64,000 nucleotides of DNA from NCBI GenBank assembly GCA_900128565.1, contig LT635910.1:1-64000 (forward strand), read 5' to 3'. The notes beneath the pieces were generated by a model, which did no database searches, was not told the origin of the DNA, and was given only the letters and a program-made list of their open reading frames with translations. Shown piece by piece: positions 1 through 64,000 of this stretch. The translations under genes were made by a program, and so were the position numbers. Positions within the stretch are counted from its first letter, which is position 1; each line of letters begins with the position of its first letter. The DNA is from Stramenopiles sp. TOSAG23-6 (taxonomy: Eukaryota).

Positions 1-69
1 AAAGAGAAAAAAAAATTCATAAATAAAAAAAAAAAAATTCAATTTCAAATTTAAAAAAAAAAAACATAC
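1..69 (-). other. Intron, 5' part only (donor GTATGTTTT at 69)
   Basis: Minus strand reads ttt ct|GTATGTTTTTTTT followed by T-rich sequence and an in-frame stop. Confidence 0.7.
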
Positions 70-1162
70 AGAAAATCCTCAGACGATTTGACTAATAATG
101 GATTGGCTGCTACAATATTTCTTGTTGTATCAAGAGTAGTGTCAACTTTGATTTCATTATTACTAAGTTTCGCTGTATTTGTCTTGTTTGCTACATTTGA
201 GTTCTGAGTTGTTTGAGGTGTTTTCGATTCATCTTGAATTTTTTCTTCTGTTTGTTTCACTTCAAATACATTGGACGATTTTGTACCATCAGGTGTTGCA
301 TGTAATGTGAAAAAAAAAAAAATTTAACTTTTTTTTGTTAGGTACAAAATTTAGTATGAAAAAATTTTAAAAAAAAATTCAAAAAAAAATTCAAAACATA
401 CAAGGAAAAAGAAAATAATTCTACCTCCTGTGGGAACTCTAAATTCACCAACCAATGGATCATCAGAACTGCTTACAATCGTCCAAGGTAAAACATGCCT
501 CATTTTCCTTTTTTCACCGATAACTTTTTCAGCAAGTTTTGTAGCAGAAGTATGAGTGATAAAAAAGTATGTCAAATTTGATTTTGTTAGGTACAACATT
601 TTTATAAAAAACTATAAAAAAAAAAAAAAGAAAATTGAAAACAAAGTAAAAAACGTACAACTGATTTAACTCCAGCCGTCGCAACGACTTCAACAAGATC
701 GACCCCTACTCCACCAACAGCAAGGACTCCTTTTCCAACACCTTCAATACCATGTAATATAGATTTACCAACACTATTAGATCTTTCTCGCCCTGAAGAA
801 CTACTTGAGTATGTTTTTGTATTAAATTCATCTTGTCCTAAATCTAGACTTTCTGCTGAAAAGCGTGCAGCTGTCGACAGCACTGAACGTGCCTTAGATG
901 GCCGGAACTCAATAAGAACTGATAAAGTATGTTGTTGTGCAGCTATTCGCCAACGTATCGTATCTCCAGATATTACAGGATAAGCCTCATCGAAAGGTAT
1001 AGAATCACTTATAGTAATGCCATCACAATTTTGTATATCAACGTCAACTTCAAATCCTCGTAATAAATTGAAACCGTCAGATGCATTATTATAAAGTTCT
1101 TTGGGGTTCAAGTGACTTGAAACATTACCAGGTACTTTTTGATGCCTTTTTCGAAATGGCAT
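1..1162 (-). CDS. Multi-exon gene running off the left edge, with a GOLD-like domain; exons 1162-659, 548-402, 299-70
   Basis: ORFs 602-1162, 351-599 and 51-260 join in frame across T-rich introns with GTACGT/GTATGT donors. GDTIRWRI...GEFRVPTGGRIIFFF resembles GOLD-domain strands (inference). Confidence 0.65.
300..401 (-). other. Intron GT-AT, 102 nt, phase 0
   Basis: ctt|GTATGTTTTG...TACCTAAC...TTTTTCAC ATTACAT|gca aca cct. Removes an in-frame stop and joins FFFL to ATPDGTK. Confidence 0.75.
549..658 (-). other. Intron GT-CT, 110 nt (alternative GT-AT end at 552)
   Basis: gtt|GTACGTTTT...TACCTAAC...TTTATCAC TCATACT|tct gct. Both candidate ends are phase 0; spacing from the two motifs favours 549. 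Confidence 0.65.
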
Positions 1163-1724
1163 TTTTGTGATGGGAATGTTTCGTTAGGGTTGTAACGTAC
1201 TCTCCGTAGAAAAAGTGTTCTTGGGAAAGGACGACATTCAATCCATCGGAGATGTTTGGGCAAGAAAGATATTTTTTTGTAAAAATGTAACTGAAAAATA
1301 GATACCCGGTACTGCAAATGTAAATTTTCAAATTTAAATTTTTTCAATTTTCGAAATTGCAAAGAAATTCAAAAAATTGCTATATATAATATTATATGAC
1401 ATTGTTGTTGTTACTACTATAATACAACTATTGACAGTTGTGCACAATAACAAATAGAATCTGTATTTTATTACAAAAATAACAAAGACATGTGTAGTAT
1501 TACGACAATGTTGCTGACTAACCATAAACACCGCATAATATCAACAGATGTGTCAGAATAGAAATACCTGGTACCACTGCCATTAACTGTCCACAAACAG
1601 AAGAACAAAAAGATAAAGTATAGTCACTTCTACTATATACAATTATTAGAAGCCAAGCTTACAAGTGGTGAGCATGATACTCCTTTCAAGACCTGTGTTT
1701 TTTGTATATATTCTTTTTGTTGTT

Positions 1725-2772
1725 ATGGAAAAATTTGCGTCATCTACAGACCCGTTGTCTACTACAATGTCAACTACAATGCCCACTACAGATGGTGGTG
1801 ATATTTCTAAAAGGCCTCAAAGGAAACAAAAACGTTTTGATCAATTTGGTAAAAGAATCAAAGGAAAACAAACAGAATCACAAAAATATGCTGAAATGGT
1901 TAGTTTGAATAAAATACCTGAGAAGAAAATAAATGAAACAGTTGACGATAAAACTAAAGAGATTACTGAAAAAAAAAAAACTGGAAAAAATGACGGAGAC
2001 AATCTCAAGAAAAACGATCCATATTTTAACTACTTTCACACGTCCAGTACATCCGGCAAATCAATTTCAGTACCATTACAACACTCAAAAACTTGGCTTG
2101 GTCAGTTTAATTTGGGTTCAATTCCAAAAAAGTCAAAAAATCGTTTATATACGTTTATCACAGGAGCTCAACCAAAAACTCAAGAAAATAGTTATGTACG
2201 ATCTTGTAGCAATTTTCCATATTGTTCAGAAATTCCACCACCACCTCCGTTTTTACCGAGCCCTTGGGAAATACCTGCAAGTGATCCACTTCCAATATAT
2301 CCTAGTTTAGCTTCAGCTCCAATTGGAAAACAGGATGAAAGGTTACTAAATGACTACATCAAAACTCTTCCTTTACCGAGGCAAGAAAAAATTGAAAAAA
2401 AAAGACAAAAAGCAAAACAGATGGGTAATGATGCTCTTAAGAATTTTATATTGAGGCAAGGAGCTTATCCTAATCCGGATAATTTAGATATGAGACAACA
2501 TGTATGTTTTATATGAATTTAAAAAAAGGTTTCATACGAAATTTCATACCTAACGAATTTTTTTTTCATAGAAATTAAATTTTTTTTTCACAATACATAC
2601 TCTTGATCCAGAAACGGAACAACTCTGGCGACGTTCATATTTATCCGGAGTTGCAGTTGATAAAACGCACCAGAAAGTTTTGAAACTTCGACGAGAAGGA
2701 GGAAAAAATGGACTTTGGAAGACGACGTCGTTTTTTGAAGGTTTAAAAAAAAAAGTCCCTTCTTTTCGATAA
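1725..2772 (+). CDS. Hypothetical protein, 2 exons (1725-2501, 2599-2772), about 316 aa
   Basis: Lys/Pro-rich ORF from ATG 1725. It continues after the intron as TLDPETEQLWRRSYLSG to TAA at 2770-2772. No family recognised. Confidence 0.7.
2502..2598 (+). other. Intron GT-AT, 97 nt, phase 0
   Basis: caacat|GTATGTTTT...TACCTAAC...TTTTTCAC AATACAT|act ctt gat. Confidence 0.75.
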
Positions 2773-3077
2773 CACTTTATTTTTGTTAGGTACGAAATTT
2801 CGTACGAAAAAAAAACATTTAGATAAAACATTGAAAAAAAATAAAATTATACCATGAACTTGATGTTGATATTGAACAATAGGAACAATATACATACATT
2901 GAGAGAGAGAAAGAGAGTGATAGAAGATCATCCATCTTTATAAACAGAATATAACCATATATTTTTCAATTTTTAATCATTGTTTCATCAAAAATTGTTC
3001 ACTATTATTTTTATTCAACACAACTCAGGAAAAACTGAGAGAAACGATTTTTTGTGCCAAAAGCTTCTTGAACAACT

Positions 3078-3338
3078 TTAAAGTGTTGAATCTGATCTAC
3101 TGTTCTTTTTGTAAGCAACATGTGCTTGTATTCCCCAATGAAGCAGATAAAATACTACTACAAAGGCAATGAGTATACACAATGTTGTTCCAAAATTATT
3201 CTTATTCCACACTTTTCTAAATCTAATATTTCGACTATCTCTCAACAAATGAAGCTTTCTAATCGCTGTACCCTCGGCTTTATAATAGGGAACGTTCTTA
3301 CGCTTTTTCATAACTTTATTAGATGTATCAACTACCAT
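3078..3338 (-). CDS. Small single-pass membrane protein, 86 aa
   Basis: ATG-initiated ORF with a basic N-terminus and one hydrophobic segment (TLCILIAFVVVFYLLHWGI). Confidence 0.5.
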   Translation of the reverse strand: MVVDTSNKVMKKRKNVPYYKAEGTAIRKLHLLRDSRNIRFRKVWNKNNFGTTLCILIAFVVVFYLLHWGIQAHVAYKKNSRSDSTL

Positions 3339-3717
3339 TATAAACTTTAAAAGATTTCAAAAAAATATATTGATTTGTTATGACATTATTGATGTGAAAC
3401 AAAAAACGTGCCCTGAAAAAGAGGAACATGACATAGATAAAAAAAATAATAAAAAATTGAAAATTTTGAATTTCAAAACCGCGAAAAACGAAAACAAAAA
3501 AAACGGCAACGCAAACAAACAACCCTTTGCCGGTTTGGATTTGAAAGTTTCACACTGTTCCTACACTCTTATAAGTTTGAACTCTCTGCTTCTCGACCTG
3601 TAGCAGTAAAAAAGGTAACGATTTGTCTGTTGAAAACGCCAATTCGACATTCTGAGATTTATTGTGTAGTTAAGGCAGCTGTGGTTATTTAACTTGGTCT
3701 TATTACGATAGAATAGT

Positions 3718-5466
3718 ATGAAACAGCACACATATAAAAGATTACTGGGCAACGACGTAAAACAAGCGAGGAAAAACGCAACCAAGTTCCTTTTATGGTT
3801 CCTTGGTTTGACAATTGTTATTTTTCTTAGTCTTATTCTCTCCTATTATAACTCAGTTGTTAAATCCAAAGTTATGCACAGTATGTCTCCAAAAACATTG
3901 AAACGTGGCACGCAAGTTGTCGTTGGAAAATCGAGTGTTAATGGCGCAGAACTGATGCGCATGCAACAAGTCAGAGCCACCGCAAATCCGTGCCCTCGGC
4001 CCAGAATGAATACGCCCGCGGGATGGTGTACGCATACGGGAGCACATTACCTTTTAACAGATTGCGATGGAGATGGTATTGCCGACCATGTTTGCATGGA
4101 CCTAGGGGGAAATCTCGGTGTCATCCAGTCAAGCAATTCGTGCAAAGATTCGTGGCCACACGGAGAATGTATAGCGAAACCTGGCGAGGCAAGTAAGTGT
4201 AAAGCCACGGCTAGTGGTTGGGACGAGAAATGTGCGAAGCGAAATGTGCGTTTTTCATGTAATTTCGACATACCTAAAGAAAATGACAAATGTTTTTGGG
4301 ACGACTCATCAGACTGTGAACCTGTGTTTAGTATTATGAAGAAGAAAAATGGAAAGGAGAATTATGAATATATACAATGGAAAAAGTATTGTAGCGATTA
4401 CACAACACCAAATCCTTGTAATGATGCTGCATCGTATACGCCACCATACGGGTCATGGTATGATCCTTCTTCAAAGGCCCCATACTGTGCTCAATTTGGT
4501 TCGGAGGTTTGTACAGGGCATTGGTTTTGGCGTAGCTGTTACCAACCGTGCGCAAAGTGGCAGCCACAAAGGATCGGGAATGGAAGACCTGGTAATAATT
4601 GTGTATGGAAACCAACACAACACTGTGCTCCCTCGTTACGAGTATATAGCAATCCTTTATCTGAAGATTATGAATATGCTAAGAAACAGTGCGGATCTTA
4701 CACGACGTATGCAGAGTGTAGATCAACTGGAACAACTGATAATGATCCCCGACGGAAAACGGTAGACGGAAAAATTACAAACCGCTGTCGCTGGGATGAC
4801 TACAAACCCTACAAACGTATTGGTGAGACAAATCCAAAAATTAGTGATCAAGAGGGAATAAATTTAGGGAAAGTAGCCTATAAAGTTTTGGGTGATTGTG
4901 TGGACGCATGTGATAATGATAAACAATGTCAACACTTTACTGCGTGTTCAGAGGGTACTGAACAAAACTGTTATTTATATACAGGCACAGATCAATCGCA
5001 AGTAACAGAGAAAGAAGGCAAGAATTGTCAGATGTACTTTAAGGCTGAGTCGTATTTAAAAATTTATGTCAGTTATGAAAACAATGTTTTATATCAATCA
5101 TAGTTAATTCGTTTCAACAAAATTTCATATTGTATACATTATATCCCCTACGAAGACACAGGCGTGGAAAAACGAAATTTTCTTCCCTTAACACAATACC
5201 CTGTTTTGAAAGGTATAGGTGGTGCTAACGTAGATGACTGTCTGAAAGCGTGTGATAGTGATCTTCAATGTACAACCGTCAGTATAAATCGCCGACATGA
5301 TAATGCTATGTCGTGTCAACTATTCACGTTTGAAAAAACAGAAGATTTAACCAGAGCTGTCCCGACCCTTGGTTATGCAAAGCAGATATTTTATAAACCT
5401 GAGCTCAACTTTACATGGCACAAGGCTGAAGCACTTGGAGCTAAAGTTTCTTCAACAACAAGGTAA
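3718..5466 (+). CDS. Cys-rich surface or secreted protein with an N-terminal membrane anchor and C-terminal PAN/Apple-like modules
   Basis: TM segment near aa 24-44, many Cys/Trp, and two C-x3-C-x5-C modules (DCVDACDNDKQC, DCLKACDSDLQC). The two ORFs are in the same frame, separated by one TAG inside a probable intron. Confidence 0.75.
5052..5135 (+). other. Probable intron GT-AT, 84 nt, phase 2
   Basis: gag tc|GTATTT...TTTCAT ATTGTAT|a cat tat. Removes TAG 5101-5103. Lacks TACCTAAC, and a 36-nt GT-AG alternative (5068-5103) exists. Confidence 0.5.
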
Positions 5467-5719
5467 CTAACACAGTTCTATCACCAAGATAATGACAATC
5501 AACATAATGATTCATTTTTTAACTAGAATATAAACAAAGAATGAAAAACCATTTTTGTTCTTTTTTATTTATTTATGTACAGTGTTTCAATAAAAAAGGA
5601 TATGACTTTCGAGATAGTGGCAACCCAAAAGAAACAAAACCATAATGTTTCTATTTGATTTGTGCAGTAACTCCAGACGCACTCCAGACTACTTTTAGTA
5701 GTAATTGTGTCGTAAAAAC

Positions 5720-7198
5720 TTAGGTAAATCTGGCTCGGAGACCAGCCGTTGACAACGTTTTTTCCTCTGGGTGTAACTCCTCAATAAGCATATCAGGAGC
5801 AGACTGAGGTTTCAAGAGGAAATCAATTAAACGAATGGCAAGATAGTCATCAGATTGTGGATCCAGACCAAGATCATGAAAGACATGTATTGTTCGGCCT
5901 TTAAATGCGTTTCTCAATTGTTCGATATATAAAAGAGAAGGATTTTTAACCCCCTCTTCAGGAATTTGATCAATTGGTGTTTGAAGAGCAGCATAAAGAA
6001 GACCAAGGTGTACCTGGTGATCAGGAGGGCCGGTATTACCTGATAATTTAAACGCCAAGGAGTGCACAGCAAAGGCATCAAATTCTTTAATACGAAAGTT
6101 ATCTCCCATATGTCTTACGAAGTTCTCAGTGAGAGAAGCATTAAATAGACGAACAATTTTTTCTTGTATTTCCTTTGAGGCTTCATTAAAATACGTTACT
6201 TTCCAATTTTGATATGTTAAAAAAACGTTGTGAAGATACGATTGTACAGCTGCATCAGCTTTAGCAGTATCTGGTTCAGGTAAACCTGATGTAGAGTCGA
6301 AATATTCAATAGTGTATTGTTCTGTTGGTTCGGGTATTTTTCGAACATTTTCGCGAAGCGCATTAAGTCCCACTACCTGTTCAGCCCATGGCCCAACCTT
6401 GGATTCTTCAGCGTTGACTGCAGTGGTAACTGAAGTAATAACATCGTTTTCAAATGCGGCGTATTGATTTTTACGTACGAGGTGATTGAGAACAAACTGA
6501 CGAATAAAAGCATCAGTTTTGACTTTAATCTTTTCGTTTTTCGCATCATCAAAATTCATTTTAAAGATATCTTTTCGGGTGATCCAGAAACCAGCAACAT
6601 TGACTTCACGAAGTTTTTGCAGGGCATCAGGATATTGACTGATCAAAACTTTCCAATGAGTCCACGAAAACTTCGGTGGAGGATCGTCGTCGTTACCGCT
6701 AAATAAAACTTGGTCGCCATATTCGTTCATCATTTCGAGTGGTGTACGCATCCAGTTAAAACCTGGACCTTGTATACTGCACTGATTGATGTTTGCTTTC
6801 TCTGCAACCAGATATTCTTGAAGAGGAAGAGCGTCAACGTGACCAATGTGAACAACAATGTCACTGCCGTTTTTAGAGAATACAGGACGTTCAACAATAG
6901 GCATATCTCCCTCTTTAACCAAAGGGCTGCTGAACGGTATCCAACTTTGGATAGCACCAATAGGCCAAGCTCTTCCATTAACTGGTAATACCACATTATG
7001 GCTGATATCCATTTCTCCCATTACTTCATCGAGAAGTTTTTTTCGGTATGAACGAATCTCGATAGTTCCACCAACCGCGTATGTTTTGAGCTTTCCTGAT
7101 GTTCTCCCTAATAGGGACAAAGTTTGGTTCTGAAGCATGAAGATTAGTGGTCCCAATAAAACGAAAATTAATATAAGTATTTGTTGAGGGCTTAGCAT
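5720..7198 (-). CDS. Hypothetical protein with N-terminal signal or anchor, 492 aa; possibly nucleoside-hydrolase-like
   Basis: Long ORF with a hydrophobic N-terminus and a C-terminal VFHDLGLDPQSDDYLAI motif. Confidence 0.75.
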   Translation of the reverse strand: MLSPQQILILIFVLLGPLIFMLQNQTLSLLGRTSGKLKTYAVGGTIEIRSYRKKLLDEVMGEMDISHNVVLPVNGRAWPIGAIQSWIPFSSPLVKEGDMPIVERPVFSKNGSDIVVHIGHVDALPLQEYLVAEKANINQCSIQGPGFNWMRTPLEMMNEYGDQVLFSGNDDDPPPKFSWTHWKVLISQYPDALQKLREVNVAGFWITRKDIFKMNFDDAKNEKIKVKTDAFIRQFVLNHLVRKNQYAAFENDVITSVTTAVNAEESKVGPWAEQVVGLNALRENVRKIPEPTEQYTIEYFDSTSGLPEPDTAKADAAVQSYLHNVFLTYQNWKVTYFNEASKEIQEKIVRLFNASLTENFVRHMGDNFRIKEFDAFAVHSLAFKLSGNTGPPDHQVHLGLLYAALQTPIDQIPEEGVKNPSLLYIEQLRNAFKGRTIHVFHDLGLDPQSDDYLAIRLIDFLLKPQSAPDMLIEELHPEEKTLSTAGLRARFT

Positions 7199-7290
7199 TT
7201 TGTTTTACTTTTATAATTATTTATGAATGAAATATACAANTGACCTTAAATGGACGATCCCGCCATTTCTAGTTCCTGAAATAGCAAAAT

Positions 7291-7396
7291 AAAATAGCAG
7301 ATTTGACATTTTTCTCGAGATTTCGTGCTCAATGACGCGCCATTCCTGAAAATTTGAAAAAAATAGCAGATTTGACATTTTTCTCGAGATTTCGTG
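7291..7396. repeat. Direct repeat, two 37-bp copies, 69-bp period
   Basis: aaaatagcagatttgacatttttctcgagatttcgtg at 7291 and 7360, between divergent genes. Confidence 0.9.
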
Positions 7397-7525
7397 TTCC
7401 ATTTTTGAAAATCTCAAATTTTTCTCAAATCGAACTCTGACTCCTCCCTGAAAAAAATCGATTTCTTCTGCTGCAGATTTATTTACGTATTTTTAATAAG
7501 TCCCGTAATTGATTAATAAAGTTCG

Positions 7526-8626
7526 ATGATTTCTCACTCACAGCAACCAGCACAAACACATCTGAATAAGACTGCAGTATTCACAAGTACTCAGAAAATG
7601 AATGTGATTACAGTTCTAGTTTCTGGTGGTGCCGGTCAGATTGCATATTCTTTATTACCTTTGATTGCCCAAGGTAAAGTTTTTGGACCTAACACAAGTG
7701 TTCACTTACGTCTTCTTGAAATACCCAGAGCGGTGGACGCTCTCAAGGGTGTTGCAATGGAACTGCAAGATTGTGCGTTTCCTCTTTTACTATCAGTTGT
7801 GTGTACGAGTGATAATGCTGAAGCTTTTACGGGTATTGATTATGCTGTTTTACTTGGTGGTTTTCCACGTCTACCAGGTATGCTACGTAAGGATCTCATT
7901 GAGAAGAACGTCGGTATTTTCAAAAACGCCGGTGAATCTCTTGAAAAGTATGCAAGTTCGAAGGTAAAAGTACTTGTAGTTGCAAACCCAGCCAATACAA
8001 ATTGTTTGTGTACTATGTGGTATGCCCCTTCAGTTCCACGAGAAAATTTCTCTTGTTTAACTCGATTGGACCACGAACGACTTCGGGGTCAAATAGTGTC
8101 AAAAATTAATGAAAATCGTAAAGAAAATTTCATTTCTACAAGTGACATTAACCATTTAGCTATATGGGGAAATCACTCAGCCACACAGGTCCCAGATGCA
8201 ACGTTTGCTACGATAAATCAAGATTCAAGACCTCCTCAAAATGTCACAAATGTTGTGAATAATGAGGCATGGTTTCAAGGCCAGCTTTGTGATACTGTGA
8301 GGAGTCGAGGGAAAGCTGTTATAAATGCTCGGGGAAAGTCGAGTGCTTTATCTGCCGCTAATGCCATTGGATTACATTTACATGATTGGTATCATGGCAG
8401 CCGTAGCGGTGACTTTGTCTCCATGGGTATTCCAACTGATGGTAATGACTACGGAATTCCTGATGATCTCGTGTTTAGTTTTCCTGTAGTTACATCTTCT
8501 ACTGGCAAAATTAATATTGTATCAGGTTTAAAGCTATCAAAATGGACACGGGAGCAGATTAAAAATACGGTGAAGGAATTGATTGAAGAAAGAGAAGCAG
8601 CTAAGGCTGTCATTTCTAAACTATAG
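7526..8626 (+). CDS. MDH1: Malate dehydrogenase, cytosolic (MDH1) type
   Basis: VLVSGGAGQIAYSL, KVLVVANPANTN, LTRLDHER, IWGNHSATQVPD, ARGKSSALSAA. The start could be 7598. Confidence 0.95.
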   Translation: MISHSQQPAQTHLNKTAVFTSTQKMNVITVLVSGGAGQIAYSLLPLIAQGKVFGPNTSVHLRLLEIPRAVDALKGVAMELQDCAFPLLLSVVCTSDNAEAFTGIDYAVLLGGFPRLPGMLRKDLIEKNVGIFKNAGESLEKYASSKVKVLVVANPANTNCLCTMWYAPSVPRENFSCLTRLDHERLRGQIVSKINENRKENFISTSDINHLAIWGNHSATQVPDATFATINQDSRPPQNVTNVVNNEAWFQGQLCDTVRSRGKAVINARGKSSALSAANAIGLHLHDWYHGSRSGDFVSMGIPTDGNDYGIPDDLVFSFPVVTSSTGKINIVSGLKLSKWTREQIKNTVKELIEEREAAKAVISKL

Positions 8627-8933
8627 TTGTTTCGTTTTGTGTATTTTTGTCCCTCTTCTATATGCTAAATTCATTAAAAAATTAAATAGAATAATTTGTA
8701 ATTTAGTCATACTTGGTTGTACTTGGTTGTATTGTATAACTAAAATTGATTTATCTATGTTTGTTTTTTCTCGCTCCTTGTCATAACGCAAAATTAGTGT
8801 TTTTTTTTTGTCTTGTTTGTTGCAGGTTTGTAATGTGTTGAATTTTTTTCAATTTTTTTTTAATCGTCGTCGTTCTATTATCAATGATAAATATTTCATA
8901 ATATCTAACTGAGTTAATTTTGGTATCAAGTGG

Positions 8934-10406
8934 ATGCGTTTAGTTCATTTTCACAAAATGCGTCCCAATGTATTATCTTTATGCTCTATTATAATTTTAC
9001 TTCTTATATTTAGAGGCAACTGTGAGTCCAATAACCACGAATTAGAGGCAGCAGAAGCTACTACGGAAGCCATGACATTGTTGAACGACGGAGACCTCCA
9101 AGGTGCCTTAGAATTATTTGAAGCTGCTACGATTTTGTTTCCAACAGCCAGTAGTTATAATAACTATGGTGTTACTTTAATGAGACTTTTCATGAAAGCC
9201 AAATCATCTAATGATCCTCTTAATCCAGCTATTTTTTTAGAAAAATCACGGAAAGCTTTTCAAACGGCACTTAGTCTAGATCCTTCTAATAAAAAGGCGA
9301 AACGTAATATCGCAAAACTGATTACTTTAGATCATCCTATACAAAAGTTTCAAATGAAAATTCCAAGAGTTACAATGCAGCAACTTGCTCAAAACATTAC
9401 TCTTTTAACAGGCACGTATCCTTATATTATTACTGACGCGATGAAGTCGTGGACAGCTATTGACTTGTGGAAGGATGAAGATTATCTCGTGAATATTATA
9501 GGAGATGAATGGGTTGATTTTTACGCCAAGAATATGAAACTTGTGGGTGCAAAACCAATATTATATAGGTACACCGATGCTCATAAAAGATTCAAAATTG
9601 ATATGAGGGACGATAAAGGTCATCCAAGATATCTTCAATTTCGATTAAGCAATTCCGGTTGGAAAAAATTGAAACGAGATTTTGGTACATCAACATCGTC
9701 TAGTGGTCGATTTTTACCAGATGTAATGTGGACAGAAGATGATTGGTTGTATCAATGTGTACCTGATCCAGAAGATGTCGATAATTTTTTGAGAGTCAAT
9801 CAATGGAATATGCTTTTAATTGGTGAGATAGGAACAGGAATGTTCCTTCATCATGATCACTTAGCTGCCGCTTCATGGCAAGCGCATATAATTGGTCGAA
9901 AAGAATGGATCATTTGTCCATACAATCAATCACATCTAATTGGAAATACCAAAAAAGGAGGTGAGCATATTATGCCTTTTGATAATGTCGATTATACAAC
10001 ATTTCCTAATTTTTCTCAAGCGTTTTGTGGTAGAGAAATCCTTTCACCAGGAGAAATTCTTTATTATCCTGCCTACTGGTGGCATGCAACACAATGTTTA
10101 GATAGACCTACAATAGGTATTACAGGATTATTAGTGGGAAACGAAGATGAACGGAGTGATATTGGTGGTACGACATCTGTACATGAACGTTTTGCAAGTG
10201 ACATCTTGGCAAAGTGTCAGAATTGTTGGGATGATGACTGTCATGATATAAATTGTCGTAAATGTCCTGATATATCAGAAAAATGGCCTGGGGCAGCACC
10301 ACCCATAAGTAAAAATGTGTGTAATAATATAAAAGATTGTTTAGTTCTTTGGGAAGAACATTATAACACACGAAATGCAACAGAAAATAATAAAAATGAA
10401 TTATAA
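8934..10406 (+). CDS. TPR plus JmjC (2-oxoglutarate/Fe oxygenase) protein with signal peptide
   Basis: TPR-like SYNNYGVTL...AFQTALSLDPSN; JmjC FLHHD, GRKEW, PGEILYYPAYWWHAT. C-terminal KNEL resembles an ER-retention signal. Confidence 0.85.
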   Translation: MRLVHFHKMRPNVLSLCSIIILLLIFRGNCESNNHELEAAEATTEAMTLLNDGDLQGALELFEAATILFPTASSYNNYGVTLMRLFMKAKSSNDPLNPAIFLEKSRKAFQTALSLDPSNKKAKRNIAKLITLDHPIQKFQMKIPRVTMQQLAQNITLLTGTYPYIITDAMKSWTAIDLWKDEDYLVNIIGDEWVDFYAKNMKLVGAKPILYRYTDAHKRFKIDMRDDKGHPRYLQFRLSNSGWKKLKRDFGTSTSSSGRFLPDVMWTEDDWLYQCVPDPEDVDNFLRVNQWNMLLIGEIGTGMFLHHDHLAAASWQAHIIGRKEWIICPYNQSHLIGNTKKGGEHIMPFDNVDYTTFPNFSQAFCGREILSPGEILYYPAYWWHATQCLDRPTIGITGLLVGNEDERSDIGGTTSVHERFASDILAKCQNCWDDDCHDINCRKCPDISEKWPGAAPPISKNVCNNIKDCLVLWEEHYNTRNATENNKNEL

Positions 10407-10957
10407 AACAAGCGAAAATATGTCTGATTCGTTGGCTTCCAAGTATGATCAAATCAAAAACGATGCTTCAGAAAACGCAAACGTTAAAACTTTCAAGAAG
10501 TTCAAGAAGGGGAATCAAGGGGAATCAAGGGAAACTATCCAGGATGGATCAATGTTGAAGAGATTCGAGAAACATTTGATGATCTTGAAAATCTCAAATG
10601 AAATATAAGATATAAACCCTAACCCTAATGAGAAATAAAAGTGAGATGGAATTGCTTATAGAACACATATATAAGTTCAAAAAATAAAAGCATGTGTAGA
10701 ACACATAGATAATTTGATACAAAAAATAAAAGCATGATTACAATTTATAATGTATAAGTTTTATACAATATTTTCTTGAAGTGTTGCTGGTATAAGTTTT
10801 ATATAATGTTCTCTCAAGGTGTTCACCTTGATTCCAAATTTCATTCATTTTATAGATAGGGTTTGTGTGCTCAACAATTTTAAGAAATATGTTCCAAAAA
10901 TCCATTTGAAGCAAAATGTCGAATCTGCAAAAGAGTTCCTCCTCCTCCTCTTTAGTA

Positions 10958-12451
10958 TTAATTCATTGTAGTATCAAATGGTGCACCTGCTGCTCCATAG
11001 GGTTGAATGTCATTCACAGGGTATCTCCGTTTACCTGATTTTGAGCGTTTTTCTAATCTATCTTTCAACGATTTATAATAATTAAATCTTTGTTTTACAA
11101 TTCCTTGGCGTGCCACAATTTCATGTTTCTTTTCAGTTTTCAAATGAGTATTTATCATTTTTTGTCTTTCTCTTCGAAGTTTTTGAATGGCTTTGAATTT
11201 TTGTGATTTTATATTATTTTTTTTTGAATTTTCTAAAAATGCTATCGTATTTGTTCGAATACCAATGGATGGTATACAAAATTGTTCTTTGGGTGCACAC
11301 TGGGATGCACTGCCAGGGACTTGTTCAAATATAGTACTATTTTTCTGTTTATAACTATTTTCAAAACGTGAAAGATTTCGTGTATTTTGCNCATTATATT
11401 TTGACCCGTTCTTTGGACTAACAATGGAAGAACTATTCCCACATGGCAGCCATGAAAAATCGATTGATTTATCTTGTACCGTTTCATCCAACTTTGCATG
11501 TTTCTCCTTTTCTCTGAAATCCTGAATTTCGTACCAAAGTTTCTTACGTCTAAAAGTATTGAGCATATTTTTTCTGCCAAAAACTTCTTTATTTTTATTT
11601 TCATCAAACAAAGCCTTTTTTTCATTTTTTTCAAGATGATTTTCAAGTTTTTTAAGTTTTTTAAGCTTTTTAAGATTTTTATTACTTGTTTTACCATTCT
11701 GACGTTTTTGTTTTAGTAATGATGACGCAATTGATATTTCATCATCAACGTATACATTTTTCATCATTTTCTTATATCTTCGTAAAGCTGTCAATCCAGC
11801 AGGTTCGTTCAAAATGCCATCTTTACTCATGTTTACATTGCTATAAAGAGGATATAAAATATTGACTAATTCTCCGTATTGCAACATATTATCATTATTT
11901 TCATCGAAATTTTTATACAAAGTTGAGAGTTCCTTGTCATTAAGAATAATTCCAAATCTGTTAAACATTTTTTTGATTTCTTTACCTTCTAAGGCTCCGT
12001 CTCTATTGGAATCATAATTTAGAAATAACTTATTCAAACTTCGATCTGCGACTCGATCACGAAATAAATCTATTTTGCTCTTCGATTGGGTTTGTGCTTT
12101 CGATGACTTTACTTTGCCCCGTATTGTTTTGTCCTTATCTGTAGTTTTGTTGGTATCTGTAGAACGACTATGGAGGCCATTTTTATATCTTTCTAGTGTC
12201 AATTTTTTCGAGTTTATTTTTTCACTATTTTTTATACTAGGATGTCGAATTCTCGGTGTATAGTTGTGATATTCGGGTATTCTATACGTCGCATCATATT
12301 TTGGTTCTACACTATTAGACTTTTTATCGTGCATTGGAAGTGTTGTCAAAAGCTTATTTTTCTGTAATCGACTTTTATGTCTCCGTACATGATCTCGAGA
12401 GTTCTCTTCTCTAACTCTCTGTGACGTCTCACGTCTTGAACGCCGGGACAT
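10958..12451 (-). CDS. Basic EF-hand-containing protein
   Basis: EF-hand pair DSNRDGALEGKE and DENNDNMLQYGE. Confidence 0.8.
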   Translation of the reverse strand: MSRRSRRETSQRVREENSRDHVRRHKSRLQKNKLLTTLPMHDKKSNSVEPKYDATYRIPEYHNYTPRIRHPSIKNSEKINSKKLTLERYKNGLHSRSTDTNKTTDKDKTIRGKVKSSKAQTQSKSKIDLFRDRVADRSLNKLFLNYDSNRDGALEGKEIKKMFNRFGIILNDKELSTLYKNFDENNDNMLQYGELVNILYPLYSNVNMSKDGILNEPAGLTALRRYKKMMKNVYVDDEISIASSLLKQKRQNGKTSNKNLKKLKKLKKLENHLEKNEKKALFDENKNKEVFGRKNMLNTFRRKKLWYEIQDFREKEKHAKLDETVQDKSIDFSWLPCGNSSSIVSPKNGSKYNXQNTRNLSRFENSYKQKNSTIFEQVPGSASQCAPKEQFCIPSIGIRTNTIAFLENSKKNNIKSQKFKAIQKLRRERQKMINTHLKTEKKHEIVARQGIVKQRFNYYKSLKDRLEKRSKSGKRRYPVNDIQPYGAAGAPFDTTMN

Positions 12452-12846
12452 GTTTCAATAGAAAGCAAATATTCTTTGGAATTAAGTGTTTCGGTGCTTA
12501 CTGCAATGAGTAGCTAGTAACTCCAAATTTGTAGGTGTGTAAATGAAGTAGTAACCAGCATCTTTCAAATAAGAAAGAAAGTAGTAAAAGAAGATATCGT
12601 CTGTAACTACCGTATTTCCGGTTCCGTTATAAATTCAGCGCGTTTTTCGGGTTTTGTTCCAAACTTCCCTCCTCGAAGATTCAACTATAGCTAGTAGAGG
12701 TACTGAGTAGTAAGAAAAGAATATATTGTATACTTGATAAAAAGTATTACAATTTACTCTACATACTTCCATAGTATTGTTATTATCAAATTATTGATTA
12801 AATTTTACATCTTTAAAGTCATATAGTTATATTTGTAGCAAATAGT

Positions 12847-13371
12847 ATGTCGTCTGGAGGAAACTTTGGTACTCGCGACAGAGATATTTTTGATGATGTT
12901 CTTTTACTCGAAGAAAAATTTCATCAGGAAGGAGTAGAGTCTGGTACTTTACAGGGGACGGAAATGGGAGATCGTGAAGGCAGGGCTCTTGGTCAGAAGT
13001 ATGGTAATAGTACTGGTTTGGAGGTTGGTTTTTATATTGGTTGTGCTGAATCTTGGGCAGCTTTAGCAAAAAAACACCCTGAAAAGTTTAGTAGACTAAC
13101 ACTGAGAACATTACAATTACTCCGGAAGAGACTCGTCGATTTTCCACTTATAGACCCAGAAAATATTAATATTACTGATCAACTAATGCAACTTAGATCT
13201 AAAGTACGACTTATATCAACAAGGTTGTCATTAAAGTTGACTGGGATCCCTCGTAGAGAGGAAAACAATTCTAGTAAAGAGGAAAACAATTATTCTAGTG
13301 AAAGAATTGACTGGCTTCTTGAAGAAGCTACAATAAGTGCTAATAGAGAAAAGCGAGGAATGTCATTCTAA
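12847..13371 (+). CDS. LTO1: LTO1/ORAOV1 family protein (Yae1_N repeats)
   Basis: DIFDDVLLLEEKFHQEG followed by Gx3 repeats to GLEVGFYIG. Confidence 0.85.
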   Translation: MSSGGNFGTRDRDIFDDVLLLEEKFHQEGVESGTLQGTEMGDREGRALGQKYGNSTGLEVGFYIGCAESWAALAKKHPEKFSRLTLRTLQLLRKRLVDFPLIDPENINITDQLMQLRSKVRLISTRLSLKLTGIPRREENNSSKEENNYSSERIDWLLEEATISANREKRGMSF

Positions 13372-13464
13372 TATTTTTTAACGTTTTTATGTACTATACT
13401 AAAACAAATCAATGATTAATAAATAAATGTTACAGATTTTTGTGCTCTCTTACTGTCCAAATTT

Positions 13465-15508
13465 CTACACTTTTGTTGTAAAATTAGACGGAAATGCGCC
13501 TTTATATCGTTCTAACTGAGTATTTCGTGCATTTTCTGAGAAGAGCTGTAAAATATCAGTCACAGATACATTCAAACCTTCGGAAGCTTTAGTTATATTC
13601 ACTCCGATCCACCATCCCTCGTCTGTGCCAGAGGTAGAAACTATTGCAATTTGATCTCCACGTGAAAAAGACAATTCATCACTGTGAACTGCCTCATATT
13701 CAAATTTGGCTGTTCTCAAATTATAGACAGGATTTTCTGTACAATACCCACTCATAGAAGTATCAGTCAAAGGTTTCATTGGTGATATTGGAGCTGTTTT
13801 CATAGCGCTATCAAACACATCTAACCCACTCATTGAATTCATTAAATCTGGAATATCTGGTGTATTATTAGGGTTAGGGTTAATATCTGGAGTATTTCGT
13901 CTCTTTTTGTTGACCAAACTTTCATTTTGAGTATTTTGAGTATTTTGATTATTTAGAGTATTTTGAGTATGTGGGTGTGGGGGGGAAGATCTATTATTTC
14001 CGTGATGATGTCCATATATTGAGAAAAAATATGTTTACAATTTGAAATTTGTTAGGTATAGAATTATAGATGTAAGACATACAAAAACAAAATTTGATAT
14101 TGAAAAGTACATGATGCCTTTTATGATCTGCGGGAGGCGGTGGGGGTGGTTTCTTTTTATGTTTCACTGGAATAGCAGGACGCGGTAGCACAGGTTTTAA
14201 CAATTGTGATGGGGGTGATGGAGGAAGTGATTTCTTATCATGATTATTATTTATATTTCTTTTGTATTGGTTGATTTGTTGAGGATTTTTTTTGTTTTGG
14301 TTGTTTTGTTGAGAATTTAAGTCACTCAATGAATGTTCTACATTTTTTTTCCCACCAGAGCTTGATGTATAACTACCATTTCTACTGTGTTTTGAATTAC
14401 TTTTTACGTTACTATATGCTGTAGAGGTTTCATGGAATGTTGGCATTTCAGAAGCTTGAATATCTGAAAAATTCTTCATTGTACCATGAGTGGAAATAGA
14501 CTGTATTTGTGGTATGTGCATTGCCTTACAGCTTGATGCCATACTACCAACTGTAAAATATCCATGACGTTGTTCCCATCCACTTGCTCTTGCTATATCG
14601 TGAATGGTTGTGTTATCTAAACTACCTGATTCAACACCAGCAGCTTTTTCGCATTGACCTGGGCCAAATTGAAGTTTGTGTTTATTTTCGTATAAAACGG
14701 AACCAGATAAACGTCTCAATTTTATCATGTGTAATGAATTGGGAGGTACAGTACAAGCACAATGTCTACCAAAACGTTGTCTTCCACTAGAAATATGATT
14801 TCTAATTGACGTGATAGCTTGTAGAGTGTTGCTCAATAATATAGGTGCATTTCTATCAACGGCTCTCATTTCCTCATAAAATCGATCTCGTACTGTTTTA
14901 GTTTTCGTCTTTAATGAGCTTATCTTACTTAATTTTATCTGATAGAGTTCCTTATCAGATGCAGTCTTTAGGTGGGATGGATCGTACTTTGGAGTATTCA
15001 AAAGTTCATATTTTTGAGCTGCCAAGTCGACCATTAGCTGTCTGAAATCTGAAGCACAATTACGAACCTTTGGGGCATGTCTCAACCGTTTACGTACAGG
15101 GCCTAATACAGCATCTTCAAAAAATACTTTAACAGGATCCATAATAGCATGGGAAGCAATCATCTGAGTTTCAATAAATTGTTCTAGATCTGACTGTGAA
15201 TATCGAAGTTGTGTTGAAGGTGCACGATCACCGTCAATAGCATCTTCTCGACAAAATGGTTTCTTCAATAAAGGATATAGTTGCACTAATCGTTCAGTAA
15301 CCTTTGATTCAGCTTGTTCAGCTTCCTGAATTTTAACCCAGTAGTCTTCTAGCGAAGAGTGTAATAATTCAATCTCGCGAACGAATTCTTCGTATCTGTG
15401 TGAGTCTTCCTCAAACTCTACATCCACAGTTTTTTCAGTCACCCCAATCTTTTCACGCAACTTTTGTTTCATAGCGCGACGCCCGTCACTTGTAAACATT
15501 TTAAACAT
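13465..15508 (-). CDS. BAR domain, Pro-rich linker and SH3 protein; exons 15508-14111, 14013-13465; about 648 aa
   Basis: N-terminal QKLREKIGVTEKTVDVEFEE is BAR-like. SH3 reads AKFEYEAVHSDELSFSRGD...GWWIG...GAFPSNF. Confidence 0.8.
14014..14110 (-). other. Intron GT-AT, 97 nt, phase 0
   Basis: cat cat|GTACTTTT...TACCTAAC...TTTTTCTC AATATAT|gga cat cat cac. There is no AG inside the intron. Confidence 0.75.
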
Positions 15509-15882
15509 TATAAAAGGTTTTTATTCACTGCGAATTAAATAAAGTCTGTGATATTAAATATTGAAAATAGTCGTCTGAAGTCTGAAGAAGAAGAAGGAGT
15601 TTGCGTTGCTCCGCGAAATTTGATTTTGAAAAATCGAAAAGAAAACCCACGAAATAATATTATTACTCTCGGCCTTGGGCCTTAGTAGGTCCTATGGCTA
15701 TATATAGCATTCCACTGGTACTAGTAGTACATTCTCTCCTCCTCCTGTGTCTCCAGAATTTTCATCTAAAGAAAGCATTTGTGATATTCAAATATATTCT
15801 AGCTAGTACTTTAGACTGTGCTCGATCTTGCTTCGATTAGCGATTGATTTTGTACAGTTATTGTTTTGTTTATCCAACTTTC

Positions 15883-17325
15883 ATGCAGTTGAAATTACTG
15901 TTGATTTTAATCTCGTTTGTTTTTCATCTCAGTCACGCCAAACACTATTGTGGTAAGAGTACAAAGTTAAGCACAGGAACTTGGACGTCGTACCTATCGT
16001 CTGAAACAAATAGAACACGCCAAATATGGAAGCCAAAAGGATGCCATCTGTTTATATATGAGAAGAGAGATCTCGATTCTTGTCTTTTACAATCACAACC
16101 TCTTCAAACAATAAAGGAGAACAAATTCAAGTCACTTGCTTTTTTTGGTGACTCAATACTTCGAAATATTTTCACTGAAGTAGTAAAAATTACCGAACCA
16201 AATTTTAGGTTGGTAACACCTAAATCACATGCTAATCACACTGTATTCCACTTAGATCTCAAAGACACATTACCTTCTCTAGAATTCTTTTGGGTACCGA
16301 GTGTGTTTTCACCTGAAATGTACACAGAAAAATTTACAAAATTTTACCGTACTTTTGTGTCCTACGGTTCTTGGGATATGGGTATTTTTTTCAAGGGAAT
16401 CAACTATTGGCATGAAGAACTCACTAGACAAATGATTCTTGGGAAAGCGCAAAATAATGCGTCGAGTGGTTTTCAAAAAGTTGTATGGATTTCTTTGCCA
16501 CGTTTGCGTCCTGAGAAGTGTGATTGTACACTTTGCTTATGTCAATGCAACTCTTTGGAAAGAGTGCTTCAGTTCCGTAGTGCCGCTAATAATGCTGCAC
16601 AATGTGCTCATGTACCTTTGATAGACTGGTATGAAATGACGAATACTGAAGAAGCTGCAGAAGAAGCTGAAGATTCACTTCATTACTCTGAAAATATTAG
16701 CTGGATGCAAGCTCAAATTCTTTTGAATACAGTTTGTCCAAGACCTGATGGTTCCTTAATGTTACTCTCTGATGAAGGTATACAAAAATGTAATGCAACA
16801 AAATATTTTGAGCTGGAGCATATTAAAGGAATGAATAAAACATCACACCTTCATTGTTTACATGAACCTGATGAAGGCGATGGAGGAATAGAAAAAAATA
16901 GTCAAATTAAAAAAAGTAGACAAAATATAAAATATCGAAGACACTTGCGTCATACTGAAGAAAATGTAAATATTTCAGATCAAAACAAATTTAATACAAC
17001 TCAGCATATTGTGAAATCAGAGTTAACACGTCCTATTTTTCTGATAAATGATAAAATGGTACCAAATAAAAACGAGGTCAAAGAAAAATTCAATGTGACA
17101 TTTGATTCTCAGAAAGGATTTTTGACGCCTCTTACGATGAAAAAAGCAAAGAAACAATGGAACATTTTGTCTCAATTTGGAGGATTCAATAAGCATGTCA
17201 ACGAGAAGCCATTGAAAAAAACAACGGCACATATGCTGGATAATTATACAGAAGAAAACGCAAAGAAAAAAGTGGATACAATGAGTTTGGAAGAACTACT
17301 GTTTTCATACCAAAATCTTTACTAA
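15883..17325 (+). CDS. Secreted SGNH/PC-esterase-like protein
   Basis: Signal peptide, WKPKGCHL, AFFGDSILRN (GDS motif) and EDSLHY (DxxH motif). Confidence 0.8.
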   Translation: MQLKLLLILISFVFHLSHAKHYCGKSTKLSTGTWTSYLSSETNRTRQIWKPKGCHLFIYEKRDLDSCLLQSQPLQTIKENKFKSLAFFGDSILRNIFTEVVKITEPNFRLVTPKSHANHTVFHLDLKDTLPSLEFFWVPSVFSPEMYTEKFTKFYRTFVSYGSWDMGIFFKGINYWHEELTRQMILGKAQNNASSGFQKVVWISLPRLRPEKCDCTLCLCQCNSLERVLQFRSAANNAAQCAHVPLIDWYEMTNTEEAAEEAEDSLHYSENISWMQAQILLNTVCPRPDGSLMLLSDEGIQKCNATKYFELEHIKGMNKTSHLHCLHEPDEGDGGIEKNSQIKKSRQNIKYRRHLRHTEENVNISDQNKFNTTQHIVKSELTRPIFLINDKMVPNKNEVKEKFNVTFDSQKGFLTPLTMKKAKKQWNILSQFGGFNKHVNEKPLKKTTAHMLDNYTEENAKKKVDTMSLEELLFSYQNLY

Positions 17326-17346
17326 CTTTGCTAATAAATTTTAATC

Positions 17347-17799
17347 TTATCCTAATCCAGCATTTGCAACTTTTGGAATATCATGATGCTCTGTTAAATC
17401 TGCCAAATACTTGTTGAACTCGCTTATTTTCTCTCTGTGTGTCTTACTCACAAATTTCTTTATTCGTTCCGTTTTTCTTTCTTCCCATTTTTTGTCGAAA
17501 GCTTTTTCAGCGTCGGTACGGTAATCCTCTTCTTCGACTTTATTTGATTCGATTTTAGTTCCTTCAGAGACATTTTTATCATTCATATTGTTGTCGTCTG
17601 TATCTATGATATGAGTTTTATCTTTACTTCCGTCGCTAACTAAACTACGAGGAATCTTCGAATGTCCCTCTCTACCATTACCTCCCTCGCGTTGGCGCTT
17701 CTTCTTTTTCATTTTTTTCTTCGCTTTCTTGTTCTTTTTCAACTTTGGTACACCTTTTAACTTTAAACCTCCAGACATCACATTTGAGTAAGATGACAT
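17347..17799 (-). CDS. FAM32A: FAM32A family protein
   Basis: GGLKLKG; TDAEKAF...KTHREKISEFNKYLADLTEHHDIPKV. Confidence 0.9.
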   Translation of the reverse strand: MSSYSNVMSGGLKLKGVPKLKKNKKAKKKMKKKKRQREGGNGREGHSKIPRSLVSDGSKDKTHIIDTDDNNMNDKNVSEGTKIESNKVEEEDYRTDAEKAFDKKWEERKTERIKKFVSKTHREKISEFNKYLADLTEHHDIPKVANAGLG

Positions 17800-18134
17800 G
17801 CTTGCTAATTTAATTAATCATACAAAGTTCATCATGTCTAATTTTAAAAAGGGGAGTTTTCCCGAGTGTGTTTTTTACACGAACGTGTTTTTCGACACGA
17901 CGCGAATGAAAATTCTCAGCCCGAGCCCTAACCCTAGGTATAGTAATAGAGTCCGAGTCATCCGCAGCTCAATTAATTTCCAAATTATGTTGATTTATAA
18001 TCATTTATTTTACATTGAATTTTAATGAAAAAAGAAATTGTAAATTTTATCTTTTATCTTTGTTTTTAAAAACTTCAAAAATAGTAGAAACTTACTATAT
18101 ATCCTTCATTTTGTAGCTACTTTTTCTTCAGGTT

Positions 18135-19597
18135 TTAAGCGACATTTTCCCACCATTCATGAACTAAGCCGTGTATGTCCTCTTCAATATCTACAATCCC
18201 TGTATATCTGGCCCTACGTCCTCCAGGAGCAGACATCATATCTCCACTATTCCAGTCTGGACTCCACTTCATACTGATGTCAAAATCGGCTACTATATAC
18301 TGGTCTTGTATATTGCGAGTGTAATTTGTAAACGATGTTCCAGTACTTATTACAGGGTCCAGTTTTTTTCCTCCGGGGCTACCAGCTGAATCCCATACAT
18401 CTACATATGATCCCTCCGATGCAGCAACAATCCAAACCCCATTATCAGCAGCTCTTGCTGGCATAAGAGCAGGATCAAAACCAGCAGAAGGAAATAAAAT
18501 AATCTCCGCACCTTGGAGTGCCAGTACCTGCGTTGTAGCAGGAAACCAAGATTCATAACATGTAATCATACCAATTTTACCTATATCTGTATCATACACA
18601 GGGAACATGTCCATTCCTGGGCTTACTCCATAAAACTCTTCTGGATCATAAAGTACATTTTTTCTATGTGTACCAATTAGCTCTCCATTTCTACCATAAA
18701 GATACGCGGTATTATAGACAACGTCGGTATCGTTTGTATTACCATATGAATATACTGTACCAGCTGTTAGCATTTTCCATTGAGATGCTTTTTGTTGAAG
18801 TAATTTAGCGGAAGGTCCATAAAATTTTTCTGCGCATTCAAAAGTTNNNNNNNNNNNNNNNNNNNNNNNNNNNNNNNNNNNNNNNNNNNNNNNNNNNNNN
18901 NNNNNNNNNNNNNNNNNNNNNNNNNNNNNNNNNNNNNNNNNNNNNNNNNNNNNNNNNNNNNNNNNNACCCCTTGTGAACCTACCTTATCGAGAATTTTGC
19001 TCCAGTAGGCATACCATTCCAAGTGCCATTTTGGATATGCAGCCTTCCATGTAGTTGCAACACGCACAATTCTTTCTGGTTCTTCTAAGCATTGTTCCAA
19101 CTTAATATTTCTCCAGTAAATGCGCCCTTGGGGTGCATATTTGAAAACAAGTTTTACCAACACAAGACTTCCTTTCTCACCTGCCGGAGGACTATATGGT
19201 TTGGGCCATCCAAATCGAAATTTTCTGTAAGCCTTTGCGAGATTATTGGATCCAGTCTTTTGTATAGGAGAGGAGTTGTAGAGTTCGCTTCGATCCATCC
19301 ATATGTACGTAAACGACCATTCCCCTCTGTCAATACTCCAACGGAACCACCATGCGCTGCAGACGGAACAGAAGTAATATTTGGGCAAAGTGCAGGGTTG
19401 ATGCACTTCGATACCCATCCAGTAGGAAGTTTTCCGTTTATTCCGGTGGACAAAGATGGATGGATCGAAGCGAACTCTACAACTCCTCTCCTATACAACA
19501 GCGTTATGGAAACAATTTGACGATGTGACCCAACATTTGCCTGTGAGGCGACAAAAATAGTGAATAAGGCGGATACAATATTTAAAGTTGCTGCCAT
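18135..19597 (-). CDS. Carbon-nitrogen hydrolase (nitrilase superfamily) with signal peptide; frameshifted and gapped in this assembly
   Basis: YNTAYLYGRNGELIGTHRK, GKIGMITCYESWFP, GAEIILFP. The N-terminal part lies in ORF 19154-19597, a frame change occurs near 19260, and an N gap spans 18847-18966. Confidence 0.8.
19260..19498. repeat. Perfect 43-bp inverted repeat (19260-19302 and 19456-19498)
   Basis: ttgtataggagaggagttgtagagttcgcttcgatccatccat and its exact reverse complement. Confidence 0.95.
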
Positions 19598-19936
19598 TTT
19601 GGGTTTGTTTTCTGTTTGTATTTTAAAAATTTCGCCTTTGGGTTTGCTATTCGATTTGAATTCAAATCAAATTTCAAATTTCAAAATGAAGAATGATGAC
19701 ATCCGTACCAAATTTTCGTACTTAAATTTTGCTGTTAAGTGGTCAGCAGTCCAATTCGTTCCTGTGTGTGTGTGTACTCAGTCTTTTTTGAATCGAACCA
19801 CACAGGATATAAACATAAACACAAGAAAGAAAAAAACATATTTGGATCTGCTGAAAGTGAAGCAGACACTTCAGCGTTTAAGAAAGAGGGAAGACTGACT
19901 ATAGTTATACGGTAATTTTTACTATCACCGCATCCG

Positions 19937-22900
19937 ATGAGTTCTCTTGGTCAAGATAAGTCTACGCGCTTCACTCAAGAAAATAATGAAGCTTTAGAAA
20001 ATTCAAAAAGTGAGCGATTGATCAAACATAAAAAACTAATCCACGACGTTATTCATGACAATCATAAAAAAAGAAAATATAAAACAAAAGGTTTGAATTC
20101 CAATCCTCAGCGTAAAGATATCTACAACTTCTCAGAGTCAATTTCATATCTTGAACCAGACACAGTGGATTCGAACACTGTGGCCGCAAAAAAAGTCTCA
20201 AAGGGCTACACTAAACGAAGTCAACTTCCCTTATTTTTCTGTGCAGTTTTTATTGGTGCAATAGTGGCTTTATTTATTCATCTTGCAGAAGAAACTTTTG
20301 AAATGATTCAAGAGTATCGTTCTGAAGTCACAAAGAAAGTACTCTCTGATGGCGCAAATATCTTCGTAGTGTGGAGCTTGTGGGTGGGCTCTGGCTTAAT
20401 GTTAGCTCTTACGGCTGTTATTTTGGTCCTTTGGCAACCATCTGCTGCATCATCGGGAATCCCGGGTCTAATTCAATATCTTAATGGCTGTGTATTTTTA
20501 ACTTTTTCACATTAATTTTTCAAAAAATATTTTCTCATACAAGTTACAAGTTTTATTCATTCATTGTACAGTTGAAGTACAATTCCACTATATAGATTCC
20601 GACAGCAGGTGTTAACATTTTTGGAAACGTTGCATTTTATGATAGTTTCTATTTATTGGTTGCAAAATACATTGGAATGTTATTTGCAACACCATCAGGA
20701 CTTGCTATTGGACCAGAAGGTCCTATTATTCATATTAGTGCAATCATTGGAAAATTTTGTTGTGCCTCTTTTCAAGCATTTGAACAATATATGACAAAAA
20801 AAGATTTTGTTATATCACCAGCAGAATTAAGAGATTTCCTTGGCTGGTGTTTTCTTTGTTGTTGAAGAAGCCAGTTCATGTATTACAGTTACTTTCATGG
20901 AACTTATATTTTGTGGAACTTTAGTAGCTTATTGGGTATCAAATTTTCTTGATGGTATCACTCAGGGGGCAGTAATGTTTCCAACTCCCACAGGTCCTAC
21001 ATGTGGTAAATATGATCACTATGATATACTTCTATTTATTGCTATGGCTGTAATTGGTGGTTGGTTAGGTGCTGGATTTAACGCAATTGTTGAGTATTGT
21101 ACTAAATTTCGTATTCATTATGTTAACAAGAAAGGAGTATTTCGTGTTCTCGAAGTTATTTTTCTTGTTATTTTAACAGGTACATTTGCCGTTTTTCTTC
21201 CATTAGATTTTGAGTGTAGAGTTGCATCACGTGATTTGCTATTTCGTGACTCTTTGGGTTGTTTGAATACAAAGTATAAAAAGTATATCTCTTCAGGTGA
21301 AATAAACTCAAATATTGCTTGGGATATGATCGAGGGTCACAAAATTATCAAATATTTGAAAGATGGTAAAGAAGAATGGAAAGATCCAGCAAAAACAGTT
21401 AAATGTATAAATGATAATTCAGGTAGAAACAAATCGGCTGTCGACAATTTATGGAAAAATTCAAGTAAAAAGGGGGAGAAAGCAAATGGAACAGGTGGAA
21501 CAGAGCTAAAGATTTCTAATGATACTTGCAAAGATTTGTTGAAAACATTTCGCAAAAGTGCCCGAGCTAAACCGCTTTCAAAAAAACATGAAAAGTATCA
21601 ACGAGTCGTACGTTTGGAAATTGCATTGGGTTTGATCAATGCAATGAGTATTGGTTGTAACACAAAGCAGTTGAATAAAGCTCTTTCAAAAGATGATCCT
21701 ATAGTATCGGCGAAAAGAGGGAACAGGTATATAGCAGGAAAACAGAAAAGTGGGGGAAATATTGTATCAGCAAAAGAAAAGAAAGATAAAGCGAGTCTTT
21801 CCTTTATTAGTCTGGCTTCTGGTGTAGCCAAAGCTGTTGATAAAGAAAAGTATGATGGGTATAAGGTAAATCCTGGTATTTTGTTTTGCGAAGAAGGATA
21901 TTTACATGCAGATACACAACTTATGATACCTAATCGTGAAGGGTTTTTTAAAAAAGGTGAGAAGCAAGAACATTATAGACATGATATCTTTGAATTAGAA
22001 AACAGTCATGCTTTTTACTGTGAAGAAGAGTCTAATGAATTCAATGAAATGGCGATGCTTTGGTTAAATGGAGGGAAAGTGGGTCTGAAAAGTCTTCTAC
22101 ATCGAGGAGTTCCTCATCTTTTTACAGTTGAAACCCTAATGATATTTTTTGTGTGTTACTTTTTTATGGCTGGATTGACAGCTGGTACATCTGTACCAGC
22201 TGGGCTTGTTGTACCCATGTTACTTATTGGAGCAAGTTTTGGTCGAGCTTGTGGCATATTAATCGCTAGTTTTAAAGAAGGTTTCTGTGTCAGCAATGGT
22301 TTGAAATACACAGATTTGCCGGATACAAATGGTGATAGTTTTTTTTGGAGCCTGATTGTGCGCTACAAAGTCCATGATTGTGGCGTTTTAGATCCTGGGT
22401 CGTATGCTATTATTGGTTGCGCAGCTTTTATGGGTGGCTCTGGTCGAATCACAATGTTTCTTGCTGTGGTTTTGTTGGAATTAACTAATGATATATCTCT
22501 TTTTCCTCCAATGGGACTTGTTACAATTATCGCAATGTTAGTAGGAAATATCTTTAACGGTGGATTGTATCATTCACTTATGCATTTGTTGAGTATTCCC
22601 TATTTGCAGGGTGAACCTTCAATAATTACTAAAATCATTCCAACTTCTTGGGTGATGGCTACACCAGTAATGACATGTAAACTAAGAATGACGAAAAACG
22701 AATTAGAAACTTTACTATCTAATAATGACCATAATGGCTTTCCAGTTTGTGATGAAAAAATGAACCTAATTGGCTTCTTGGAAAGAAAAGCAATCCGCAG
22801 TGCAATTCAATACGCCAGAATAACTTTTAAAGATGATAAAACCCCGAAGGTTGATATGGCAAATTTTATGGATTTATCACCCATTAGTGTGAACACACAT

Positions 22901-23335
22901 ACTAAAGTATTTAGAGTGCATACCATCTTTGTATCTTTAGGACTGAGGCATTTGAGTGTCGTTGATAGAAATCACAAGGTAGTTGGTATGATTACACGAA
23001 AAGACCTCATTGAACACCATGTAACCGAGGCAGCAAAACGTCATAAAATGGAAATTTACTCCAAAGAAAATTATTTTACAAAGCACAAAAACGACCTAGG
23101 TGAAGCTAGAAATTTGAAAAGTAAATATCCAGATCCAGATCAAACAGAAGTCGATCATGCTTTCTGGCAACATATTCCTGGAGGTGGTATGGGCGGGCAT
23201 CACACAAGAAATTTTATTTCAATGAAGAAAAGAGACAAAAATTCTGATGATGATGATGATGATGATGATGAAAGTGTTGAAGATGGACTACTTGATATTG
23301 AAGAGCCTCTCCTAGCTCAGCACNGAACATTTTAA
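19937..23335 (+). CDS. CLC chloride channel/antiporter (CLC-6/7-like) with CBS domains; one intron and an apparent frameshifting deletion near 20840
   Basis: SSGIP, GPEGPIIH, VEEASS, GLVVPMLLIGA, AAFMGGSGR, HNGFPV, GLRHLSVVD. Confidence 0.9.
20492..20595 (+). other. Intron GT-AG, 104 nt, phase 0
   Basis: ggc tgt|GTATTTTT...TTCCAC TATATAG|att ccg gives YLNGCIP. Confidence 0.85.
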
Positions 23336-23765
23336 TTCCATTTGAGATTGTCTTCTTTAAACGTATAAAAAGAAGTATCTTCCTATAAGAAATGTATTCA
23401 TTTCACAAGATAAAAAAATGTATTTCATTCCCAAGATAAAAAAATGTAAAATATAGACATCTATCGATATCAGTAATAAACTGTTCAAAATATGATACAG
23501 TAAAAAGATAGATGAAAATAAAAAAAATTAGAAAAATAATGATAAAATTTTGTTTTTTTNGAANGANTAAANTNACTTTGAATATCTTCCTCTTTAATGA
23601 TACAAGTTTTTGTCTTAGTTTTTCTTCTAAAGCTTTTCACAATTTGTGAGTATCTTTTGGTGAGTATTTTTCAAAAATGTTTTCAACTTGTTTTTATTTT
23701 TTACTCTACCTATTTTAAAAGAAAATACACTTACGATAATAAAATGGTAATTGTAGAATTTTAAA

Positions 23766-26700
23766 TTATACCCAAGAAGCCCAGCCATGATACATAAAAG
23801 CATTTTTTTCAGGATCTTTTGCTTCATTTATAAGCCTAGCGACATGCCCAGTGATGCCTAGAGTATCGCCATTTTGCTCTTCTTGACCCAAAAGTTTTTG
23901 TTTGACTCTTTTTAAAACTCTCCTAGACATCAAATTTGAAACGTGATTTGTTTTCTTATTAGATGTTGTTTCGATATTTGTGTCTGTTACTTTTAATTCT
24001 GGTTGTGGAGATACAGCAATACTCTTCGCTATAATATTTGAATTATGAGGATTATGAGCAATACTTAAAGACATAGTATGCGAACTCTGAGTCTGTTGAA
24101 TTGTATGGCAATCGTCTGGTGTCTGATCATGTTGTAATCGTAATGCTTCTGGTCTTGTCCGTGCCCATTTATACAATAGATTGTGAATAAATATTTCATA
24201 CATTTGAAATTCGTTAGGTACAAAACCAAAACATTGGATTTTTTTTGGAAAAAAAAGAATTAAAATTCATGATGAAAACGTACAAGGATCATGAATAAAT
24301 ACTTCTAAAATGGTTAATATAATATCTCTATTTTTAGCATCCCGGAGAACACGAAGTGACTCTTCACAACATCTTCTAAATGTTCCTTCCACACCAGTTA
24401 CACCCATGCCATCAATTATATCTCTTGTTAAACGAAAAGGAACAATTTCAGGTGTTGGTAATTCAAGTCCCTGTTCAAATACAATACCAAAATCTATATG
24501 TAAAACTTCTGCGGTGGAATTATCAATTAAAATATTCTGTGTGTGACGATCACCGATACCTAAGATATGACCTACCATACTAGTTGATGCTACAGATCTA
24601 GTGTACGTCATACGTTTAGCATACCACATACCTGTAATGTGAATATATATTTCAACCATTTGAAATTCATTAGATATATATTCCTACAATTGAATAATTT
24701 GAACAATACATTTAAAAAATACATTTAAACAATACATTTAAAATAAAAAATGTACATACTCAAAAATAAAATATAGGTATGGAATTTTCTAGACAACAAT
24801 TAAATAAATTCAAAATTCAATGAATAATTAATACGTACAAGGAAGGGGAAAGTTTTCTAAAAAGTAATGATGCAACACAGGTTGAAAATGTGCACAAATT
24901 TCATTAAATGTTTGAATTTTTAATTTTCTCTTTTTTGGATCAATTGAAGAATATTTTTTATGACATTTGGCATATGTCCAATCTGATGGATTCAATCTAT
25001 TGTGAGCACTATCGACATTTCGCCAAAGATAATCTGCTAAAGTTGCTGTATTCTCAACCCATTCTATGACACCACTATTAGGTGATAGAGGTACTACACG
25101 ATATGTCCGAATACGTAACTCTCTCGTACGTGAATTTGGATGTAAACAAAGCAATTCATTAACTACACCGAACACTTGTTGCATAATCGCATCTCCCTTT
25201 AAATCATCTTCTTTAACTAATTGTTTATAACGATGACCATCTGATCCAATGGCTATAACAACTTTTGGTTTATGAATTCCACTTGGTCCTAATACAACAT
25301 TCTCTTCGAAACCAATTATTCGTGGAACATTAGAATAATCACCAGATTGTCTAACATTTAAAGGAGCAGTAAATACTACAGGATTGGACTGATTCTGTGA
25401 AGAAAGTCGAAGATTTTTCCAACCATTTTTAAATTTTTTCACAACTCCAGGTCGAACAACTCTTTCAGTATGACGATGTACAGACAGAGCTAAATCCATA
25501 TATGTATTTGTAAGAACTTTAACCATAGTTACAGTCTCTCCTAAATCATTACGTCGAAGTCGGTCTAATAAATATTTTGCTGCATTCACTTTTTCAGGTT
25601 TCACACCTTCAAATGTTCTTTTCAATTCATCCGTAACTTTTCCACCTCGCGTAAGGGCTAATAATACAGGTAGAGTATGATGGGGGTGATGTACTGCACA
25701 TCGATATACTAAGGTCTGTAATGATTTCTGAAAACGAGAATTAATATTTTCATAATCATCTTTTGTTGATATAGTATCAGTATGTTGCATCTCCAATCTT
25801 GAAGCTAATTGATAAATTAATGGTACAAACCTATAACTTGGAACATCATTCGCAATAGCATCAAATTCAGCAGCTACTGAAGTCAAAGCATTTACACGTT
25901 TTACTCTTTCACTATGATTTTCTATTGTATTATTTTCATTCATTTCTTCCTCACAACGTGACTCAAAAGTAAACCACATATTACACACACGTGACACAAC
26001 TGCTAAATCATATTGATCAGTTTCAGAATGTTGTAAGCATAGTCGATATTGTTGTAAAGTTTCCTTCATGTAACTCCAAAGTGAAACTTTATCAGCAATT
26101 TGCGATTTAGCCAAGGTTTTTAAATTCCTTTTCAATTCACGAACATATATGCATTGTGAAAAAATATTTTACATTTGAAATTCGTTATTTTTTGTAACAT
26201 AACTACAATTGAAATCATATAGGAATATGAACGAAAACAAATATAAATTTGAAATGAATGTAAAGTTTTTTTTTGGTATGAAATTTTGTACCTAACGATT
26301 AAAAAAAAAGGATCAAAACGTACTTTGCTATTTCTGCATTTCGTTTTGTATGTGCAAGTTTACTTTGCTTTTGCTTCTTTTGACTTTTTTTTTGTGTCTT
26401 TAGAAGCGTTAATTCACGAGTTGCTTGTAAAGAAATATCTTTCATAATTAGTTCACAACGCGCTAATTCTTTTAATTGTTTTGTGTACGTCTCCTGCCAA
26501 TCTTGCCATTCTGGAGAATGAACTTGTACATCAATCTTTTGATATAACTTATCTAAATAATCTGCGAGTCTAAAATGGACATTTCCCAATAGACTTTGAC
26601 AATTTGTTCTATTATAATAATCCAAATTATTAAAATTATCTATATTATACTCTTCTGAGTCAAAGTTCGTTTTCACATTTTCTAATAATTCAACTGCCCG

Positions 26701-29700
26701 GCCAAGATAATCATCTTTTATAATTTGAGAACTCACGCGACTTGTTGCTGCTAACCACATTCCTGTAGTCGAAAGAACATCAATTAAAAAGAGATTTCCT
26801 GTTTTAGTTGAGGTGCGCGATAGATTCATTAATTTTATTAAACCTTGTGCAATACTTATCGCGCGTCTTTTATCGTTCATATCCCAAGAACATTTAGCTT
26901 CCAGCATTAACCATTTCATTCGTAAGTTTTTAGAAATACATTTTGATGTATCTTCAGATGTAGTCACTACTGATCGAGCACGTCGAAGGTAATTCATTGC
27001 CAAATGAGGAAATCCAGCCTTACGAGCCAAAAAGGCTGCATTACTTAGGTGTCGCTGTAGTAAATCAAAACCTGCATCACCAAACGTTCTAAGGAGAACT
27101 TCTCTTACACCAATTAAAGGCTGGAGAAGTTCAAAAACATCCACTCCAATTTGTTTATTTTTCATTTCCCAGTTTTGAACTAGTTTACTTAAATTTGTAC
27201 TTAATTTCGTACCTAAAGAATTTTGAATTTGTTGGGTACCACATTCCTCCATTAATTTCTTTACAGCATTAATTTCATAGACACATTGTAACTGTGACAT
27301 TGCAGAATATACACATTTTTTATCTTCAACTGAAGCACGACCATTTATCATATTTGATCCATGAACAGCATTGAAACTTTTTATAAGAAAGTTTTCAGCT
27401 TTTTTTATTGATATCGCATACATATCATCATTACCTGTCGCTACAGACCGCAATACATGAAAGAGACACTGATGCAAGCCCCAATCTGATACATTAGAAT
27501 TTCGAAAGTCTTTTACTATTGTTTGTTCCGATTTATATTTTTGAGTATTTTTTGTATTTTCAGTTGTATTTTTAGGGTTAGGGTTTATCATTTCATCATT
27601 TTTATAATCATTTGAAATCCATAAATTAGAAGGATCATTTCGCCAATGAGAACACAAATACGCTGCTTCAAAATGAATTTCAATTAATTCTTTCGATGTA
27701 CGTGTGTCTACTTGGCGTGCATATGAATCGAGGTATAAACCAATTGTATGATATAAACTTTGACATTTCATTGTTTTAATTAGAGATAAGTATCCGTTGG
27801 ATCCGTTGGAACAATTATCTATACTATTATTTGTTGCATGAGTACTTCTGGAATACATATCTCTACCACGTTGTTGTAGCATTGTATCAAATATTGATAA
27901 ACTGTGAGATTGATTCGTTTTAATTCCAGATGTTACATCGCCACATACTCCAGCTATACCATCAGGATCATTTAAGCCTCTATACGATTCTTCTAATAAA
28001 CGTTTATAAATAGGCAAATTCTGATTATCTTCATATACACATTCTAATCTAGAAAAGTGAATATCAATATTTGAATCATCATCAAAATGAAAAATTGAAG
28101 AATTACCAAAACTTTTGTTTTGTAATAATTGTTTCGATTCTGGTAAGTCATGCCATAATTCAACATAAAATAATGCAGTCAAATACAATTTACAACGTAA
28201 TGATGCTTTTGCAATGAGTAAAGGATCTAAGGACAATGAATACAAGTATTGTGAAAAAATATTTTTTTTAGTAAAAAAAAATGTTAGGTGCAATATTTTG
28301 TATGAAAAAAAGTGTAGGTAAAAAATCCAATTTTGAAAAACGTACAATTTTCGTGAAATTCTACGACGTTTTTGTTTTTGTTTTCTTCTATCATTTTTAG
28401 AATTTTGAATTGATAATTGATGAGCAGCGACAGAGTGTTGATGAAGTACTTGTATAGTAGATAGAATAAGTCGAGCAGCTTGAGTTGGCACAGAAATATC
28501 TTCAAGCAAGTTTGTGACCCATAAAGATAAATCATTAATTATCTCTGGATTATTCAACATGTTTAAGACACATAATGGAAATGCGACAGATGCAAAATCT
28601 GCTTTGAGTCGCGACAAACCTGCCGCAGCTTTTAAAAATGGATCCATAACAAAATGACTTGATTTCGCTAAATAAGTTACTCTACATATCCATGTTTCAT
28701 AAGACTCTCCACTTTGAATAGTCCACGAATGCTGCAACATTCGATAATAACTTTTATATTCGTGTTTGTTTTCAGTATTTTTTAAATTTCCTGTGTCACA
28801 AGTAAACTGATTCTTATCATGTTTAAAATGAATAAAAGGGAGTAAATGTTGTTTTGTTAAATCATCTAAAAAATTCATGGCGATTTTCCCACTGTCCGTA
28901 GAAAGCATACCACCGATAGCATACGCTGCTGTGCTAATTACATTTGGATCTGGATCGACTAAACAGGCCTCAGCACTACGAAGTAATTCAGCTTTTGCTT
29001 GAATTAATAAATATTCTTCTCCTAAAGTCTTAATAGTATTACTATTCTTTTCATTTTTGTTTGATGAAAAATTATTGATAGTAGTACAACCTACCAAAGA
29101 GATAATACTTGGATTTACTGTACCAATACATCCTAAACAGCGTGCTGCTAATGATTGCAAAATATATGACTGATCAGGGGAAGTAAATGAAAGTAAAGCG
29201 CGTACAAGGGTATCCATATCAGAAGATATATTATTCTGTGATTTTTGCGATTTTTGAGCTTTCTGTGATAATAAATAAACTAAAGCAGCTGAATGATTTT
29301 CTAAAGTAGATAATAAAGTTTGTAAAGGAAAAATCGCATTTGACCCGTGAAACGATTTTGAATGATCCAAAAACGTTCGCAAAGTTCTTTGAAGAGTTTC
29401 AACTTGACATAATTTTGTATTTGATGAATTATTTAGTGTAGACTGAGAGACCTTCTCATGAATAACAATAGAATTAACGCTTTTACTAGACGATGATGAT
29501 TCTTTAGTGTAGTCTTCATTAGCACTTTTACTAGACGATGATGATTCATTACTATGTTCTTCATTCATTTTTACTATGTACCGTAAATCATCTACTAAAG
29601 ACTTAATTTTATCCATATCAGTAGAATGTAATACCACATCCACATTTGTTGTTTTCTTTTTATTACTTGTATCAATAGTATTTAATTCGAAACAAATACT

Positions 29701-32700
29701 AAATGCGGCAATGAGCTCAGGAAATCGCATTAAAAAGAAATCAATACGTTTTAGTAATAATAGATGTTTTCTACTCAAGGATGAATTGTTTTTGTTTTTA
29801 CTGTAGCTATCTTTCAAATCATTGATTCCAGAACGGTCTAATAAGAGTTGTACTATAGTACAGCACACAAGACAATGACGTTGTTTGTACGTACGTAGAA
29901 TATGTAGTATAATATGTACAATCATACGAATTGTCGCAGGCTCTACGGAGATACTTCCAAGTAAATCGATACAAAGTTCAAATGATTGTAGTAATCGATT
30001 AAGAATATAAACATTATCACATTCATGAATGTTTTTGTTCATCAGTAAAAGAACTTTCTCAGTATTTGCACGTTTTAATAAATCTTCTGGGGTTTGTTTA
30101 GATTTATGTCTACTAGCAAAGTGAACAATTGCTTTCCGGACACTTTTGATATTTACTAACGCAAGCGTACCTGATTTTTCTAATGCAGCGACAGAAAATA
30201 ATCTATTGATTAACCCCAATGTTTGTTTTGGAGTACACAAGCCATTCATCATTTTAGATACTGAACCGTATATATTGACTAACCATTTCTCTGCTTGTGT
30301 CGCCAATTTATGATCTGTTGGAAGTTTGGTGAAATAAAGAGGTAGAAATGAACCGACTATATCACCTAAATTTGCATCAATAAATTGGCAAATTGCAGAT
30401 TTCAGTATATTTGAATCACTTTGAATAGAAATATTTTTCATATTAATTGATCCTTGTAAATGCATTGCACTTACTAAAAGTTTTATACGCTCCGCGTTTG
30501 AATTTCGTACAATTAAAACTGATAATACTACAGGTAATGCTCCACAATGCTCTGATAAAAAATTGTTCCAACTACTCGTTCCCATTAATGATATTGGGAA
30601 CGATTCTATAGATGCATACTCTTCAATCCAACGAAATAAAATATATTCGAGATATTCTTGTAGATATTCCTGAGTATTTTGAAATCCCAAAGAAGTAGCA
30701 ACACGTGAGAGGATACATGAAGTACTACACTCAATTTCTGGAATACAATAAAATGTACACAACTTATATAACGAATCTCGTCGGTGTTCAAGTACTTTAC
30801 TTCTTTTAGCGACTTCACCAAGTGTTAATAACCCGGTAATACATTTATTGTTTTGATTCATATCGTCATTAGATGACTCATCTTTCTTAGTTTTGATTCT
30901 TGGCATTATACATTCAATGGATTGATCTTTTACTAACACAGAAAACGACTCAACTTCAGTTAATAAAGGTATTACGCTAGATGCAACATGACGCACGGAA
31001 TATTCATTATCTTGCAATAATTTACACGAAATGACTAAAAGCAATTCACCAAACTCACCAGGGGCAATATAAAACCAAGGTATAAGTGTAATTAACCACA
31101 ATCGACGAACTATCGAGTTACGCCAACTTTTTTTATCTTTACCCACAAATTTTAATAAAGCTTCCACATTAGCTAAAATATTATAATTATTTTGATCACT
31201 GGATGAAGTAACAAAAGAAATAGTAGTCGTATTTGAGGAATATAACATCATACCAATATGATATAGTAAACAAAGCAAACGAGACTGGATTTCTGGATGG
31301 CCATGATATTCAGACATAACTAAACGAAATATTTCTAAAATGTCATTTAATCCAAATCTACGTAGATTTTTTTTAGTACAATGATAATGAATGATTAAAT
31401 CACATGCACAACCAATACAAGTCAATGCTATCACTGGGTTTGCAATGAGTTTGGGATTTTTTAATATTTGGCGTATTTGTTGTATTACATTTTTCACTTT
31501 TAAAATTTTTAAATCTTGAATATTTTTTGATTTACTTTTACTTGATTGAGTTTCTTCATCTGACGAATAAATACATGTCATTATTGTGTTACATTGCAGC
31601 ATCAAACAAGTACACATACAAAGTTCAATAATATTATTTGACCCATTGATGACTTGAAGCATGTTTGTTCCCGAATGAGTGACTTGACTACAATACACAA
31701 CCGAACAAGACGCTAGAAGGTCTAATGAAAATAATTCATCTACCTTTAACATTCTTTTTGTTCTATTATTATATTCATTTTCAACTCTATTTTTTCCATT
31801 ATAATTTTCTGTATCAATATCATCCTCATCACTATCGAAGCCACCGCTGCAACTTCTTTTTCCAGATAAATTCATTTCAAAAGACTGATATGATGTAGAT
31901 TGTGTTTGTTGCATTGTTTTCATACACAAATCTATATGCTGTGTTAACCATTTTAATATACAGTTTACATAATCTTTATTCTTGTACACTAGACTACTGC
32001 TACATTTTTCAGTATCCAAAGAATTTGAATTATGATCAACATCGTTATTGACAAACATTCTAGACGATAAATATATTATGGTAGAAGGATCCATAGTGAA
32101 TGATTCATCATACTTTGTTACATTTTGATTATTTGATGTATCACAAAATTTTCCCAAACAAATGGTCATAAAACGTTTTACTCTAGCAATCAATTTGAGA
32201 GTATTTTTCAATGCCGTTTCACATTGAGAACGTTTTAACGAATTGACCAATGCATTTAAAACCTTTTTCATTGCACTTGTTGAAGAAACAACAAAAGCTG
32301 TAATTCGACAAAATGTTTTCATACTAAACTTCTTACCTAAATCCTTTTTTACATTATTCTTATCAATGTCCATTGATTCTTTCTTATCTGTTGAAGAGTT
32401 TTCTACATATTCCTCATAATATTGTTGAAGTTCTATAAATGATGCATTTACAGTATCAATAACCATTGATACAAGCACACGTTGTTGTTCTATTGTAACT
32501 AAATTCATACTTACAAACGTTGGAACATTTGGACAATTACCTAAAGGATCAGCATTTGGCAAATTCGAAATTGAATCTGTACCTAATTTCGTACCTAACG
32601 AATTTCTAATTTGTTGAGAGTCATCTACTGTAGTGTCATATTCAAACATATGATATAATGGATTAGTACTAAATAACACGTTCTCAGCATTTGAAATCCA

Positions 32701-35289
32701 CTTTTTCATGCATACATCAACAGTTTTAATTTCGGGGAGATTTTCATAGTAATTTGAATTGTTCAATTCTGTTAATGATTTTTGAACTTTTGTAGATGGA
32801 ATGATGAAATAACCTTTCAAACCACCTACTCGAAAGGCATCTAATGTGCATTTATTCCATACATCACTATATAGTGATTTTGATATGAGTTTTTCTATAT
32901 TTGTATTTTCAGTATTTCTTTTTTTTTGAGTATTTTGGTTACAACTGGGACATACTAATGAAATTATATCAGCTATAAAGAATTGTAATCTCTCATGCAC
33001 TTCAACATCAGATTGAATACACTCTTTAATACTAAGATGTGTATCAAAAGTAGTTATCATTTGGTTTTTTATCACTGTATTAAACCACTGTAAAATCTCA
33101 TATAAAATACATTCTCTTTGTGAATTCGGATTAGAATTTTTACGATTGTGAGTTGATCCAATTGTTATACTAGTATTTCCCATACCATATAATTCAGCAA
33201 CATTTAGAAAAGCAGAGGTTATCCCAGTAAATAAAAAACTTTTACTATATCGTGTTCTTTGCGTAATTCCAGAATTACCAGAATTTAATAGTAATATATT
33301 CCAAATATTATTCTGAGTTCTAGATATAAAATGATTTGAAAATATACTATTATTTAAATGTAAAAGTTCACATATGATTTTCACACATAATGAAATGATG
33401 CCTGTTGCATTAGAAGTCTTTGATATCTGAAGTTTTCCTATACATGAACAATATATTTGTTGCCAAGAATTAATGATTGAACACATCACTTTTTTTTTTG
33501 TACGTTTTTTTCCACAAAAGGATGAATTACTTGTGTTATTTATATCAAATGTAATATTTTGTTTTAGTTTTACTTGACATAAGGCATAGATACAACGAAG
33601 TATCCAAAATGTTTCCATTGCAGTTGACTTTTCAGTATCTATCGCAACAAAACGAGAACAGAGAATGGTGATAACATTTTCATATCTTTTTGTAAAAATA
33701 TTTGAAAACATTTCAGGAAAACGAGAAATAAAGTATGTAAGTATTCTTAATGTTGTTATACAATCAATATTACTCGTGGTTGCATCATGTACAGTATCAA
33801 ATTGTAATGTATGTATCAGTTTTTCCAGAGGAGATATTTTTAGTATTGTCTTCATTTTTTTTTTGTTTTCTTGACTCTCTTCAACAGAATATGATCTTTT
33901 TCTTTTATTTGAAATTGAATCTGTAACAAATCCAGACGTTTCCGTACCAAACGAAGTTCGAATTTGCTGAAAACCACCTTCAGTGTTTATGTTCTCTACA
34001 TTTTCAATATTACTTTCTATACGTATTTCTCTTTGGTTTATATTTTCCAAAAACAAATGATGACAATGATATATTAATTCACTAGCTAACATTATTATAA
34101 TACTTTCATTGCGTGGTAAATTATAAATTCGAGTACCTATTGATAATGACTTTGATCGGAGAGAACGTTTCATTGTAATACCTAAAATATCTCCATTACA
34201 TTTGACATTCTGGATTTGCTTACCCAATACAATATGTTCATATAAACGTATTAATAATGAACTTCTTATATTTTTGTTATTTTTGTTGATATGAATTATT
34301 GGATCGTTCCAATGCAATCCACCACAAGTAGCAGGAGCCTTTGAAATACAAACTTGTATTCTTGAATTACGTAAATGAAGTAAAAATAACATAGTAATAC
34401 ATTGTTTACTCCCACTGTGCTTTGGTAAATTAGGCCAAACCCGGAGACAAAAATTGAGAATACCATAGGAATATCTTCGATATGATTGAATAGATTCAAT
34501 AGGGAATCGCTGAAGTACGATACAAATACAATTTATAACTTCTGTGACAGTTGCATTATCATTATGATTACGATTATTAAGCCACGAAGTAACTGTAGCT
34601 AAGACAATTGGTAAATATTTTACAACTACTTTAGAATTTAGAAAATTGCTCAGTAGTAAACAGACAATACGAAAATGTTTCACATCGGAAGAACAAAAGT
34701 GCTTATCCCGGATAAAGCTAAGAAAAGAATGCATCAAATTTCGAAATACACGAGGAGATAATTTACCACAATATTGACATTGTAGTAAAAGTACACGTAG
34801 TATATTGCATGTACTATTATGTAGCTTCATATTAGTCTCTTCCGCATGCAAAATGCGTTCACAATTTTCAAAAATTTCACCAACAACTGAAAGTAAAGCA
34901 GAACCAGGGAGAAAATCTTCAGCTTTTCGAATAACTTCACCAAGTAAATCTTGATCATACTGGCCGCCACGTGAGCTCACAGGTTTCTTTCGGCCTTTTG
35001 ACTCAGCAACTAAATAGTCTAAAATATCTCCGACGAGATCGGCCCACGAAACTCGAATAGACTCTCCTGTCCTTGAATTTTCATTATCAATCAAACGATT
35101 AGCCTCTTTTTGTTTGACTGAATTACGGTTTAGTAAATTCACATACCGTCCATTATTTGCACGAATATAAGAAAATATAAGTTTTTTTCCCTCTTTGCGA
35201 TCAGTTGCTTTCGACGACACAAGCTTAATAATAGCAGAATTAAGAGCGTTCAGTAGTCGATTATTCTCGCGGCGCAAAGCATCCCCCAT
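23766..35289 (-). CDS. ATM: ATM/Tel1 PIKK kinase; exons 35289-28346, 28243-26324, 26148-24839, 24631-24284, 24175-23766; about 3643 aa
   Basis: TAN-like N-terminus ([10 protein letters not shown]), FAT region, kinase motifs [34 protein letters not shown], and [12 protein letters not shown]...MYHGWASWV. Confidence 0.92.
24176..24283 (-). other. Intron GT-AT, 108 nt, phase 1
   Basis: gat cct t|GTACGTTTT...TACCTAAC...TTCAC AATCTAT|tg tat aaa tgg restores HDPLYKW. The intron holds an in-frame stop and no AG. Confidence 0.88.
24632..24838 (-). other. Intron GT-AG, 207 nt, phase 1
   Basis: cct t|GTACGTAT...TTCAC ATTACAG|gt atg tgg gives FPLPCMWYAKR. Confidence 0.9.
26149..26323 (-). other. Intron GT-AT, 175 nt, phase 2
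   Basis: gca aa|GTACGTTTT...TTTTTCAC AATGCAT|a tat gtt cgt gives AEIAKYVRELK. Confidence 0.8.
28244..28345 (-). other. Probable stop-free in-frame intron GT-TT, 102 nt
   Basis: aaa tt|GTACGTTTT...CACCTAAC...TTTTTCAC AATACTT|g tat. It reads through as a Phe-rich 34-aa insert. Confidence 0.7.
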
Positions 35290-35765
35290 TGTACCGAGTG
35301 AACAAAAGCACTCGCAAAAATAAACTTGTTATTGTATCAATAATACAACATGAGTAAATTGAATATGGTTGGTTGGCTTGGGGTGGCAAGAGTGTTAATA
35401 ATATCAGAAAACTTGGCCGAACTCTCGCTTCTCCTCGCTTCGTTCATCAAAATGACCGAGCTGGGTTGAAAAAAAATCGAAATTATTTCGATTTCGTGTT
35501 TCAAAAATTATTTCTTTTTTTTGAAATCAAAAAAATCATCGTCATCGACTCATCATCGTGTGCCTCTATTTTTTACTCTTCATATTATATAATCTTCCTG
35601 CACATTGAAATTTCACCATTGCAGAATTACACCTCTTAGATATTTGCCATCTGCATCGGATTATATAATTAAGTCCAAATATTACTTTGGATACTGGCCG
35701 GCTCAATCATATTTGGAGAAGAGTTTCTGTGAGAGGTACGAATCTAGTGTTCACTAAGTTCTCTA

Positions 35766-35984
35766 ATGTCTGGACTAGTCAAAAATAGTTCAAACCTAGC
35801 CGCTACACCATCAAGTGTTATGAATGAAATTTCACACTTTACTCGATGGGCAGAATCGGGGAAAGAATCAAAAGAGATTTACCAGCGAACAAAACAAGAC
35901 TTATCTGTAGAAATCCTCGATGACCTCCGGAAAGAAATTGCTGAACTTGCAAAGGACCACTGGATGTTTGTTGAAGGTTCATAG
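35766..35984 (+). CDS. Small protein, 72 aa, SAMBA/APC16-like C-terminus
   Basis: ATG-initiated ORF divergent from ATM, ending LDDLRKEIAELAKDHWMFVEG. Similarity is from recall only. Confidence 0.6.
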   Translation: MSGLVKNSSNLAATPSSVMNEISHFTRWAESGKESKEIYQRTKQDLSVEILDDLRKEIAELAKDHWMFVEGS

Positions 35985-36509
35985 TAGTAGAAATATGATA
36001 GAAACCTTTAGAATATATGTAGTTATATAATTGATTTATGAGGATTCTGCGGAATTATGAAGATTAAATTTTTATTCTTTATATTTTTCTTTTTAGCTAA
36101 AAGCAGCTATATCATTCGTAACATTTGAAAGAGTTTTAGAATATTTTTTTAAATAACAAATGCAATGCCACACAATTATTTAAATTATACAAACAAGACT
36201 ATCAGACAATGATATTTACATGATATAGATTGAATTTTCATAAACGTTTTGCTTCATGTCTCTTCTTTCCTGTGTAATATTGTGTAAGTACACGAAATAA
36301 ATATTTTTTCATTTTAACGGACGTTCTTCAACCGTTACTTATTATACAGCTAGTAGATAAGGTACCCGTTTGAAAGCACTTTTATACTGAACAATAAAAT
36401 ACGGATAATGTTGGTGCGTAATAGTGATTCTCGCTAAGCCTAGTTGCATCTATGCTATATATCCTCCGCATTTAATTGATAAAACATCTGCTAGAGTATT
36501 AGACATAAA

Positions 36510-39458
36510 ATGGCGGCAATTTCATTCATTCATAGAAAATTCACGAAGATGAAAAAGGAAGAGTCGAAAATTGACCATACTCCCGGGTGGTCTCGGTTAA
36601 AGCACGCACACCACGCAAAGCGACATATCAAGAATTTAGTTATCACAAGACCTATTGCAGCAAGAGTTATTCAAAAGACATTTAAAATATATCTTAAAAA
36701 GAAGCAAGGACTTTTGGCACCGGATACAACTAAAACATCAACGTTGACTACAAGTGACGATAAACTTAATATTGCTAGTAGTTCCACTAAAGAAGTAGAT
36801 GATTGTCTAAACACTCCAGACAAAAAAACAGAAAGTAAATCTGTTGCCGGTATACCAACAGAATATCTTGAGAGAATATTCAATAAACTAGATCATGATA
36901 AAGATGGTTTCTTATCAAAGAAGGAAGTAGGCAAGTTTGCAAAAGAGTTCCACGAAAAAATAACTTCATTCTTTGGTGGAAATTCTCTCGCAGCTGGTTT
37001 CGAGGAAATGGATAGAACTAAAAGAGGAAAGGTTTCTTTTGATGATGTCATTTGGTGGCATCGCTTACACCACCCAGAAACTGAAGAAGAAGTTGAATCT
37101 CAAATACATTTTCTCTTTAATGAGATTGACACAAAGGGCACTAAAACTTTAAATAAAGCTGAGGTTGGCAAGTTGGCTGCAAAGATGGGAGACCGACTGA
37201 AAGGATTTTTCGGATTTAGCCACAAGAAGTTAGATTTAGCATTTGTTCAAATGTCACAAATTGGAAGTTCGGTTGTAACATTTGAAGAATTTTTAGCATG
37301 GCACAAATTCAAACATCCTAAGTTGTATAAAAAGTTAGCTTCGCATAATAAAGATATACAAGAAAGCCATGATAAAGATCAAACTAATACACAGACACAT
37401 ACATTAGTTACAGGCGATCTTCCACCACAGGATGTTGTGATGAAAACGCGGACATCAATTGTAGGTAAAACATCATTTCATCCCCCCAAGACTATGAATG
37501 AAATAATATTAAAAACAAAAATTCTCTTTGATGAGGTGGATAAAAAAAAATGTGGAAGACTAACTATAAGTCAAATGAATGATCTGGCTAAAAAACTTGG
37601 ATATCATCTAGAAAGATATTTTGGTTTTTCTAAGAAGAAGCTTCTAGCAGCATTCGCCGATATGTCACTAGAAGGATCTAGTACAGTTACTTTTGAGGAA
37701 TTTATACTTTGGCACAAAATGTATCACCCAGAAGTATATGCTGAGGTTCCAGATTTACATGGTACAAAACGCATTACTGGTATCAATAGTTTGATGTCGA
37801 AATGCTCCGTAGCAGGTATACCAACGGAGCATTTTCGATTGATTTTTACTGAACTTGACACAGACAATGATGGTTTACTTTCCGAAAAGGAAGTCGGCAA
37901 GTTTGCAAAAGAGTTCCACGAAAAAATAACTTCATTCTTTGGTGGAAATTCTCTTAAAGATGGCTTCAGAGAAATGGATAGAAAACAAATGGGTCGTGTT
38001 TCGTTTAATGATTTAATTTCATGGCATCGAAAGCATCACCCAGAAACAGAAGATGAAATTACTTCACAAGTACAGTTTCTTTTTAACCACGTTGACCAAG
38101 AGAAATCTGGATTTCTGAATAAAAAAGAAGTAGGAAAACTTGCTTCTAAAATGGGTTATCGATTGAAAGGATTCTTTGGAATAAACCATCAAAAATTAGA
38201 CATTGCATTTTCAGAAATGGTAAAACCTGGAGAATCACGTGTCACATTTGATCAGTTTATAAAATGGCATAAAATACACCACCCTGAAGTTTATCGAATG
38301 GTTAAAAAACATATACCAGTCAATTTAAAGGCTCGTCAATGTGAAGAAGATAGACCAATAAAAAAATCATGTGAAGAAGATAGACCAATAAAAACATCGT
38401 GTGAAGAAGATAGACCAATAAAAACATCCACTACAGCCAATGTCAAAGTAGACGTAGACACATGGACTGCAACAACTTGTGCACATCTTGAAGATGCACT
38501 ATCAGCCAATACATCAAGGAAACACATTCATCATGATGTGAATACGCTGCTCAACGATCTCCCAGCTGATTTGAGTGCAAGCCTTCAAGTTGCCATGTCT
38601 ATGAAAAATAAAGCAATTAGTAGGTTGAACGTAGAAATGGAAAATAAAGAGATTCTTTCAGGAGCACTGAAGTATTTGCGCAAAAATAATCTTATTCCCC
38701 CAAAGAGTTCTCATATTACTGCCGACACTTCAAAAGGAGAATTTCCAGAGTTACCAGGAGTACACTCAATTTTTACCATAGCCCTGAGGAAAATACATGA
38801 CTGTTTGTCATCAGTATCTGTACTTTCTGAGCTTTCTGATTGTGATACCGAAAATACTGGTTTACTTGATACGTCTACTGTTTTCCAAAAGCTTGACAAG
38901 CATTTGAGATTTCCTCCTCTTGAAAAAGCAGCCGTATTCCTATTGATAGATCCTAATGGTGAGGGCAAAGTTCCATATAAAGATTTACCAAATATAATAC
39001 CTCAAATCCCAAAGCCTGTGAAATGTAGTTCCTCCAATGAATATTTGCATGTAAATAAGAAAGTAGAAAATATAACTTCAAGTTCAGATAATATAGCAGG
39101 TAAAACCCCAATGAAATTATCACCAAAGAACATAGGAAGTGTTTCAGTGACACATGAAAATTTACCAGTGGAAGCCCCACCTAGGGAAATAGAAAATTTG
39201 CCATTAACATTTGAAAGGTTACCATTTAAAAAATCATTGAAATCATCACCTACAAAAATAGGACATGAAAAGTTACGATTGAAAAAATCATTGAAATCAT
39301 CACCTACAAAAATAGAGGATTTGCCATTAACATTTGAAAAGTTACCGTTGAAAAAATCATTGAAATCATCACCTACAAAAATAGAAGATTTATCAGTGGA
39401 ACTTGAAAAGTTAAAGAAAAATTTGCAAGTAAAATTGAAAGCGTTTCTTAGCGAATAA
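36510..39458 (+). CDS. Multi-EF-hand protein with IQ-like motif and internal duplications
   Basis: AARVIQKTFK; repeated EF pairs (DHDKDGFLSKKE, DTDNDGLLSEKE); KFAKEFHEKITSFFGGNSL occurs twice. Confidence 0.88.
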   Translation: MAAISFIHRKFTKMKKEESKIDHTPGWSRLKHAHHAKRHIKNLVITRPIAARVIQKTFKIYLKKKQGLLAPDTTKTSTLTTSDDKLNIASSSTKEVDDCLNTPDKKTESKSVAGIPTEYLERIFNKLDHDKDGFLSKKEVGKFAKEFHEKITSFFGGNSLAAGFEEMDRTKRGKVSFDDVIWWHRLHHPETEEEVESQIHFLFNEIDTKGTKTLNKAEVGKLAAKMGDRLKGFFGFSHKKLDLAFVQMSQIGSSVVTFEEFLAWHKFKHPKLYKKLASHNKDIQESHDKDQTNTQTHTLVTGDLPPQDVVMKTRTSIVGKTSFHPPKTMNEIILKTKILFDEVDKKKCGRLTISQMNDLAKKLGYHLERYFGFSKKKLLAAFADMSLEGSSTVTFEEFILWHKMYHPEVYAEVPDLHGTKRITGINSLMSKCSVAGIPTEHFRLIFTELDTDNDGLLSEKEVGKFAKEFHEKITSFFGGNSLKDGFREMDRKQMGRVSFNDLISWHRKHHPETEDEITSQVQFLFNHVDQEKSGFLNKKEVGKLASKMGYRLKGFFGINHQKLDIAFSEMVKPGESRVTFDQFIKWHKIHHPEVYRMVKKHIPVNLKARQCEEDRPIKKSCEEDRPIKTSCEEDRPIKTSTTANVKVDVDTWTATTCAHLEDALSANTSRKHIHHDVNTLLNDLPADLSASLQVAMSMKNKAISRLNVEMENKEILSGALKYLRKNNLIPPKSSHITADTSKGEFPELPGVHSIFTIALRKIHDCLSSVSVLSELSDCDTENTGLLDTSTVFQKLDKHLRFPPLEKAAVFLLIDPNGEGKVPYKDLPNIIPQIPKPVKCSSSNEYLHVNKKVENITSSSDNIAGKTPMKLSPKNIGSVSVTHENLPVEAPPREIENLPLTFERLPFKKSLKSSPTKIGHEKLRLKKSLKSSPTKIEDLPLTFEKLPLKKSLKSSPTKIEDLSVELEKLKKNLQVKLKAFLSE
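38340..38426 (+). repeat. Coding tandem repeat, 30 bp x3
   Basis: tgtgaagaagatagaccaataaaaa.atc. repeated (CEEDRPIK). Confidence 0.9.
39187..39395 (+). repeat. Coding repeat, three copies of KKSLKSSPTKI
   Basis: aaaaaatcattgaaatcatcacctacaaaaatag x3. Confidence 0.9.
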
Positions 39459-39720
39459 AACATTTGAAAAAAAATAAAAGTAACAATAACACAATATATA
39501 TGAGGAGAAAAAACAGTTCTCAAAAGTATTTTTATGTTTTTATTTATGTACAAAAAAATGTAGGAAACTACGTACCTAAATGACGTTAGTCAATGGTTCT
39601 GTATATTGTTTCATATTGTTTCATTCTAATAAAAATACACGATCAAACACTATAAACAATGTTTTTTACGTCATCTATCAGTCAATGTAAAGGCAACTCG
39701 AAATATAAATAATGAAAATA

Positions 39721-40917
39721 TTATATTCCATACTTAATGTCCATTAATGTTTGCAATATTACAATGAAGAGAATCATCAGACCGCCACTGCCTCCAAGAT
39801 GCAAAGCTTTAAAACCAAATCCAGGATAAACTCCAAGAATTCCTGATTTAGATACTAAATCACCAAAGACTTTGAAATGTGAAGCAAAATGTTGAACAAA
39901 TTTACCACCACATGATTTAGATTCATCCGATTCTGAAGGTTCTTCGCGTATCATTTGACGTTGAACAACAGAACGAACAACATCAGGTGGAGTATTAAAA
40001 ACTGTTGCAAAGGAACCCGCAATGAAAGCAGAAATAAATTTAGCCAAGAAATAGAAGATTACGTGAGTTGCACCCATTAATCCAAACCATTGATTAAAAG
40101 GTTTACGGAAAAATCCAATCATCATGAAAAAGAGACCGGTCCAGATACCATTTCTCAACTGCATACCAAACCATCCAGAGTAAACACCAGCAAAACCATG
40201 TGTTTTGTACATGTGCTTTAACGCAGCAAAAACACTGTTTTTAAACTTATTTTCAGAGTCAATTTGAAGTGCAATTTTTGCAACTTCAAGTGGAGTTACA
40301 ATAAATATTTCAGGAAAAGTAGCCAACATACCGATTGGTCCTTTGATGTAGAAAGGAGTTGTAGCCATAGTTGTTCCGTTAATGTGTTTACAAAACAAAC
40401 CGAAAAAGAAAAATTTGGAGGCTCTCATCAAACTGGATTTAATAATCTCAGCAAGGGCTCCTTGCTTAACAAGACCTTTAAGTCCGTGTGTTTTAATGAA
40501 ATCTTTGATAGACATTGGGTTTTCCTGTCCAGCAGAAGCCATTTTCAGCGCTCTTATGACGTCAACAGGGTACATGAATAAAGCAGTCAACGCAGCTGCA
40601 ATACAAAGCATTAAGATGCGCCAAAGCTCAGAATCTCGTTTCTGATTTTTTGAAGGTTCATTTGGACTTGGTGCATTATGAAGTGATGTTCCTACGAGTG
40701 CGTATGGAAGAATCAATATGCTCAGCAGTAAGACACCAAGACACCCACCCACAAAATACTTTAACAAGGTTTTTCTGGATTCGTCAGCTTTTTCTTCTTC
40801 GGATTTTCCGACTTGAGAATTTCCACTGGTCTTTTTGATTGCAGTAAAGTTACTGGAGCTTGATATCTCATCCTTTTGAGATTCAATGTCTTGTTTGTTT
40901 AAGAGTTCTTGTTTCAT
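39721..40917 (-). CDS. Mitochondrial carrier (SLC25) with N-terminal extension
   Basis: Three PxD/ExxR/K signatures: PVDVIR, PLEVAK, PPDVVR. Confidence 0.9.
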   Translation of the reverse strand: MKQELLNKQDIESQKDEISSSSNFTAIKKTSGNSQVGKSEEEKADESRKTLLKYFVGGCLGVLLLSILILPYALVGTSLHNAPSPNEPSKNQKRDSELWRILMLCIAAALTALFMYPVDVIRALKMASAGQENPMSIKDFIKTHGLKGLVKQGALAEIIKSSLMRASKFFFFGLFCKHINGTTMATTPFYIKGPIGMLATFPEIFIVTPLEVAKIALQIDSENKFKNSVFAALKHMYKTHGFAGVYSGWFGMQLRNGIWTGLFFMMIGFFRKPFNQWFGLMGATHVIFYFLAKFISAFIAGSFATVFNTPPDVVRSVVQRQMIREEPSESDESKSCGGKFVQHFASHFKVFGDLVSKSGILGVYPGFGFKALHLGGSGGLMILFIVILQTLMDIKYGI

Positions 40918-41244
40918 TTTGGAAGAAATTAGACCGTTGTAGTGTGCTACAGATGTGTTCGAAGTGCGTTCGAAGTTGTCCCGACCTCTTCACTTGAAAC
41001 TACTCGATGCACACTGACTTTATTCTGGAGAAAAACGCATTTTCGTACTTAAAAATCCGTACCAAAAAAGTGGAGAATTCAAAATTTCAAACACGTGTTA
41101 CATTGATGATGTCTGTGAGTCTGTCACGTCGACTGGTCACTCGCACTGGCCAAGTGATCCAGATCCACTGCTGGCCAACGAAAATTGGAAGGTTGATGAA
41201 AAAAAGTTATCTCAAGATTATACAATAAGTGCAACAATCCCAAT

Positions 41245-42881
41245 ATGTTTCCTGTACATACATGTAGACGCTTCTTTTCTTCACCAGCTGTCCGTGAAAG
41301 GAGCGTTGATTTTGGCGATATTGTACGTGCAAGTTCATACTTTCGCGAACAAGCTTTCATTGGTGGTACATGGGTTGATAGTACTTCGGGTAACAGCTTT
41401 GATGTAGTCGACCCTGCTTCTGATGAATATATCGGAAGTGTACCGGATATGAATGCTAATGATACTGATATTGCCATTCGTGCTGCTGAACATGCTCTAC
41501 CCTCCTGGTCTAGAAAACTTGCGAAAGAACGTTCTGCAATTCTTGAAAAGTGGCATGATCTTATGCTACAAAACAAGGATGAGCTGGCTCAGATTATGAC
41601 ACTGGAATCTGGTAAACCCCTTGCTGAATCCATTGGTGAAGTTGTTTATGGTGCATCTTTTATAAAATGGTTTGCGGAGGAAGCAAAAAGAGCTTATGGT
41701 GATATCATACCTGAACCTTTATCTGGTCGAAAACTATTGACAGTGAAAGAACCAGTGGGAGTATGTGCTTTTGTGACACCATGGAACTTTCCTATTGCAA
41801 TGATCACACGAAAAGCTGCCCCAGCACTTGCTGCTGGATGTGCCTTTGTTGTAAAACCCTCAGAGGAGACCCCTTTTAGTGCTTTAGCTTGTGCAGCAAT
41901 TGCAGAGGAAGCAGGTTTGCCCCCTGGATTATTTAATATAGTAACATCATCGAGAAAAAATACACCTGAAGTAGGTGAAGTTCTTACAAATAGTAAAATA
42001 GTGAAAAAATTTTCATTTACTGGTTCAACAAAAACAGGAAAAATATTGGCTAAGCAATGTGCTAATACTGTTAAACGCGTATCCTTGGAGTTAGGTGGAA
42101 ATGCACCATTTATAGTATTTGATGATGCTGATATAGATGCAGCTATTCAAGGCGTTATGTACGTTTTCATCATGAATTTGAATCTTTTTTTTTTTTCGTA
42201 CTACATTTCGTACCTAACAATTTTTTTTTTACTAAAACGAAAAATATTTTTTCACCGCACATGGATTCTAAATTTAGAAATACTGGACAAACTTGTGTTT
42301 GTGCCAATCGTATTTATGTACATGATACTATATATGATGAATTTGCTGATTTGTTAACTCAAAAAGTAAAGTCTATGCCTGTGGGTCATGGTGCTGTTAA
42401 GGGTGTATTATCAGGGCCTTTGATCAATAAGAGTGCTTTAGAAAAAGTTGAGGATCATGTAAGTAATGCTGTAAAGTTAGGTGCAAAAGTCTTAACTGGA
42501 GGTGATAAACATATTGCTGGTGATAACTTTTATATCCCTACTGTTCTCTCTGAAGTAAATCAAAATATGAAAATAGCAAATGAAGAAACATTTGGTCCTG
42601 TAGCTCCATTATTTCGCTTTTCTAATGAAGAAGAAGTTATAACTGCAGCTAATAATGTTGATTCTGGACTTGCAGCATATTTATATTCAAGAGATATTGG
42701 ACGAGTTTTTCGAGTTTCTCAAGCTTTAGAATATGGAATGGTTGGTGCAAATGCTGGTGTTATATCATCTGAAGTTGCTCCATTTGGAGGAGTGAAAGAA
42801 AGTGGTTTAGGTAGAGAAGGTGGAAACATTGGTATGGATGAATTTATGGAAGTGAAATATATTTGTTTAGGTGGGTTATAA
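41245..42881 (+). CDS. ALDH5A1: Succinate-semialdehyde dehydrogenase; exons 41245-42158, 42263-42881; 510 aa
   Basis: TPWNFPIAMITRK, FTGST, LELGGNAP, SKFRNTGQTCVCANR, EETFGP, PFGGVKESG. Confidence 0.95.
42159..42262 (+). other. Intron GT-AT, 104 nt, phase 2
   Basis: gtt at|GTACGTTTT...TACCTAAC...TTTTTCAC CGCACAT|g gat tct restores QGVMDSKFRNTGQ. There is no AG inside the intron. Confidence 0.9.
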
Positions 42882-43320
42882 TTATTGTAAGAATGAAATC
42901 TGATTTGACAAAATTATTGATTTCTTGGTATAAGAAAAAAAATTAAAAGATCTCACCAAATAATATATTTTATAGTACAGTTTTTATAGCCATCAAAAAT
43001 AGTCAATTTATGGGGAAATTTCGCAATCTTCTCCAAACTAATTTGGTTCTTCAAAGTATTTCCGGCAATTTTATCAAAAGGCTAAAAACTCAAAAAAAAT
43101 GTATTTTCTTTCAAATTGAGCGAGGCAGGCAAAAATTTATTCGCTTCAAGCAGGTTTGCGTGATCATGATTCTGTTGGGTCAAAACGTCGTGTGTCACGT
43201 CTGTCTAAAGTTGCAATACAGTATTTTTTTTTACTATTTCCTACTATAGTCCTGTAGTCGCGACTCAGACAGTCCTCTGTTTCTTCATAGCCTACGTATT
43301 CAATATTAATCCTAAAGATC

Positions 43321-43947
43321 ATGAAAGTATCTAATAAAGCATACAAAAAGTTAATATTACATTCATGCAAACATCCTTCAAAGTCAGTGGATGGTCTTCT
43401 CCTTGGTAAGTTAGTTGATGGTGGTAAGTCTATCGAAGTCGTAGATGCGGTACCCTTGTTTCACAAAAAAACTTTGGCACCAACATTAGAATTTGTTACG
43501 GCTGTAGTTGCGGAGTATGCGACCAAGATGAATCTCGTAATTGTTGGCTATTATATTGCAAATGAGTTGAGTTCAAATCGTGAACTTCCAGGTTTAGCTA
43601 GATCTATTGGTGATACAATTCAAGCAAAGTGTCCGTCCGCTGTGCTTTTTCTCGTCGACGCAGACTTCATTGGTAACACTGAGCGACATGCAATTCGTGT
43701 TTTCAGACGTTCAGCGTCCAATAGAAATGATGAGTGGAAAGAAGTAAAAAGTGATACTGCAGCATCACCTATTTTGGATAATAATGTGTTGACTGACGTG
43801 TCAGAGCTTTTATCAAGTGAAACTGATGGAAACGGCGAACCTTTATGGTTTACGAAGCTTAGTGACTGGGACGATCATTTGGAAAATTTGTCATTAGATT
43901 GGCGTTGTCCTGAATTATCAGATGATGGTGAAGTCATTGACTTTTAA
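43321..43947 (+). CDS. EMC8: ER membrane complex subunit 8/9 (MPN-like)
   Basis: AYKKLILHSCKHP...VDGLLLG, DAVPLFH, GYYIANE, DWDDHLENLSLDW. Confidence 0.9.
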   Translation: MKVSNKAYKKLILHSCKHPSKSVDGLLLGKLVDGGKSIEVVDAVPLFHKKTLAPTLEFVTAVVAEYATKMNLVIVGYYIANELSSNRELPGLARSIGDTIQAKCPSAVLFLVDADFIGNTERHAIRVFRRSASNRNDEWKEVKSDTAASPILDNNVLTDVSELLSSETDGNGEPLWFTKLSDWDDHLENLSLDWRCPELSDDGEVIDF

Positions 43948-44012
43948 ATAAAATTAAGTTTTGAATAATGGATAAATTGTTTCAGTTATTTATAAATCTT
44001 TATAACAAAAAA

Positions 44013-45485
44013 TTATCCCTTGTGACGGCGTGAACGTTTTCTCTTCCCTTTCTTTTTCTTAACAGCTTGAAGAAGATCAACAGATGCATCAGAATCAGAA
44101 TCCATTAATTTTTGAGTATTTGATGAAGTCTTCGATGACGTTTGCTCAGGACCTGTCAAAGACGTAGAACTGATTGATACACTATTTTCGTTAGGTAGGA
44201 ATTTTACGGATTTATCTGTACTATTTTCATTTGGATGTTTTCGTATTGATTCTACTACATGATTCTCAGGATTTTCTTCGTTATTTGTCATTGTATTATC
44301 ATATATGGTACTATTTGCATGAATACTTTCGTCTATTTGTTTTTTTTGAGAATTTACCTCCGAGTCAATTTCAGTCCATCGACTTTTCAACTCTTCCGCA
44401 CCAATTTTCGGCTTTGCCATAATTAATACGTCATCTTTTTTCAAATGACTGTCATCATTTGACTGCGCTGTGGTTGATGGTGTTGTTTTTGCGTTTAATT
44501 CAGGAAATTGATTTTGAATAGCAGAAAGTAAATGTGAGGTTGGCATTTTTGTCATCGATTGTGGACGAAAAGCTAGTCTCCTTTCACTTGCACGTCTTTC
44601 ACCATCCTCAAGAGCACTACGAAGTTGCTTAGTTACATGTAACGCCTTTTCGGCAGCTACATGTGCACAACGTAGTAATTGTTCTATCGTAAGTGCACAG
44701 CCACCAGCTTTTCGCACGGCACAAAGTTCTCTGTGTGAATTTAGAGAGAAGGTTACACAACCGTCCATCAGTAACTCCTCACGTGCCGATGGATCAACAA
44801 TAATCACTTGATTGTGATTATTTGCTGTTTCATCAGAAGACACTTCTGTAGATATACCATCACCAAATGCAGCAAATGTAATACATATAGGTAAATGATG
44901 TATACTCAAGGGAACAGGCATACGTTCCAAGTATGAGTGAACTGTAGCGATACCATTTTCAACTGTCACAAAAGGCTTACGGAAGTGCATGAGTGCAGCA
45001 ATAACAGCAAGTGCACAAGTATCAACTATATTTCCCATTGCATCTAAAATGTGAATATCTATTCGTATTGACCAAACACGCTCTCCTGCCACAACACATA
45101 ACGCTTCAAGGTCTATTGCATTTCCATCTTTTAGTGCACGTTCAAGAAGAGAACGAATAGTAGTTGCTTCAGGACCCGGGCGACCAGAACTGTCAAATGC
45201 AGGACTCGCCATAGGTGACATTTCAACATTTATGGAAAGAAAACCTTCCGTAGGTTTTCCTGATTGGGGTGTAACAAGTTCTGAAGTAGCGACAGCAAGT
45301 ACCCGTGTTTGTCCGATTTGTACCTCAGCACGAGATTCGGCGTGGTCTCTGCCGAAACATATGCGAATATTTCTCATTTCCATGAGATGTCGACCATCCG
45401 TGCGAAGCCCTTCGTGTAATGAACTAATAGTAAAAGCTTTCTCACACGCTGGCATGAGTTCTGAAATATCAGCATGCTTAGCCAT
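44013..45485 (-). CDS. RRP45: Exosome RNase PH-like subunit RRP45/EXOSC9
   Basis: RTDGR, IDLEALCVVAGERVWSIRIDIH, PVPLSIHHLPICITF. Confidence 0.92.
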   Translation of the reverse strand: MAKHADISELMPACEKAFTISSLHEGLRTDGRHLMEMRNIRICFGRDHAESRAEVQIGQTRVLAVATSELVTPQSGKPTEGFLSINVEMSPMASPAFDSSGRPGPEATTIRSLLERALKDGNAIDLEALCVVAGERVWSIRIDIHILDAMGNIVDTCALAVIAALMHFRKPFVTVENGIATVHSYLERMPVPLSIHHLPICITFAAFGDGISTEVSSDETANNHNQVIIVDPSAREELLMDGCVTFSLNSHRELCAVRKAGGCALTIEQLLRCAHVAAEKALHVTKQLRSALEDGERRASERRLAFRPQSMTKMPTSHLLSAIQNQFPELNAKTTPSTTAQSNDDSHLKKDDVLIMAKPKIGAEELKSRWTEIDSEVNSQKKQIDESIHANSTIYDNTMTNNEENPENHVVESIRKHPNENSTDKSVKFLPNENSVSISSTSLTGPEQTSSKTSSNTQKLMDSDSDASVDLLQAVKKKKGKRKRSRRHKG

Positions 45486-45631
45486 GGTGTAAATTGCAAC
45501 TACAGATGTACGGCGTAGTGTACAATGGTACGTATGAAATACGAATAGTATGGATTGAACCGACTCTTATTACACGAAATCTCAATCGCGTTTGCAATTG
45601 GAATTGCCATTTTCGATTTTGAGTCTGCACA

Positions 45632-46187
45632 CTCAAGGCCTATAATCAATGTATTTCGTGATTTTTACGTCAAAATGGCCGAAAAACACATTTCTAGTGG
45701 ATTGAAGTGTGAATTTGCAATTGGAGAGTGATGGGGGCCTGGCCCCCACCTCGTACATGCATCAAACTCGAACTTTGTTCAAATATTTCATGGTGATTGA
45801 GGGGAAACTAGTTGTAATTTCTGGCGTGAATCTTTGAAGAAGTATTGTCAAAAAATATTTAAATTATTTTGTTAGGTACAACATTTACTACGAAAAAAAA
45901 TCTCGATCCGAAATCTCCGAATTTCAGAATTTGAGGCGGTATCGTTGATTACTTGCCCTTATACGCATTGTAACATTGTAAGGCTATATTTCAGGTGGTT
46001 GAATATGTCCAGTGATGCCATGAACCAATTGTGTTACCTTTATTAAAGAATTAAAGTACTATATGCAGTGTAGATTATGCACTATTTGACTACTATTGAA
46101 ATTTCGATTTTGGTACGGTTAGGTACAAAAAATGAAAAAAAATAAAAAACACGAAATGAGGCGGTATCGCTGATTATAGGCCTTGAG
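45632..46187. mobile_element. Putative non-autonomous element with 17-bp terminal inverted repeats
   Basis: CTCAAGGCCTATAATCA at 45632-45648 and TGATTATAGGCCTTGAG at 46171-46187, with subterminal ATTTCGTG/CACGAAAT. Non-coding. Confidence 0.6.
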
Positions 46188-46433
46188 CAGCAGGCAAATT
46201 ACCGGGTAACGACTAGCATCTGAGTGACACAAAAAAATTTCGAGAATGTATTGATAATGCNAAAAGTANTNGTANTTCNATATATTCCTTTTAAGGGCAT
46301 GTTGGGGGTAACATTTGTAGTTCACGATTTGAAGCACTACTTTGAAGTACCAATACTTTAAAAATTACAGCGTTTTCATTTTTTGAATTTTTTTCACTCA
46401 GATGCTAGTCTTTTCCCGGTAATTTGCCTGCTG
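46188..46433. mobile_element. MITE-like element, 246 bp, 40-bp terminal inverted repeats
   Basis: CAGCAGGCAAATTACCGGGTAACGACTAGCATCTGAGTGA matches the reverse complement of 46394-46433 with 2 mismatches. Confidence 0.8.
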
Positions 46434-46605
46434 TGCTGCAACGTGGCGGTGGCAAAAAAAAACGAGCACAACAACAACGAACGAAGAAGAAGCCTTTTTC
46501 TAGTACCCATCCCGAGTAAGGTACCAGGGACACCTTCTAATTTTTGAAGTAGATTTAAGATTCTCCTGTAATACAGGAAACAGCAATAGTGGAATTAATA
46601 AAACA

Positions 46606-47787
46606 ATGTCGTCAAACCAATCTAGCACAACGAGGAAAATGCCTACAAACGAACCGGTGTTTTCTTTACACTTGGTATTTTTGGTTTTAGGAGTCTGGAT
46701 TACTTTCTTATTTTTTGGTAAAGCTCAAGAGTCTTTGACGCGTACCGAATTCGGTGTGTATGGTGAGAGATTTCGTTTCATGACATTTCTTATCGTTGCA
46801 CAAAGCGTTGGTAATAGTTTCATTGCTGCTATCATTTTGTTATCAAGGTACGGCCGCAAAGTTCAGTTTGGTGCTGGAGTGAAAACGTCAGAATGGTTTA
46901 TTGTAGCACTTGGATATTTAGGTGCTCATAAATTTGGATTATGGTCGTTATTATACATACCATTTCCGCTTCAAGTTCTTGTAAAGTCTTGTAAAACTGT
47001 ACCAGTAATGTTTGGCGAAGTTCTTTTGGGTAAAGCAAAACTTTCACTAAAGAAAGTTGTTGGTGTTGTTTTAGTAACCGTAGGCATTGCAGTATTTATG
47101 TTATTTAAGTCTTCAACGAAGAAAGTTAAAGGTCAAGCAACTTTTGATTATTTTTCAGCAGATATGGCAAAAGGCTGTCTTCTTATTCTTGGTGCTCTAT
47201 TCTGTGATGGTTTGTATGGCCCTTATCAAAATAAAATAGTTGTGGACGCAACGTTGCGTGTAAAAAAAATGAAAAATACTTCGAGTAATGCAAAGCCTAA
47301 TGATGAATATATTATACCAAGTGCACATCATCTGATGTTTAATATGAATTTTTGGCAAGGTATCTTTGGATTTATTTTACTCTCTATTCAGTATTTAGGA
47401 ACGGGGAAACATGAAATTTTTGAAGTCAAAGAATTTATGATACGTAATCCAGATTGTATTAGTCCTCTAATTGTTTTCGTTTGTACAATGGCACTTGGTA
47501 ATCTATTTATTTACCAATTACAACGTGATTATGGTGCACTTGTTGTCACATTAACCACCACAATAAGGAAATTGTTTTCTGTATTACTATCTTCTTTACC
47601 AGTGGAAGGTATCTGCCACGTGGCACCTGTACCACTTTGTACATATATATCTGGATTTGGAAATTCCATCAATAGTATTCAATGGGTTGGTGTTGGTGTA
47701 GTATTTGGTTCCAAATTTGCAGCAGGTCCAATTGCATCAATTTTAAGTTCTGTGTTTTGTAGTAAATCAAAACAAAAAACAAGTTAA
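46606..47787 (+). CDS. SLC35B1: UAA-family nucleotide-sugar transporter (SLC35B1-like)
   Basis: Multi-TM protein; PLQVLVKSCKTVPVM, LFCDGLYGPYQ, TTTIRKLFSVLLS. Confidence 0.85.
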   Translation: MSSNQSSTTRKMPTNEPVFSLHLVFLVLGVWITFLFFGKAQESLTRTEFGVYGERFRFMTFLIVAQSVGNSFIAAIILLSRYGRKVQFGAGVKTSEWFIVALGYLGAHKFGLWSLLYIPFPLQVLVKSCKTVPVMFGEVLLGKAKLSLKKVVGVVLVTVGIAVFMLFKSSTKKVKGQATFDYFSADMAKGCLLILGALFCDGLYGPYQNKIVVDATLRVKKMKNTSSNAKPNDEYIIPSAHHLMFNMNFWQGIFGFILLSIQYLGTGKHEIFEVKEFMIRNPDCISPLIVFVCTMALGNLFIYQLQRDYGALVVTLTTTIRKLFSVLLSSLPVEGICHVAPVPLCTYISGFGNSINSIQWVGVGVVFGSKFAAGPIASILSSVFCSKSKQKTS

Positions 47788-48179
47788 AAAAATAAGAAAA
47801 TAAATCAGAATCTATGAAGTTTTCTGTTTGTTATTTATATTTGAAAAAATATCATTAGGATTTTGATGATTCTTCTTTAGAGGTTATGAAAAGGTAAAAA
47901 TATTTTCGATAATGACTTAATCAATATCCTTATGTAAAATATAAAATTAAAAGACTCATCAATTTTCTTTATTTTCTCTAATAATTTTTTTTCATGGATT
48001 TTTGTAACTTGTCCTCTAATAATTTTGTCACGAAATATTCCATTTTTTTTTGATTTCGAATTTCGATGATAATTTTATTTCCAATCATTCATTCAACGTC
48101 AGGTCAAAAAAGACAACTTTTGACATAAAGAAGAAACTTTTGGGAAGGAAGGTGTCTTCTCTTCAATTGAACGGAGATA

Positions 48180-50612
48180 ATGAATGGCGATCAGATTAGA
48201 TTGATACAAGTTCTTCATGAAGATCAGCATGCATGTTTTCGGATTTACCGCAATATTCCAGTTGATGAATTGGCCGTATTAATTTCTGCTGCGTTTCAGC
48301 TAAAGTTAGAGGAAACTGTTGTTGGACTCAAAGCGACTGAATGTATTTCACTTCAACTTGTTTCGCAATACCCTTCATTGTTGAATGCACCATATTATGA
48401 ATTATTGATAAACAAGAAAATGCGACAAAGTGTGCGTACAAAGGAAATGATGGAAGTTGGGTGGTTGCTTCTGAATTTTGTGGAAAATATGCTCCAAGAT
48501 GGTACTATTAATGTCTCTGAGGCTAAAGTATTGGCACATCTGTGTTCTGATGGCGAACCTGCTTTATACGAGGCATACATGTATTGTACTCCAAATCATA
48601 GTGATCTTACTCTTTCAAAAATGCTTCTTCGTATTTCAAAGTTATCTCAAGATGAACGATCTCTACTTTATCTTCGTCTTTGTCGTATTAAGCAATTAAC
48701 AAAACCGAATCAACTCGAAAAAGGTTTGTCCAAATTGGTTTGTTATTTATTGCTTTTAGGAATGTATAACATTGATGAGGAATTTAAAGAGTACGAAAAT
48801 CAATATTATGATTCTGATATATACCTTGTACATGTTTTACAGAACTTTCTATATCCTATTCTTCAAGAACTTGAAGCAGATACGATTCCCAGTGGAAGGT
48901 CAGAAAATACTTGCTCTACATCTACTTCTGTAGATACGTCTGATTTATATGGCTCATCTAGTTCATCATGTAATTCGAATACGTCTACAACGTCTAATCC
49001 AAGTAAACTAAGGGAATCTTTGTGCAATTCCGAGGATGAAAATATAAAATCTAGTACAATTAGTGACACATTTCTAAAAGAAGTGGCATTACTAGCAAAG
49101 AATGGCTCTATTACTGGATTTGATGCAGCGTGGTTACGAGGTCGTCGTATAGCTGGAGATGAAATTATTGATGGCACTATATTAAAGTATAAAGAAACAA
49201 AAAATCTGGTTCTTTTTCGTGAAAATTTAGTTCAAACGTCGATTCTTCTTCAAGATCTAAATGTTGAAATGAACTTGGATTTCCTTACTTTAATCCGTGA
49301 TCTTGAAAAGTTTTTGTCAAATTATAATAAAACTAAGTTGCACCGTCTAATAGCAAATGAAAACGAATTAATTTTATCGGCGTATGAAGTATTTGCTGTA
49401 ACTTTAGATGAAAAAGAATTGTATGAAACATTGTTAATGGTATTACGTGTAAATGAAACGGATTCTATTCTAAGTGAAGAATTGAGTGGTACAAAAAATG
49501 TTTCACAAACGGATGAATGTAATGTAACAAATACGAAAAATACAAAAGATTGGAATATATCTAGAGGTGTTGAATTTGGTTATGGAATTGTTGTGAGTGA
49601 AGATGATGATGATGATGAAAATGCAGGTAGTGGGGAATTTGGTCATGGAATTCTTGTGAGTGAAGATGATGATGAAAATACAGTAAATATGAATGATAAT
49701 AAATCAATAGATCAGAATTATAGTGCAATTGGTAGACTTGCTGGTACAATTGCTTCATTTGTAGCTTGTAACAAAATCGATCAAAACGTGTCGAATTTTA
49801 TTATCAATTTAGTCTTAGTTGGCGATCCTACACTTCTATCTATATTCGAAGTATATGAAAGTTCAGGTGATGAAGAAGACTTTATAGACTCAATTCTTCG
49901 AATATACAATACAGAAAATGATAATACAGAAAATACTATTATTTCAGATGAATCAAAATCAATTTTCCTTGCGGCTGCCGTTATCAATGAAATGTTAGAA
50001 AATAGCTTGTTGAATGGAAATGAACATACTATGTTACTAAAATTATTGAAATCTAAAAATGATTATTTTATGGCGGCCGTTGATGTATATACTGTAGATG
50101 GAAATCGGGATGATTTTATTGATTCTCTTTTACGCATTGTACAACGTGCAGTGAGCGGAAATAATCCCTTTTCTACTGATTCTGTAGAAAATGATGTTGT
50201 AGATGACTTTTATGACAAGAAGCTTGAAATCGATGATGTTGATGTTGATAATTTTGTTAATTTTGATGATACAGATGATGTTGATGTTGATGATATTGAA
50301 GATGTTGCCATTGATGAAATTGATGTTGAGGATGTTGCCATTGATGTAATTGATGATAATAATATTGATGTTGAAGATGTTGATATTGATGATAATAATA
50401 TTGACGTTGAAGATGTTGATATTGTGAATGATATTGATAATAATAATACTGCAAAGAGTAACACATCAAAAGTTCTTGATCAGTCATTATGGACTAAGGA
50501 ATCTTGTCCTGTAACTGGTCGTACTTATTATTACAATTCAGTGACAGAAGAAAGCAGATATAACGTACCTACTAATGAAGTATCATGCAAGAAGATAGCA
50601 GTTTCCCCCTAG
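48180..50612 (+). CDS. Hypothetical protein with helical repeats, Asp-rich tract and C-terminal WW domain
   Basis: WTKESCPVTGRTYYYNSVTEESRYNVP; repeated A/I-x-EVY...D..DFIDSL units. Confidence 0.8.
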   Translation: MNGDQIRLIQVLHEDQHACFRIYRNIPVDELAVLISAAFQLKLEETVVGLKATECISLQLVSQYPSLLNAPYYELLINKKMRQSVRTKEMMEVGWLLLNFVENMLQDGTINVSEAKVLAHLCSDGEPALYEAYMYCTPNHSDLTLSKMLLRISKLSQDERSLLYLRLCRIKQLTKPNQLEKGLSKLVCYLLLLGMYNIDEEFKEYENQYYDSDIYLVHVLQNFLYPILQELEADTIPSGRSENTCSTSTSVDTSDLYGSSSSSCNSNTSTTSNPSKLRESLCNSEDENIKSSTISDTFLKEVALLAKNGSITGFDAAWLRGRRIAGDEIIDGTILKYKETKNLVLFRENLVQTSILLQDLNVEMNLDFLTLIRDLEKFLSNYNKTKLHRLIANENELILSAYEVFAVTLDEKELYETLLMVLRVNETDSILSEELSGTKNVSQTDECNVTNTKNTKDWNISRGVEFGYGIVVSEDDDDDENAGSGEFGHGILVSEDDDENTVNMNDNKSIDQNYSAIGRLAGTIASFVACNKIDQNVSNFIINLVLVGDPTLLSIFEVYESSGDEEDFIDSILRIYNTENDNTENTIISDESKSIFLAAAVINEMLENSLLNGNEHTMLLKLLKSKNDYFMAAVDVYTVDGNRDDFIDSLLRIVQRAVSGNNPFSTDSVENDVVDDFYDKKLEIDDVDVDNFVNFDDTDDVDVDDIEDVAIDEIDVEDVAIDVIDDNNIDVEDVDIDDNNIDVEDVDIVNDIDNNNTAKSNTSKVLDQSLWTKESCPVTGRTYYYNSVTEESRYNVPTNEVSCKKIAVSP

Positions 50613-50944
50613 CTAGCTCTTTCGGTATCAATTTTATTTGCTTTGAGTGCTGCGATATCAATGATTTAAAACATGTAAAGTTTCGTACAAAGAAAATAAA
50701 TCGAGATTAATATCACAATGCAATCGTGAGGGTCGGTTGTATTTGGAAGATTTGGTACCATGTGTTTACATGTGCTAAATTATTCTCTTTCATCGCTAAA
50801 ATAAAGAAATATTTTTTCCCTGAAATATTTGATAAAAAGTATATGAACTTCATATAGGCATACTATTCTAAATTGGTGTATTATTATATTCATGATAAAA
50901 CAAACTAACACAATAATAATAAGAAAAACATAGATTGAATTCAT

Positions 50945-53128
50945 TTATGTATGATCATCAACTGCAAAACCAACTTCAACAAATCTACAATTAATTATAA
51001 CAGTTGATGACAATGGACAATTTTCATTATGTTGTGAAAAATGCTTCGCATGCTTTCTTTCAATGCATTTACTAGTAGTACTAACCGAAGATGGCCAACG
51101 AAGATCTCCTTCAATAGCACCACCATCACGAAAATCACACGGCCAATAATAAGATGAAGATTTTCGATTTTCCAATGCTCCCATGGCTTTCAACGCAGCA
51201 GCAACAAGTTCTGAGCAAAAAAAATTTTCAAGTGCGGGTGTTTTACTTTTACGTTTTTTATTCCCTTCAATATCATCATCATCCCCATCAACGCTGATTT
51301 CTATGTCACTATCTTCAGAACATTCTATTAATGGATCAGGTGCCCGACGTAGTAACTTAGCAGGTGTTAGACTGTATGGTTTTCCATTTGCATTTTTTGA
51401 GAATTCTCTCAATCTTTGTTTCGACTCAAACGAAAATTTGCGTTTAAAATGTCTAATTGCAATTCTTTCTGCAAATTCCTTTGCATATGCTTGAATACGA
51501 GAAACAAGAGGGAAACAAGTTACACCATCCCCTGAAGCTTCTAATAGCCACAGTCGTGAAGAATCGAATAATAAAGTCACTACACCAACATGATCCCATT
51601 CTGATCGCGTTGCTCCTCTTTGCAACCAATTGAGTGTAGATTTTGTACGAAATAGGATTATATCTCCAGGAGCTGCCATCTTTGTAAGTTTTGAAATGTG
51701 GATAATATTACGTTTCTTATATTGATCTTCTCTTGTAGTGGACAACATACCCATAAAACTAAGAAATTTTGGTACAGACTGAGGCCATTTCATTGAAATT
51801 AATACATTTAACATATTCTCTAATGCTTCACTACGATGCTTTATAAAATCATCAGCAAGATTACGTTTGCCATACGTTTTAGGTGGGAGACTTGGTAATA
51901 TCTTTTTGGTAGCATCTACAGAGGTAATAACAAGTTTACCACTTGGTGATTTGGCAAATATTTTAATAGCTCGAAGTAATTGAATAAAGTCACTATATCG
52001 ATGAGTGACTGACCATTGAAGAGCACCAGAATAACATTTGAAATTATAAGCTATATATGTTTTTGAATTCATATCTTCTACCTTGTTCCAGCCGACTAAT
52101 GTACAACGCAATTGATTACTTTCAATATCATGACGTTGTATTCTGATCATTGGTATTTTGTTTGAATGACTCTCCAAACATGAAAGTGGTTGGTCTAGTT
52201 GTGATGCAGTTAATAATTTTTCAGATTCCCAATCAAAAATAGAAAAAGAATTATTACCTTCTGCAATAATATCTTGCATAATTTGTAAATTTGTCTTTTC
52301 ACGATGTAAACTATTCGATTCGTATACTATTTTTGTTAATTGCAAAAAGTTACTTGAAATAGTTGACTTGAAGAATTCTAAATCTGTCGTGTTATCTGTA
52401 TTTTTTTGAAGTTTTTTGAATTCTAAATCTGTCGTGTCATCTGTAGTTTTTTTGCATTTTTCAGATGATTTAAATTTCAACCATTGAAATATTGCATTTT
52501 TTGCATTTGATATAGTCAAGATATTTTCATTATTAATAATATTACTAGATCCTGTATTGTCAGGAGGTTTTAAATAAAATGTTAAAGTTCCAAGATTTCC
52601 TGGTAATTTTGCTTTTAAAATAGCATTATCTAAGCCACAGTCCTTGAGGTTTTGTCGTTGAATACCAAGAGAATTTACTGTAGCAATTGAATTCGCACAT
52701 TTCACTTGAATCGCATGCTTTAATTGAGAAACCCAAGCTTCTTGATTGATTTCTGTTTCAGCAGCGAAAACAACTTCCTTTTGTGCACTTTCAATATTTT
52801 TACTATTATTATCCATATCTGTTGCTAATGATATTTCAAACATAAACTTATTCTGCAGCAACAGATCAAGATCTTTCTTCTTTCTGACAGTACACCCACT
52901 ACTAATAATAAACCTTTGTAACTCCATTGTGGAGTCTCTATCTTCCGAGTAACAGACTAAAGCATGTGTATTTCTACCGGCCTGATGGAATGTTTGAAGG
53001 TCACAGTGAAATTTTACCCACTGTTTGGTTGCGGTACCACAGTCCAGCATATATAAAGTCCCATTTACTAAGGATTGAGATTCTTCTTTGAAATTACTAG
53101 AATCACTGAATTGAATAGACTCACTCAT
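50945..53128 (-). CDS. PH plus PX plus permuted papain-like (YiiX/C92) domain protein
   Basis: VFAAETEINQEAWV (PH); HRYSDF...LPSLPPK (PX); PGDIILF, WDHVG, FFCSELVA (permuted His-Cys). Confidence 0.85.
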   Translation of the reverse strand: MSESIQFSDSSNFKEESQSLVNGTLYMLDCGTATKQWVKFHCDLQTFHQAGRNTHALVCYSEDRDSTMELQRFIISSGCTVRKKKDLDLLLQNKFMFEISLATDMDNNSKNIESAQKEVVFAAETEINQEAWVSQLKHAIQVKCANSIATVNSLGIQRQNLKDCGLDNAILKAKLPGNLGTLTFYLKPPDNTGSSNIINNENILTISNAKNAIFQWLKFKSSEKCKKTTDDTTDLEFKKLQKNTDNTTDLEFFKSTISSNFLQLTKIVYESNSLHREKTNLQIMQDIIAEGNNSFSIFDWESEKLLTASQLDQPLSCLESHSNKIPMIRIQRHDIESNQLRCTLVGWNKVEDMNSKTYIAYNFKCYSGALQWSVTHRYSDFIQLLRAIKIFAKSPSGKLVITSVDATKKILPSLPPKTYGKRNLADDFIKHRSEALENMLNVLISMKWPQSVPKFLSFMGMLSTTREDQYKKRNIIHISKLTKMAAPGDIILFRTKSTLNWLQRGATRSEWDHVGVVTLLFDSSRLWLLEASGDGVTCFPLVSRIQAYAKEFAERIAIRHFKRKFSFESKQRLREFSKNANGKPYSLTPAKLLRRAPDPLIECSEDSDIEISVDGDDDDIEGNKKRKSKTPALENFFCSELVAAALKAMGALENRKSSSYYWPCDFRDGGAIEGDLRWPSSVSTTSKCIERKHAKHFSQHNENCPLSSTVIINCRFVEVGFAVDDHT

Positions 53129-53412
53129 GTTTTTTTATATTTTTTGTTGTCCAACTTCAACAGTCTTTTTTTCGCTGCAAATTGTGCAATAAGAAAAACA
53201 ACAAGTGATCTTATCGCATCTTGGCTTTTATGATCGATGTTGATCGCGAGTCAACGTAAGTCAAGTCAGATTTTTCAATTTTTGAGATTTCGTGTCGGTC
53301 ATAAGAATTCTTCGATTCTTCGATTCGATTCTTCTTCAATCAGAAGAAAAAGAAGAAGAATCAGAAAGCTAAAGAAGAGTGACCGGCTCATTGAATACGT
53401 ATTCTAATTACA

Positions 53413-54084
53413 ATGCCGGCATTAACCTTTATTGCACGTGTAACAGATGGATTATTACTAGTTGCATCAACTGAGCATGCTGGTCAAGGGAATGACCTTG
53501 AAGCACTAAAGAAACAGGCAAAAGTGGTTTTAAAGCAACTTTCGACAATGTCACCACAGCGTATGAGCATTGAGACAGGTTCTTATTACTTTCACTATAG
53601 TATTGCCGATGGTATATGTACATTAACCATGACAGAGCGGCATTATCCAAAACAGCTTGCATTTTCGTATTTACATGAGTTGCATCAAAAGTTCATGTCT
53701 GAATTGAAAAGAGAGTATGGTGATAGGTGGCGAACAACCATAGCAACTGTTGGACGACCATATCAGTTCATTAAGTTTGATCGACACATTCGGAAGTTAC
53801 GTAAAGAGTATCTTGATCCGAAGTCTAGCAAAAATATGGAGAAATTAGGAAGTGAATTACAAGATATTCATAGCATCATGAAGAAAAATATTCAAGACGT
53901 TTTGAGTCGAGGAGATAAACTGGATGATATTAGTCGTCAATCTATGCGCCTTCGTGAGCAAGCAAAAGATTTTAAGTGGGGTGCAAAGAAGCTAAATTAT
54001 CATGAATTTTTAAGGAAATGGGGACCTGTAATATTAATTGGTTTCTTCATTTTTATAGTTTTTTACTACAAATTTATTTACTGA
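53413..54084 (+). CDS. SEC22: Longin R-SNARE SEC22
   Basis: IARVTDGLLL, RPYQFIKFD, NIQDVLSRGDKLD and a C-terminal TM segment. Confidence 0.95.
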   Translation: MPALTFIARVTDGLLLVASTEHAGQGNDLEALKKQAKVVLKQLSTMSPQRMSIETGSYYFHYSIADGICTLTMTERHYPKQLAFSYLHELHQKFMSELKREYGDRWRTTIATVGRPYQFIKFDRHIRKLRKEYLDPKSSKNMEKLGSELQDIHSIMKKNIQDVLSRGDKLDDISRQSMRLREQAKDFKWGAKKLNYHEFLRKWGPVILIGFFIFIVFYYKFIY

Positions 54085-54284
54085 GTATATGAGTATGCTG
54101 TTACTGGTTCCAAACAGTTAGTTTTAAAAAAATAAANTGATTTTTTTCTTTTGTTTAAAAAAATAAATAGATTTTTTTTCTTTGGTTCAATCAACGCGAC
54201 ATGTTTGTTGTCTATGATGAATATCGCATCATAGTATATACTTCATATATTGTATGCAAAAGACTTAGTAGTATATCAAAGGTA

Positions 54285-54893
54285 TCAACTTTTCACCTTT
54301 TGACGTTGTCTTTTCAATTGCAACTTCCTTATAAGCTCATCTGTAGCGGCAAGAGTGGCATAACACTCTCTAGGAGGTGGTGCAATATTCACATTTAGCA
54401 TAGCTAATCGCACTGCTTCAGCAGCGGCATCAGACATGGATATACCTCTTCTAACTGAGTTACTTTCACACTTTATATCTTTTTGTGTATTATTGAAGGT
54501 AGACGAAGCATCGTGGAGCTTTTCTCCGATATTTTCATACCCATTGTTTTTTGCTACTTCTTCGCTAGAGATACCACCATCATCTTTTTTAAGACGAGTT
54601 ATGAAAGATTCATCTCCTTCGACTTTATAGCTTATGTTCCGTTTCATATTTAAAACGCTGGCATAGTCAGCTTCTAGCATCTCTAATTGTCTATCAGCAA
54701 TACTCACTTTCTGAGTATCGTCTTCCTCTTGACCTTCACAAGTATTAGCTGATTCATACTGCACATCATCTATTTGGGAATATCCCTGCATATACACATT
54801 TCCACTGATGAAATCACCATAACTATCCTCCAAATCTGTCGGTGGGGGGTCCTTACTACTTATTTCTTCCTTTGTTGGTCTATAACCTGGCAT
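54285..54893 (-). CDS. Hypothetical acidic protein, possibly MEA1-like
   Basis: ORF from ATG 54893. ISMSDAAAEAVRLAMLNVNIAPPP recalls the MEA1 C-terminal motif. Confidence 0.6.
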   Translation of the reverse strand: MPGYRPTKEEISSKDPPPTDLEDSYGDFISGNVYMQGYSQIDDVQYESANTCEGQEEDDTQKVSIADRQLEMLEADYASVLNMKRNISYKVEGDESFITRLKKDDGGISSEEVAKNNGYENIGEKLHDASSTFNNTQKDIKCESNSVRRGISMSDAAAEAVRLAMLNVNIAPPPRECYATLAATDELIRKLQLKRQRQKVKS

Positions 54894-55332
54894 CTTGAAA
54901 GATTGGGCCAACAAGAAAGACTATAAAAATCTCAAATTGTAAAGATGTGTTTAGCACTTATAGTGAGCTAATCAGCATGATCATGGACGACGATGTTACC
55001 GAGTTGATGGAATAATCTTATTCTAGAGTTTGTATTTATATATTAGAACCCTATATATTATAATTCCTGATGATTCTCTTCTCTCCCTTTTTTCCATAGT
55101 AATTTTATTCCCGAACTCAACTCGAACTCGCGCTAGCCTAGGGTTAGGGTTTGCACGACTTGCGCATCAATATTGAATACACACCGACCGGGGTGTAATT
55201 CTTAGACATATTTACTTAGATTAGATAGCTACTCGATTATATTATTATTACGTGCGTGAAATACAAGACATATACCTGCATTATCTATAGCTGTACAGTA
55301 TATTCTACATTCAGCGGTGAGAAGTTGAAATA

Positions 55333-57312
55333 ATGGAAGGTGGATATGACCAGTTTAATGATGATACATTTGGCTTGGCGGATAATCTTGATGCTGACGG
55401 TGGGGAATTTATGTTCGGCAAAGCTTTACCTCGTGAAGAAGATATACGAAATGGGCTTCTTCCTGCTGTATCTTCGAAGGAAGAAGATCCTTGGGCTGCT
55501 GGTCCTGGTGCCACTGATAATCTCCCCTCATTTTTTGGTGGGGAGTCAACTGCAAGTGATCAGCAAAATAAAATAAATAGAACATCATCAATCAACGAGT
55601 CGGAAAACTCAACGAAATTTCTACCTGGAATGATGTCTTTGAAGGACCTAGAAAATTCTTTGGCTGGTGGACTTGCTCTTGATGTCTTGAGTGATGTCCC
55701 AGAGAAGCAGCAACAAACGCAACATTTACCTCAAACACAACAGCGAATGAATATACCTCCACAATTTGCTCAACATATCGCTGCTGGTTGGAGACCAGGT
55801 ATGCCTTTACCGCGTGGTTTCCCTACTATTACTCCTATGTCGATGACGGGGAATCAGATACCTCGAGGTGTTCCACCAGAAATGATGATGGGAGGTTTCC
55901 CTCAAATGATTCCAAACAACAATCGTGGATTGCCTTTAGTTCCTCCTCGTGGACAGAATTTGGTTAGAAACCCAGCAATAGTACCTCCAGTGTCTTCAAG
56001 ACCGCCTCCACCTAAAAGAATGCGTTGGAGGGATGTTGATTTTGTCGTTCGACAACAAATGAAAGCGTTACGCAACTTATCATATGATGATGATTACTAT
56101 TTTCACGCACTGTGTGAAAAAAGAAATGCTGCAGCTGGATTGAATAACTTGAGTCGTTTTTCCGGTGCTCGCGGGACTGGTCAGATTCGGCCTAGTTTGT
56201 GGGCTGAAAAGACAGAAGAGCGCTGTAAAGCATGGGCTGATACAAAGAAAACACTTGGATATACTGCTAAGACTAATTTACGTGCACCTCGTCAATTAAT
56301 CAATTTAAGTTCAATCAAAAGTTCATCTTCAGCTAAGACTGACGAAGTTGAAAATATTGTTGATCCTGATGAAGCTGTAGGAACAAAGGACATACATGAA
56401 TCTTATAGAGCTTTACAACAACCGAAGTGGCGAGCTTTAGCTTCTATTGAGAGTGGAATCTCTGCATGTCTCAAGTTGGAAGCAGAAGTTCGTCGTATGC
56501 AAGCTAATGTACAAGATCGTGAGGGAAATAGAAATAATCGTTCGTCGAAAACATCAAAGCAAAAAATGAAAATACTTCGAAGTGACTTAGCAGATGTATG
56601 GTGCTTACAATGGAAACCTAATAAGAATAGATCTACTTTAGTAAGTGAAAGAGAAGAGGAATGGAAAGGGTTAAAATTGCTGAAGACTCTAAAAGGTAAA
56701 AAACTTCTTGTGCGAACACTTCAACCTGATATTCTTAACAGACAACAAAGGAATGCTCTTTTGGCAATGTCTGCTCAATATTTGGTTCATTTCGTATACT
56801 CAACTGGTGTTGATGATAGAGATGCTGAAGAATCTGAAAAACTCAATGAAAAAGTAACACAGACATTGGTAGATACTTTTGCTTTACCAAGTGTATCTTT
56901 ATCGTGTTTGACAAAATGTCTTTCCTTGCTTACACAATCTCAAACATTGGAAATGATTCCTTATTTACTTCAATTTAAAGCTAGTGCTGATGTGGTGCGA
57001 GTTCTGCTTGTACAAGGTGAAGCTGCTGCTGATGCGTCTAATAGCTCTTCATTATACAATGAAGAAGCAGAAGATAGTGAAGATGATAGTTCTGTGGATA
57101 AATCTCGAAAGAATCCGAATTGGCGGGAGAGAAATGGAAGTGACTTGGCTGATTCTAAAACTTCAAAAGATAATAATCAAAGTGCGGACAAATCTCAGAA
57201 TCCTGACAAAAGAGCTGTTGCCCGAGCCCGTACGGTTCAGGAGTGGCATACTGCATTAGACAGTCTTAAAGCAAAGATTGCGGCTGGAACTGCTGCAGCT
57301 GGTGCTGAATAA
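55333..57312 (+). CDS. PAT1: PAT1 mRNA decapping activator homolog
   Basis: DQFNDDTFG, Pro-rich region, MRWRDVDFVVRQQ...DDDYYF, RAPRQLI, KGKKLLVR. Confidence 0.85.
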   Translation: MEGGYDQFNDDTFGLADNLDADGGEFMFGKALPREEDIRNGLLPAVSSKEEDPWAAGPGATDNLPSFFGGESTASDQQNKINRTSSINESENSTKFLPGMMSLKDLENSLAGGLALDVLSDVPEKQQQTQHLPQTQQRMNIPPQFAQHIAAGWRPGMPLPRGFPTITPMSMTGNQIPRGVPPEMMMGGFPQMIPNNNRGLPLVPPRGQNLVRNPAIVPPVSSRPPPPKRMRWRDVDFVVRQQMKALRNLSYDDDYYFHALCEKRNAAAGLNNLSRFSGARGTGQIRPSLWAEKTEERCKAWADTKKTLGYTAKTNLRAPRQLINLSSIKSSSSAKTDEVENIVDPDEAVGTKDIHESYRALQQPKWRALASIESGISACLKLEAEVRRMQANVQDREGNRNNRSSKTSKQKMKILRSDLADVWCLQWKPNKNRSTLVSEREEEWKGLKLLKTLKGKKLLVRTLQPDILNRQQRNALLAMSAQYLVHFVYSTGVDDRDAEESEKLNEKVTQTLVDTFALPSVSLSCLTKCLSLLTQSQTLEMIPYLLQFKASADVVRVLLVQGEAAADASNSSSLYNEEAEDSEDDSSVDKSRKNPNWRERNGSDLADSKTSKDNNQSADKSQNPDKRAVARARTVQEWHTALDSLKAKIAAGTAAAGAE

Positions 57313-57444
57313 GCATATGTTACCTTATATTCCATCAATAGTATATTTTACGTGATGATAAATGGAGTAGAGAAACAAAGCAATAAAGCTAATGCATTTT
57401 TAATGAAATAATTTTGTATTAAATAAAACAAACCACCACTTGTG

Positions 57445-58545
57445 TTACATTTCATTCAAAAGTTTGATTCTTTCTGCTGCTCTTTTACTAATACACAAAG
57501 AGTTGTCTAATTGCAATATGCCAGGCTCTTTAATTAATGACATAGCACATATACTGAAATATGAATGTAGAACATCTGGGTGTAATCCTGGAAGTTTACT
57601 AAATCCTCCAGTCCTTGGACATTGACAGTCATCTATGTGAAATTGTCTCACGGATTCTTCATTGACTAAACTAAAAAAACCAATGAGGGTAATAGTTGCG
57701 CCGACCCAGAAAGAATAACATGTATCTGGTCGCTTATTACGTCTCCCTTGAAATCCACCTACTTGTCTCTCCATGCACCAGCGAAGGAGTGTCGATTTTT
57801 TTGGTAAGTCACTTAATCTATTCATGAGAAATAAAGCAGAAATACTACAATAAGTAGAACCACCATGAGATTCTTGACCGGGCAATAATCCTACACCACT
57901 ATCATAACTCTGACACATATTGATATATTTTACAGCCCTATCTTTATCGATACCATCCCAAGAACCAAGCATTGTACTAATAGCACAAGCACAATATAAA
58001 AAACGCATATCGGATTCACTACCATTTGGGGTGGCAGCAAAACTACCGTCTGTTCGCTGAAGGCACCTCAATGATTTGATTATATGTGTGCGATTAATAC
58101 AGGAAAAGTCGTCACCTAATATGAGAAGGATAGAGAGTGCAAAGTAAGTCATAGCAATATGGTTGGTGTTAAAGTGCGTAGCAAAGTTGCAGTCACATTT
58201 GGGCGAAAATGTAAACCCCATAAAGCTACTACCAATGAAGCCGCACCGGGTGGATAAATCAGTACACGATGAGTGATTTTTACTGCTTCGCTTAGTATTT
58301 TCTGAATCGATTGGACAAATGATTTGTAATGAATACACCCAGTCTATAATTTCTTCCTTACTTTTCAGGCGGTCTAACGCGTCAAGTAAATCCAACGCAG
58401 ATATTGCAAAAAAAGCAAGACTTAAACGATTCGTATCCAAAGAAGTATATGCTGGTGGTAGTACGCTGATACTATTGAGAAAGTACTGTATATGTTTTTC
58501 TCGTAAAAAGTCTTCATTTCGATCCATACAGGACTGTGTCGTCAT
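57445..58545 (-). CDS. PGGT1B: Geranylgeranyltransferase type I beta subunit
   Basis: HIAMTY, ESDMRFLYCAC, ESHGGSTYC, GFQGRRNKRPDTCYSFWVG, PDVLHSY. Confidence 0.92.
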   Translation of the reverse strand: MTTQSCMDRNEDFLREKHIQYFLNSISVLPPAYTSLDTNRLSLAFFAISALDLLDALDRLKSKEEIIDWVYSLQIICPIDSENTKRSSKNHSSCTDLSTRCGFIGSSFMGFTFSPKCDCNFATHFNTNHIAMTYFALSILLILGDDFSCINRTHIIKSLRCLQRTDGSFAATPNGSESDMRFLYCACAISTMLGSWDGIDKDRAVKYINMCQSYDSGVGLLPGQESHGGSTYCSISALFLMNRLSDLPKKSTLLRWCMERQVGGFQGRRNKRPDTCYSFWVGATITLIGFFSLVNEESVRQFHIDDCQCPRTGGFSKLPGLHPDVLHSYFSICAMSLIKEPGILQLDNSLCISKRAAERIKLLNEM

Positions 58546-59115
58546 TTAAATGTATATTAATATTTGAGTAATTTTGTGGGTACCCGTATTTTTGGTAGAA
58601 GTACGAAAGTGATGATTATTGTTGTGTCAGATTCTTGGTTCTGACTTGACCTAAATTAAATTAGCTATTATTACTGAACCTAATCGAAAATTTCAAAATT
58701 TAATTCATGATCTATAAGGATCTATAAACATAAACGATATCAACACAACGTATTAAATCGCGAATAAAAATTTGTATGAGTAAAATGTACTGTAGATAGT
58801 AAGTGATAAAGTTGTAGCTACCAATAATGCATATTTATAGAATTTTTTGAAGCGCCTGGTGCAGTTTATTTTTTACTGCATCTGCGAGTTTTATGTTAGT
58901 ATGTCCTAGTGTTGAATTAAGAGTGGATTTATTAATTTCTTCTTCTTTTTTTTAACCGCTCATGGCGTATTCGACGCAAATTGAGTTTAAGAACATCTTT
59001 AAAAATAAATTTATTTTTCTATTATTCATTTATACAAAAATGACAATTCCTCTTCAACTTATCATGTATTATATTTGTTTCATTTTAATTTCTTTGGACT
59101 TTGATATTTTTTTTT

Positions 59116-61935
59116 TCAAGTGTGTAAACTATGTTGATTGTCATTTTTTAGTAAAATGTCAAATGCTGAATCTTCGGCAACTCTTGCACGTTCAAGACCT
59201 ATCCTTGCATCCTGCCATACTTGTGCTCTAATTGCATCATCATGCACATTGTGTCTAAGTTGTATTGCCCTAGCTTGTCCTTCTGCTAAGCGCTTATTTC
59301 GTGTTGCAATGTCAACATTTGCTTTCAGTAGTCGAATTTCATCTTGTTTTTCGTGTAGTTTAGCTTCAAGAGATGCCATTTGAACTCTCGATTTTTTTTC
59401 CATTATATTCTCAGCTACTTTCATTGATTTCATTTTCTGTCTAACTTTTTCATCTGTAGCAATTTCATTTCTTGTTTTTTGAAGCATTTCTTTACTTGAT
59501 TTGGCACTAATACTACCATCAATACGATATCCATCATTCCAGTTGATACCTCTATTTAAATTAATTCTTGAATTAGAATGATTGATAGTAGCAAATCTTG
59601 CACTCAACTTATTCACTTCTAAACTATCGATTTCCGATTGTTCTCTTAATGCAGCAAGTTCATGCATTAATTCAGTTTCATCATTTTCTTTCCTTTTGTA
59701 ATACGCGTTTGTTTGATCCATATTCATTGTATTGGTATTATGAATTTTGTGTCTATGTAGTGCCTTTGCTGTGTTTTTACTCCGAATTTTCTTTGAACTT
59801 TCAAAATAACCAGTAACATTAATATTATATTCCTCTGCAAGCCTTCTCATCTCACTATCATCACCTTTATTGACATGTCTTTTTTGATTCATTTCATATG
59901 CCTTTTTATGTCTAGCCCGAAGAGCATCTGCGTATTTTTTCCTCTGAGTTACATCTAATTTAGAACGTTTGTCCTTTGATTGTTTTGAACGAGTTACAAT
60001 TTGTTTTTTATCTTCATATTTTTTATTAGATCGACGTTTTCGAAGTTCCCGATGTCGTTTAGCTGTCAATTCTGCCAGAGGTTTGGGTTGCCATTTTGGA
60101 GCTAAGCACCCGCGGCGCTGAATTACATGTGAACTTTTACCAGCACTTAATCGTGAGACATACGTATTTTGTAATGGTTTCAAACGGTTACTCGTGTGTA
60201 CAGTCTCTATTAAATGTACTATGGAATAGTGACCTAATGTTTTTGCAGTCTCCACTAAATCTATTCCACACACATCAATATCAACTGATGCATTAGCTGC
60301 TACTAATTCTTCTGCTATATTGGAAAATCCTCCTAGTACTGCTTCGGTAAGTGGGGTATAAAAACCATCCGGTGTCTTTGTATTGATAGCATGTACGAGT
60401 CCAGGTGCACCATGTAATCTTACAACAGCTTTAATTGTGTCGATATCTCCTCTTTGTGACGCAGTGAGAAGAGTTTTGCCAAGCATTGTATTTTCGTCAT
60501 CTCCGATATCATTATCTCCAATTATGTTCATATTTTCTACAGTGCTATCTTTACTATTCCTCATCAATTCTTCTACTTTCCCAACATCTTGTGCTGCATC
60601 GAATGCATATTTACACAATCTTTCAATCCTCTCTTTTTGAATAGTAAATGCATTCTTCATTGGTGCAACTGAAGGATTTGTAATTGAAAGACCTGCAGTT
60701 TGCAATGCATCTTTAGCGTGAGCAATACGTCGTGCATAATTTGTACCGTATTGTGGTATAGATCTTTCTTCAGCTGCAGCAATATACTGTTTTGCTGGAA
60801 TTAATACACTATGTAACTGTTCAATACAAAACACTTTTAAAATCTTCTGCAGTTGACTTTTATCCTTTGCTTTTTTTATTTTTTCATTGGCTCTTTCAAT
60901 GCGAATTTCTCTTTGTGTGCGATGAGTTGGGCTCTTTGATACTGCATTTGATAATGGAGAAAGTTGTGACTGATTTTGTTTAATCTTTTGATTCATACTT
61001 TGACGTTTCTTATATAAACTCGAACCAGGAAAAGCTTTATAAGAGTGCAATGTATCGCGTACATCGATAAAGGGTTGAATACTAGAAGTTTTTTTTGTTT
61101 TTCCCTGATAATCTGACAAGTTATGTGTATTTGACTTCTTTGGTATTCCTAGTAATTTTCTTACATTATTTTCATGACTATTTACAATTTGGAGTTTCCA
61201 AGGTTTAGCATACGCTCGTTTATTTTGCTTCATTTTAAGCTCAGTTTGCTCTTTCATCCGCTTCTTTTGTTGTAGTTTGCGCTGACTTTCCCAAGTTTTA
61301 GGAATTTCATCAAAATTTTCGTCTTTTTTCTTATGCGATATTTTGATTTCTTTTACTGTTCTTTTACTATCCGATGAATCAAAACTTGGTTTACCATGAA
61401 TATATTTAGGTTTTAATTGTTGTTTCACATTTGAAACCTCAGTAGAATCTTGGTTGTATTTGATAATATTTTTCAAAAGTTTTCGAAACTTTTTTTTTCC
61501 AACAAAAGAGTCATTTGTATTCTTGATAGTCTCTTGAAATGCTTTATGAAGAATTGTTTTTTTAATCAAGGGAAGATATTCAACAAAACATTCTTCTACT
61601 TCACGATATGCGACTTTTCCATTTCCATTGCTGTCGAGTTTCCCCCAAAAAACTCGTAAATGTTTGATGCTTTGTAGAATAACTTCAATATCTTGAGGGA
61701 TATTTTGAAGGATTTTTGTGTTTTTCGTTTTCATGGTAGTATTTTCAAGCTCTACTTTTTTTTTTCTTCTTGATTTGTCTATATTGCTATCAGATTGTTT
61801 ATTTGTGACTTTATTTGAATCATTTTGACTAGTTGTTGCTATATGTTGTTTCTTATCTTGTTTCTTGTCTTGTTTCAATGAAGATACAATATGCTCATGC
61901 ACTTCGTCTTTTGATAAGACTACCGAAGCAGCCAT
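59116..61935 (-). CDS. EF-hand, ankyrin repeat and coiled-coil protein
   Basis: DSNGNGKVAYRE; TPLTEAVLGGFSNIAEELVAANASVD; heptad-rich C-terminus. Confidence 0.8.
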   Translation of the reverse strand: MAASVVLSKDEVHEHIVSSLKQDKKQDKKQHIATTSQNDSNKVTNKQSDSNIDKSRRKKKVELENTTMKTKNTKILQNIPQDIEVILQSIKHLRVFWGKLDSNGNGKVAYREVEECFVEYLPLIKKTILHKAFQETIKNTNDSFVGKKKFRKLLKNIIKYNQDSTEVSNVKQQLKPKYIHGKPSFDSSDSKRTVKEIKISHKKKDENFDEIPKTWESQRKLQQKKRMKEQTELKMKQNKRAYAKPWKLQIVNSHENNVRKLLGIPKKSNTHNLSDYQGKTKKTSSIQPFIDVRDTLHSYKAFPGSSLYKKRQSMNQKIKQNQSQLSPLSNAVSKSPTHRTQREIRIERANEKIKKAKDKSQLQKILKVFCIEQLHSVLIPAKQYIAAAEERSIPQYGTNYARRIAHAKDALQTAGLSITNPSVAPMKNAFTIQKERIERLCKYAFDAAQDVGKVEELMRNSKDSTVENMNIIGDNDIGDDENTMLGKTLLTASQRGDIDTIKAVVRLHGAPGLVHAINTKTPDGFYTPLTEAVLGGFSNIAEELVAANASVDIDVCGIDLVETAKTLGHYSIVHLIETVHTSNRLKPLQNTYVSRLSAGKSSHVIQRRGCLAPKWQPKPLAELTAKRHRELRKRRSNKKYEDKKQIVTRSKQSKDKRSKLDVTQRKKYADALRARHKKAYEMNQKRHVNKGDDSEMRRLAEEYNINVTGYFESSKKIRSKNTAKALHRHKIHNTNTMNMDQTNAYYKRKENDETELMHELAALREQSEIDSLEVNKLSARFATINHSNSRINLNRGINWNDGYRIDGSISAKSSKEMLQKTRNEIATDEKVRQKMKSMKVAENIMEKKSRVQMASLEAKLHEKQDEIRLLKANVDIATRNKRLAEGQARAIQLRHNVHDDAIRAQVWQDARIGLERARVAEDSAFDILLKNDNQHSLHT

Positions 61936-62217
61936 TTAAAGCCTTGAAGTAAGCACTCGATTTGAGATGTTTCATATACTACACTAGCTAGTAACTATAG
62001 TAGGTATCTTGATACTTTTTCACAGTTACAACCCGAATTTAACGGCCCAAAACTGAAAAAAATAATTGGAAAACATTGGAAAAAAGCAAAATAAATCGAT
62101 CTCACTCATCATCGTATACGAGTCAAAAAAATTACCTCAAGTCGGGCTACTCCTGTTCAGTGCCATATTATCTATGAATGATAGTACGATTTATTACATT
62201 TCGCCTTTGATTTAGTA

Positions 62218-64000
62218 ATGTCGTTCCATAACGTTTTCTTTCGTTATGACGGGAGGCGCTTTAAATTAAAAGTTTCTGCAAGTGCGCCTGTACAAGTAGC
62301 GATTCAACAAGCATGTGTGACTGTTGGAGTAAGTTCTTTTACAACTGCTTCTTTGTACCACAAAGGTCGTCTATTAGACCCTGCTAATCCCTGGCGTTTT
62401 GCGTCTGTTCCAAGCAACGCTGAATTAGATTTAGTGGTCATTTCCTCATCATCACGTGTTGGTCATTCTGATGCAAAATATGTCCAGGTCGCTATTCAGC
62501 AAGGTAATAAACGTTTAATGCATAAGTTCAAGAATTCGTCTAGCCTTTCGGAAATTATTGAGTTTTTTTCTCAGCAGCCTGGAACTGTTTGCACGTGGAG
62601 TGATATGGAAGAGCCAACTTTGATTTTCATGCGTCAGGTATATCAAGAAAGAGATTTTCATTCAACTACACTTAATAGTATTGGTGTATTTGAAGGTTCA
62701 ATACTATTTAGAATTCGTCTCCAGCCACGGTCAAATCCTGTACCAAAACATTCTGTCAAAAAGAATTCAATAACTATCCAAGAGACTGAAACAATGAGAG
62801 ATGTTTCCGAAGAGACGTTGACTACAATAGATAGTGTGAAAGACGTATCAACAGATAGTATGAAAAATGTACCAACAAACAATATAACAGATGTTCCAAC
62901 AAACAATATAACAAATGTACCAACAAACAATATAAAAAACGTATCGGAAGAAACATCAATCACACCAATTTCTACTCCCGAGCAAGCATTAGATCAACTA
63001 AGATATGCATGTTTTGATAAAGATGCAAGGGAAACCTTGAGAATATTATTTAAAGTCGTTGATAATATTTTATCTAGACCTGGAGATCTGAAAACTAGAA
63101 AATTAAAACTTTCCAACAAACATGTCAACACTAAAATTGTACAACGAAATGGCGCATTATTATTTTTATCAAGCTTAGGATTTACAAAAGTAGACGGTAT
63201 TCTTATTCTCGATGAAAAAAATGAAGTAAATAGTGTATTGCAACGTGGTAGACAACTATTGGAAAAACATGCAAATGATCTTGGAATGAAAATACCTGCA
63301 ATGCCTTCTCAGCGTATGTATCCTACAGAAGTAGCTGCAGCTGCAGCTATAGCTCTAGAAAACTTTGATCCATTTTCATCAAAAATATCTCGTGTAACTC
63401 CTCAATTTCGTGGTGCATCTAAAACTGATCGAGAAGTTTCAAAACTGTTGCATAAACAACAGGAAATCTTAGGTAGTAGTTCCGGTAGATTAAGTGTTCG
63501 ACCACCTGATCGTTGTATAAAGATATACTTTACTTGTACACATAAAACAACAACAAATAGTACATTACATTTGTCTACTATGCCACCAGCGTTAGCATCA
63601 GCCTCAATGACAGATAGCCCATTAAGTGATAGTCAATTAATTTTCAGTGAAATGTCACGACGTAGAGAAGATGCAAAAAAAAGTCGTCAACTTCGTACAA
63701 AAAATATGCGAGATTTGGATAAACTCCGAAAGGTGAAATTATTCACCAAATCTTTGATTCGTGTTAATTTCCCGAGTGATGACATATCTCGACGTATTTC
63801 ATTGGAAGCTGTATTTCATCCTCATGAAAACGTTGATGCTGTTATTAAAGTAATAGAAACTTCACTATATAAGACTTCTTCTTTAGATGTTGATGAAACA
63901 CCTTTTGAGTTATATATTTCACCACCAAGAACAAAACTAATTCATAATAAAACACTTGAATCCTATGGACTTGTACCAGCTGCAATAATTTATTTATCCT
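62218..64000 (+). CDS. ASPSCR1: TUG/ASPSCR1 (UBX4-like) protein with PUB and UBX domains; runs off the right edge and is absent from the ORF track
   Basis: My translation gives MSFHNVFFRYDGRRFKLKV...LDPANPWRFASVPSNAELDL (TUG-UBL1), KVVDNILSRPGDLKTRKLKLSN...LSSLGF (PUB) and LIRVNFP...EAVFHPHE (UBX). Confidence 0.85.
   Translation, partial: MSFHNVFFRYDGRRFKLKVSASAPVQVAIQQACVTVGVSSFTTASLYHKGRLLDPANPWRFASVPSNAELDLVVISSSSRVGHSDAKYVQVAIQQGNKRLMHKFKNSSSLSEIIEFFSQQPGTVCTWSDMEEPTLIFMRQVYQERDFHSTTLNSIGVFEGSILFRIRLQPRSNPVPKHSVKKNSITIQETETMRDVSEETLTTIDSVKDVSTDSMKNVPTNNITDVPTNNITNVPTNNIKNVSEETSITPISTPEQALDQLRYACFDKDARETLRILFKVVDNILSRPGDLKTRKLKLSNKHVNTKIVQRNGALLFLSSLGFTKVDGILILDEKNEVNSVLQRGRQLLEKHANDLGMKIPAMPSQRMYPTEVAAAAAIALENFDPFSSKISRVTPQFRGASKTDREVSKLLHKQQEILGSSSGRLSVRPPDRCIKIYFTCTHKTTTNSTLHLSTMPPALASASMTDSPLSDSQLIFSEMSRRREDAKKSRQLRTKNMRDLDKLRKVKLFTKSLIRVNFPSDDISRRISLEAVFHPHENVDAVIKVIETSLYKTSSLDVDETPFELYISPPRTKLIHNKTLESYGLVPAAIIYLS
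62800..62950 (+). repeat. Degenerate coding tandem repeat, 24-bp unit
   Basis: Units such as gatgttccaacaaacaatataaca (DVPTNNIT). Confidence 0.75.

Follow-up and report, generated by a model that had tools for sequence, protein, structure and literature searches.

Short introns with a normal start and mostly a T end suggest unusual 3′ splice-site choice in a stramenopile labelled MAST-3

The 64-kb stretch of DNA analysed here (the window) comes from the assembly of a marine protist, a stramenopile labelled MAST-3. An initial annotation had listed 11 introns in it, with GT donors and mostly non-AG ends, and when we printed their sequences with flanks all 11 read as described. GT opens each of them, extended to GTAYGT in eight and to GTAYTT in three, and the 3′ ends are AT (seven), AG (two), TT (one) and CT (one). 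Gene A, on the minus strand, holds a 102-nt GT–AT intron with an in-frame stop inside it (300-401) and a 110-nt GT–CT intron (549-658) that links the reading frames 605-1183 and 354-611 and ends 7 nt past a CAC. Gene B, which matched no Pfam family, has a 97-nt GT–AT intron on the plus strand (2502-2598). A probable 84-nt GT–AT intron in a PAN-domain gene (5052-5135, plus strand) takes out one in-frame TAG at 5101-5103. On the minus strand, a 97-nt GT–AT intron (14014-14110) connects the BAR-like and SH3 parts of one gene and requires a +1 shift in frame; the next two downstream AGs (+23 and +95) are out of phase. The CLC channel gene carries a 104-nt GT–AG intron (20492-20595, plus strand). 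Within an ATM-like gene on the minus strand lie a 108-nt GT–AT intron in the kinase domain (24176-24283), a 207-nt GT–AG intron (24632-24838), a 175-nt GT–AT intron (26149-26323), which must cover 26169-26301 given the limits of the open reading frames, and a probable 102-nt GT–TT intron (28244-28345). The succinate-semialdehyde dehydrogenase (SSADH) gene has a 104-nt GT–AT intron on the plus strand (42159-42262).

An independent metagenome contig (L010) supplied a twelfth such intron, which links two open reading frames in frame and ends in ACAT. Together with the window introns, this gives eight AT, two AG, one TT and one CT end, so that a terminal AG is absent from 10 of 12. The 5′ side is GT throughout (GTAYGT in 9/12 and GTAYTT in 3/12), which conforms to the extended U2-type donor consensus.

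Direct evidence for splicing at a non-AG end came from RNA. In a polyA metatranscriptome run (X5), one contig runs from position 298 straight on to 401, leaving out 102 nt (depth 5.2, shorter side 84 letters, 2 ambiguous letters). This joint can be placed in three registers, TA..TG, GT..AT and TG..CA, none of which has an AG end. Intron 300-401 contains an AG 15 nt past its branch box that is unused in the RNA, indicating that the choice of 3′ site is independent of AG. Mismatches with the window at positions 166, 199 and 200 show that the contig comes from another strain. Spliced RNA support consists of this one contig from a single run. Splicing is absent from three further contigs (X3 369-597, X5 2524-2718 and X3 4857-5129), the first of which confirms the DNA sequence of the 3′ part of intron 549-658. 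These RNA data also bear on the idea that the terminal T is an artefact, arising from single-cell amplification or assembly error or from a G edited in the RNA. The assembly does contain scattered Ns, and the CLC gene has one frame break, but the same end recurs at nine independent sites and on the independent metagenome contig, and the unspliced RNA contigs that cross the 3′ ends of 549-658 and 2502-2598 show no difference there among those listed. We know of no reaction that edits U to G, and we regard an artefact as scarcely credible.

Protein homology fixed further junctions. The SSADH exons correspond to positions 1-256 and 260-461 of Pfam Aldedh, and the junction between them, GVM|DSKFRN, is identical in the homologue P0002 (registers TG..CA and AT..AC fit this intron as well). 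In the ATM-like gene, the alignment of exon 4 covers ATM 2844-2956 and closes with ..IHDP at 2956; the codon split by intron 24176-24283 (GT..AT, or register TG..TA) then encodes L. The sequence at that junction is HDPLYRWSRTQPEAL in the relative P0244 and HDPLYKWALSPLKAL in plant homologues; the window matches P0244 and two plant proteins. Homology likewise proved the exact junction of the AG intron 24632-24838. Here exon 3 stops near ATM residue 2842 and exon 4 begins at 2844, separated by a single split codon, and P0244 reads FPLPCEWYA where the window has FPLP-C-MWYA. Public gene models force GT–AG at the two non-AG sites and lose conserved residues: the SSADH model P0001 uses an AG 15 nt downstream and lacks DSKFR, and the ATM-like model P0243 lacks LYKWARTR. 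The earlier claim that such introns interrupt apparently intact genes, ATM and SSADH among them, was borne out, and these are real introns in intact genes. Splicing at non-AG ends is seen directly in one case, through the RNA joint, and through exact protein continuity in two. Exact non-AG junctions are therefore proven for three of nine introns (300-401 by RNA, 42159-42262 and 24176-24283 by homology), and the remaining six are called as probable from their shared architecture.

A conventional reading would make these ordinary GT–AG introns with AGs nearby, the AT ends being mis-assigned boundaries. In-phase GT–AG alternatives do occur: for 549-658, the second GT of GTACGT with an AG 25 nt downstream; for 2502-2598, an internal AG at 2570-2571 that gives a 70-nt intron; for 5052-5135, an intron at 5072-5155; and for 26149-26323, an AG 21 nt downstream. 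Frame alone is therefore not decisive at these four introns. Alternatives also exist at 42159-42262 and, with a shifted donor, at 24176-24283, and sites of this kind are those chosen in public models P0001 and P0243. However, no register of the RNA joint at 300-401 ends in AG, taking the AG alternative at 42159 or at 24176 removes residues conserved in relatives (DSKFR and LYKW..), and the alternative AGs have no motif in common, in contrast to the 16-nt box common to the AT ends. We consider the conventional reading very improbable. The related observation of several introns devoid of an internal AG holds for 14014, 24176, 28244 and 42159 and fails for 300, 549, 2502, 5052 and 26149.

The introns are built on three boxes. 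The 5′ site has the consensus (T)|GTAYGTTTT. A branch-like box follows, which is CTAAC in 8/12, CTAAT in one and ATAAC in one, and is unclear in 5052 and 20492; in the five introns in which we counted the distance, CTAAC is 38-45 nt away from the 3′ end. The third box has the consensus TTTTTTCACAATACAT| and comprises a T-run, CAC and then 7 nt to the end. Its core is CAC in 10 of the 12 introns, CAT in 5052-5135 and CTC in 14014-14110, and the spacing to the end is exactly 7 nt in all 12. This includes both AG introns: 20492-20595 ends 7 nt past CAC, and the box of 24632-24838 is TTCACATTACAG, as in the non-AG introns. The last intron base is T in 10/12 and G in 2/12, and never A or C. Both the U2-type branch consensus CTRAY and a pyrimidine tract, here the T-run ahead of CAC, are present. 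The relaxed 3′ recognition suggested in the initial annotation is not supported in those terms: this 3′ end is richer in information than usual, combining a T-run, CAC, an exact 7-nt spacing and a last base restricted to T or G.

The full pattern of GTAYGT, gap, CCTAAC, gap and TTCAC has five matches in the window against 0 expected, and none of 100 shuffles contained any; it is far beyond chance. Intron 2502-2598 is one match and 28244-28345 another. The latter is in frame and stop-free, and translating it would insert 34 residues, mostly hydrophobic, into a basic linker, just before a conserved block of P0249 and P0251; its motif alone makes it a probable intron. The boxes of 5052-5135 are weaker (GTATTT donor, CAT+7 and no CTAAC). 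Alignment of 10 introns, taken from seven genes and from L010, revealed three conserved blocks with a mean column identity of 54%. The long introns 24632 and 26149 were left out of this alignment and have, by eye, the same 5′ and 3′ boxes. A position-weight-matrix scan was trained on the introns that it found and is circular.

Short introns with a normal start and mostly a T end suggest that 3′ splice-site choice is unusual in this lineage. The explanation we favour, and think likely, is that these nuclear introns are major-spliceosomal (U2-type) and make up a single homogeneous family, introner-like and ~100 nt in length, in a MAST-3-type stramenopile genome with few introns, and that an extended box sets their 3′ site. 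The 3′ cut would fall at the end of the T-run/CAC+7 box, usually after U and sometimes after G. The box and its fixed spacing, instead of a scan for AG, would choose the site, and AG would be neither needed nor preferred as the 3′ end. Such a choice would call for an altered 3′-site reader (U2AF1, for example), an altered second-step factor or an altered box-pairing RNA. Budding yeast introns carry GTATGT and TACTAAC, and the introns described here resemble U2 introns of that type in their GT start, GTAYGT, CTAAC-type box, T-rich tract, short uniform length and low number per gene. They differ in ending in AT, TT or CT in 10/12, in the CAC+7 box and in skipping an AG past the branch box.

U12-type machinery tolerates GT–AT ends and uses the distance to the branch site to define the 3′ site. 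The U12 5′ consensus is RTATCCTT, and its branch box, TCCTTAAC, lies ~10-20 nt from the 3′ end. Removal of the window introns by a minor (U12-type) or U12-like spliceosome would account for the constant spacing between a conserved box and the 3′ end, and TACCTAAC loosely resembles the U12 branch consensus. GT–AT is also among the functional non-canonical U12-type termini of animals, making up 7 of 66 in Table 2 of the paper concerned (PMC1557818). Nevertheless, RTATCCTT occurs in 0/12 introns, which have GTAYGT or GTAYTT instead, and the nearest branch look-alike, TACCTAAC, is 38-45 nt from the end in the five counted, as against ~10-20 nt. An Rfam search of the 64-kb window gave no matches, U11, U12, U4atac and U6atac included, although a window of this size says little on that point. 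We find this explanation improbable.

Removal without a spliceosome, by pairing of intron ends as in euglenids or Amoebophrya, or by excision at the DNA level, is a still more distant prospect than either the U12-type or the conventional GT–AG reading. Non-canonical boundaries and a repeated family are shared with Amoebophrya (PMC7789003). However, RNAalifold returned 0 consensus pairs across 10 introns, an end-to-end helix paired 60.7% of cells compared with 59.4% in shuffles, and the folds of 6 of the 12 introns were no better than shuffles (z +0.32 to -1.59, 6/6). These tests thus detected no hairpin that pairs the intron ends in the euglenid or Amoebophrya manner, and the strong GTAYGT and CTAAC signals also argue against such a route.

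The similarity among these introns extends to a repeat core, GTTAGGTACGAAATTTCGTAC, of which the window holds eight copies with at most three mismatches against 0 expected. A perfect copy lies outside introns, just past gene B (2785-2810); an antisense copy sits near the 5′ end of intron 26149-26323; and two further antisense copies, at 27197-27217 and 32579-32599 on the minus strand, are in frame within the ATM-like open reading frame. In runs X1 and X3 the RNA-contig depth is very high at 2669-3335, reaching ~1500, and loose ends are numerous at 2782-2785 and 2815, so the core is multi-copy in transcripts; 446 contigs in X1, 456 in X3 and 176 in X5 pile up on it. Many similar introns occupy unrelated genes, as introners do, and 24176 and 42159 are alike over ~30 nt past the 5′ site. 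Inspection by eye of the window introns with flanks revealed no shared terminal inverted repeat (TIR), and border direct repeats were only 1-4 nt and inconsistent as target-site duplications (TSDs), so similarity is the sole argument for mobility, and a mean identity of 54% means that the family is not young. It may have been dispersed as a mobile or copied element, and this would account for the unusual end that many introns have in common.

Spread of this kind could also be the main reason for the shared AT end. One introner-like element ending in CAT may have multiplied in a genome whose spliceosome tolerates U at the last position and was never re-specified. This founder effect overlaps with the explanation we favour, and the two differ in whether the machinery changed. 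It is consistent with the likeness of introns well beyond the splice signals (24176 and 42159), with the core copies outside introns and antisense inside an open reading frame, and with the 3′ box that both AG introns share with the non-AG introns. On the other hand, the usual spliceosome of yeast and mammals processes AG-to-AU 3′ sites poorly, so acceptance of U by the machinery would have had to precede the spread of the family. Conservation focused in three boxes at 54% mean identity points to selection on signals rather than recent copying, and no TIR or TSD was found among the window introns. We judge a founder effect rather unlikely, though well ahead of the other alternatives.

Within the favoured explanation of U2-type introns with an extended 3′ box, we tentatively propose, with somewhat less than even confidence, that MAST-3 nanoflagellates have a rewritten 3′ rule. 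In place of 'first AG after the branch', a U-run/CAC box would put the cut 7 nt downstream, normally after U, and most introns genome-wide would be GT–AT. If so, a re-specified reader is implied (U2AF1-like, a second-step factor or Prp8 surface, or a box-pairing snRNA), and the second-step catalytic centre would accept a G(+1)/U(-1) pair. With 11 introns from 64 kb and one additional contig as the sample, a genome-wide majority is an extrapolation. Judged from this small sample, the introns probably represent a new form of genome-scale non-canonical splicing. The literature that we searched, MAST genome papers included, contains no description of GT–AT-majority splicing, in agreement with the initial annotation, whose overall interpretation is partly supported.

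GT–AT appears in print only as a rare exception (PMC1557818); besides the 7 of 66 animal introns mentioned above, one conserved U2-type case is named. These rare animal introns have the same terminal dinucleotides and have been shown to splice productively (PMC1557818), but they are single exceptions, whereas GT–AT is the commonest class in our window sample. In the tunicate Fritillaria borealis, fewer than 10% of introns keep GT/AG, non-GT 5′ ends and AU 3′ ends are both in print, and a modified major spliceosome with duplicated, divergent U2AF1 and U2AF2 recognises the non-canonical 3′ ends, according to PMC13326754. Non-AG ends that include AU, on a genome scale in Fritillaria, are common to both systems; in contrast to that animal, the stramenopile keeps GT at the 5′ end in 12/12 introns, so non-GT starts do not accompany its non-AG ends, and it has a long conserved 3′ box. 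The introners of Aureococcus and Micromonas have direct repeats, constant-length TIRs and canonical splice motifs, and those of Amoebophrya form hairpins from inverted repeats and have variable boundaries, as PMC7789003 sets out. The window introns share with them one repeated family across unrelated genes and core copies elsewhere, but they have no TIR, TSD or hairpin that we could see and a single fixed non-AG boundary pattern. In euglenids and diplonemids, non-conventional introns have variable borders (PMC12621601), a lineage-wide departure from GT–AG; the window introns also depart from GT–AG but retain the 5′ GT and the branch box, and no end pairing was seen in them.

End pairing is a feature of the euglenid non-conventional introns. 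Trichomonas and Giardia introns end in AG, and their conserved motif is the branch site, held at a fixed distance from the 3′ site. The window introns likewise have a conserved motif whose spacing to the 3′ cut never varies, but they possess a separate CTAAC box 38-45 nt upstream and end mostly in dinucleotides other than AG. The TTCAC of their 3′ box is also compatible with a loose branch consensus, and intron 14014-14110 has CTC there.

Inspection of the 11 introns of the window with their flanks showed GT at every 5′ end. At the 3′ end AT is found in seven, AG in two, TT in one and CT in one, just as the initial annotation had assigned them. Together with a twelfth intron of the same family in the metagenome contig L010, they form a sample of 12 introns, with three proven non-AG junctions and one RNA contig supporting splicing. 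Of the 12, ten have T as their final base and the other two have G; A and C do not occur there. Read in the gene sense, the introns share the 5′ site GTAYGT(TTT), preceded by an exonic T in 8 of the 11 window introns. With L010 included, T is the last exon base in 9 of 12, whereas in other eukaryotes this base is usually G. Because the exon ends in T and the intron ends in T, many junctions carry a one-base register ambiguity (TG..CA). As common rules, both alternative registers were rejected: TG..CA is compatible with only some of the introns, and AT–AC fits 2502-2598 and 42159-42262 but is ruled out at 24176-24283 and, through the registers that the RNA allows, at 300-401.

Two further blocks are common to the introns: a central one ending in (T)ACCTAAC, and a 3′ one made up of a T-run, CAC and a further seven bases (consensus TTTTTTCACAATACAT). 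In 10 of the 12 introns the 3′ end follows CAC by exactly 7 bases; at the same distance it follows CAT in 5052-5135 and CTC in 14014-14110, and both AG introns obey the 7-base spacing (CACATTACAG and CACTATATAG). A MAFFT alignment of ten introns, the known 12 minus the long 24632-24838 and 26149-26323, brought out all three blocks; mean column identity was 54%. The combined pattern GTAYGT-gap-CCTAAC-gap-TTCAC matched five times in the window with none expected, and none of 100 shuffles contained any match. A position weight matrix scan, circular because its training set was the introns that it recovered, returned no further convincing family members. A weak candidate at 39498-39638 (-), running from GTATTT to TTTTTTCTCCTCATAT, lies downstream of the stop codon of the mitochondrial carrier gene, possibly in its 3′ UTR.

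The non-AG junctions of 300-401 (-), 42159-42262 (+) and 24176-24283 (-) are proven. The first lies in a gene of unknown function that also holds 549-658. Here a polyA metatranscriptome contig (run X5, depth 5.2) joins 298 to 401, skipping 102 bases, with 84 letters on the shorter side of the joint and two ambiguous letters. On the gene strand the allowed registers are TA..TG, GT..AT and TG..CA, none of which ends in AG, and an AG located 15 bases past the CTAAC box was left unused in the RNA. Three nearby positions of the contig do not agree with the window, and it therefore derives from a related strain rather than from the assembly. A sequence artefact as the source of the non-AG ends is excluded by their recurrence at nine sites and in L010. 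RNA contigs were compared over 1-20000, in 4 of 8 runs, a span that holds 5 of the 11 introns. These four runs gave no joint for 549-658, 2502-2598, 5052-5135 or 14014-14110, where missing cover carries no weight as evidence. Six of the seven RNA joints were discounted: their shorter sides are 21-28 letters long, and the joints lie in A/T runs or in the repeat core described below.

The second junction, 42159-42262, interrupts the SSADH gene, whose flanking exons match Pfam Aldedh 1-256 and 260-461. The joined reading GVM|DSKFRN is the same in the homologue P0002 (68% identical). The public model of this gene, P0001 (41245-42881), takes an AG 15 bases downstream of the intron end and lacks DSKFR; it has two more internal gaps in conserved SSADH sequence. 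Comparison of the junction region with shorter proteins gave 702 matches, the best 68-73% identical, with this species absent.

The third junction, 24176-24283, lies in the ATM-like kinase gene; the adjoining exon 4 aligns over its full length with human ATM 2844-2956. Past the split codon, the 12 residues read from the next exon are matched by the relative P0244 (81% identical, HDPLYRWSRTQPEAL) and by two plant proteins (HDPLYKWALSPLKAL), in a comparison that aligned 5 of the 150 listed matches. A PDB search with the first 30 residues of exon 5 found no match. In the public model P0243 the donor is instead the second GT of GTACGT, paired with an AG further downstream, and LYKWARTR is lost. 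Homology also confirmed the AG intron 24632-24838 in the same gene: exon 3 reaches approximately ATM 2842, exon 4 takes over at 2844 with a single split codon between them, and FPLPCEWYA in P0244 corresponds to FPLP-C-MWYA in the window. P0243 (23769-26148) runs into this intron and begins only past intron 26149-26323, so that the ATM-like gene is split in the public model. For the three proven non-AG introns, the explanation that they are canonical with mis-assigned ends is excluded.

Boundary calls for the other six non-AG introns are weaker. By hand, in-phase GT–AG alternatives were found for four of them: 549-658 (the second GT of GTACGT with an AG 25 bases downstream), 2502-2598 (an internal AG at 2571), 5052-5135 (5072-5155) and 26149-26323 (an AG 21 bases downstream). 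For 14014-14110, the next two AGs downstream are both out of phase. The interval 28244-28345, a putative intron called by its motif only, is in frame and stop-free, and read-through would lengthen a basic linker by 34 residues, most of them hydrophobic. The alternative AGs have no common feature. The AT, CT and TT ends of the six are supported by their 16-base box and spacing, since these also mark the three proven junctions. Unspliced RNA contigs at 369-597 (X3), 2524-2718 (X5) and 4857-5129 (X3) may represent pre-mRNA or library DNA and are uninformative on the junctions. A protein search with exon 2 of the gene holding 300-401 and 549-658 yielded no candidate spliced fragments from the same species.

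The terminal AG is among the most constant signals of eukaryotic gene expression, and it is read twice, first by U2AF1 and later during the second step of catalysis. In the introns described here the first step is most likely ordinary, since both 5′ site and CTAAC box belong to the major type. Between the branch-like box and the cut there is no AG in 549-658, 14014-14110, 24176-24283, 28244-28345 or 42159-42262. In 300-401 an AG is skipped. The 3′ site is thus probably not located by scanning for AG. The fixed spacing past CAC, which the AG introns share, suggests that the box is recognized as a whole and sets the cut. Candidate readers of this box (CACAAUACAU) would be an altered pair of U2AF1 and U2AF2, a factor of the second step or an RNA complementary to it; PMC13326754 describes divergent U2AF paralogues that bind non-AG 3′ ends in Fritillaria. 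The mechanism does not involve pairing between the intron ends. RNAalifold predicted zero pairs on the aligned introns, an end-to-end helix paired in 60.7% of cells vs 59.4% in shuffles, and six single intron folds were not superior to shuffles. Pairing of the 5′ GUAYG (alignment columns 1-5) with the YRUAC before the CTAAC box (columns 76-80) was also rejected: 87.5% of cells pair vs 87.2% after shuffling, with no covariation; the pairing simply reflects two motifs that are conserved and in part palindromic. Removal by the minor spliceosome has some appeal, as GT–AT appears in part of PMC1557818 as a known functional U12-type variant, but the U12 5′ consensus is present in 0 of 12 introns and the branch-like box is too distant from the 3′ end for this type. 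An Rfam search of the window and L010 returned no match.

A 21-base repeat core, GTTAGGTACGAAATTTCGTAC, has eight copies at ≤3 mismatches in the window, with none expected. Three lie within introns in the sense that gives CTAAC, and one is antisense inside 26149-26323. Two overlapping matches mark a single perfect palindromic copy at 2785-2810, just past the gene that holds 2502-2598. Two copies on the minus strand, at 27197-27217 and 32579-32599, are antisense within the ATM-like ORF, 5.4 kb apart, and translate in frame as QQI(R/Q)NSLGTKL(G/S)T; the repeat seems to be spliced out in one orientation and tolerated as coding sequence in the other. Introns 24176-24283 and 42159-42262 share about 30 bases past the 5′ site. 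From sequence, introns and core copies have the appearance of an introner-like family. The 54% identity argues that the copies are not recent, and neither terminal inverted repeats nor a consistent target duplication was found in the introns. A founder effect, in which the AT end was inherited from a spreading element, may account for the ends; it is compatible with everything observed and partly contained in the best reading, but it still needs a spliceosome able to take U as the final base. Two modules of branch box plus 3′ box, at 45840-45900 and 46100-46130 (-), lie between the RNase PH and sugar-transporter genes and adjoin short inverted repeats; they were rejected as introns, the matching donor being absent.

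Scanning public metagenome contigs with a degenerate core gave 14 loci, of which 13 look like chance matches by context and one, L010 (3.2 kb, 35% G+C), is of the present kind. Its 104-base intron of the same family runs from GTATGT through CGTACCTAAC to TTTTTCACAATACAT, followed by GG, and links two ORFs in frame. Among the RNA contigs on 1-20000 (446 in X1, 456 in X3 and 176 in X5), hundreds pile up on the core, which many transcripts of the organism itself or of relatives must therefore contain. Contig depth reaches about 1500 at 2669-3335, and loose ends flank 2786-2814 on both sides.

We found no description of MAST-3 splice sites in the main texts searched; the supplementary gene-prediction tables of PMC5778133 might mention them. 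PMC5778133 names introns in two places, both in the methods; the words intron and splice are absent from PMC12614181, and PMC8163842 lacks intron and has splice once. Genome-scale departures from GT–AG are known from Fritillaria, Amoebophrya and euglenozoans including diplonemids. Their boundary patterns each differ from the present one, in agreement with what the initial annotation had held for Fritillaria, euglenids and Amoebophrya. If correct, a free-living protist lineage that keeps GT and the branch box while most of its introns end in U would provide a natural experiment in 3′-site choice and proofreading, separate from those of tunicates, euglenozoans and dinoflagellates. Incisomonas marina, a member of the clade, is in culture according to a passage in PMC8163842, which makes the question experimentally tractable. 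Gene finders restricted to GT–AG mis-model genes of this abundant ocean group, with conserved residues lost or the gene split in the SSADH and ATM-like genes, and functional inventories of MAST-3 genomes may be biased as a result.

The first aldehyde dehydrogenase exon is 99% identical, wherever aligned, to P0001, whose source label contains 'MAST3' and 'assembled CDS', and the window is therefore assigned to an assembly of a MAST-3 group marine stramenopile. Assemblies of this kind are built from single cells, according to part of PMC5778133. Genes are densely packed in the AT-rich window (28-40% G+C in 2-kb steps); both strands carry long ORFs with few breaks, and Pfam matches are to ordinary eukaryotic genes, among them malate dehydrogenase, a CLC channel, a mitochondrial carrier, a longin SNARE, a prenyltransferase and an RNase PH exosome subunit. 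A run of 120 Ns at 18847-18966, inside a carbon-nitrogen hydrolase ORF, and scattered single Ns at 7240, 11391, 23324, 23560-23574, 46261-46279 and 54137 fit a gap-filled single-cell co-assembly. The CLC channel gene has a frame break without an intron signal at about 20840-20865 (+): the ORF 20596-20862 terminates ..AELRDFLGWCFLCC* and the following frame resumes ..LAGVFFVVEEASS. Conserved CLC sequence seems to be missing between the two frames, and the break may reflect a deletion or an error of assembly, or mark a pseudogene. Telomere-like doublets (CCCTAACCCTA or TTAGGGTTAGGG) occur at 10617 and 17926 (+) and at 55149 (-), all intergenic and near gene ends or starts, and another lies just past a stop codon in L010, a contig unrelated to the window; these doublets may represent a common regulatory or terminator motif.

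Follow-up and report, generated by a model that had tools for sequence, protein, structure and literature searches.

How is a 3' splice site chosen when an intron does not end in AG? The question is raised by a compact marine protist genome in which about a dozen introns of ~100 nt start with a normal GT and mostly end in AT instead of AG. We examined the 11 introns (i1 to i11) of one 64-kb stretch of this genome (the window, i.e. the whole stretch of DNA that was analysed) together with two introns of a 3.2-kb marine metagenome contig, L042. The first-pass annotation had proposed that the acceptor always lies 7 nt beyond a TTCAC-like box; the 11 intron-end 12-mers that it quoted are all present, each of them once and at the end of its intron. 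The terminal dinucleotides vary (AT, CT, TT and AG), and with AG in 3 of the 13 introns the set departs from the AG rule of U2-type introns.

Nine of the 11 introns, located in six genes, are end-to-end alignable copies of one ~100-nt repeat, so that similar introns are found in unrelated genes, a family origin that the first-pass annotation had not recognized. A profile of seven introns retrieved seven full copies (nhmmer E-values from 1e-10 to 7e-17) and partial copies inside and outside genes, in agreement with repeat families D4, D6, D8, D12 and I3 to I9. The copies thus form one family. Those on the minus strand are i1 (300..401; 102 nt; GTATGT...TTCAC-ATTACAT, GT..AT; E 2e-10), which carries an in-frame stop if unspliced; i2 (549..658; 110 nt; GTACGT...ATCAC-TCATACT, GT..CT; E 6e-11); i5 (14014..14110; 97 nt; GTACTT...TTCTC-AATATAT; E 2e-12), which connects a BAR-domain exon with an SH3-domain exon; i7 (24176..24283; GTACGT...TTCAC-AATCTAT, GT..AT; E 9e-14), in the kinase domain of an ATM/Tel1 gene; the long members i8 (24632..24838; 207 nt; ATM/Tel1 kinase; AG end, TTCAC-ATTACAG; repeats D8 and D12) and i9 (26149..26323; 175 nt; GTACGT...TTCAC-AATGCAT; core in reverse orientation; repeats I7 and I18); and i10 (28244..28345; 102 nt; TTCAC-AATACTT, GT..TT; E 1e-12), within a 3009-codon ORF. 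The plus strand holds i3 (2502..2598; 97 nt; GTATGT...TTCAC-AATACAT) and i11 (42159..42262; GTACGT...TTCAC-CGCACAT, GT..AT; E 7e-17), the latter in a succinate-semialdehyde dehydrogenase gene. Only i4 and i6, both on the plus strand, fall outside the family by nhmmer: i4 (5034..5135; 102 nt; TTCAT-ATTGTAT) is a putative intron with uncertain borders in a PAN-domain gene, and i6 (20492..20595; 104 nt; TCCAC-TATATAG) is a GT..AG intron in a CLC channel gene. Another intron is cut off by the window start, its 5' part (GTATGTTTT...) occupying 1..69 (minus strand).

The family also extends outside introns. One copy (45842..45915, minus strand; E 5e-07), whose 3' block reads TTGAC-AATACTT, lies outside any gene model, and a core consisting of the perfect palindrome plus CCTAAC is intergenic (2773..2817, minus strand; E 1e-06; repeat I6). 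A core fragment sits antisense within the ATM coding ORF (32571..32616, plus strand; repeat D6), where DNA depth is raised, and a second fragment of this kind is found in the same ORF at 27189-27234. Either orientation is thus found among the core boxes, which lie within genes as well as outside them. A metagenome scan anchored on donor and core yielded 64 loci, of which one, in L042, is a true further copy with the same ends, the other 63 being chance matches or unrelated repeats. The core pattern gave two chance matches in prokaryote genomes, both in gut bacteria, and none in viral contigs; no transposase was found among the 30 ORF pieces of the window that were scanned, and no case of presence/absence polymorphism was observed. 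In environmental DNA, the abundance of the family is very high: in the seawater DNA run X3, which is a metagenome and not a single genome, summed contig depth reaches 5109, 1605, 183, 126 and 108 in the bins containing the element, and is ~3.5-9 in most exon bins.

From 5' to 3', a copy consists of GTAYGTTTT, a palindromic core ending in CCTAAC, a T-run, and CAC followed by 7 nt. The donor is of the extended U1/U6 type, with GTAY in 13/13 introns and GTAYGT in 9/13. A direct repeat of 1-2 nt spans the borders, the last intron base being identical to the last exon base in 8/11 introns (P 0.002), and exon position -1 is a T in 10/11 (P 1e-4). The ends display inverted similarity to each other (GTA...TAC), as does the donor to the core (CRTAC), the terminal part being 3-5 nt only; predicted fold energies revealed no hairpin or end pairing better than that of shuffled sequences (z -1.5 to +0.3, 7/7 introns).

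Indirect support for splicing came from protein homologues, which place three of the 11 predicted junctions to the residue, two of them AT-ending (i7 and i11) and one AG-ending (i8). For i11, five of five independent homologues are contiguous across ...QGV-M-DSKFRN...: P0002, P0004, P0033 and P0015 have the M common to both sides, and P0050 is contiguous. For i7, a spliced stretch of 15 residues matches the relative P0242, HDPLYRWSRTQPEAL; at the ATM/Tel1 junctions, P0242 is in agreement with P0243 and P0244, two plant ATMs. For i8, the residues around the junction are contiguous in PDB numbering (2732, 2733-2734 and 2735 in 6sky; 2842, 2843 and 2844 in 6k9k). A 35-aa query from the start of the exon after i7 had no PDB match, and that junction was then settled by the comparison with P0242; no near-identical protein fragment was found across the i11 junction, the best exon-2 match having 65% identity (among proteins of 112-359 aa). 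For i7 and i11, no AG site is compatible with the homologues. Two public protein models, in which GT..AG borders were forced, lose conserved residues: P0001 reads QGV-I-NTGQ at i11, and P0241 reads HDP-CT-PEALRLQ and retains pieces of i8. The host genes, as judged from the homologue comparison, are conserved and intact after splicing.

The reading frame supports the same cut over a wider set. The first-pass annotation held that cutting 7 nt after the box restores the frame in all 11 introns; this is borne out for the eight introns that otherwise break it (i1, i2, i3, i5, i7, i8, i9 and i11; chance (1/3)^8, or ~1.5e-4, by our own arithmetic) and for i6, which keeps the frame with the donor at 20492, but the test is empty for i4 and i10, both 102 nt long and flanked by exons in one frame. 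Since i10 has no stop codon and is open in frame, the frame does not demand that it be spliced. Nor is the +7 cut always the sole one: homologues fix it in i7, i8 and i11, but frame-keeping alternatives exist in i2 (a +4 cut, giving a CAT end, fits equally well), i3 (a canonical GTATGT..TCATAG intron ending 27 nt upstream), i4 (GT..AG options of 36 nt and 84 nt) and i9 (an AG 21 nt downstream). That most of the introns cannot end in AG is supported by homology for i7 and i11, and for i1, i2 and i5 by the lack of any in-frame AG option with their conserved donor; i3, i4 and i9 do have AG alternatives. In i1, an AG located 28 nt before the end is bypassed, because its use breaks the frame. Note that other borders were also considered: TG...CA (shift -1) is ruled out for i8, whose split codon encodes Cys as in P0242, and is impossible for i9, while AT...AC (shift -2) is permitted by i3 and i11 only.

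Three RNA-labelled contig sets and one DNA set were compared with positions 23600-43599 of the window. Among the joints listed for the RNA-labelled sets, none is a splice joint at i7-i11; in the RNA-run contigs that touch introns, the elements are still unspliced, and the joints that are listed connect different copies as mosaics. In the DNA, a 1474-nt contig of X3 (record 15), an independent sample, spans i11, which is therefore neither an assembly artefact nor removed from the DNA there.

In a position matrix of the 13 introns, T, T, C, A and C occur 12, 11, 12, 12 and 12 times at -12 to -8, so that each position of CAC (-10 to -8) is conserved in 12/13. Between -5 and -1, the counts are T 10/13, A 9/13, Y 12/13, A 11/13 and T or G 13/13, the last base being T in 10 introns and G in 3. 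The TTCAC match is far beyond chance (~0.001 per position for the exact box), 9/11 of the introns being related copies. As these nine are homologous, they do not count as independent observations, and a constant 7-nt spacing is expected from shared descent alone. The rest of the 3' half underwent net length changes in 5/11 copies over 27 nt; by our own estimate, 1.3-1.9 indels would be expected in the last 7-10 nt, and their absence is not significant (P ~0.15-0.27). Outside the family, i4 and i6 match the box with one mismatch each (P ~0.02 per site). The 7-nt ruler is thus not supported in the form given by the first-pass annotation. Of the two AG introns that the annotation used as an internal control, i8, a family copy, is cut where its AT-ending relatives are, and i6 has a box with one mismatch. 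Furthermore, a TTCAC-like box is not sufficient, as each intron contains 2-8 of them and the last one alone is used; an internal TTCTC in i6, which has an AG 7 nt downstream, would truncate the protein.

Three candidates for the branch site can be recognized: the A of TTCAC at -9, which is replaced by T in i5; a CCTAAC-like box 35-44 nt before the end in 11/13 introns, which is a better U2-type match than TTCAC; and TACTAAA, also present in i10 and i11. In 6/11 copies, 37 nt separate CCTAAC from the end, a second and looser regularity that the account proposed below leaves unexplained. An Rfam search of the window returned no matches, hence no snRNA of any kind.

Taken together, these data make it rather probable that we are dealing with spliceosomal non-AG introns, most probably of the U2 type, whose common origin is a short introner-like mobile element of ~100 nt with a high copy number. 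The element would bring its own donor (GTAYGT, usually GTAYGTTTT) and the palindromic core with CCTAAC at its end; it would terminate at the 3' side in a conserved block, in which the T-run and CAC precede five variable bases, an A and a T. This block would end at the acceptor, 7 nt beyond CAC, with no need for AG, the last base being mostly T and in a few copies G. The spliceosome would excise the introns at the RNA level and locate the acceptor from where it lies in the terminal block, not from the dinucleotide itself; a branch A in TTCAC (position -9) or a factor that binds the T-run/CAC may serve as the anchor. The fixed spacing is largely inherited from the common ancestor of the copies; selection may in addition maintain it as a ruler, conceivably one anchored on TTCAC. 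The frame-keeping GT..AG alternatives of i3, i4 and i9 speak against this account, as do the fact that i10 need not be spliced, the unspliced elements in the RNA-run contigs, the relatedness of the copies on which the spacing argument is built and the existence of three branch candidates.

A stricter version, in which TTCAC is the branch box, the acceptor of every intron lies 7 nt from it and AG recognition is replaced genome-wide, is conceivable but doubtful. It is consistent with the conservation of CAC, to which the non-family introns i4 and i6 and the AG-ending i8 and L042b contribute, with the constant position of an end whose last two bases vary and with the bypassed AG of i1. In L042b, moreover, the frame picks an AG 7 nt after TGTAC, and a cut 7 nt past a later TTCAC leads to an immediate stop. 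However, the spacing is inherited in related copies, the junction of i4 is not independently fixed, the box of i6 is mismatched, the +4 cut is equally good in i2, and i10, which provides the TT case, may stay unspliced. The T at the branch position of i5 also counts against it, as does the fact that TTCAC pairs poorly, and CCTAAC well, with the usual branch-binding sequence of U2; finally, the 8 nt that would separate branch and acceptor are as few as the shortest such distance known, that of Giardia-type introns.

We entertain with comparable reserve the converse possibility, that the terminal T-R-Y-A-T/G is itself recognized, AT replacing AG, with the branch at CCTAAC or TACTAAA followed by a T-rich tract of which TTCAC is merely the co-inherited end. 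The conservation of -5 to -1 in the 13 introns points this way, CCTAAC comes close to the branch consensus and lies at a usual distance of 35-44 nt, and both exceptions can be accommodated, the CT-ending i2 by its in-frame CAT end at +4 and the TT-ending i10 by not being spliced. On the other hand, CAT or TAT triplets between the CAC box and the end remain unused (e.g. CACAT in i1); a terminal A-T is such a weak signal in a sequence of 67% A+T that recognition would still require a rule of distance or context; and, with core boxes lying in either orientation and also outside genes, CCTAAC may belong to the transposon instead of marking a branch site.

It is improbable that the introns are transformed minor-spliceosome (U12-like) introns, multiplied as in Physarum, with the acceptor set by branch-box distance and non-AG ends tolerated. 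While TTTTTTCAC resembles TTCCTTRAC, the differences being mainly transitions, and GTAYGTTTT equals GTATCCTTT at 7/9 positions (our own comparison), the defining donor [AG]TATCCTT is violated at +5 and +6, the positions separating the two intron types, and the TCCTTRAC box is absent. Non-spliceosomal origins (removal by end pairing of the euglenid or diplonemid type, DNA excision, insertions in dead genes or assembly artefacts) are very improbable, for although the inverted similarities and the short border repeat recall them, the donor resembles that of yeast and is strongly conserved, the introns fold no better than shuffled sequences, the conserved host genes are intact once spliced, and i11 recurs in an independent DNA sample.

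How do these introns compare with known systems? Trichomonas introns have a fused branch and acceptor motif with a fixed short spacing. For Giardia, the donor is given as [G|C]TATGT and the branch/acceptor motif as CT[A|G]ACACACAG; the yeast-like donor is shared with our introns, and so is an acceptor that follows a conserved ...AC box at a fixed and very short distance. By contrast, most copies here end in AT and not AG, the box is TTCAC instead of CTAAC (or CTRAC), 7 nt rather than 6 follow the AC, and the introns are copies of a repeat family. U12-type introns include GT-AT as a documented subtype and have the donor [AG]TATCCTT and a branch box TTCCTTRAC near the 3' end. Like our introns, U12-type introns, including the expanded Physarum set, have acceptors set by branch-box distance and tolerate non-AG ends; they differ in donor and branch consensus (here GTAYGTTTT, and TTCAC after T-runs at -12 to -8) and in having the branch A at -10 to -12 or further, compared with the branch-like A at -9.

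Another parallel is provided by introners (Micromonas, Aureococcus, fungi, dinoflagellates and others), in which a short non-autonomous repeat seeds similar introns in numerous unrelated genes. The repeat contributes one splice site or more, its borders show short repeats, and further copies are found outside genes. The published families have GY-AG borders, unlike ours; as the surveys start from annotated introns, a non-AG family would be missed. The introner elements of Amoebophrya, also a marine protist, likewise combine repeated introns, inverted repeats and non-GT-AG junctions, with direct repeats of 3-5 nt across the borders, but are described as having no consensus at either end and terminal inverted repeats of 8-20 nt that form hairpins, whereas the present introns have a canonical donor, a dominant A-T acceptor and no significant predicted hairpin. 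The introns of Fritillaria and other tunicates, and those of euglenids and hemistasiid diplonemids, also depart widely from GT-AG, probably after MITE-like seeding; in those systems, the 5' end is non-canonical too or their ends pair extensively, whereas here the 3' dinucleotide alone departs, with a conserved donor and no stable end pairing. Literature searches, and the passages retrieved from a paper on single-cell genomes of uncultured stramenopiles, yielded no account of non-AG introns in such organisms.

Few signals in eukaryotic gene expression vary as little as the AG at the acceptor. A further-reaching reading, which we consider possible rather than probable, is that a free-living marine protist, related most closely among labelled assemblies to an uncultured marine stramenopile, possesses a major-type spliceosome without need for AG. 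Most of its introns would be of the GT-AT type and would stem from the invasion of an element of ~100 nt, in which the terminal TTCAC, presumably as branch site, would set the acceptor 7 nt further downstream regardless of the two final bases. If GT-AT introns with a position-set acceptor are real, standard GT-AG gene finders will mis-build proteins; P0001 and P0241, which come from this organism or a near relative, are wrong at exactly i11 and i7/i8, and proteomes that GT-AG-only tools predict from assemblies of this kind, single-cell or metagenomic, probably contain systematic deletions as well as pieces of unremoved intron. If true, the combination of a textbook donor with mostly AT ends would also constitute a natural experiment on site selection in the second catalytic step, would show how far a branch-to-acceptor ruler can substitute for base recognition, and would show host genes subjected to the non-canonical splice signal of a mobile element.

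The eleven terminal 12-mers quoted in the first-pass annotation each occur once in the window, where that annotation had placed them. Setting the donor at the only GTAY site gives eleven introns, seven on the reverse strand (i1, 401-300; i2, 658-549; i5, 14110-14014; i7, 24283-24176; i8, 24838-24632; i9, 26323-26149; i10, 28345-28244) and four on the forward strand (i3, 2502-2598; i4, 5034-5135; i6, 20492-20595; i11, 42159-42262). A cut 7 nt past a TTCAC-like box (the +7 cut) had been said to restore the frame in all of them. This holds for the introns that break the frame (8/8, chance about 1.5e-4) and for i6; however, the test is mute for i4 and i10, since both are 102 nt between same-frame exons and i10 has no stop codon.

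The window has a G+C content of 33% and a high density of eukaryotic genes, most of them with a single exon; they include genes for malate dehydrogenase, a JmjC protein, a CLC channel, an ATM/Tel1 kinase, a mitochondrial carrier, an aldehyde dehydrogenase, an RNase PH subunit, a SNARE and a prenyltransferase. Its DNA is nearly complete in two small runs from one sample and partially present in seawater and marine metagenomes. The nearest labelled protein bears a EukProt name that starts with GSMAST32, and the source is therefore probably an uncultured marine stramenopile. An assembly gap (120 N, 18847-18966) lies within a carbon-nitrogen hydrolase gene, and single N are scattered at 23324-23574 and 46261-46279. 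In the CLC channel gene (20596-20873 and 20831-23335, forward strand), the frame shifts near 20830-20870 without an intron signal and the conserved segment between ...AELRDFL and GVFFVVEEASS is absent, which could reflect an assembly deletion, a sequencing error or a damaged gene. A large EF-hand protein gene holds three tandem 30-nt units (93-97% alike, 38339-38428), and there is an internal 300-nt duplication at 36840/37806.

A point missed at first reading is that nine of the eleven introns (all but i4 and i6) are copies of one introner-like repeat of about 100 nt, alignable over its whole length. The element starts with GTAYGTTTT and runs through an imperfect palindrome, GGTAY-N-AAATTT-N-GTACC, into CCTAAC (the core); an A/T-rich stretch follows, then AAATATTTTTT-CAC plus 7 nt. 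A profile of seven family introns recovered the same seven (E 1e-10 to 7e-17) and matched i8 and i9 in their 3' block, while i4 and i6 gave no match to it. The profile also matched partial copies outside genes, at 45842-45915, 2773-2817 and 46104-46146, and antisense core fragments in the ATM ORF. Two 46-nt core copies in this ORF (32571-32616 and 27189-27234), 87% alike, are antisense and in frame, and element pieces appear to have turned into coding sequence there. Two intergenic relics of the family (45900-46170, reverse strand) each stand behind a common motif, GATACCGCCTCA, so that the element may also exist within a longer composite repeat. Adjoining intergenic relics of the family is the second of two inverted repeats (19257-19501 and 46188-46433) that are unrelated and of the same geometry, with 46-nt arms (98% and 91% complementary, respectively) set 153 and 154 nt apart; they may represent a second, MITE-like family.

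This intron family is abundant in environmental DNA. Indeed, summed contig depth in a seawater DNA run amounts to 5109, 1605, 183, 126 and 108 in bins that hold the element, compared with about 3.5-9 in most exon bins, and two RNA-labelled runs peak at the same elements (1157 and 230-270). Many run contigs depart from the window exactly at element borders, with loose ends at 42157, 28246, 26266 and 26300. Among 64 loci with the donor-plus-core pattern in public metagenome contigs, one is a true family copy (ACAT/GTATG...TTCAC-AATACAT/, slashes marking the cuts); it lies on L042, a marine contig of 3.2 kb with two introns. Short telomere-like TTAGGG/CCCTAA runs are present on L042 (reverse strand, about 890-960) and inside window genes (13849-13884 and 27553-27588).

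The position of the cut could be fixed for three introns with the help of homologues. Intron i11 splits a succinate-semialdehyde dehydrogenase (Pfam positions 1-263 in exon 1 and 258-461 in exon 2). In tblastn alignments with P0002, P0004, P0033 and P0015, residue M both closes the first block and opens the second, and the alignment with P0050 runs across the junction unbroken; all five independent homologues thus read ...QGV-M-DSKFRNTGQTC..., with no residue lost. Introns i7 and i8 sit in the kinase domain of the ATM/Tel1 orthologue. For i8, the upstream exon stops at residue 2732 of PDB 6sky, and 2735 is aligned with W (codon 2 of the queried piece), so that the split codon falls to 2733 and M to 2734; the numbering is therefore contiguous, as it is with PDB 6k9k (2842 / 2843 / 2844). 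The spliced i7 window aligns with HDPLYRWSRTQPEALRKQ in the relative P0242 (81% identical) and with HDPLYKWALSPLKAL in plant ATMs. By these alignments, the junctions of two AT-ending introns (i7 and i11) and one AG-ending intron (i8) are exact, the deduced cut falling at the same place whether the last base is G, as in i8, or T, as in its relatives.

By contrast, P0001, a sixth protein that is a public model of the i11 gene or of a near-identical one, reads QGV-I-NTGQTC, which indicates that the cut was set at the following in-frame AG (15 nt downstream), at the cost of DSKFR. Similarly, the public model P0241 reads HDP-CT-PEALRLQ and retains translated pieces of i8. Both models are mis-spliced (at i11, i7 and i8) because GT-AG borders were forced, with conserved residues dropped and intron pieces translated; judged from these predicted products, modelling restricted to GT-AG demonstrably damages the proteins.

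We also enumerated all frame-keeping GY..AG pairs near each intron. In this listing, the conserved donors of i1, i2 and i5 have no frame-keeping AG partner (i5 is flanked by BAR and SH3 domains, and both fit one gene). For i2, the +4 (CAT end) and +7 (CT end) cuts leave the frame unchanged alike. Alternatives exist for three introns: in i3, CCTAAC and a T9 run precede a very ordinary-looking TCATAG that lies 27 nt upstream; in i9, an AG located 21 nt downstream keeps the frame; and i4 could instead be a GT..AG intron of 36 nt or an intron of 84 nt. The AG options of i7 (+30) and i11 (+15) were rejected by homology. TG..CA borders were ruled out for i9 and are disfavoured for i8, whose split codon encodes Cys, the residue present in P0242. 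A T precedes the donor in 10 of the 11 introns (P 1e-4), and this last exon base equals the last intron base in eight (P 0.002), the next exon base back matching as well in 6/11 (P 0.05). As a result, the cut position of most introns is uncertain by one base; the match looks like a target duplication of 1-2 nt or an insertion preference.

What places the acceptor may be a strict ruler, i.e. a fixed distance from the TTCAC box. In a matrix of 13 introns (i1 to i11 and the two of L042), positions -12 to -8 read T12 T11 C12 A12 C12, and positions -7 to -1 read A9, A7, T10, A9, Y12, A11, T10/G3. The matrix is far from chance, but the intron copies are related. Net length changes between CCTAAC and CAC (about 27 nt) affect five of 11 family copies; at this rate, the final 7-10 nt of 11 copies should carry 1.3-1.9 indels in all, so that seeing none has an estimated P of about 0.15-0.27. 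The indel variants within i10 (28261) and i11 (42239) both lie upstream of CAC, in weak agreement with a fixed spacer. The cases independent of the family are i4, whose junction is uncertain, and the AG-ending i6 (P about 0.02 per site). Both AG introns had been said to obey the ruler: the i8 cut is exact by homologues and that of i6 opens the frame, although the i6 box carries one mismatch. Boxes with at most one mismatch number 2-8 per intron and only the last is used; moreover, an internal TTCTC+7 site of i6, itself ending in AG, would truncate the channel. The box is therefore not sufficient. In the second L042 intron (GTACGT...GTACCTAAT...TGTAC-TTCACAG/), the AG was chosen by frame, and a cut 7 nt after TTCAC leads to an immediate stop; this intron fits an AC-plus-7-nt rule with TGTAC as the box. 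On balance, we hold the strict ruler to be possible but doubtful.

Just as tentative is a terminal-sequence rule with AT in place of AG. With GT fixed, six of the eight family introns examined are GT..AT, i2 being GT..CT and i10 GT..TT. Position rather than sequence is favoured by the common cut of i8 (last base G) and its relatives (last base T), by the variable last two bases (AT, CT, TT, AG) and by an AG 28 nt before the i1 end that must be skipped.

Three sequences are candidates for the branch site: the TTCAC A at -9, as first suggested (this base is T in i5); CCTAAC-like boxes at 35-44 nt (37 nt in six of 11 copies); and TACTAAA in i10 and i11. CCTAAC is nearer than TTCAC to the usual U2-type branch consensus. 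It may nevertheless be a feature of the mobile element and not a branch box, since copies of the core lie in either orientation and also outside genes. The RNA folds of seven introns showed no greater stability than shuffled sequences (z -1.5 to +0.3). The donor and the core's CRTAC arm can base-pair, with no further pairing, and no snRNA was found in the 64,000-nt window.

In U12-type introns, classical experiments showed the acceptor to be set by distance from the branch. A transformed minor spliceosome is improbable: GT-AT is tolerated in U12-type introns, but the window introns lack their donor and branch consensus. Non-spliceosomal or artefact readings are more improbable still, a 1474-nt contig from an independent seawater DNA sample spanning i11.

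We favour an introner-like element family with an AG-independent acceptor, which we judge fairly probable, with the likelihoods of this account, the strict ruler and the terminal-sequence rule overlapping. A short non-autonomous element that brings along both a yeast-like donor and a 3' terminal block would have spread through genes and intergenic DNA; inside a gene it would be removed as an intron, presumably by the spliceosome at the RNA level. The acceptor would lie at the end of the terminal block, AG not being needed, and its distance from the CAC box or from the branch would determine its place. In the literature searched, which included intron-related passages of PMC5778133, introns without a terminal AG are not described for uncultured marine stramenopiles. 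Giardia-type introns share the donor and the fixed box-to-acceptor distance but keep AG; introner families so far described have GY-AG borders, unlike the non-AG ends here; Amoebophrya introner elements, unlike the window introns, are non-canonical at both ends and form hairpins; and tunicate, euglenid and hemistasiid introns either lack a 5' consensus as well or depend on pairing between their ends. The family would thus pair an introner nature with a non-AG, position-fixed acceptor.

Follow-up and report, generated by a model that had tools for sequence, protein, structure and literature searches.

A possible introner-like intron family with mostly non-AG 3' ends in a marine stramenopile

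Ten complete introns can be defined in the first 64,000 nt of contig LT635910.1 of Stramenopiles sp. TOSAG23-6 (this whole stretch is the window), and all ten are built on one template; an eleventh template intron is truncated by the window edge. The introns share that template at a fixed geometry, they mostly end in something other than AG, and fragments of the template also lie outside introns. Our favoured explanation, which we put at about an even chance, is that these are real introns of an introner-like family, each with its own non-canonical splice signals, in a compact and intron-poor marine stramenopile. We infer copying as the origin of the family, as well as the role of each block. 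The first-pass annotation had proposed that the introns either spread as a mobile family or carry unusually long splicing signals. There is evidence for each and no clean choice between them; probably both are present.

The template and its copies

In order, the template consists of GTAYGTTTT(CATCATGAATTT), a T run, (TTTCRTAC.AAATTTYR)TACCTAAC and, 35-44 nt further on, the 3' end, which in template introns falls exactly 7 nt past TTCAC. The TTTCRTAC unit is duplicated. Every window intron has the same core elements at fixed spacing. All ten begin with GT and nine with GTAYGT; a CTAAC-type branch motif is present in nine (intron G has ATAAC), always 35-44 nt from the 3' end, and the tails are T-rich, forming a pyrimidine tract. 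Flanking reading frames join properly across all ten. Seven introns measure 97, 97, 102, 102, 104, 108 and 110 nt, so the length cluster at 97-110 nt reported earlier holds for these, with two outliers of 175 and 207 nt. The copies and fragments are as follows.

1..69, minus strand: 5' part of a template intron truncated by the window edge (GTATGTTTT start at 69, then T runs and GAATTT motifs)
300..401, minus strand: intron A, 102 nt, phase 0, host protein unnamed (GTATGT ... TACCTAAC ... TTCACATTACAT; profile E 4.6e-10)
549..658, minus strand: intron B, 110 nt, its CT end required by the flanking reading frames (GTACGT ... TACCTAAC ... ATCACTCATACT; E 1.6e-10)
2502..2598, plus strand: intron C, 97 nt (GTATGT ... 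TTTCATACGAAATTTCATACCTAAC ... TTCACAATACAT); an internal AG 27 nt before its end is likewise in frame
2764..2816, minus strand: partial copy D, a T run and a perfect middle block without GTAYGT start or TTCAC end (E 6.6e-7), lying between two convergent genes, 13 nt past the stop of the plus-strand gene and outside any reading frame
14014..14110, minus strand: intron E, BAR-SH3 gene, 97 nt (GTACTT ... TACCTAAC ... TTCTCAATATAT)
24176..24283, minus strand: intron F, 108 nt, separating the kinase and FATC parts of ATM (end CACAATCTAT)
24632..24838, minus strand: intron I, ATM, 207 nt, the sole window intron with an AG end (TTCACATTACAG); the template occupies its 5' and 3' thirds, with about 100 nt of extra sequence between
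26149..26323, minus strand: intron G, ATM, 175 nt (end TTCACAATGCAT); at 26266-26300 it holds a middle block in reversed orientation between T9 and A9 (E 8.5e-5)
27195..27229, plus strand: template fragment (middle block and branch motif), antisense within the ATM ORF (E 0.009)
28244..28345, minus strand: intron H, ATM, 102 nt (end TTCACAATACTT; E 2.8e-12), in frame and with no stop codon, so that a long ORF runs through it
32579..32613, plus strand: second antisense fragment within the ATM reading frame (E 1.1e-4), which agrees with the fragment at 27196-27234 at 35/39 bases and is matched by RNA-library contigs with other flanks
42159..42262, plus strand: intron S, SSADH, 104 nt (end CACCGCACAT), boundaries from homology
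45842..45915, minus strand: copy J, with middle block, branch motif and GACAATACTT end and without GTAYGT start (E 1.8e-7); lying upstream of an RNase PH (exosome) ORF, it may be an intron of the 5' UTR or else a copy between genes

The gene names given earlier stand. ATM is identified by its PI3_PI4_kinase and FATC domains and by ATM structures as the best match, SSADH by an Aldedh/SSADH match, and the host of intron E by BAR and SH3 domains. The genetic code is the standard one and ORFs reach 3009 codons. The window yielded no tRNAs, no Rfam match at gathering score and, by the same Rfam search, no snRNA gene; none of 35 ORF translations matched a transposase or reverse transcriptase.

The sharing of sequence is far beyond chance. 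It had been claimed that the ATM intron starting at 24283 and the SSADH intron starting at 42159 have 21 identical first bases, and this is correct: GTACGTTTTCATCATGAATTT occurs exactly twice in the window, at 24263-24283 (minus) and 42159-42179 (plus), and none of 100 dinucleotide shuffles gave two or more occurrences. Self-BLAST lengthens the match to 34/36 bases. Within this 5' block the first 9 nt are general, and positions 10-21 are identical in introns F and S. The motif said to be common to several introns was recovered as well, at 25 bases; TTTCRTACNAMATTTYRTACCTAAC has 4 exact matches and 8 with at most 3 mismatches against 0.00 expected, and GTACCTAAC has 9 matches against 0.23 expected.

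The 3' ends

The terminal dinucleotides of the ten window introns are AT in seven, and TT, CT and AG in one each. In eight of the ten, AG is absent from the whole stretch between branch motif and 3' end. A single rule, cutting 7 nt after [TA]TC[AT]C, brings the longest frames on either side together in all ten cases, where chance would give 1/3 each. The 5' GT, the branch motif and the pyrimidine tract are those of canonical U2-type introns, and the 3' AG is the feature that is lacking. The coordinates in the first-pass annotation already imply non-AG 3' ends, a point that went unremarked there.

In two genes the junction can be checked against protein homology. For SSADH, alignment with SSADH chains of known structure and with P0122 sets the junction at ..GVM|DSKFRN.. 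with no residue gained or lost; an ATG repeat permits four registers, and none of them is GT-AG. For ATM, the spliced product of intron F, ..HDP-LYKW.., agrees residue for residue with ATM structures (P-L-Y-K-W). Judged from these predicted proteins, the non-AG end is fixed by homology for SSADH; for ATM it is only consistent. We tried moving the boundaries by 2 nt to obtain AT-AC introns, and rejected this as a general rule, as it fits only introns whose exon ends in AT. Under that shift the protein at intron F is unchanged, so homology there cannot separate the registers.

Existing gene models of this genome wrongly cut at least one template intron. The labelled CDS set comes from the same or a nearly identical genome (P0001 and P0121, the sole close relatives recovered, are identical across the aligned residues), and it forces GT-AG in SSADH, deleting six conserved residues. 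We rejected its choice, a cut at the first downstream AG, since the conserved MDSKFR residues are lost. The same set contains spurious deletions in MDH.

We infer that the template introns are removed at the RNA level by splicing. In our reading each copy would bring a full set of signals: a 5' site GTAYGTTTT, often lengthened to the 21-nt block, then a CTAAC-type branch motif inside (TTTCRTAC.AAATTTYR)TACCTAAC, then a T-rich tract. The 3' cut would be made 35-44 nt past the branch motif and exactly 7 nt past TTCAC, usually after YAT and not YAG, by a spliceosome whose 3' rule has been relaxed or altered. The family itself would have arisen by copying of the template, as introners do, followed by decay, insertions and exchange between copies.

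Copying, constraint and other explanations

The global score sum of the introns exceeds shuffles (z 22.6). Beyond the core signals, similarity from the 5' hexamer to the branch motif is above dinucleotide shuffles (z 7.9, 0/300, using 8 of 11 introns); from the branch to TTCAC it is not (z 1.4, 29/300). A profile search finds 8 full-length copies at E 2.5e-16 to 1.8e-9, but the same 8 built the profile, so these matched by construction. Pairwise identity among copies is 42-66% (mean 55%), and no near-identical copies occur among the introns compared. Blocks missing from introns B, E and F are nearly identical among other introns. Likeness is also mosaic. The closest match of intron S changes from block to block (F in one, L1 in another, H in a third), and the similarity matrices of the blocks show no correlation with one another (r 0.03-0.12, p 0.28-0.43). 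Further template pieces lie antisense inside intron G and at two sites in the ATM frame, and D and possibly J lie between genes; nhmmer E values for these out-of-context fragments range from 1.8e-7 to 9e-3.

The short direct repeats noted earlier at some junctions (ACAT at 2502, ATG in SSADH and BAR-SH3, TTGTA at 28345) are present, but they are not clearly specific to their own introns. By permutation over 10 introns we asked whether the end of an intron is more like the exon end just upstream of it than like the exon ends of other introns. The result is p = 0.06 at 6 nt and 0.13-0.20 at 8-16 nt; p reaches 0.02 only at 20-24 nt, driven by intron F (17/24 identical). To the left of either junction the consensus is C[A/T]T|, and most of the junction repeats follow from this. 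Microhomology at the boundaries of the 10 introns, read by eye, is 0-5 nt, so a target-site duplication of fixed length is not supported. As for terminal inverted repeats, pairing is limited to the 4 nt of GTAY/RTAC, which pair in 68.8% of cells where shuffles give 68.4% (360/500). For a helix between the 5' site and CRTAC the share of paired cells is 92.5%, with shuffles at 92.0% (331/500), neither helix (5' site-CRTAC or intron ends) shows covariation, and RNAalifold on the introns gives 0 pairs.

One further intron set bears on the question. A scan for the 25-nt motif had no match among viral contigs or prokaryote genome contigs and one among JGI metagenome contigs, L001, which is too few for family statistics. 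One L001 intron also carries the template and its geometry. A second, at 409-536, is a GT-AG intron outside the family that the family profile misses, and it nonetheless has GTACGT, GTACCTAAT and TTCAC, with 37 nt from branch to end (manual count).

The main competitor of copying is an extended, lineage-specific splicing code without any mobility, under which such introns as remain in an intron-poor genome must keep long, near-invariant signals and a fixed geometry, the shared sequence being convergent upkeep of snRNA or protein binding sites. We regard this as a serious possibility, clearly short of even. The same cores at fixed distances in all introns, together with the L001 intron that keeps them outside the family, do indicate signals, and intron-poor protists and yeasts are known for strong, extended splice signals. 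Likeness that is modular and not tree-like also suits it, as do the low pairwise identity and the failure to find target-site duplications or terminal inverted repeats. These same points count against copying: copies in a recently active family should be nearly identical, and identity here lies far below that; likeness is mosaic, the branch-to-TTCAC stretch is at shuffle level, no target-site duplication is clean, inverted repeats and helices stay at chance level, and the 35 ORF translations include neither transposase nor reverse transcriptase. Constraint alone could account for much of the likeness, as every intron has the core signals. It is harder to see how a code explains blocks that some introns lack and others hold nearly identical, antisense and intergenic fragments that have no splicing role, or lengths that cluster within 14 nt. 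Likeness spanning stretches that other introns do without, and the antisense and intergenic fragments, indicate copying. Template blocks on hundreds of seawater RNA contigs with unlike flanks are also in keeping with it. The position of the ATM introns (F, I, G and H) is relevant as well. All four sit within the 3' third of the gene and, if intron loss mediated by reverse transcriptase removes 3' introns first, gain fits better than retention.

Three other explanations depart further from ordinary splicing. A derived minor (U12-like) spliceosome tolerant of non-AG ends would suit the variable 3' terminal bases; GT-AT belongs to rare U12 subtypes, and ACCTAAC is one deletion from the U12 branch consensus. 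We think it very unlikely, since the U12 5' site is [AG]TATCCTT and not GTAYGT(TTT), its branch site lies 10-20 nt and not 35-44 nt from the 3' end, and a T-rich tract is present here. Excision outside the spliceosome, guided by pairing of the ends, an idea put forward for the nonconventional introns of euglenids and the introners of Amoebophrya, could draw on the non-canonical 3' ends, the short junction repeats and the potential of 5' GTAY to pair with RTAC near the end. It is very doubtful given an end helix at shuffle level, the empty RNAalifold result, an invariant 5' GT, and GTAYGT with CTAAC, which are classical spliceosomal signals. Finally, the sequences might not be introns and be removed from DNA, as are the internal eliminated sequences of ciliates, which are lost from the soma, have TA or pointer repeats and often go with a variant genetic code. 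Short direct repeats at the boundaries and precise excision speak for this. The standard code with its long ORFs and the invariant GT start with spliceosomal-type signals make it extremely improbable. There is no TA rule, and blocks are abundant in RNA-library contigs, where DNA carry-over is possible.

Known systems, consequences and seawater RNA

Signals of this kind have partial parallels. Introns of Trichomonas and Giardia have an extended 3' motif and those of budding yeasts have GTATGT/TACTAAC; all end in AG and are not known to be alike in the stretches between the signals. The genome studied here resembles these systems in being intron-poor, in its near-invariant 5' and branch motifs and in a conserved block that keeps a fixed, short distance to the 3' cut, and differs in its 21-nt 5' block, duplicated TTTCRTAC unit and non-AG ends.

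The introners of Micromonas and Aureococcus and the introner-like elements of fungi are described, in the part of PMC11282704 that treats them, as having 3-nt target-site duplications, terminal inverted repeats and canonical GT/GC-AG ends. As far as that account goes, our introns are similar in being many, short and alike in unrelated genes with splice signals supplied by the element, and Micromonas and Aureococcus are also marine protists with introners in sense orientation within genes. They differ in having no detectable duplication or inverted repeat, identity of 42-66%, and no 3' AG in nine of ten. In Amoebophrya, a marine protist treated in sections of PMC7789003, most introns are not GT-AG, standard gene finders fail, and repeated intron families have 3-5-nt direct repeats across their boundaries; terminal dinucleotides show no preference, and 8-20-nt inverted repeats form hairpins. 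The marine setting, the mostly non-GT-AG introns, the repeated families with boundary repeats and the failure of standard gene finders are common to both on this evidence, whereas here the 5' GT is invariant, GTAYGT and CTAAC are present, most introns finish in YAT at a set distance and hairpins lack support. The relevant passages of PMC11282704 also describe AG-AC and AG-AT introns in Fritillaria borealis and GC-AG introners in Polarella. These appear similar in a lineage-wide shift of splice dinucleotides tied to the spread of transposon-derived introns, and in exon ends that resemble intron ends; in Fritillaria, however, the 5' end is non-canonical, and here only the 3' end is. Euglenid nonconventional introns, in the same partial account, have no polypyrimidine tract, come in widely differing lengths and need end pairing. 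They resemble ours in non-canonical borders and junction repeats like target-site duplications; ours carry T-rich tracts, keep within a narrow range of lengths and give no support for pairing.

In the literature searched, introns of this kind were not reported from MAST lineages. A term search of the main text of two MAST genome papers (PMC8163842 and PMC12614181) returned no occurrence of 'intron'. The main text of a third (PMC5778133) has the word twice, one occurrence being methodological, and that of a 2026 preprint (10.64898/2026.04.17.719054) gives intronic fractions only.

We would tentatively go further, at just short of an even chance, and suggest that in a widespread marine stramenopile group the 3' rule has moved from YAG to mostly YAT, with the cut set by distance (about 37-44 nt past the branch, 7 past TTCAC) and nearly all introns derived from one self-contained introner. 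If this is true, GT-AT would be the main intron type and not a rare exception in a free-living, abundant ocean protist, which would offer a natural system for how the second splicing step manages without a 3' G. It would also add a new lineage to the link between the spread of intron families and relaxed splice-site rules, as discussed in parts of PMC11282704 and PMC7789003, and gene models based on GT-AG would be wrong at most introns of such genomes. Gene counts and functional inferences for these genomes may be biased, given the motif deleted from SSADH by forced GT-AG and the spurious deletions in MDH.

Seawater RNA gives a view of the template outside this contig. Contigs from four RNA runs compared with 24101-44100 are short (about 150-520 nt), span no intron of the locus and gave no spliced joint; the joints listed in those alignments are cross-matches between family copies, so the comparison bears neither way on splicing. 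In run X1, 265 contigs aligned, 219 of them at 90-95% likeness and many with loose ends. Two seawater RNA runs contain hundreds of contigs with unlike flanks that carry template blocks, their summed depth not being a copy number.

Anatomy and boundaries of the introns

The introns considered here were delimited by their motifs together with the flanking reading frames, which gives ten complete introns: nine in the window and one, L1, on L001, a related JGI metagenome contig. With one incomplete intron, the overall sample is eleven introns and one additional contig.

Introns in the window, delimited by motifs and reading frames
401-300, (-): intron A
658-549, (-): intron B
2502-2598, (+): intron C
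14110-14014, (-): intron E, BAR-SH3 gene
24283-24176, (-): intron F, ATM
24838-24632, (-): intron I, ATM
26323-26149, (-): intron G, ATM
28345-28244, (-): intron H, ATM
42159-42262, (+): intron S, SSADH
from 69, (-): eleventh intron, incomplete, leaving the window at its edge

Seven of the window introns are 97-110 nt long, while G has 175 nt and I has 207 nt. By a reading of the open frames, most of the roughly 25-30 genes in the window are intronless. The ATM gene has four introns, every one within its 3' third, and three or more interrupt the leftmost gene. The common plan, or template, starts with GTAYGTTTT, in some copies lengthened to GTACGTTTTCATCATGAATTT, followed by a T run. About half of the copies have TTTCRTAC.AAATTTYR immediately 5' of TACCTAAC. 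The 3' part is a T-rich tail and then (A)ATATTTTTTCAC plus 7 nt. Between the last base of the branch motif and the 3' cut there are 35-44 nt, with exactly 37 nt in half of the ten introns (A, B, E, F, I), and the left sides of both junctions have C[A/T]T| in common.

Two introns fix the boundaries through their proteins. When the SSADH exon translations are compared with solved SSADH chains they meet at the same chain residue, and they align without gaps to the protein P0122 (68% identical), which reads ..GVMDSKFRN... The junction being fixed in this way, intron S must be 104 nt long. Its ATG repeat allows four registers (AT..AC, TG..CA, GT..AT, TA..TG); GT..AG is not among them, and the stretch from branch motif to exon holds no AG. 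Splicing intron F out gives P-L-Y-K-W where ATM chains show P-L-F-D-W, which fixes F at 108 nt, although a 2-nt shift of register leaves the protein unchanged.

Cutting 7 nt past the first [TA]TC[AT]C downstream of a branch-like motif, applied as a mechanical rule, unites the longest frames on either side in all ten introns, of which only L1 is an independent check since B and F had helped, through their frames, to shape the rule. All ten begin with GT; seven end in AT and one each in TT (H), CT (B) and AG (I). Past the branch motif, eight have no internal AG, while A and C contain a single one; the end of C is less certain because its internal AG is also in frame. We believe that the elements are very probably real introns whose 3' ends are mostly not AG.

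L001 was the one match when JGI metagenome contigs were scanned with a 25-base motif; viral contigs and prokaryote genome contigs gave none. L1 is a 104-nt template intron with the ACAT|GTATGT start and CACAATACAT| end of intron C. On the opposite strand of L001 lies a 128-nt intron (409-536), invisible to the family profile, with GTACGT, GTACCTAAT and TTCAC, a branch-to-end distance of 37 nt by hand count, and an AG end reached after an earlier AG is passed over. This intron tells us that the core signals occur outside the family and that AG ends are still used.

Immediately ahead of the leftmost gene's coding region, 45 nt at 1156-1200 (-) read GTACGT..CCCTAAC..ATCAC plus 7 nt and end in a start-like ATG; this may be a 5' UTR mini-intron or a chance match.

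Likeness between introns in unrelated genes

The first-pass annotation named the hosts as ATM, SSADH and BAR-SH3 genes, and protein and structure matches bear this out. The first is a PI3/PI4-kinase and FATC protein whose closest structural relatives are ATM chains, the second an aldehyde dehydrogenase nearest to succinate-semialdehyde dehydrogenases, and the host of intron E has BAR and SH3. The 21 identical bases it reported between an ATM and an SSADH intron are also real: there are exactly two copies, 24263-24283 (-) and 42159-42179 (+), against zero among 100 shuffles, and self-BLAST of the window lengthens the match to 34 of 36 identical bases. Window-wide, GTACCTAAC occurs 9 times (0.23 expected) and the degenerate 25-base motif is matched exactly at 4 places and, with at most three mismatches, at 8 (0.00 expected).

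Similarity statistics used eight short introns out of the eleven (A, B, C, E, F, H, S, L1). Summed over their global alignments, the score exceeds that of shuffles by 22.6 sd. Whether likeness exceeds shuffles outside short motifs depends on the part considered. With the 5' hexamer, branch heptamer and last 12 nt taken out, the stretch from 5' site to branch scores 7.9 sd above dinucleotide shuffles (0/300), but the stretch from branch to TTCAC shows no excess over them (z 1.4, 29/300). Pairwise identity in the same eight is 42-66% (mean 55%), and 22 of 126 columns are invariant. The likeness is mosaic: the closest partner of S is F for the 5' part (0.84), L1 for the middle block (0.82) and H for the 3' part (0.81), and the similarity matrices of the three blocks show no correlation (r 0.03-0.12, p 0.28-0.43).

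Origin of the family

Parts of the template also turn up out of context, as a profile trained on these eight introns reveals.

Template copies out of context
J, partial copy upstream of the RNase PH frame: profile E 1.8e-7
D, partial copy between two convergent genes: profile E 6.6e-7
Middle block, reversed, inside intron G: profile E 8.5e-5
27196-27234 and 32578-32616, a pair of fragments lying antisense within the open ATM frame: profile E 1.1e-4 for one, 9e-3 for the other

The two ATM fragments are identical to one another at 35 of 39 bases. In two seawater RNA runs the bins that hold the blocks gather very many contigs with unlike flanks, other bins having depth 0-4; in one run, X1, 265 contigs were placed, 219 of them at 90-95% likeness, with at least 144 loose-end rows, though summed depth in such runs is not copy number and DNA carry-over is possible.

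Why the introns resemble one another is less certain than that they are introns, and of the two options offered earlier, a mobile family and unusually long splicing signals, both probably contribute. Copying from a template is favoured because some introns have near-identical blocks that are absent from others, because out-of-context and antisense fragments exist, and because lengths are tight, the ATM introns are 3'-placed and environmental contigs carry many copies. Recent copying is disfavoured by the low, mosaic identity and by missing transposon hallmarks: target-site duplication at the junctions is unsupported when each intron end is compared with its own exon end and with those of other introns, RNAalifold, as a test for terminal inverted repeats or a consensus fold, predicts 0 pairs, and two helices drawn by hand are paired no more often than in shuffles and lack covariation. 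Such identity and absent hallmarks are compatible with an old family reshaped by exchange, or with pure constraint. We give an even chance to an introner-like family bearing its own non-canonical signals. That an extended splicing code alone accounts for the likeness is a weaker but serious contender, and the small remainder goes to a U12-like, non-spliceosomal or DNA-level process.

Intron families with non-canonical borders are already known, as the accounts consulted describe, from Amoebophrya (PMC7789003) and from Micromonas, Fritillaria, Polarella and euglenids (review PMC11282704). Unlike those families as a set, as portrayed there, the introns here combine a GT that never varies with classical 5' and branch motifs, favour YAT as an end placed at a fixed distance, and show no pairing of their ends. 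Literature searches covering article text turned up no report of such introns in MAST lineages.

The exon end before F (24284-24307) and the intron F end (24176-24199), both (-), agree at 17 of 24 bases, and both translate roughly to E-[IV]-F-I-H; no other exon-end/intron-end repeat in the set is as strong, and the p = 0.02 at long comparison lengths derives from it. The ATM frame has the peptide QQI[RQ]NSLGTKL[GS]T twice, each from one of its antisense fragments (27196-27234, 32578-32616), which may be an exonised insertion duplicated afterwards. The interval separating the divergent RNase PH and UAA-transporter genes has two related partial template copies, J and K, with a second type of 5' part in common, AATCARCGATACCGCCTCA (45932-45951, 46157-46176). 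The same interval holds a 40-nt inverted repeat (46188-46227 vs 46394-46433) and several N bases around 46261-46279.

Gene models and genome setting

Annotation of this or a near-identical genome mishandled intron S. The labelled SSADH CDS P0121 is 99% identical to the window gene over aligned columns, yet it reads ..AAIQGV-INTGQTCV.., lacking six conserved residues because the stretch cut out begins at the true GT and stops at the first AG further downstream. It lacks three more coding stretches, four in all (window 41200-42881), and the malate dehydrogenase model P0001 lacks two, of 12 and 8 residues (window 7520-8626). These internal deletions look like false GT-AG introns carved from exons.

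The window has a G+C of 28-40% and tightly packed long open frames in the standard code, whose products are ordinary eukaryotic proteins; no transposase or reverse transcriptase was matched by any of 35 translated frames. A CDS bearing the label GSMAST32... agrees with the malate dehydrogenase frame at 322 of 322 aligned residues, the next named matches being oomycetes at about 54%. Exon pieces in seawater RNA runs match the window exactly, one of them over 227 nt with 0 differences. We read the source as a marine stramenopile, its MAST group name being taken from the CDS label.

A perfect 43-nt inverted repeat (19260-19302 vs 19456-19498) lies in or beside a carbon-nitrogen hydrolase frame. 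A 987-codon EF-hand frame has an internal 68-nt repeat (36921-36988 vs 37887-37954, 98.5% identity) and, near its 3' end, tandem repeats at 39187-39391. Telomere-like CCCTAACCCTA(GG/AT) motifs occur at 10618-10630 (+), 17927-17940 (+), 55135-55148 (-) and around 2260-2330 of L001, in short intergenic stretches right past gene ends, some adjoining GCCCGAGC, and could serve as a terminator or boundary element.

Follow-up and report, generated by a model that had tools for sequence, protein, structure and literature searches.

A probable spliceosomal-type intron without a terminal AG in the SSADH gene of a marine eukaryote, and its introner-like repeat family

A 104-nt insert in an SSADH gene (positions 42159-42262, plus strand) is probably a spliceosomal-type intron that lacks a terminal AG and belongs to an introner-like repeat family of a compact, AT-rich marine eukaryote. 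This organism appears to depart from the GT/AG rule at the 3′ ends of its introns. The anatomy of the insert, the existence of the family, the restoration of the reading frame and the gap-free fit to homologues were observed directly in the window (the whole stretch of DNA analyzed, 64 kb), which is eukaryotic and AT-rich (GC content of 0.28-0.40 in 2-kb windows), with very dense gene packing and long unbroken ORFs on both strands.

The SSADH gene and its 104-nt insert

The SSADH gene occupies positions 41245-42881 of the plus strand, from a start ATG at 41245 to a TAA stop codon at 42879-42881. Its upstream frame (41245-42159) encodes the N-terminal 305 residues and ends with GGC GTT ATG (ATG at 42157-42159); the downstream frame restarts with ATG GAT TCT at 42261-42269 and encodes the C-terminal 206 residues, up to the stop codon. 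Under the GT-AT reading, exon 1 (41245-42158) finishes with AT, the first two bases of a Met codon, and exon 2 (42263-42881) begins with the G that completes this codon, followed by DSKFRNTGQTCVC. The insert shifts the frame (104 mod 3 = 2) and does not end in AG: within 42150-42300, AG dinucleotides are present only at 42150-42151, in exon 1, and at 42276-42277, and there is none in 42151-42275. These coordinates confirm the description, in an earlier note on this DNA, of a frame-shifting insert of 104 nt without an AG. The two frames linked by exact removal of the insert each stay open for 150 codons or more, and offsets of ±1 or ±2 fail.

The same note proposed a GT-AT join. This join does restore the frame, but three other border pairs that were not mentioned give the same mRNA. 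As ATG is present at both borders (42157-42159 and 42261-42263), four border pairs yield one identical mRNA: GT..AT (42159-42262), AT..AC (42157-42260), TG..CA (42158-42261) and TA..TG (42160-42263). The terminal dinucleotides are not, therefore, fixed by the SSADH intron on its own. GT-AT is our preferred, putative pair of borders only because |GTAYGT is common to the introns of the family described below; TG..CA matches eight of the nine family members as well as GT..AT does.

The 5′ splice-site motif GTACGTTTT (42159-42167), preceded by a T at position -1, is of the GTAYGT class, an extended GT consensus of the U2 type, able to pair with U1 and U6. A branch-point-like ACCTAAC sequence, also as in U2-type introns, is located at 42212-42218, its branch A lying 45 nt from the 3′ end. 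The 3′ motif, consisting of a T-run, CAC and seven further nucleotides (TTTTTTCACCGCACAT, 42247-42262), ends in AT in the SSADH intron; a motif of this form is found in all nine family introns. The signals of the SSADH intron (T|GTAYGTTTT at the 5′ end and the ACCTAAC branch) are yeast-like, the yeast consensus sequences being GTATGT for the donor and TACTAAC for the branch. The insert also contains an internal near-palindromic module, partial copies of which are found between genes as well.

Comparison with homologues supports the assignment of the SKFR codons to an exon, and hence a putative acceptor other than AG. The 305-residue translation of exon 1 aligned, up to its last residues, with the solved structure of Escherichia coli GabD (3jz4, E = 1.7e-103), and gave an E-value of 9.4e-98 with human SSADH (2w8n). 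The exon-2 translation aligned with solved SSADHs from residue 2-3 onwards (phmmer; 4v6h, E = 8.2e-80; 3jz4, E = 8e-78). In the GabD pairing, exon-1 residue 304 corresponds to residue 276 and exon-2 residue 2 to residue 278, with zero gap; in 3ek1, residue 305 corresponds to residue 300 and exon-2 residue 2 to residue 301. Together, these pairings leave room for exactly one Met, and for no gap, from ...QGV to DSKFRN.... The alignment with GabD and SSADH homologues, which the earlier note had suggested as a check, is gap-free only after the removal of exactly 104 nt. The closest foreign homologue (P0002; 512 aa, 68% identity) has an unbroken QGVMDSKFRNTGQTCVCANRIYVHD across the junction, and the 25-residue stretch restored by removal of the 104 nt is identical to that of P0002.

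Both exons are intact and open, with 60-68% identity to functional homologues, and all the active-site motifs are present. The first Cys of TCVC, in exon 2, follows the Arg of SKFR at a distance of six residues, the second Cys being located two residues further on, and these features are in frame with exon 1 only once exactly 104 nt have been removed. In human SSADH, according to the available text of PMC11681614, Cys340 is catalytic, substrate binding requires Arg334, and both Arg334 and Cys342 are conserved across the ALDH5 family. The substrate-binding function that had been ascribed to the Arg of SKFR, ahead of the catalytic Cys, is consistent with this description, in which Arg334 and Cys340 are six residues apart. 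The proposal that the SKFR codons are exonic and that the acceptor is consequently not an AG is thus supported by the solved SSADHs, P0002, Arg334 and the eight sister introns considered in the next section.

A family of similar introns

Sequences related to the insert were sought by blastn against the window, motif scans and reading of the sequence. Nine complete family introns, distributed between five host genes, and a tenth, truncated where the window begins, were found in the 64 kb. The blastn matches to the insert included 28346-28238, 2500-2598, 402-335, 24284-24249 and 14119-14011, among others; two further members, both within an ATM/Tel1-like gene, came from the motif scans and from inspection of the sequence. 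Pairwise identity between copies was 64-94% over 36-117 nt, with a divergence of 25-35% between members. The SSADH intron shares 34 of 36 bases (94%) with the 5′ part of the intron with its donor at 24283, and is 75% identical over 114 nt to the intron with its donor at 28345. This likeness extends well past the splice signals, which identifies the introns as an introner-like repeat family. Partial copies of the family are also present between genes.

Four members lie in the ATM/Tel1 homologue, which spans 35328 to 23766 on the minus strand. The first (28244-28345, 102 nt, GT..TT) is stop-free and a multiple of three in length, and a 3009-codon ORF reads through it. The second (26149-26323, 175 nt, GT..AT) has an AATAAC branch sequence and an A, rather than a T, before the GT. 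The third (24632-24838, 207 nt, GT..AG) is the sole AG-ending member and has the same TTCAC motif followed by 7 nt; its flanking exons meet, gap-free, at residues 2732/2733 of Tel1 (6sky). The position of the 3′ cut can be calibrated with this member, because its AG occupies the motif position of the AT of the others and the fit to Tel1 is gap-free. The fourth (24176-24283, 108 nt, GT..AT) lies in the kinase domain, between exons matching ATM and a FATC-like end: the alignment of the upstream exon with human ATM extends through the final residue of the exon, at ATM 2956, and the downstream exon corresponds to the C-terminal FATC-like end. One further intron (14014-14110, minus strand, 97 nt, GT..AT) joins a BAR-domain exon to an SH3-domain exon, a standard domain pair. 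One is the SSADH intron, and the remaining three are found in two genes without a Pfam family: 2502-2598 (plus strand, 97 nt, GT..AT), which has an in-frame internal AG 27 nt ahead of its end; 549-658 (minus strand, 110 nt), which is GT..CT by the 7-nt rule, with an alternative (552-658, GT..AT) that is also in frame; and 300-401 (minus strand, 102 nt, GT..AT). The truncated tenth member has its donor at 69, on the minus strand.

The family introns are 97-207 nt long and share a common layout: a GTAYGT donor, a branch-like ACCTAAC, a T-run, and TTCAC followed by exactly seven bases. The donor begins |GTAY in all nine cases and is GTAYGT in eight (GTACTT at 14110). The two bases ahead of the GT are AT, AT, TT, TT, TT, TT, AT, TT and AA, giving a T at -1 in eight of the nine. 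ACCTAAC is exact in seven members and invariant in a seven-sequence family alignment, the variants being AATAAC (26323) and TCTAAT (24838). In all family members, the branch A lies 36-45 nt from the 3′ end (counted by hand for 24838), and the 3′ border lies exactly 7 nt past CAC or CTC in all nine (TTCTC once). The 3′ ends are AT in six members, TT in one, CT (or AT) in one and AG in one; the base at -2 is A in seven of the nine, and that at -1 is T in eight. All nine introns are in the sense orientation relative to the host ORF. The scan yielded 61 GTAYGT sites, and TTCAC plus 7 nt was found correctly placed only in family members, with looser scans returning mostly noise. Candidate short introns were also observed near 1200 and 12766 on the minus strand.

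Joins in which the donor was placed at |GT and the acceptor 7 nt past CAC or CTC were compared with those obtained by shifting the acceptor by ±1 or ±2. On both sides of all nine motif-based joins, the frame stays open for 57 codons or more (121 or more in six of them), whereas the shifted acceptors leave only 4-64 codons open, and none is as good as the motif border. With a one-in-three chance for each, the probability of nine in-frame joins is (1/3)^9, or about 5e-5. The members share descent, such that the conservation of the motifs may partly reflect inheritance rather than constraint. As a control, the first AG after the branch was taken as the acceptor in the eight non-AG members. This rule gave an in-frame join for three (2502, 42159 and 26323), a proportion close to that expected by chance, and an out-of-frame join for the other five; for 14110, 658 and 401, there was no in-frame AG within 90 nt downstream. 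The 2502 intron could be a conventional intron of 70 nt, judging from its in-frame internal AG, and this argues against the strict view that all the members use a non-AG acceptor.

The major spliceosome is the most likely agent, in view of the constancy of GTAYGT and CTAAC, the narrow range of distances from branch to end and the strict sense orientation; it would excise the 104 nt at the RNA level. Choice of the 3′ site would depend on the T-run and CAC motif, on spacing relative to the branch, or on a combination of the two, with AG not serving as the cue, and the borders would be GT..AT rather than one of the shifted equivalent pairs. Exact excision would generate an intact SSADH that retains both the substrate-binding Arg and the Cys-x-Cys active site. 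A more general reading can be put forward tentatively, the considerations for and against it being almost in balance: the spliceosome of this marine stramenopile lineage may no longer need a terminal AG, the cut being set, usually after AT, by the T-run and CACAATACA at a fixed distance from CTAAC, and most introns of the genome may come from a single self-propagating introner family through which the non-AG acceptor was spread. We know of no efficient 3′ splice site with a terminal U in place of G in any of the spliceosomes studied, and this counts against our best reading.

Alternative explanations for the insert

The most serious alternative, which we nevertheless consider unlikely, retains the same mRNA with the intron cut as AT..AC (42157-42260), as a U12-type or rare U2-type intron, or likewise as TG..CA or TA..TG. 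The repeat of ATG at the borders permits these equivalent readings, and AT-AC would also suit the 2502 intron and contexts like that of 14110. However, there is no constant AT start across the family, in which |GTAY is the only constant 5′ feature (9/9). The U12-type 5′ consensus is (A/G)TATCCTT (ATATCCTT), and the U12 branch motif, TCCTTAAC, is located about 10-20 nt from the 3′ end. The 5′ ends observed here (ATGTACGT / GTACGTTT) do not fit this consensus. The ACCTAAC branch sequence is alike at six of the eight positions (TACCTAAC), but lies 45 nt from the end of the SSADH intron (36-45 nt in the family). The resemblance to U12-type AT-AC introns is thus confined to the possibility of AT..AC borders, when the SSADH intron is considered alone, and a loosely similar branch; the 5′ consensus and the branch distance are unlike those of this class.

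It is very improbable that the insert is a canonical GT..AG intron of 119 nt (42159-42277), with an enzyme that is simply five residues shorter. The acceptor in this case would be the first downstream AG (42276-42277, tttag), which, as the earlier note had pointed out, is in phase but deletes SKFR, replacing six codons with one. This cut was selected in the annotation underlying P0001 (449 aa; eukprot:GSMAST32.ASY1.ANO1.1333.1), the top database match, which is a model of this same DNA (446 of 449 residues identical to the present reading over the aligned blocks) with a source label that reads like a MAST-3 stramenopile assembly. P0001 reads ...QGVINTGQ..., corresponding to the excision of 119 nt, and its splice choice loses the substrate-binding Arg. 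The 119-nt cut thereby removes an Arg that lies six residues ahead of the catalytic Cys and is conserved in ALDH5, according to the text available for PMC11681614, and it spoils the gap-free fit to the solved SSADHs and P0002. Also missing from P0001 are four in-frame segments, of 30-51 nt, of sequence that is gap-free relative to the solved structures; these additional cuts in conserved coding sequence make it unreliable. It looks like the output of a predictor restricted to GT-AG introns, and, as judged from the sequence, the published SSADH gene model is wrong. Furthermore, an AG-based rescue fails for five of the eight sister introns.

We attach just as little probability to the possibility that the insert is an unremoved transposon insertion, the SSADH gene being a dead copy or the insert an assembly artefact. 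The insert is an element of a repeat family with partial copies between genes, and spliced RNA was not seen in the contigs of four RNA runs. The runs found to contain the gene were eight seawater metatranscriptomes from five studies (shares of 0.06-0.24), with no other RNA runs, in keeping with the MAST-3-type marine stramenopile hinted at by the source label of P0001, and the contigs of the four runs with the largest shares were compared with positions 26281-46260 at 90% likeness. Contigs from these RNA libraries were at least 99% identical over 41220-41955, 42303-42546 and 42744-43027, covering parts of both SSADH exons, a match that does not in itself prove transcription. No contig bridging 42158/42263 was found in any of the four runs, a result that counts against our best reading, and splicing is therefore inferred. 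The four contig joints reported by the mapping connect repeat copies and do not represent splicing. Very high depth was observed in the bins 41599-42264 and 45595-46260, due to many contigs matching the repeat core. A search among proteins of fewer than 167 aa with the C-terminal 56 residues of exon 1 yielded no junction peptide from the same species (best identity, 83%). Three metagenome loci (L001-L003) retrieved with a 20-mer from the end of exon 1 were discarded as fortuitous: the genes concerned are unrelated, and blastn detected no resemblance to the window. A dead gene is difficult to reconcile with two intact, open exons 60-68% identical to functional homologues and carrying all the active-site motifs, or with the presence of nine sense-oriented elements in otherwise intact genes, four of them in a single ATM/Tel1 gene. 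A divergence of 25-35% also implies an age sufficient for dead genes to have decayed.

Least probable of all is excision from DNA, as for the internal eliminated sequences of ciliates, rather than from RNA: it would account for the requirement for precise removal, the short direct repeats at the borders and the TGTA...TACA-like ends, but GTAYGT and CTAAC with a fixed branch-to-end spacing are hallmarks of the spliceosome, and strict sense orientation (9/9) is expected of RNA processing instead. We know of no case of programmed DNA elimination in stramenopiles. The border microhomology is 0-5 nt long, and thus inconstant in length, the only symmetry being TGTA(T)...(A)TACA, over 4-5 nt, and examination of the family introns revealed no clear long terminal inverted repeat and no clear or consistent target-site duplication. 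A model based on TGTA target-site duplication was rejected: the 24283 intron would lose 109 nt, leading to a stop codon, and the removal of 108 nt leads to the ATM C-terminus. RNAalifold predicted no consensus pairs, and hence no end-pairing structure, for seven family members. The predicted fold of the SSADH intron (-13 kcal/mol, z = -0.93) was equalled by 35 of 200 shuffled sequences. Rfam returned no match at the gathering score on the window.

Relationship to known intron systems

The family recalls the introner elements of Micromonas, Aureococcus, fungi and dinoflagellates surveyed in PMC12130899; the shared features are numerous introns in unrelated genes that are similar over their whole length and bring their own splice signals, partial copies outside genes and an aquatic protist as host. 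In the same source, published introners were filtered for, or described with, GT, GC, GA or AT at the 5′ end and AG or AC at the 3′ end, whereas eight of the nine introns in the window end in AT, TT or CT. A lineage-wide relaxation of GT/AG, with removal ascribed to the U2-type spliceosome and non-AG 3′ ends, has been described in the tunicate Fritillaria borealis, in which introns that conform to GT/AG make up less than 10% of the total, 5′ ends are also other than GT, and U2AF is duplicated (PMC13326754, as far as its available text goes). Unlike the Fritillaria introns, those of the window retain GTAYGT, a strong 5′ site of the usual kind, and break the rule at the 3′ dinucleotide alone. 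Amoebophrya is also a marine protist with repeated introns and short direct repeats at the borders that render the cut ambiguous; more than 60% of its introns are non-GT-AG, and they have no constant terminal signature, their ends being joined by a hairpin formed by inverted repeats of 8-20 nt (PMC7789003, in the portion available). The family described here differs from the hairpin introns of Amoebophrya and euglenids in having constant signals and no predicted end pairing. Intron-poor eukaryotes with strong, yeast-like signals (compare PMC2483917) form a further point of comparison. They resemble this organism in their small number of introns, extended 5′ consensus, CTAAC-type branch and narrow range of branch-to-3′ distances, but retain a terminal AG.

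Our literature searches, supplementary tables aside, turned up no account of introns with non-AG ends in MAST-3 or in any other heterotrophic stramenopile. In the accessible text of PMC5778133, “splice” and “canonical” do not occur and “intron” appears in the methods only (supplementary gene-prediction tables aside); “intron” does not occur in that of PMC8163842, there were likewise no occurrences in that of PMC12614181, and a 2026 bioRxiv preprint on SAGs uses the word, in the part available, solely in relation to genome proportions. Large-scale non-canonical introns and protist introners are already known; the non-AG introner-like family reported here is well supported by comparative data and awaits confirmation from RNA. 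If so confirmed, it would constitute a third independent lineage with large-scale relaxation of GT/AG, after a tunicate and a parasitic dinoflagellate, and the cleanest case, with textbook 5′ and branch sites and a change in the last base only (G to U at -1, the A at -2 being mostly kept). Such a system would isolate the way in which the second catalytic step recognizes the 3′ end, and the association of non-canonical ends with an introner family bears on the spread of new introns. On the more general reading put forward above, the public gene sets of these abundant ocean grazers, based on GT-AG introns only, would be damaged at every such intron. Errors of the type observed in P0001 may be numerous in the protein catalogues on which ocean ‘omics relies for uncultured marine stramenopiles.

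Genes divided by family introns

A single large gene (23766-35328, - strand) encodes an ATM/Tel1-type kinase. It comprises an open frame of 3009 codons, a kinase domain and a FATC-like end, and is broken up by four introns of the introner-like family, named here by their donor coordinates (28345, 26323, 24838 and 24283). The length of intron 28345 is a multiple of three and it has no stop codons, and this intron is therefore missed by ORF finders. Intron 14110, from the same family, links a BAR-domain exon to an SH3-domain exon (13468-15520, - strand), and the joined exons have a domain order like that of amphiphysin/endophilin, in which the long linker is of low complexity and contains much Pro, His and Asn.

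A tenth family intron, with the donor T|GTATGTTTT at position 69 (1-69, - strand), continues beyond the start of the window. Two further GTAYGT sites on the - strand lie close to possible start codons (1162-1240 and 12700-12771), one having CCCTAAC 10 nt in and one a CAG end. These sites might be short first introns, or nothing; the reading frames do not discriminate between the two. An assembly gap of 120 N (18847-18966) lies inside overlapping ORFs on the - strand (18135-19666), such that the structure of that gene is not readable, and 14 isolated N are scattered elsewhere in the window.

Gene model and related contig for SSADH

P0001, the existing model of the succinate-semialdehyde dehydrogenase (SSADH) gene, removes four short in-frame pieces of conserved SSADH coding sequence (41638-41676, 41764-41814, 41839-41886 and 42384-42413). 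These cuts look like spurious mini-introns made by a predictor restricted to GT-AG junctions. A contig from a poly(A) library (X2, a marine metatranscriptome run) is identical over 42 nt to positions 42097-42138, in the conserved GGNAPFIVFDDAD region. Past this identity, it carries a different ALDH sequence, with no insert at the corresponding place; it is from another organism or a paralogue.

Copies and look-alikes of family sequence outside sense introns

The introns of the family contain an internal near-palindromic module (GGTACGAAATTTCGTACC-like, adjoining T/A runs), copies of which were also found outside introns or in antisense orientation (2777-2838, 45869-45915, 46110-46130 and 26266-26317). 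One copy lies 15 nt past a stop codon, one between divergent genes and one antisense within intron 26323. The bins with the repeat core (41599-42264 and 45595-46260) gathered very many contigs from the RNA libraries; in two runs, the summed depth was about 220-580. On the + strand, within coding sequence and antisense to the ATM/Tel1 ORF, a stretch of 34 nt (32579-32612; GTACC...TTTCGTACCTAAC) is similar to the family core. This stretch may have arisen by exonisation of a fragment, or the similarity may be due to chance; it draws many RNA-library contigs, together with chimeric joints.
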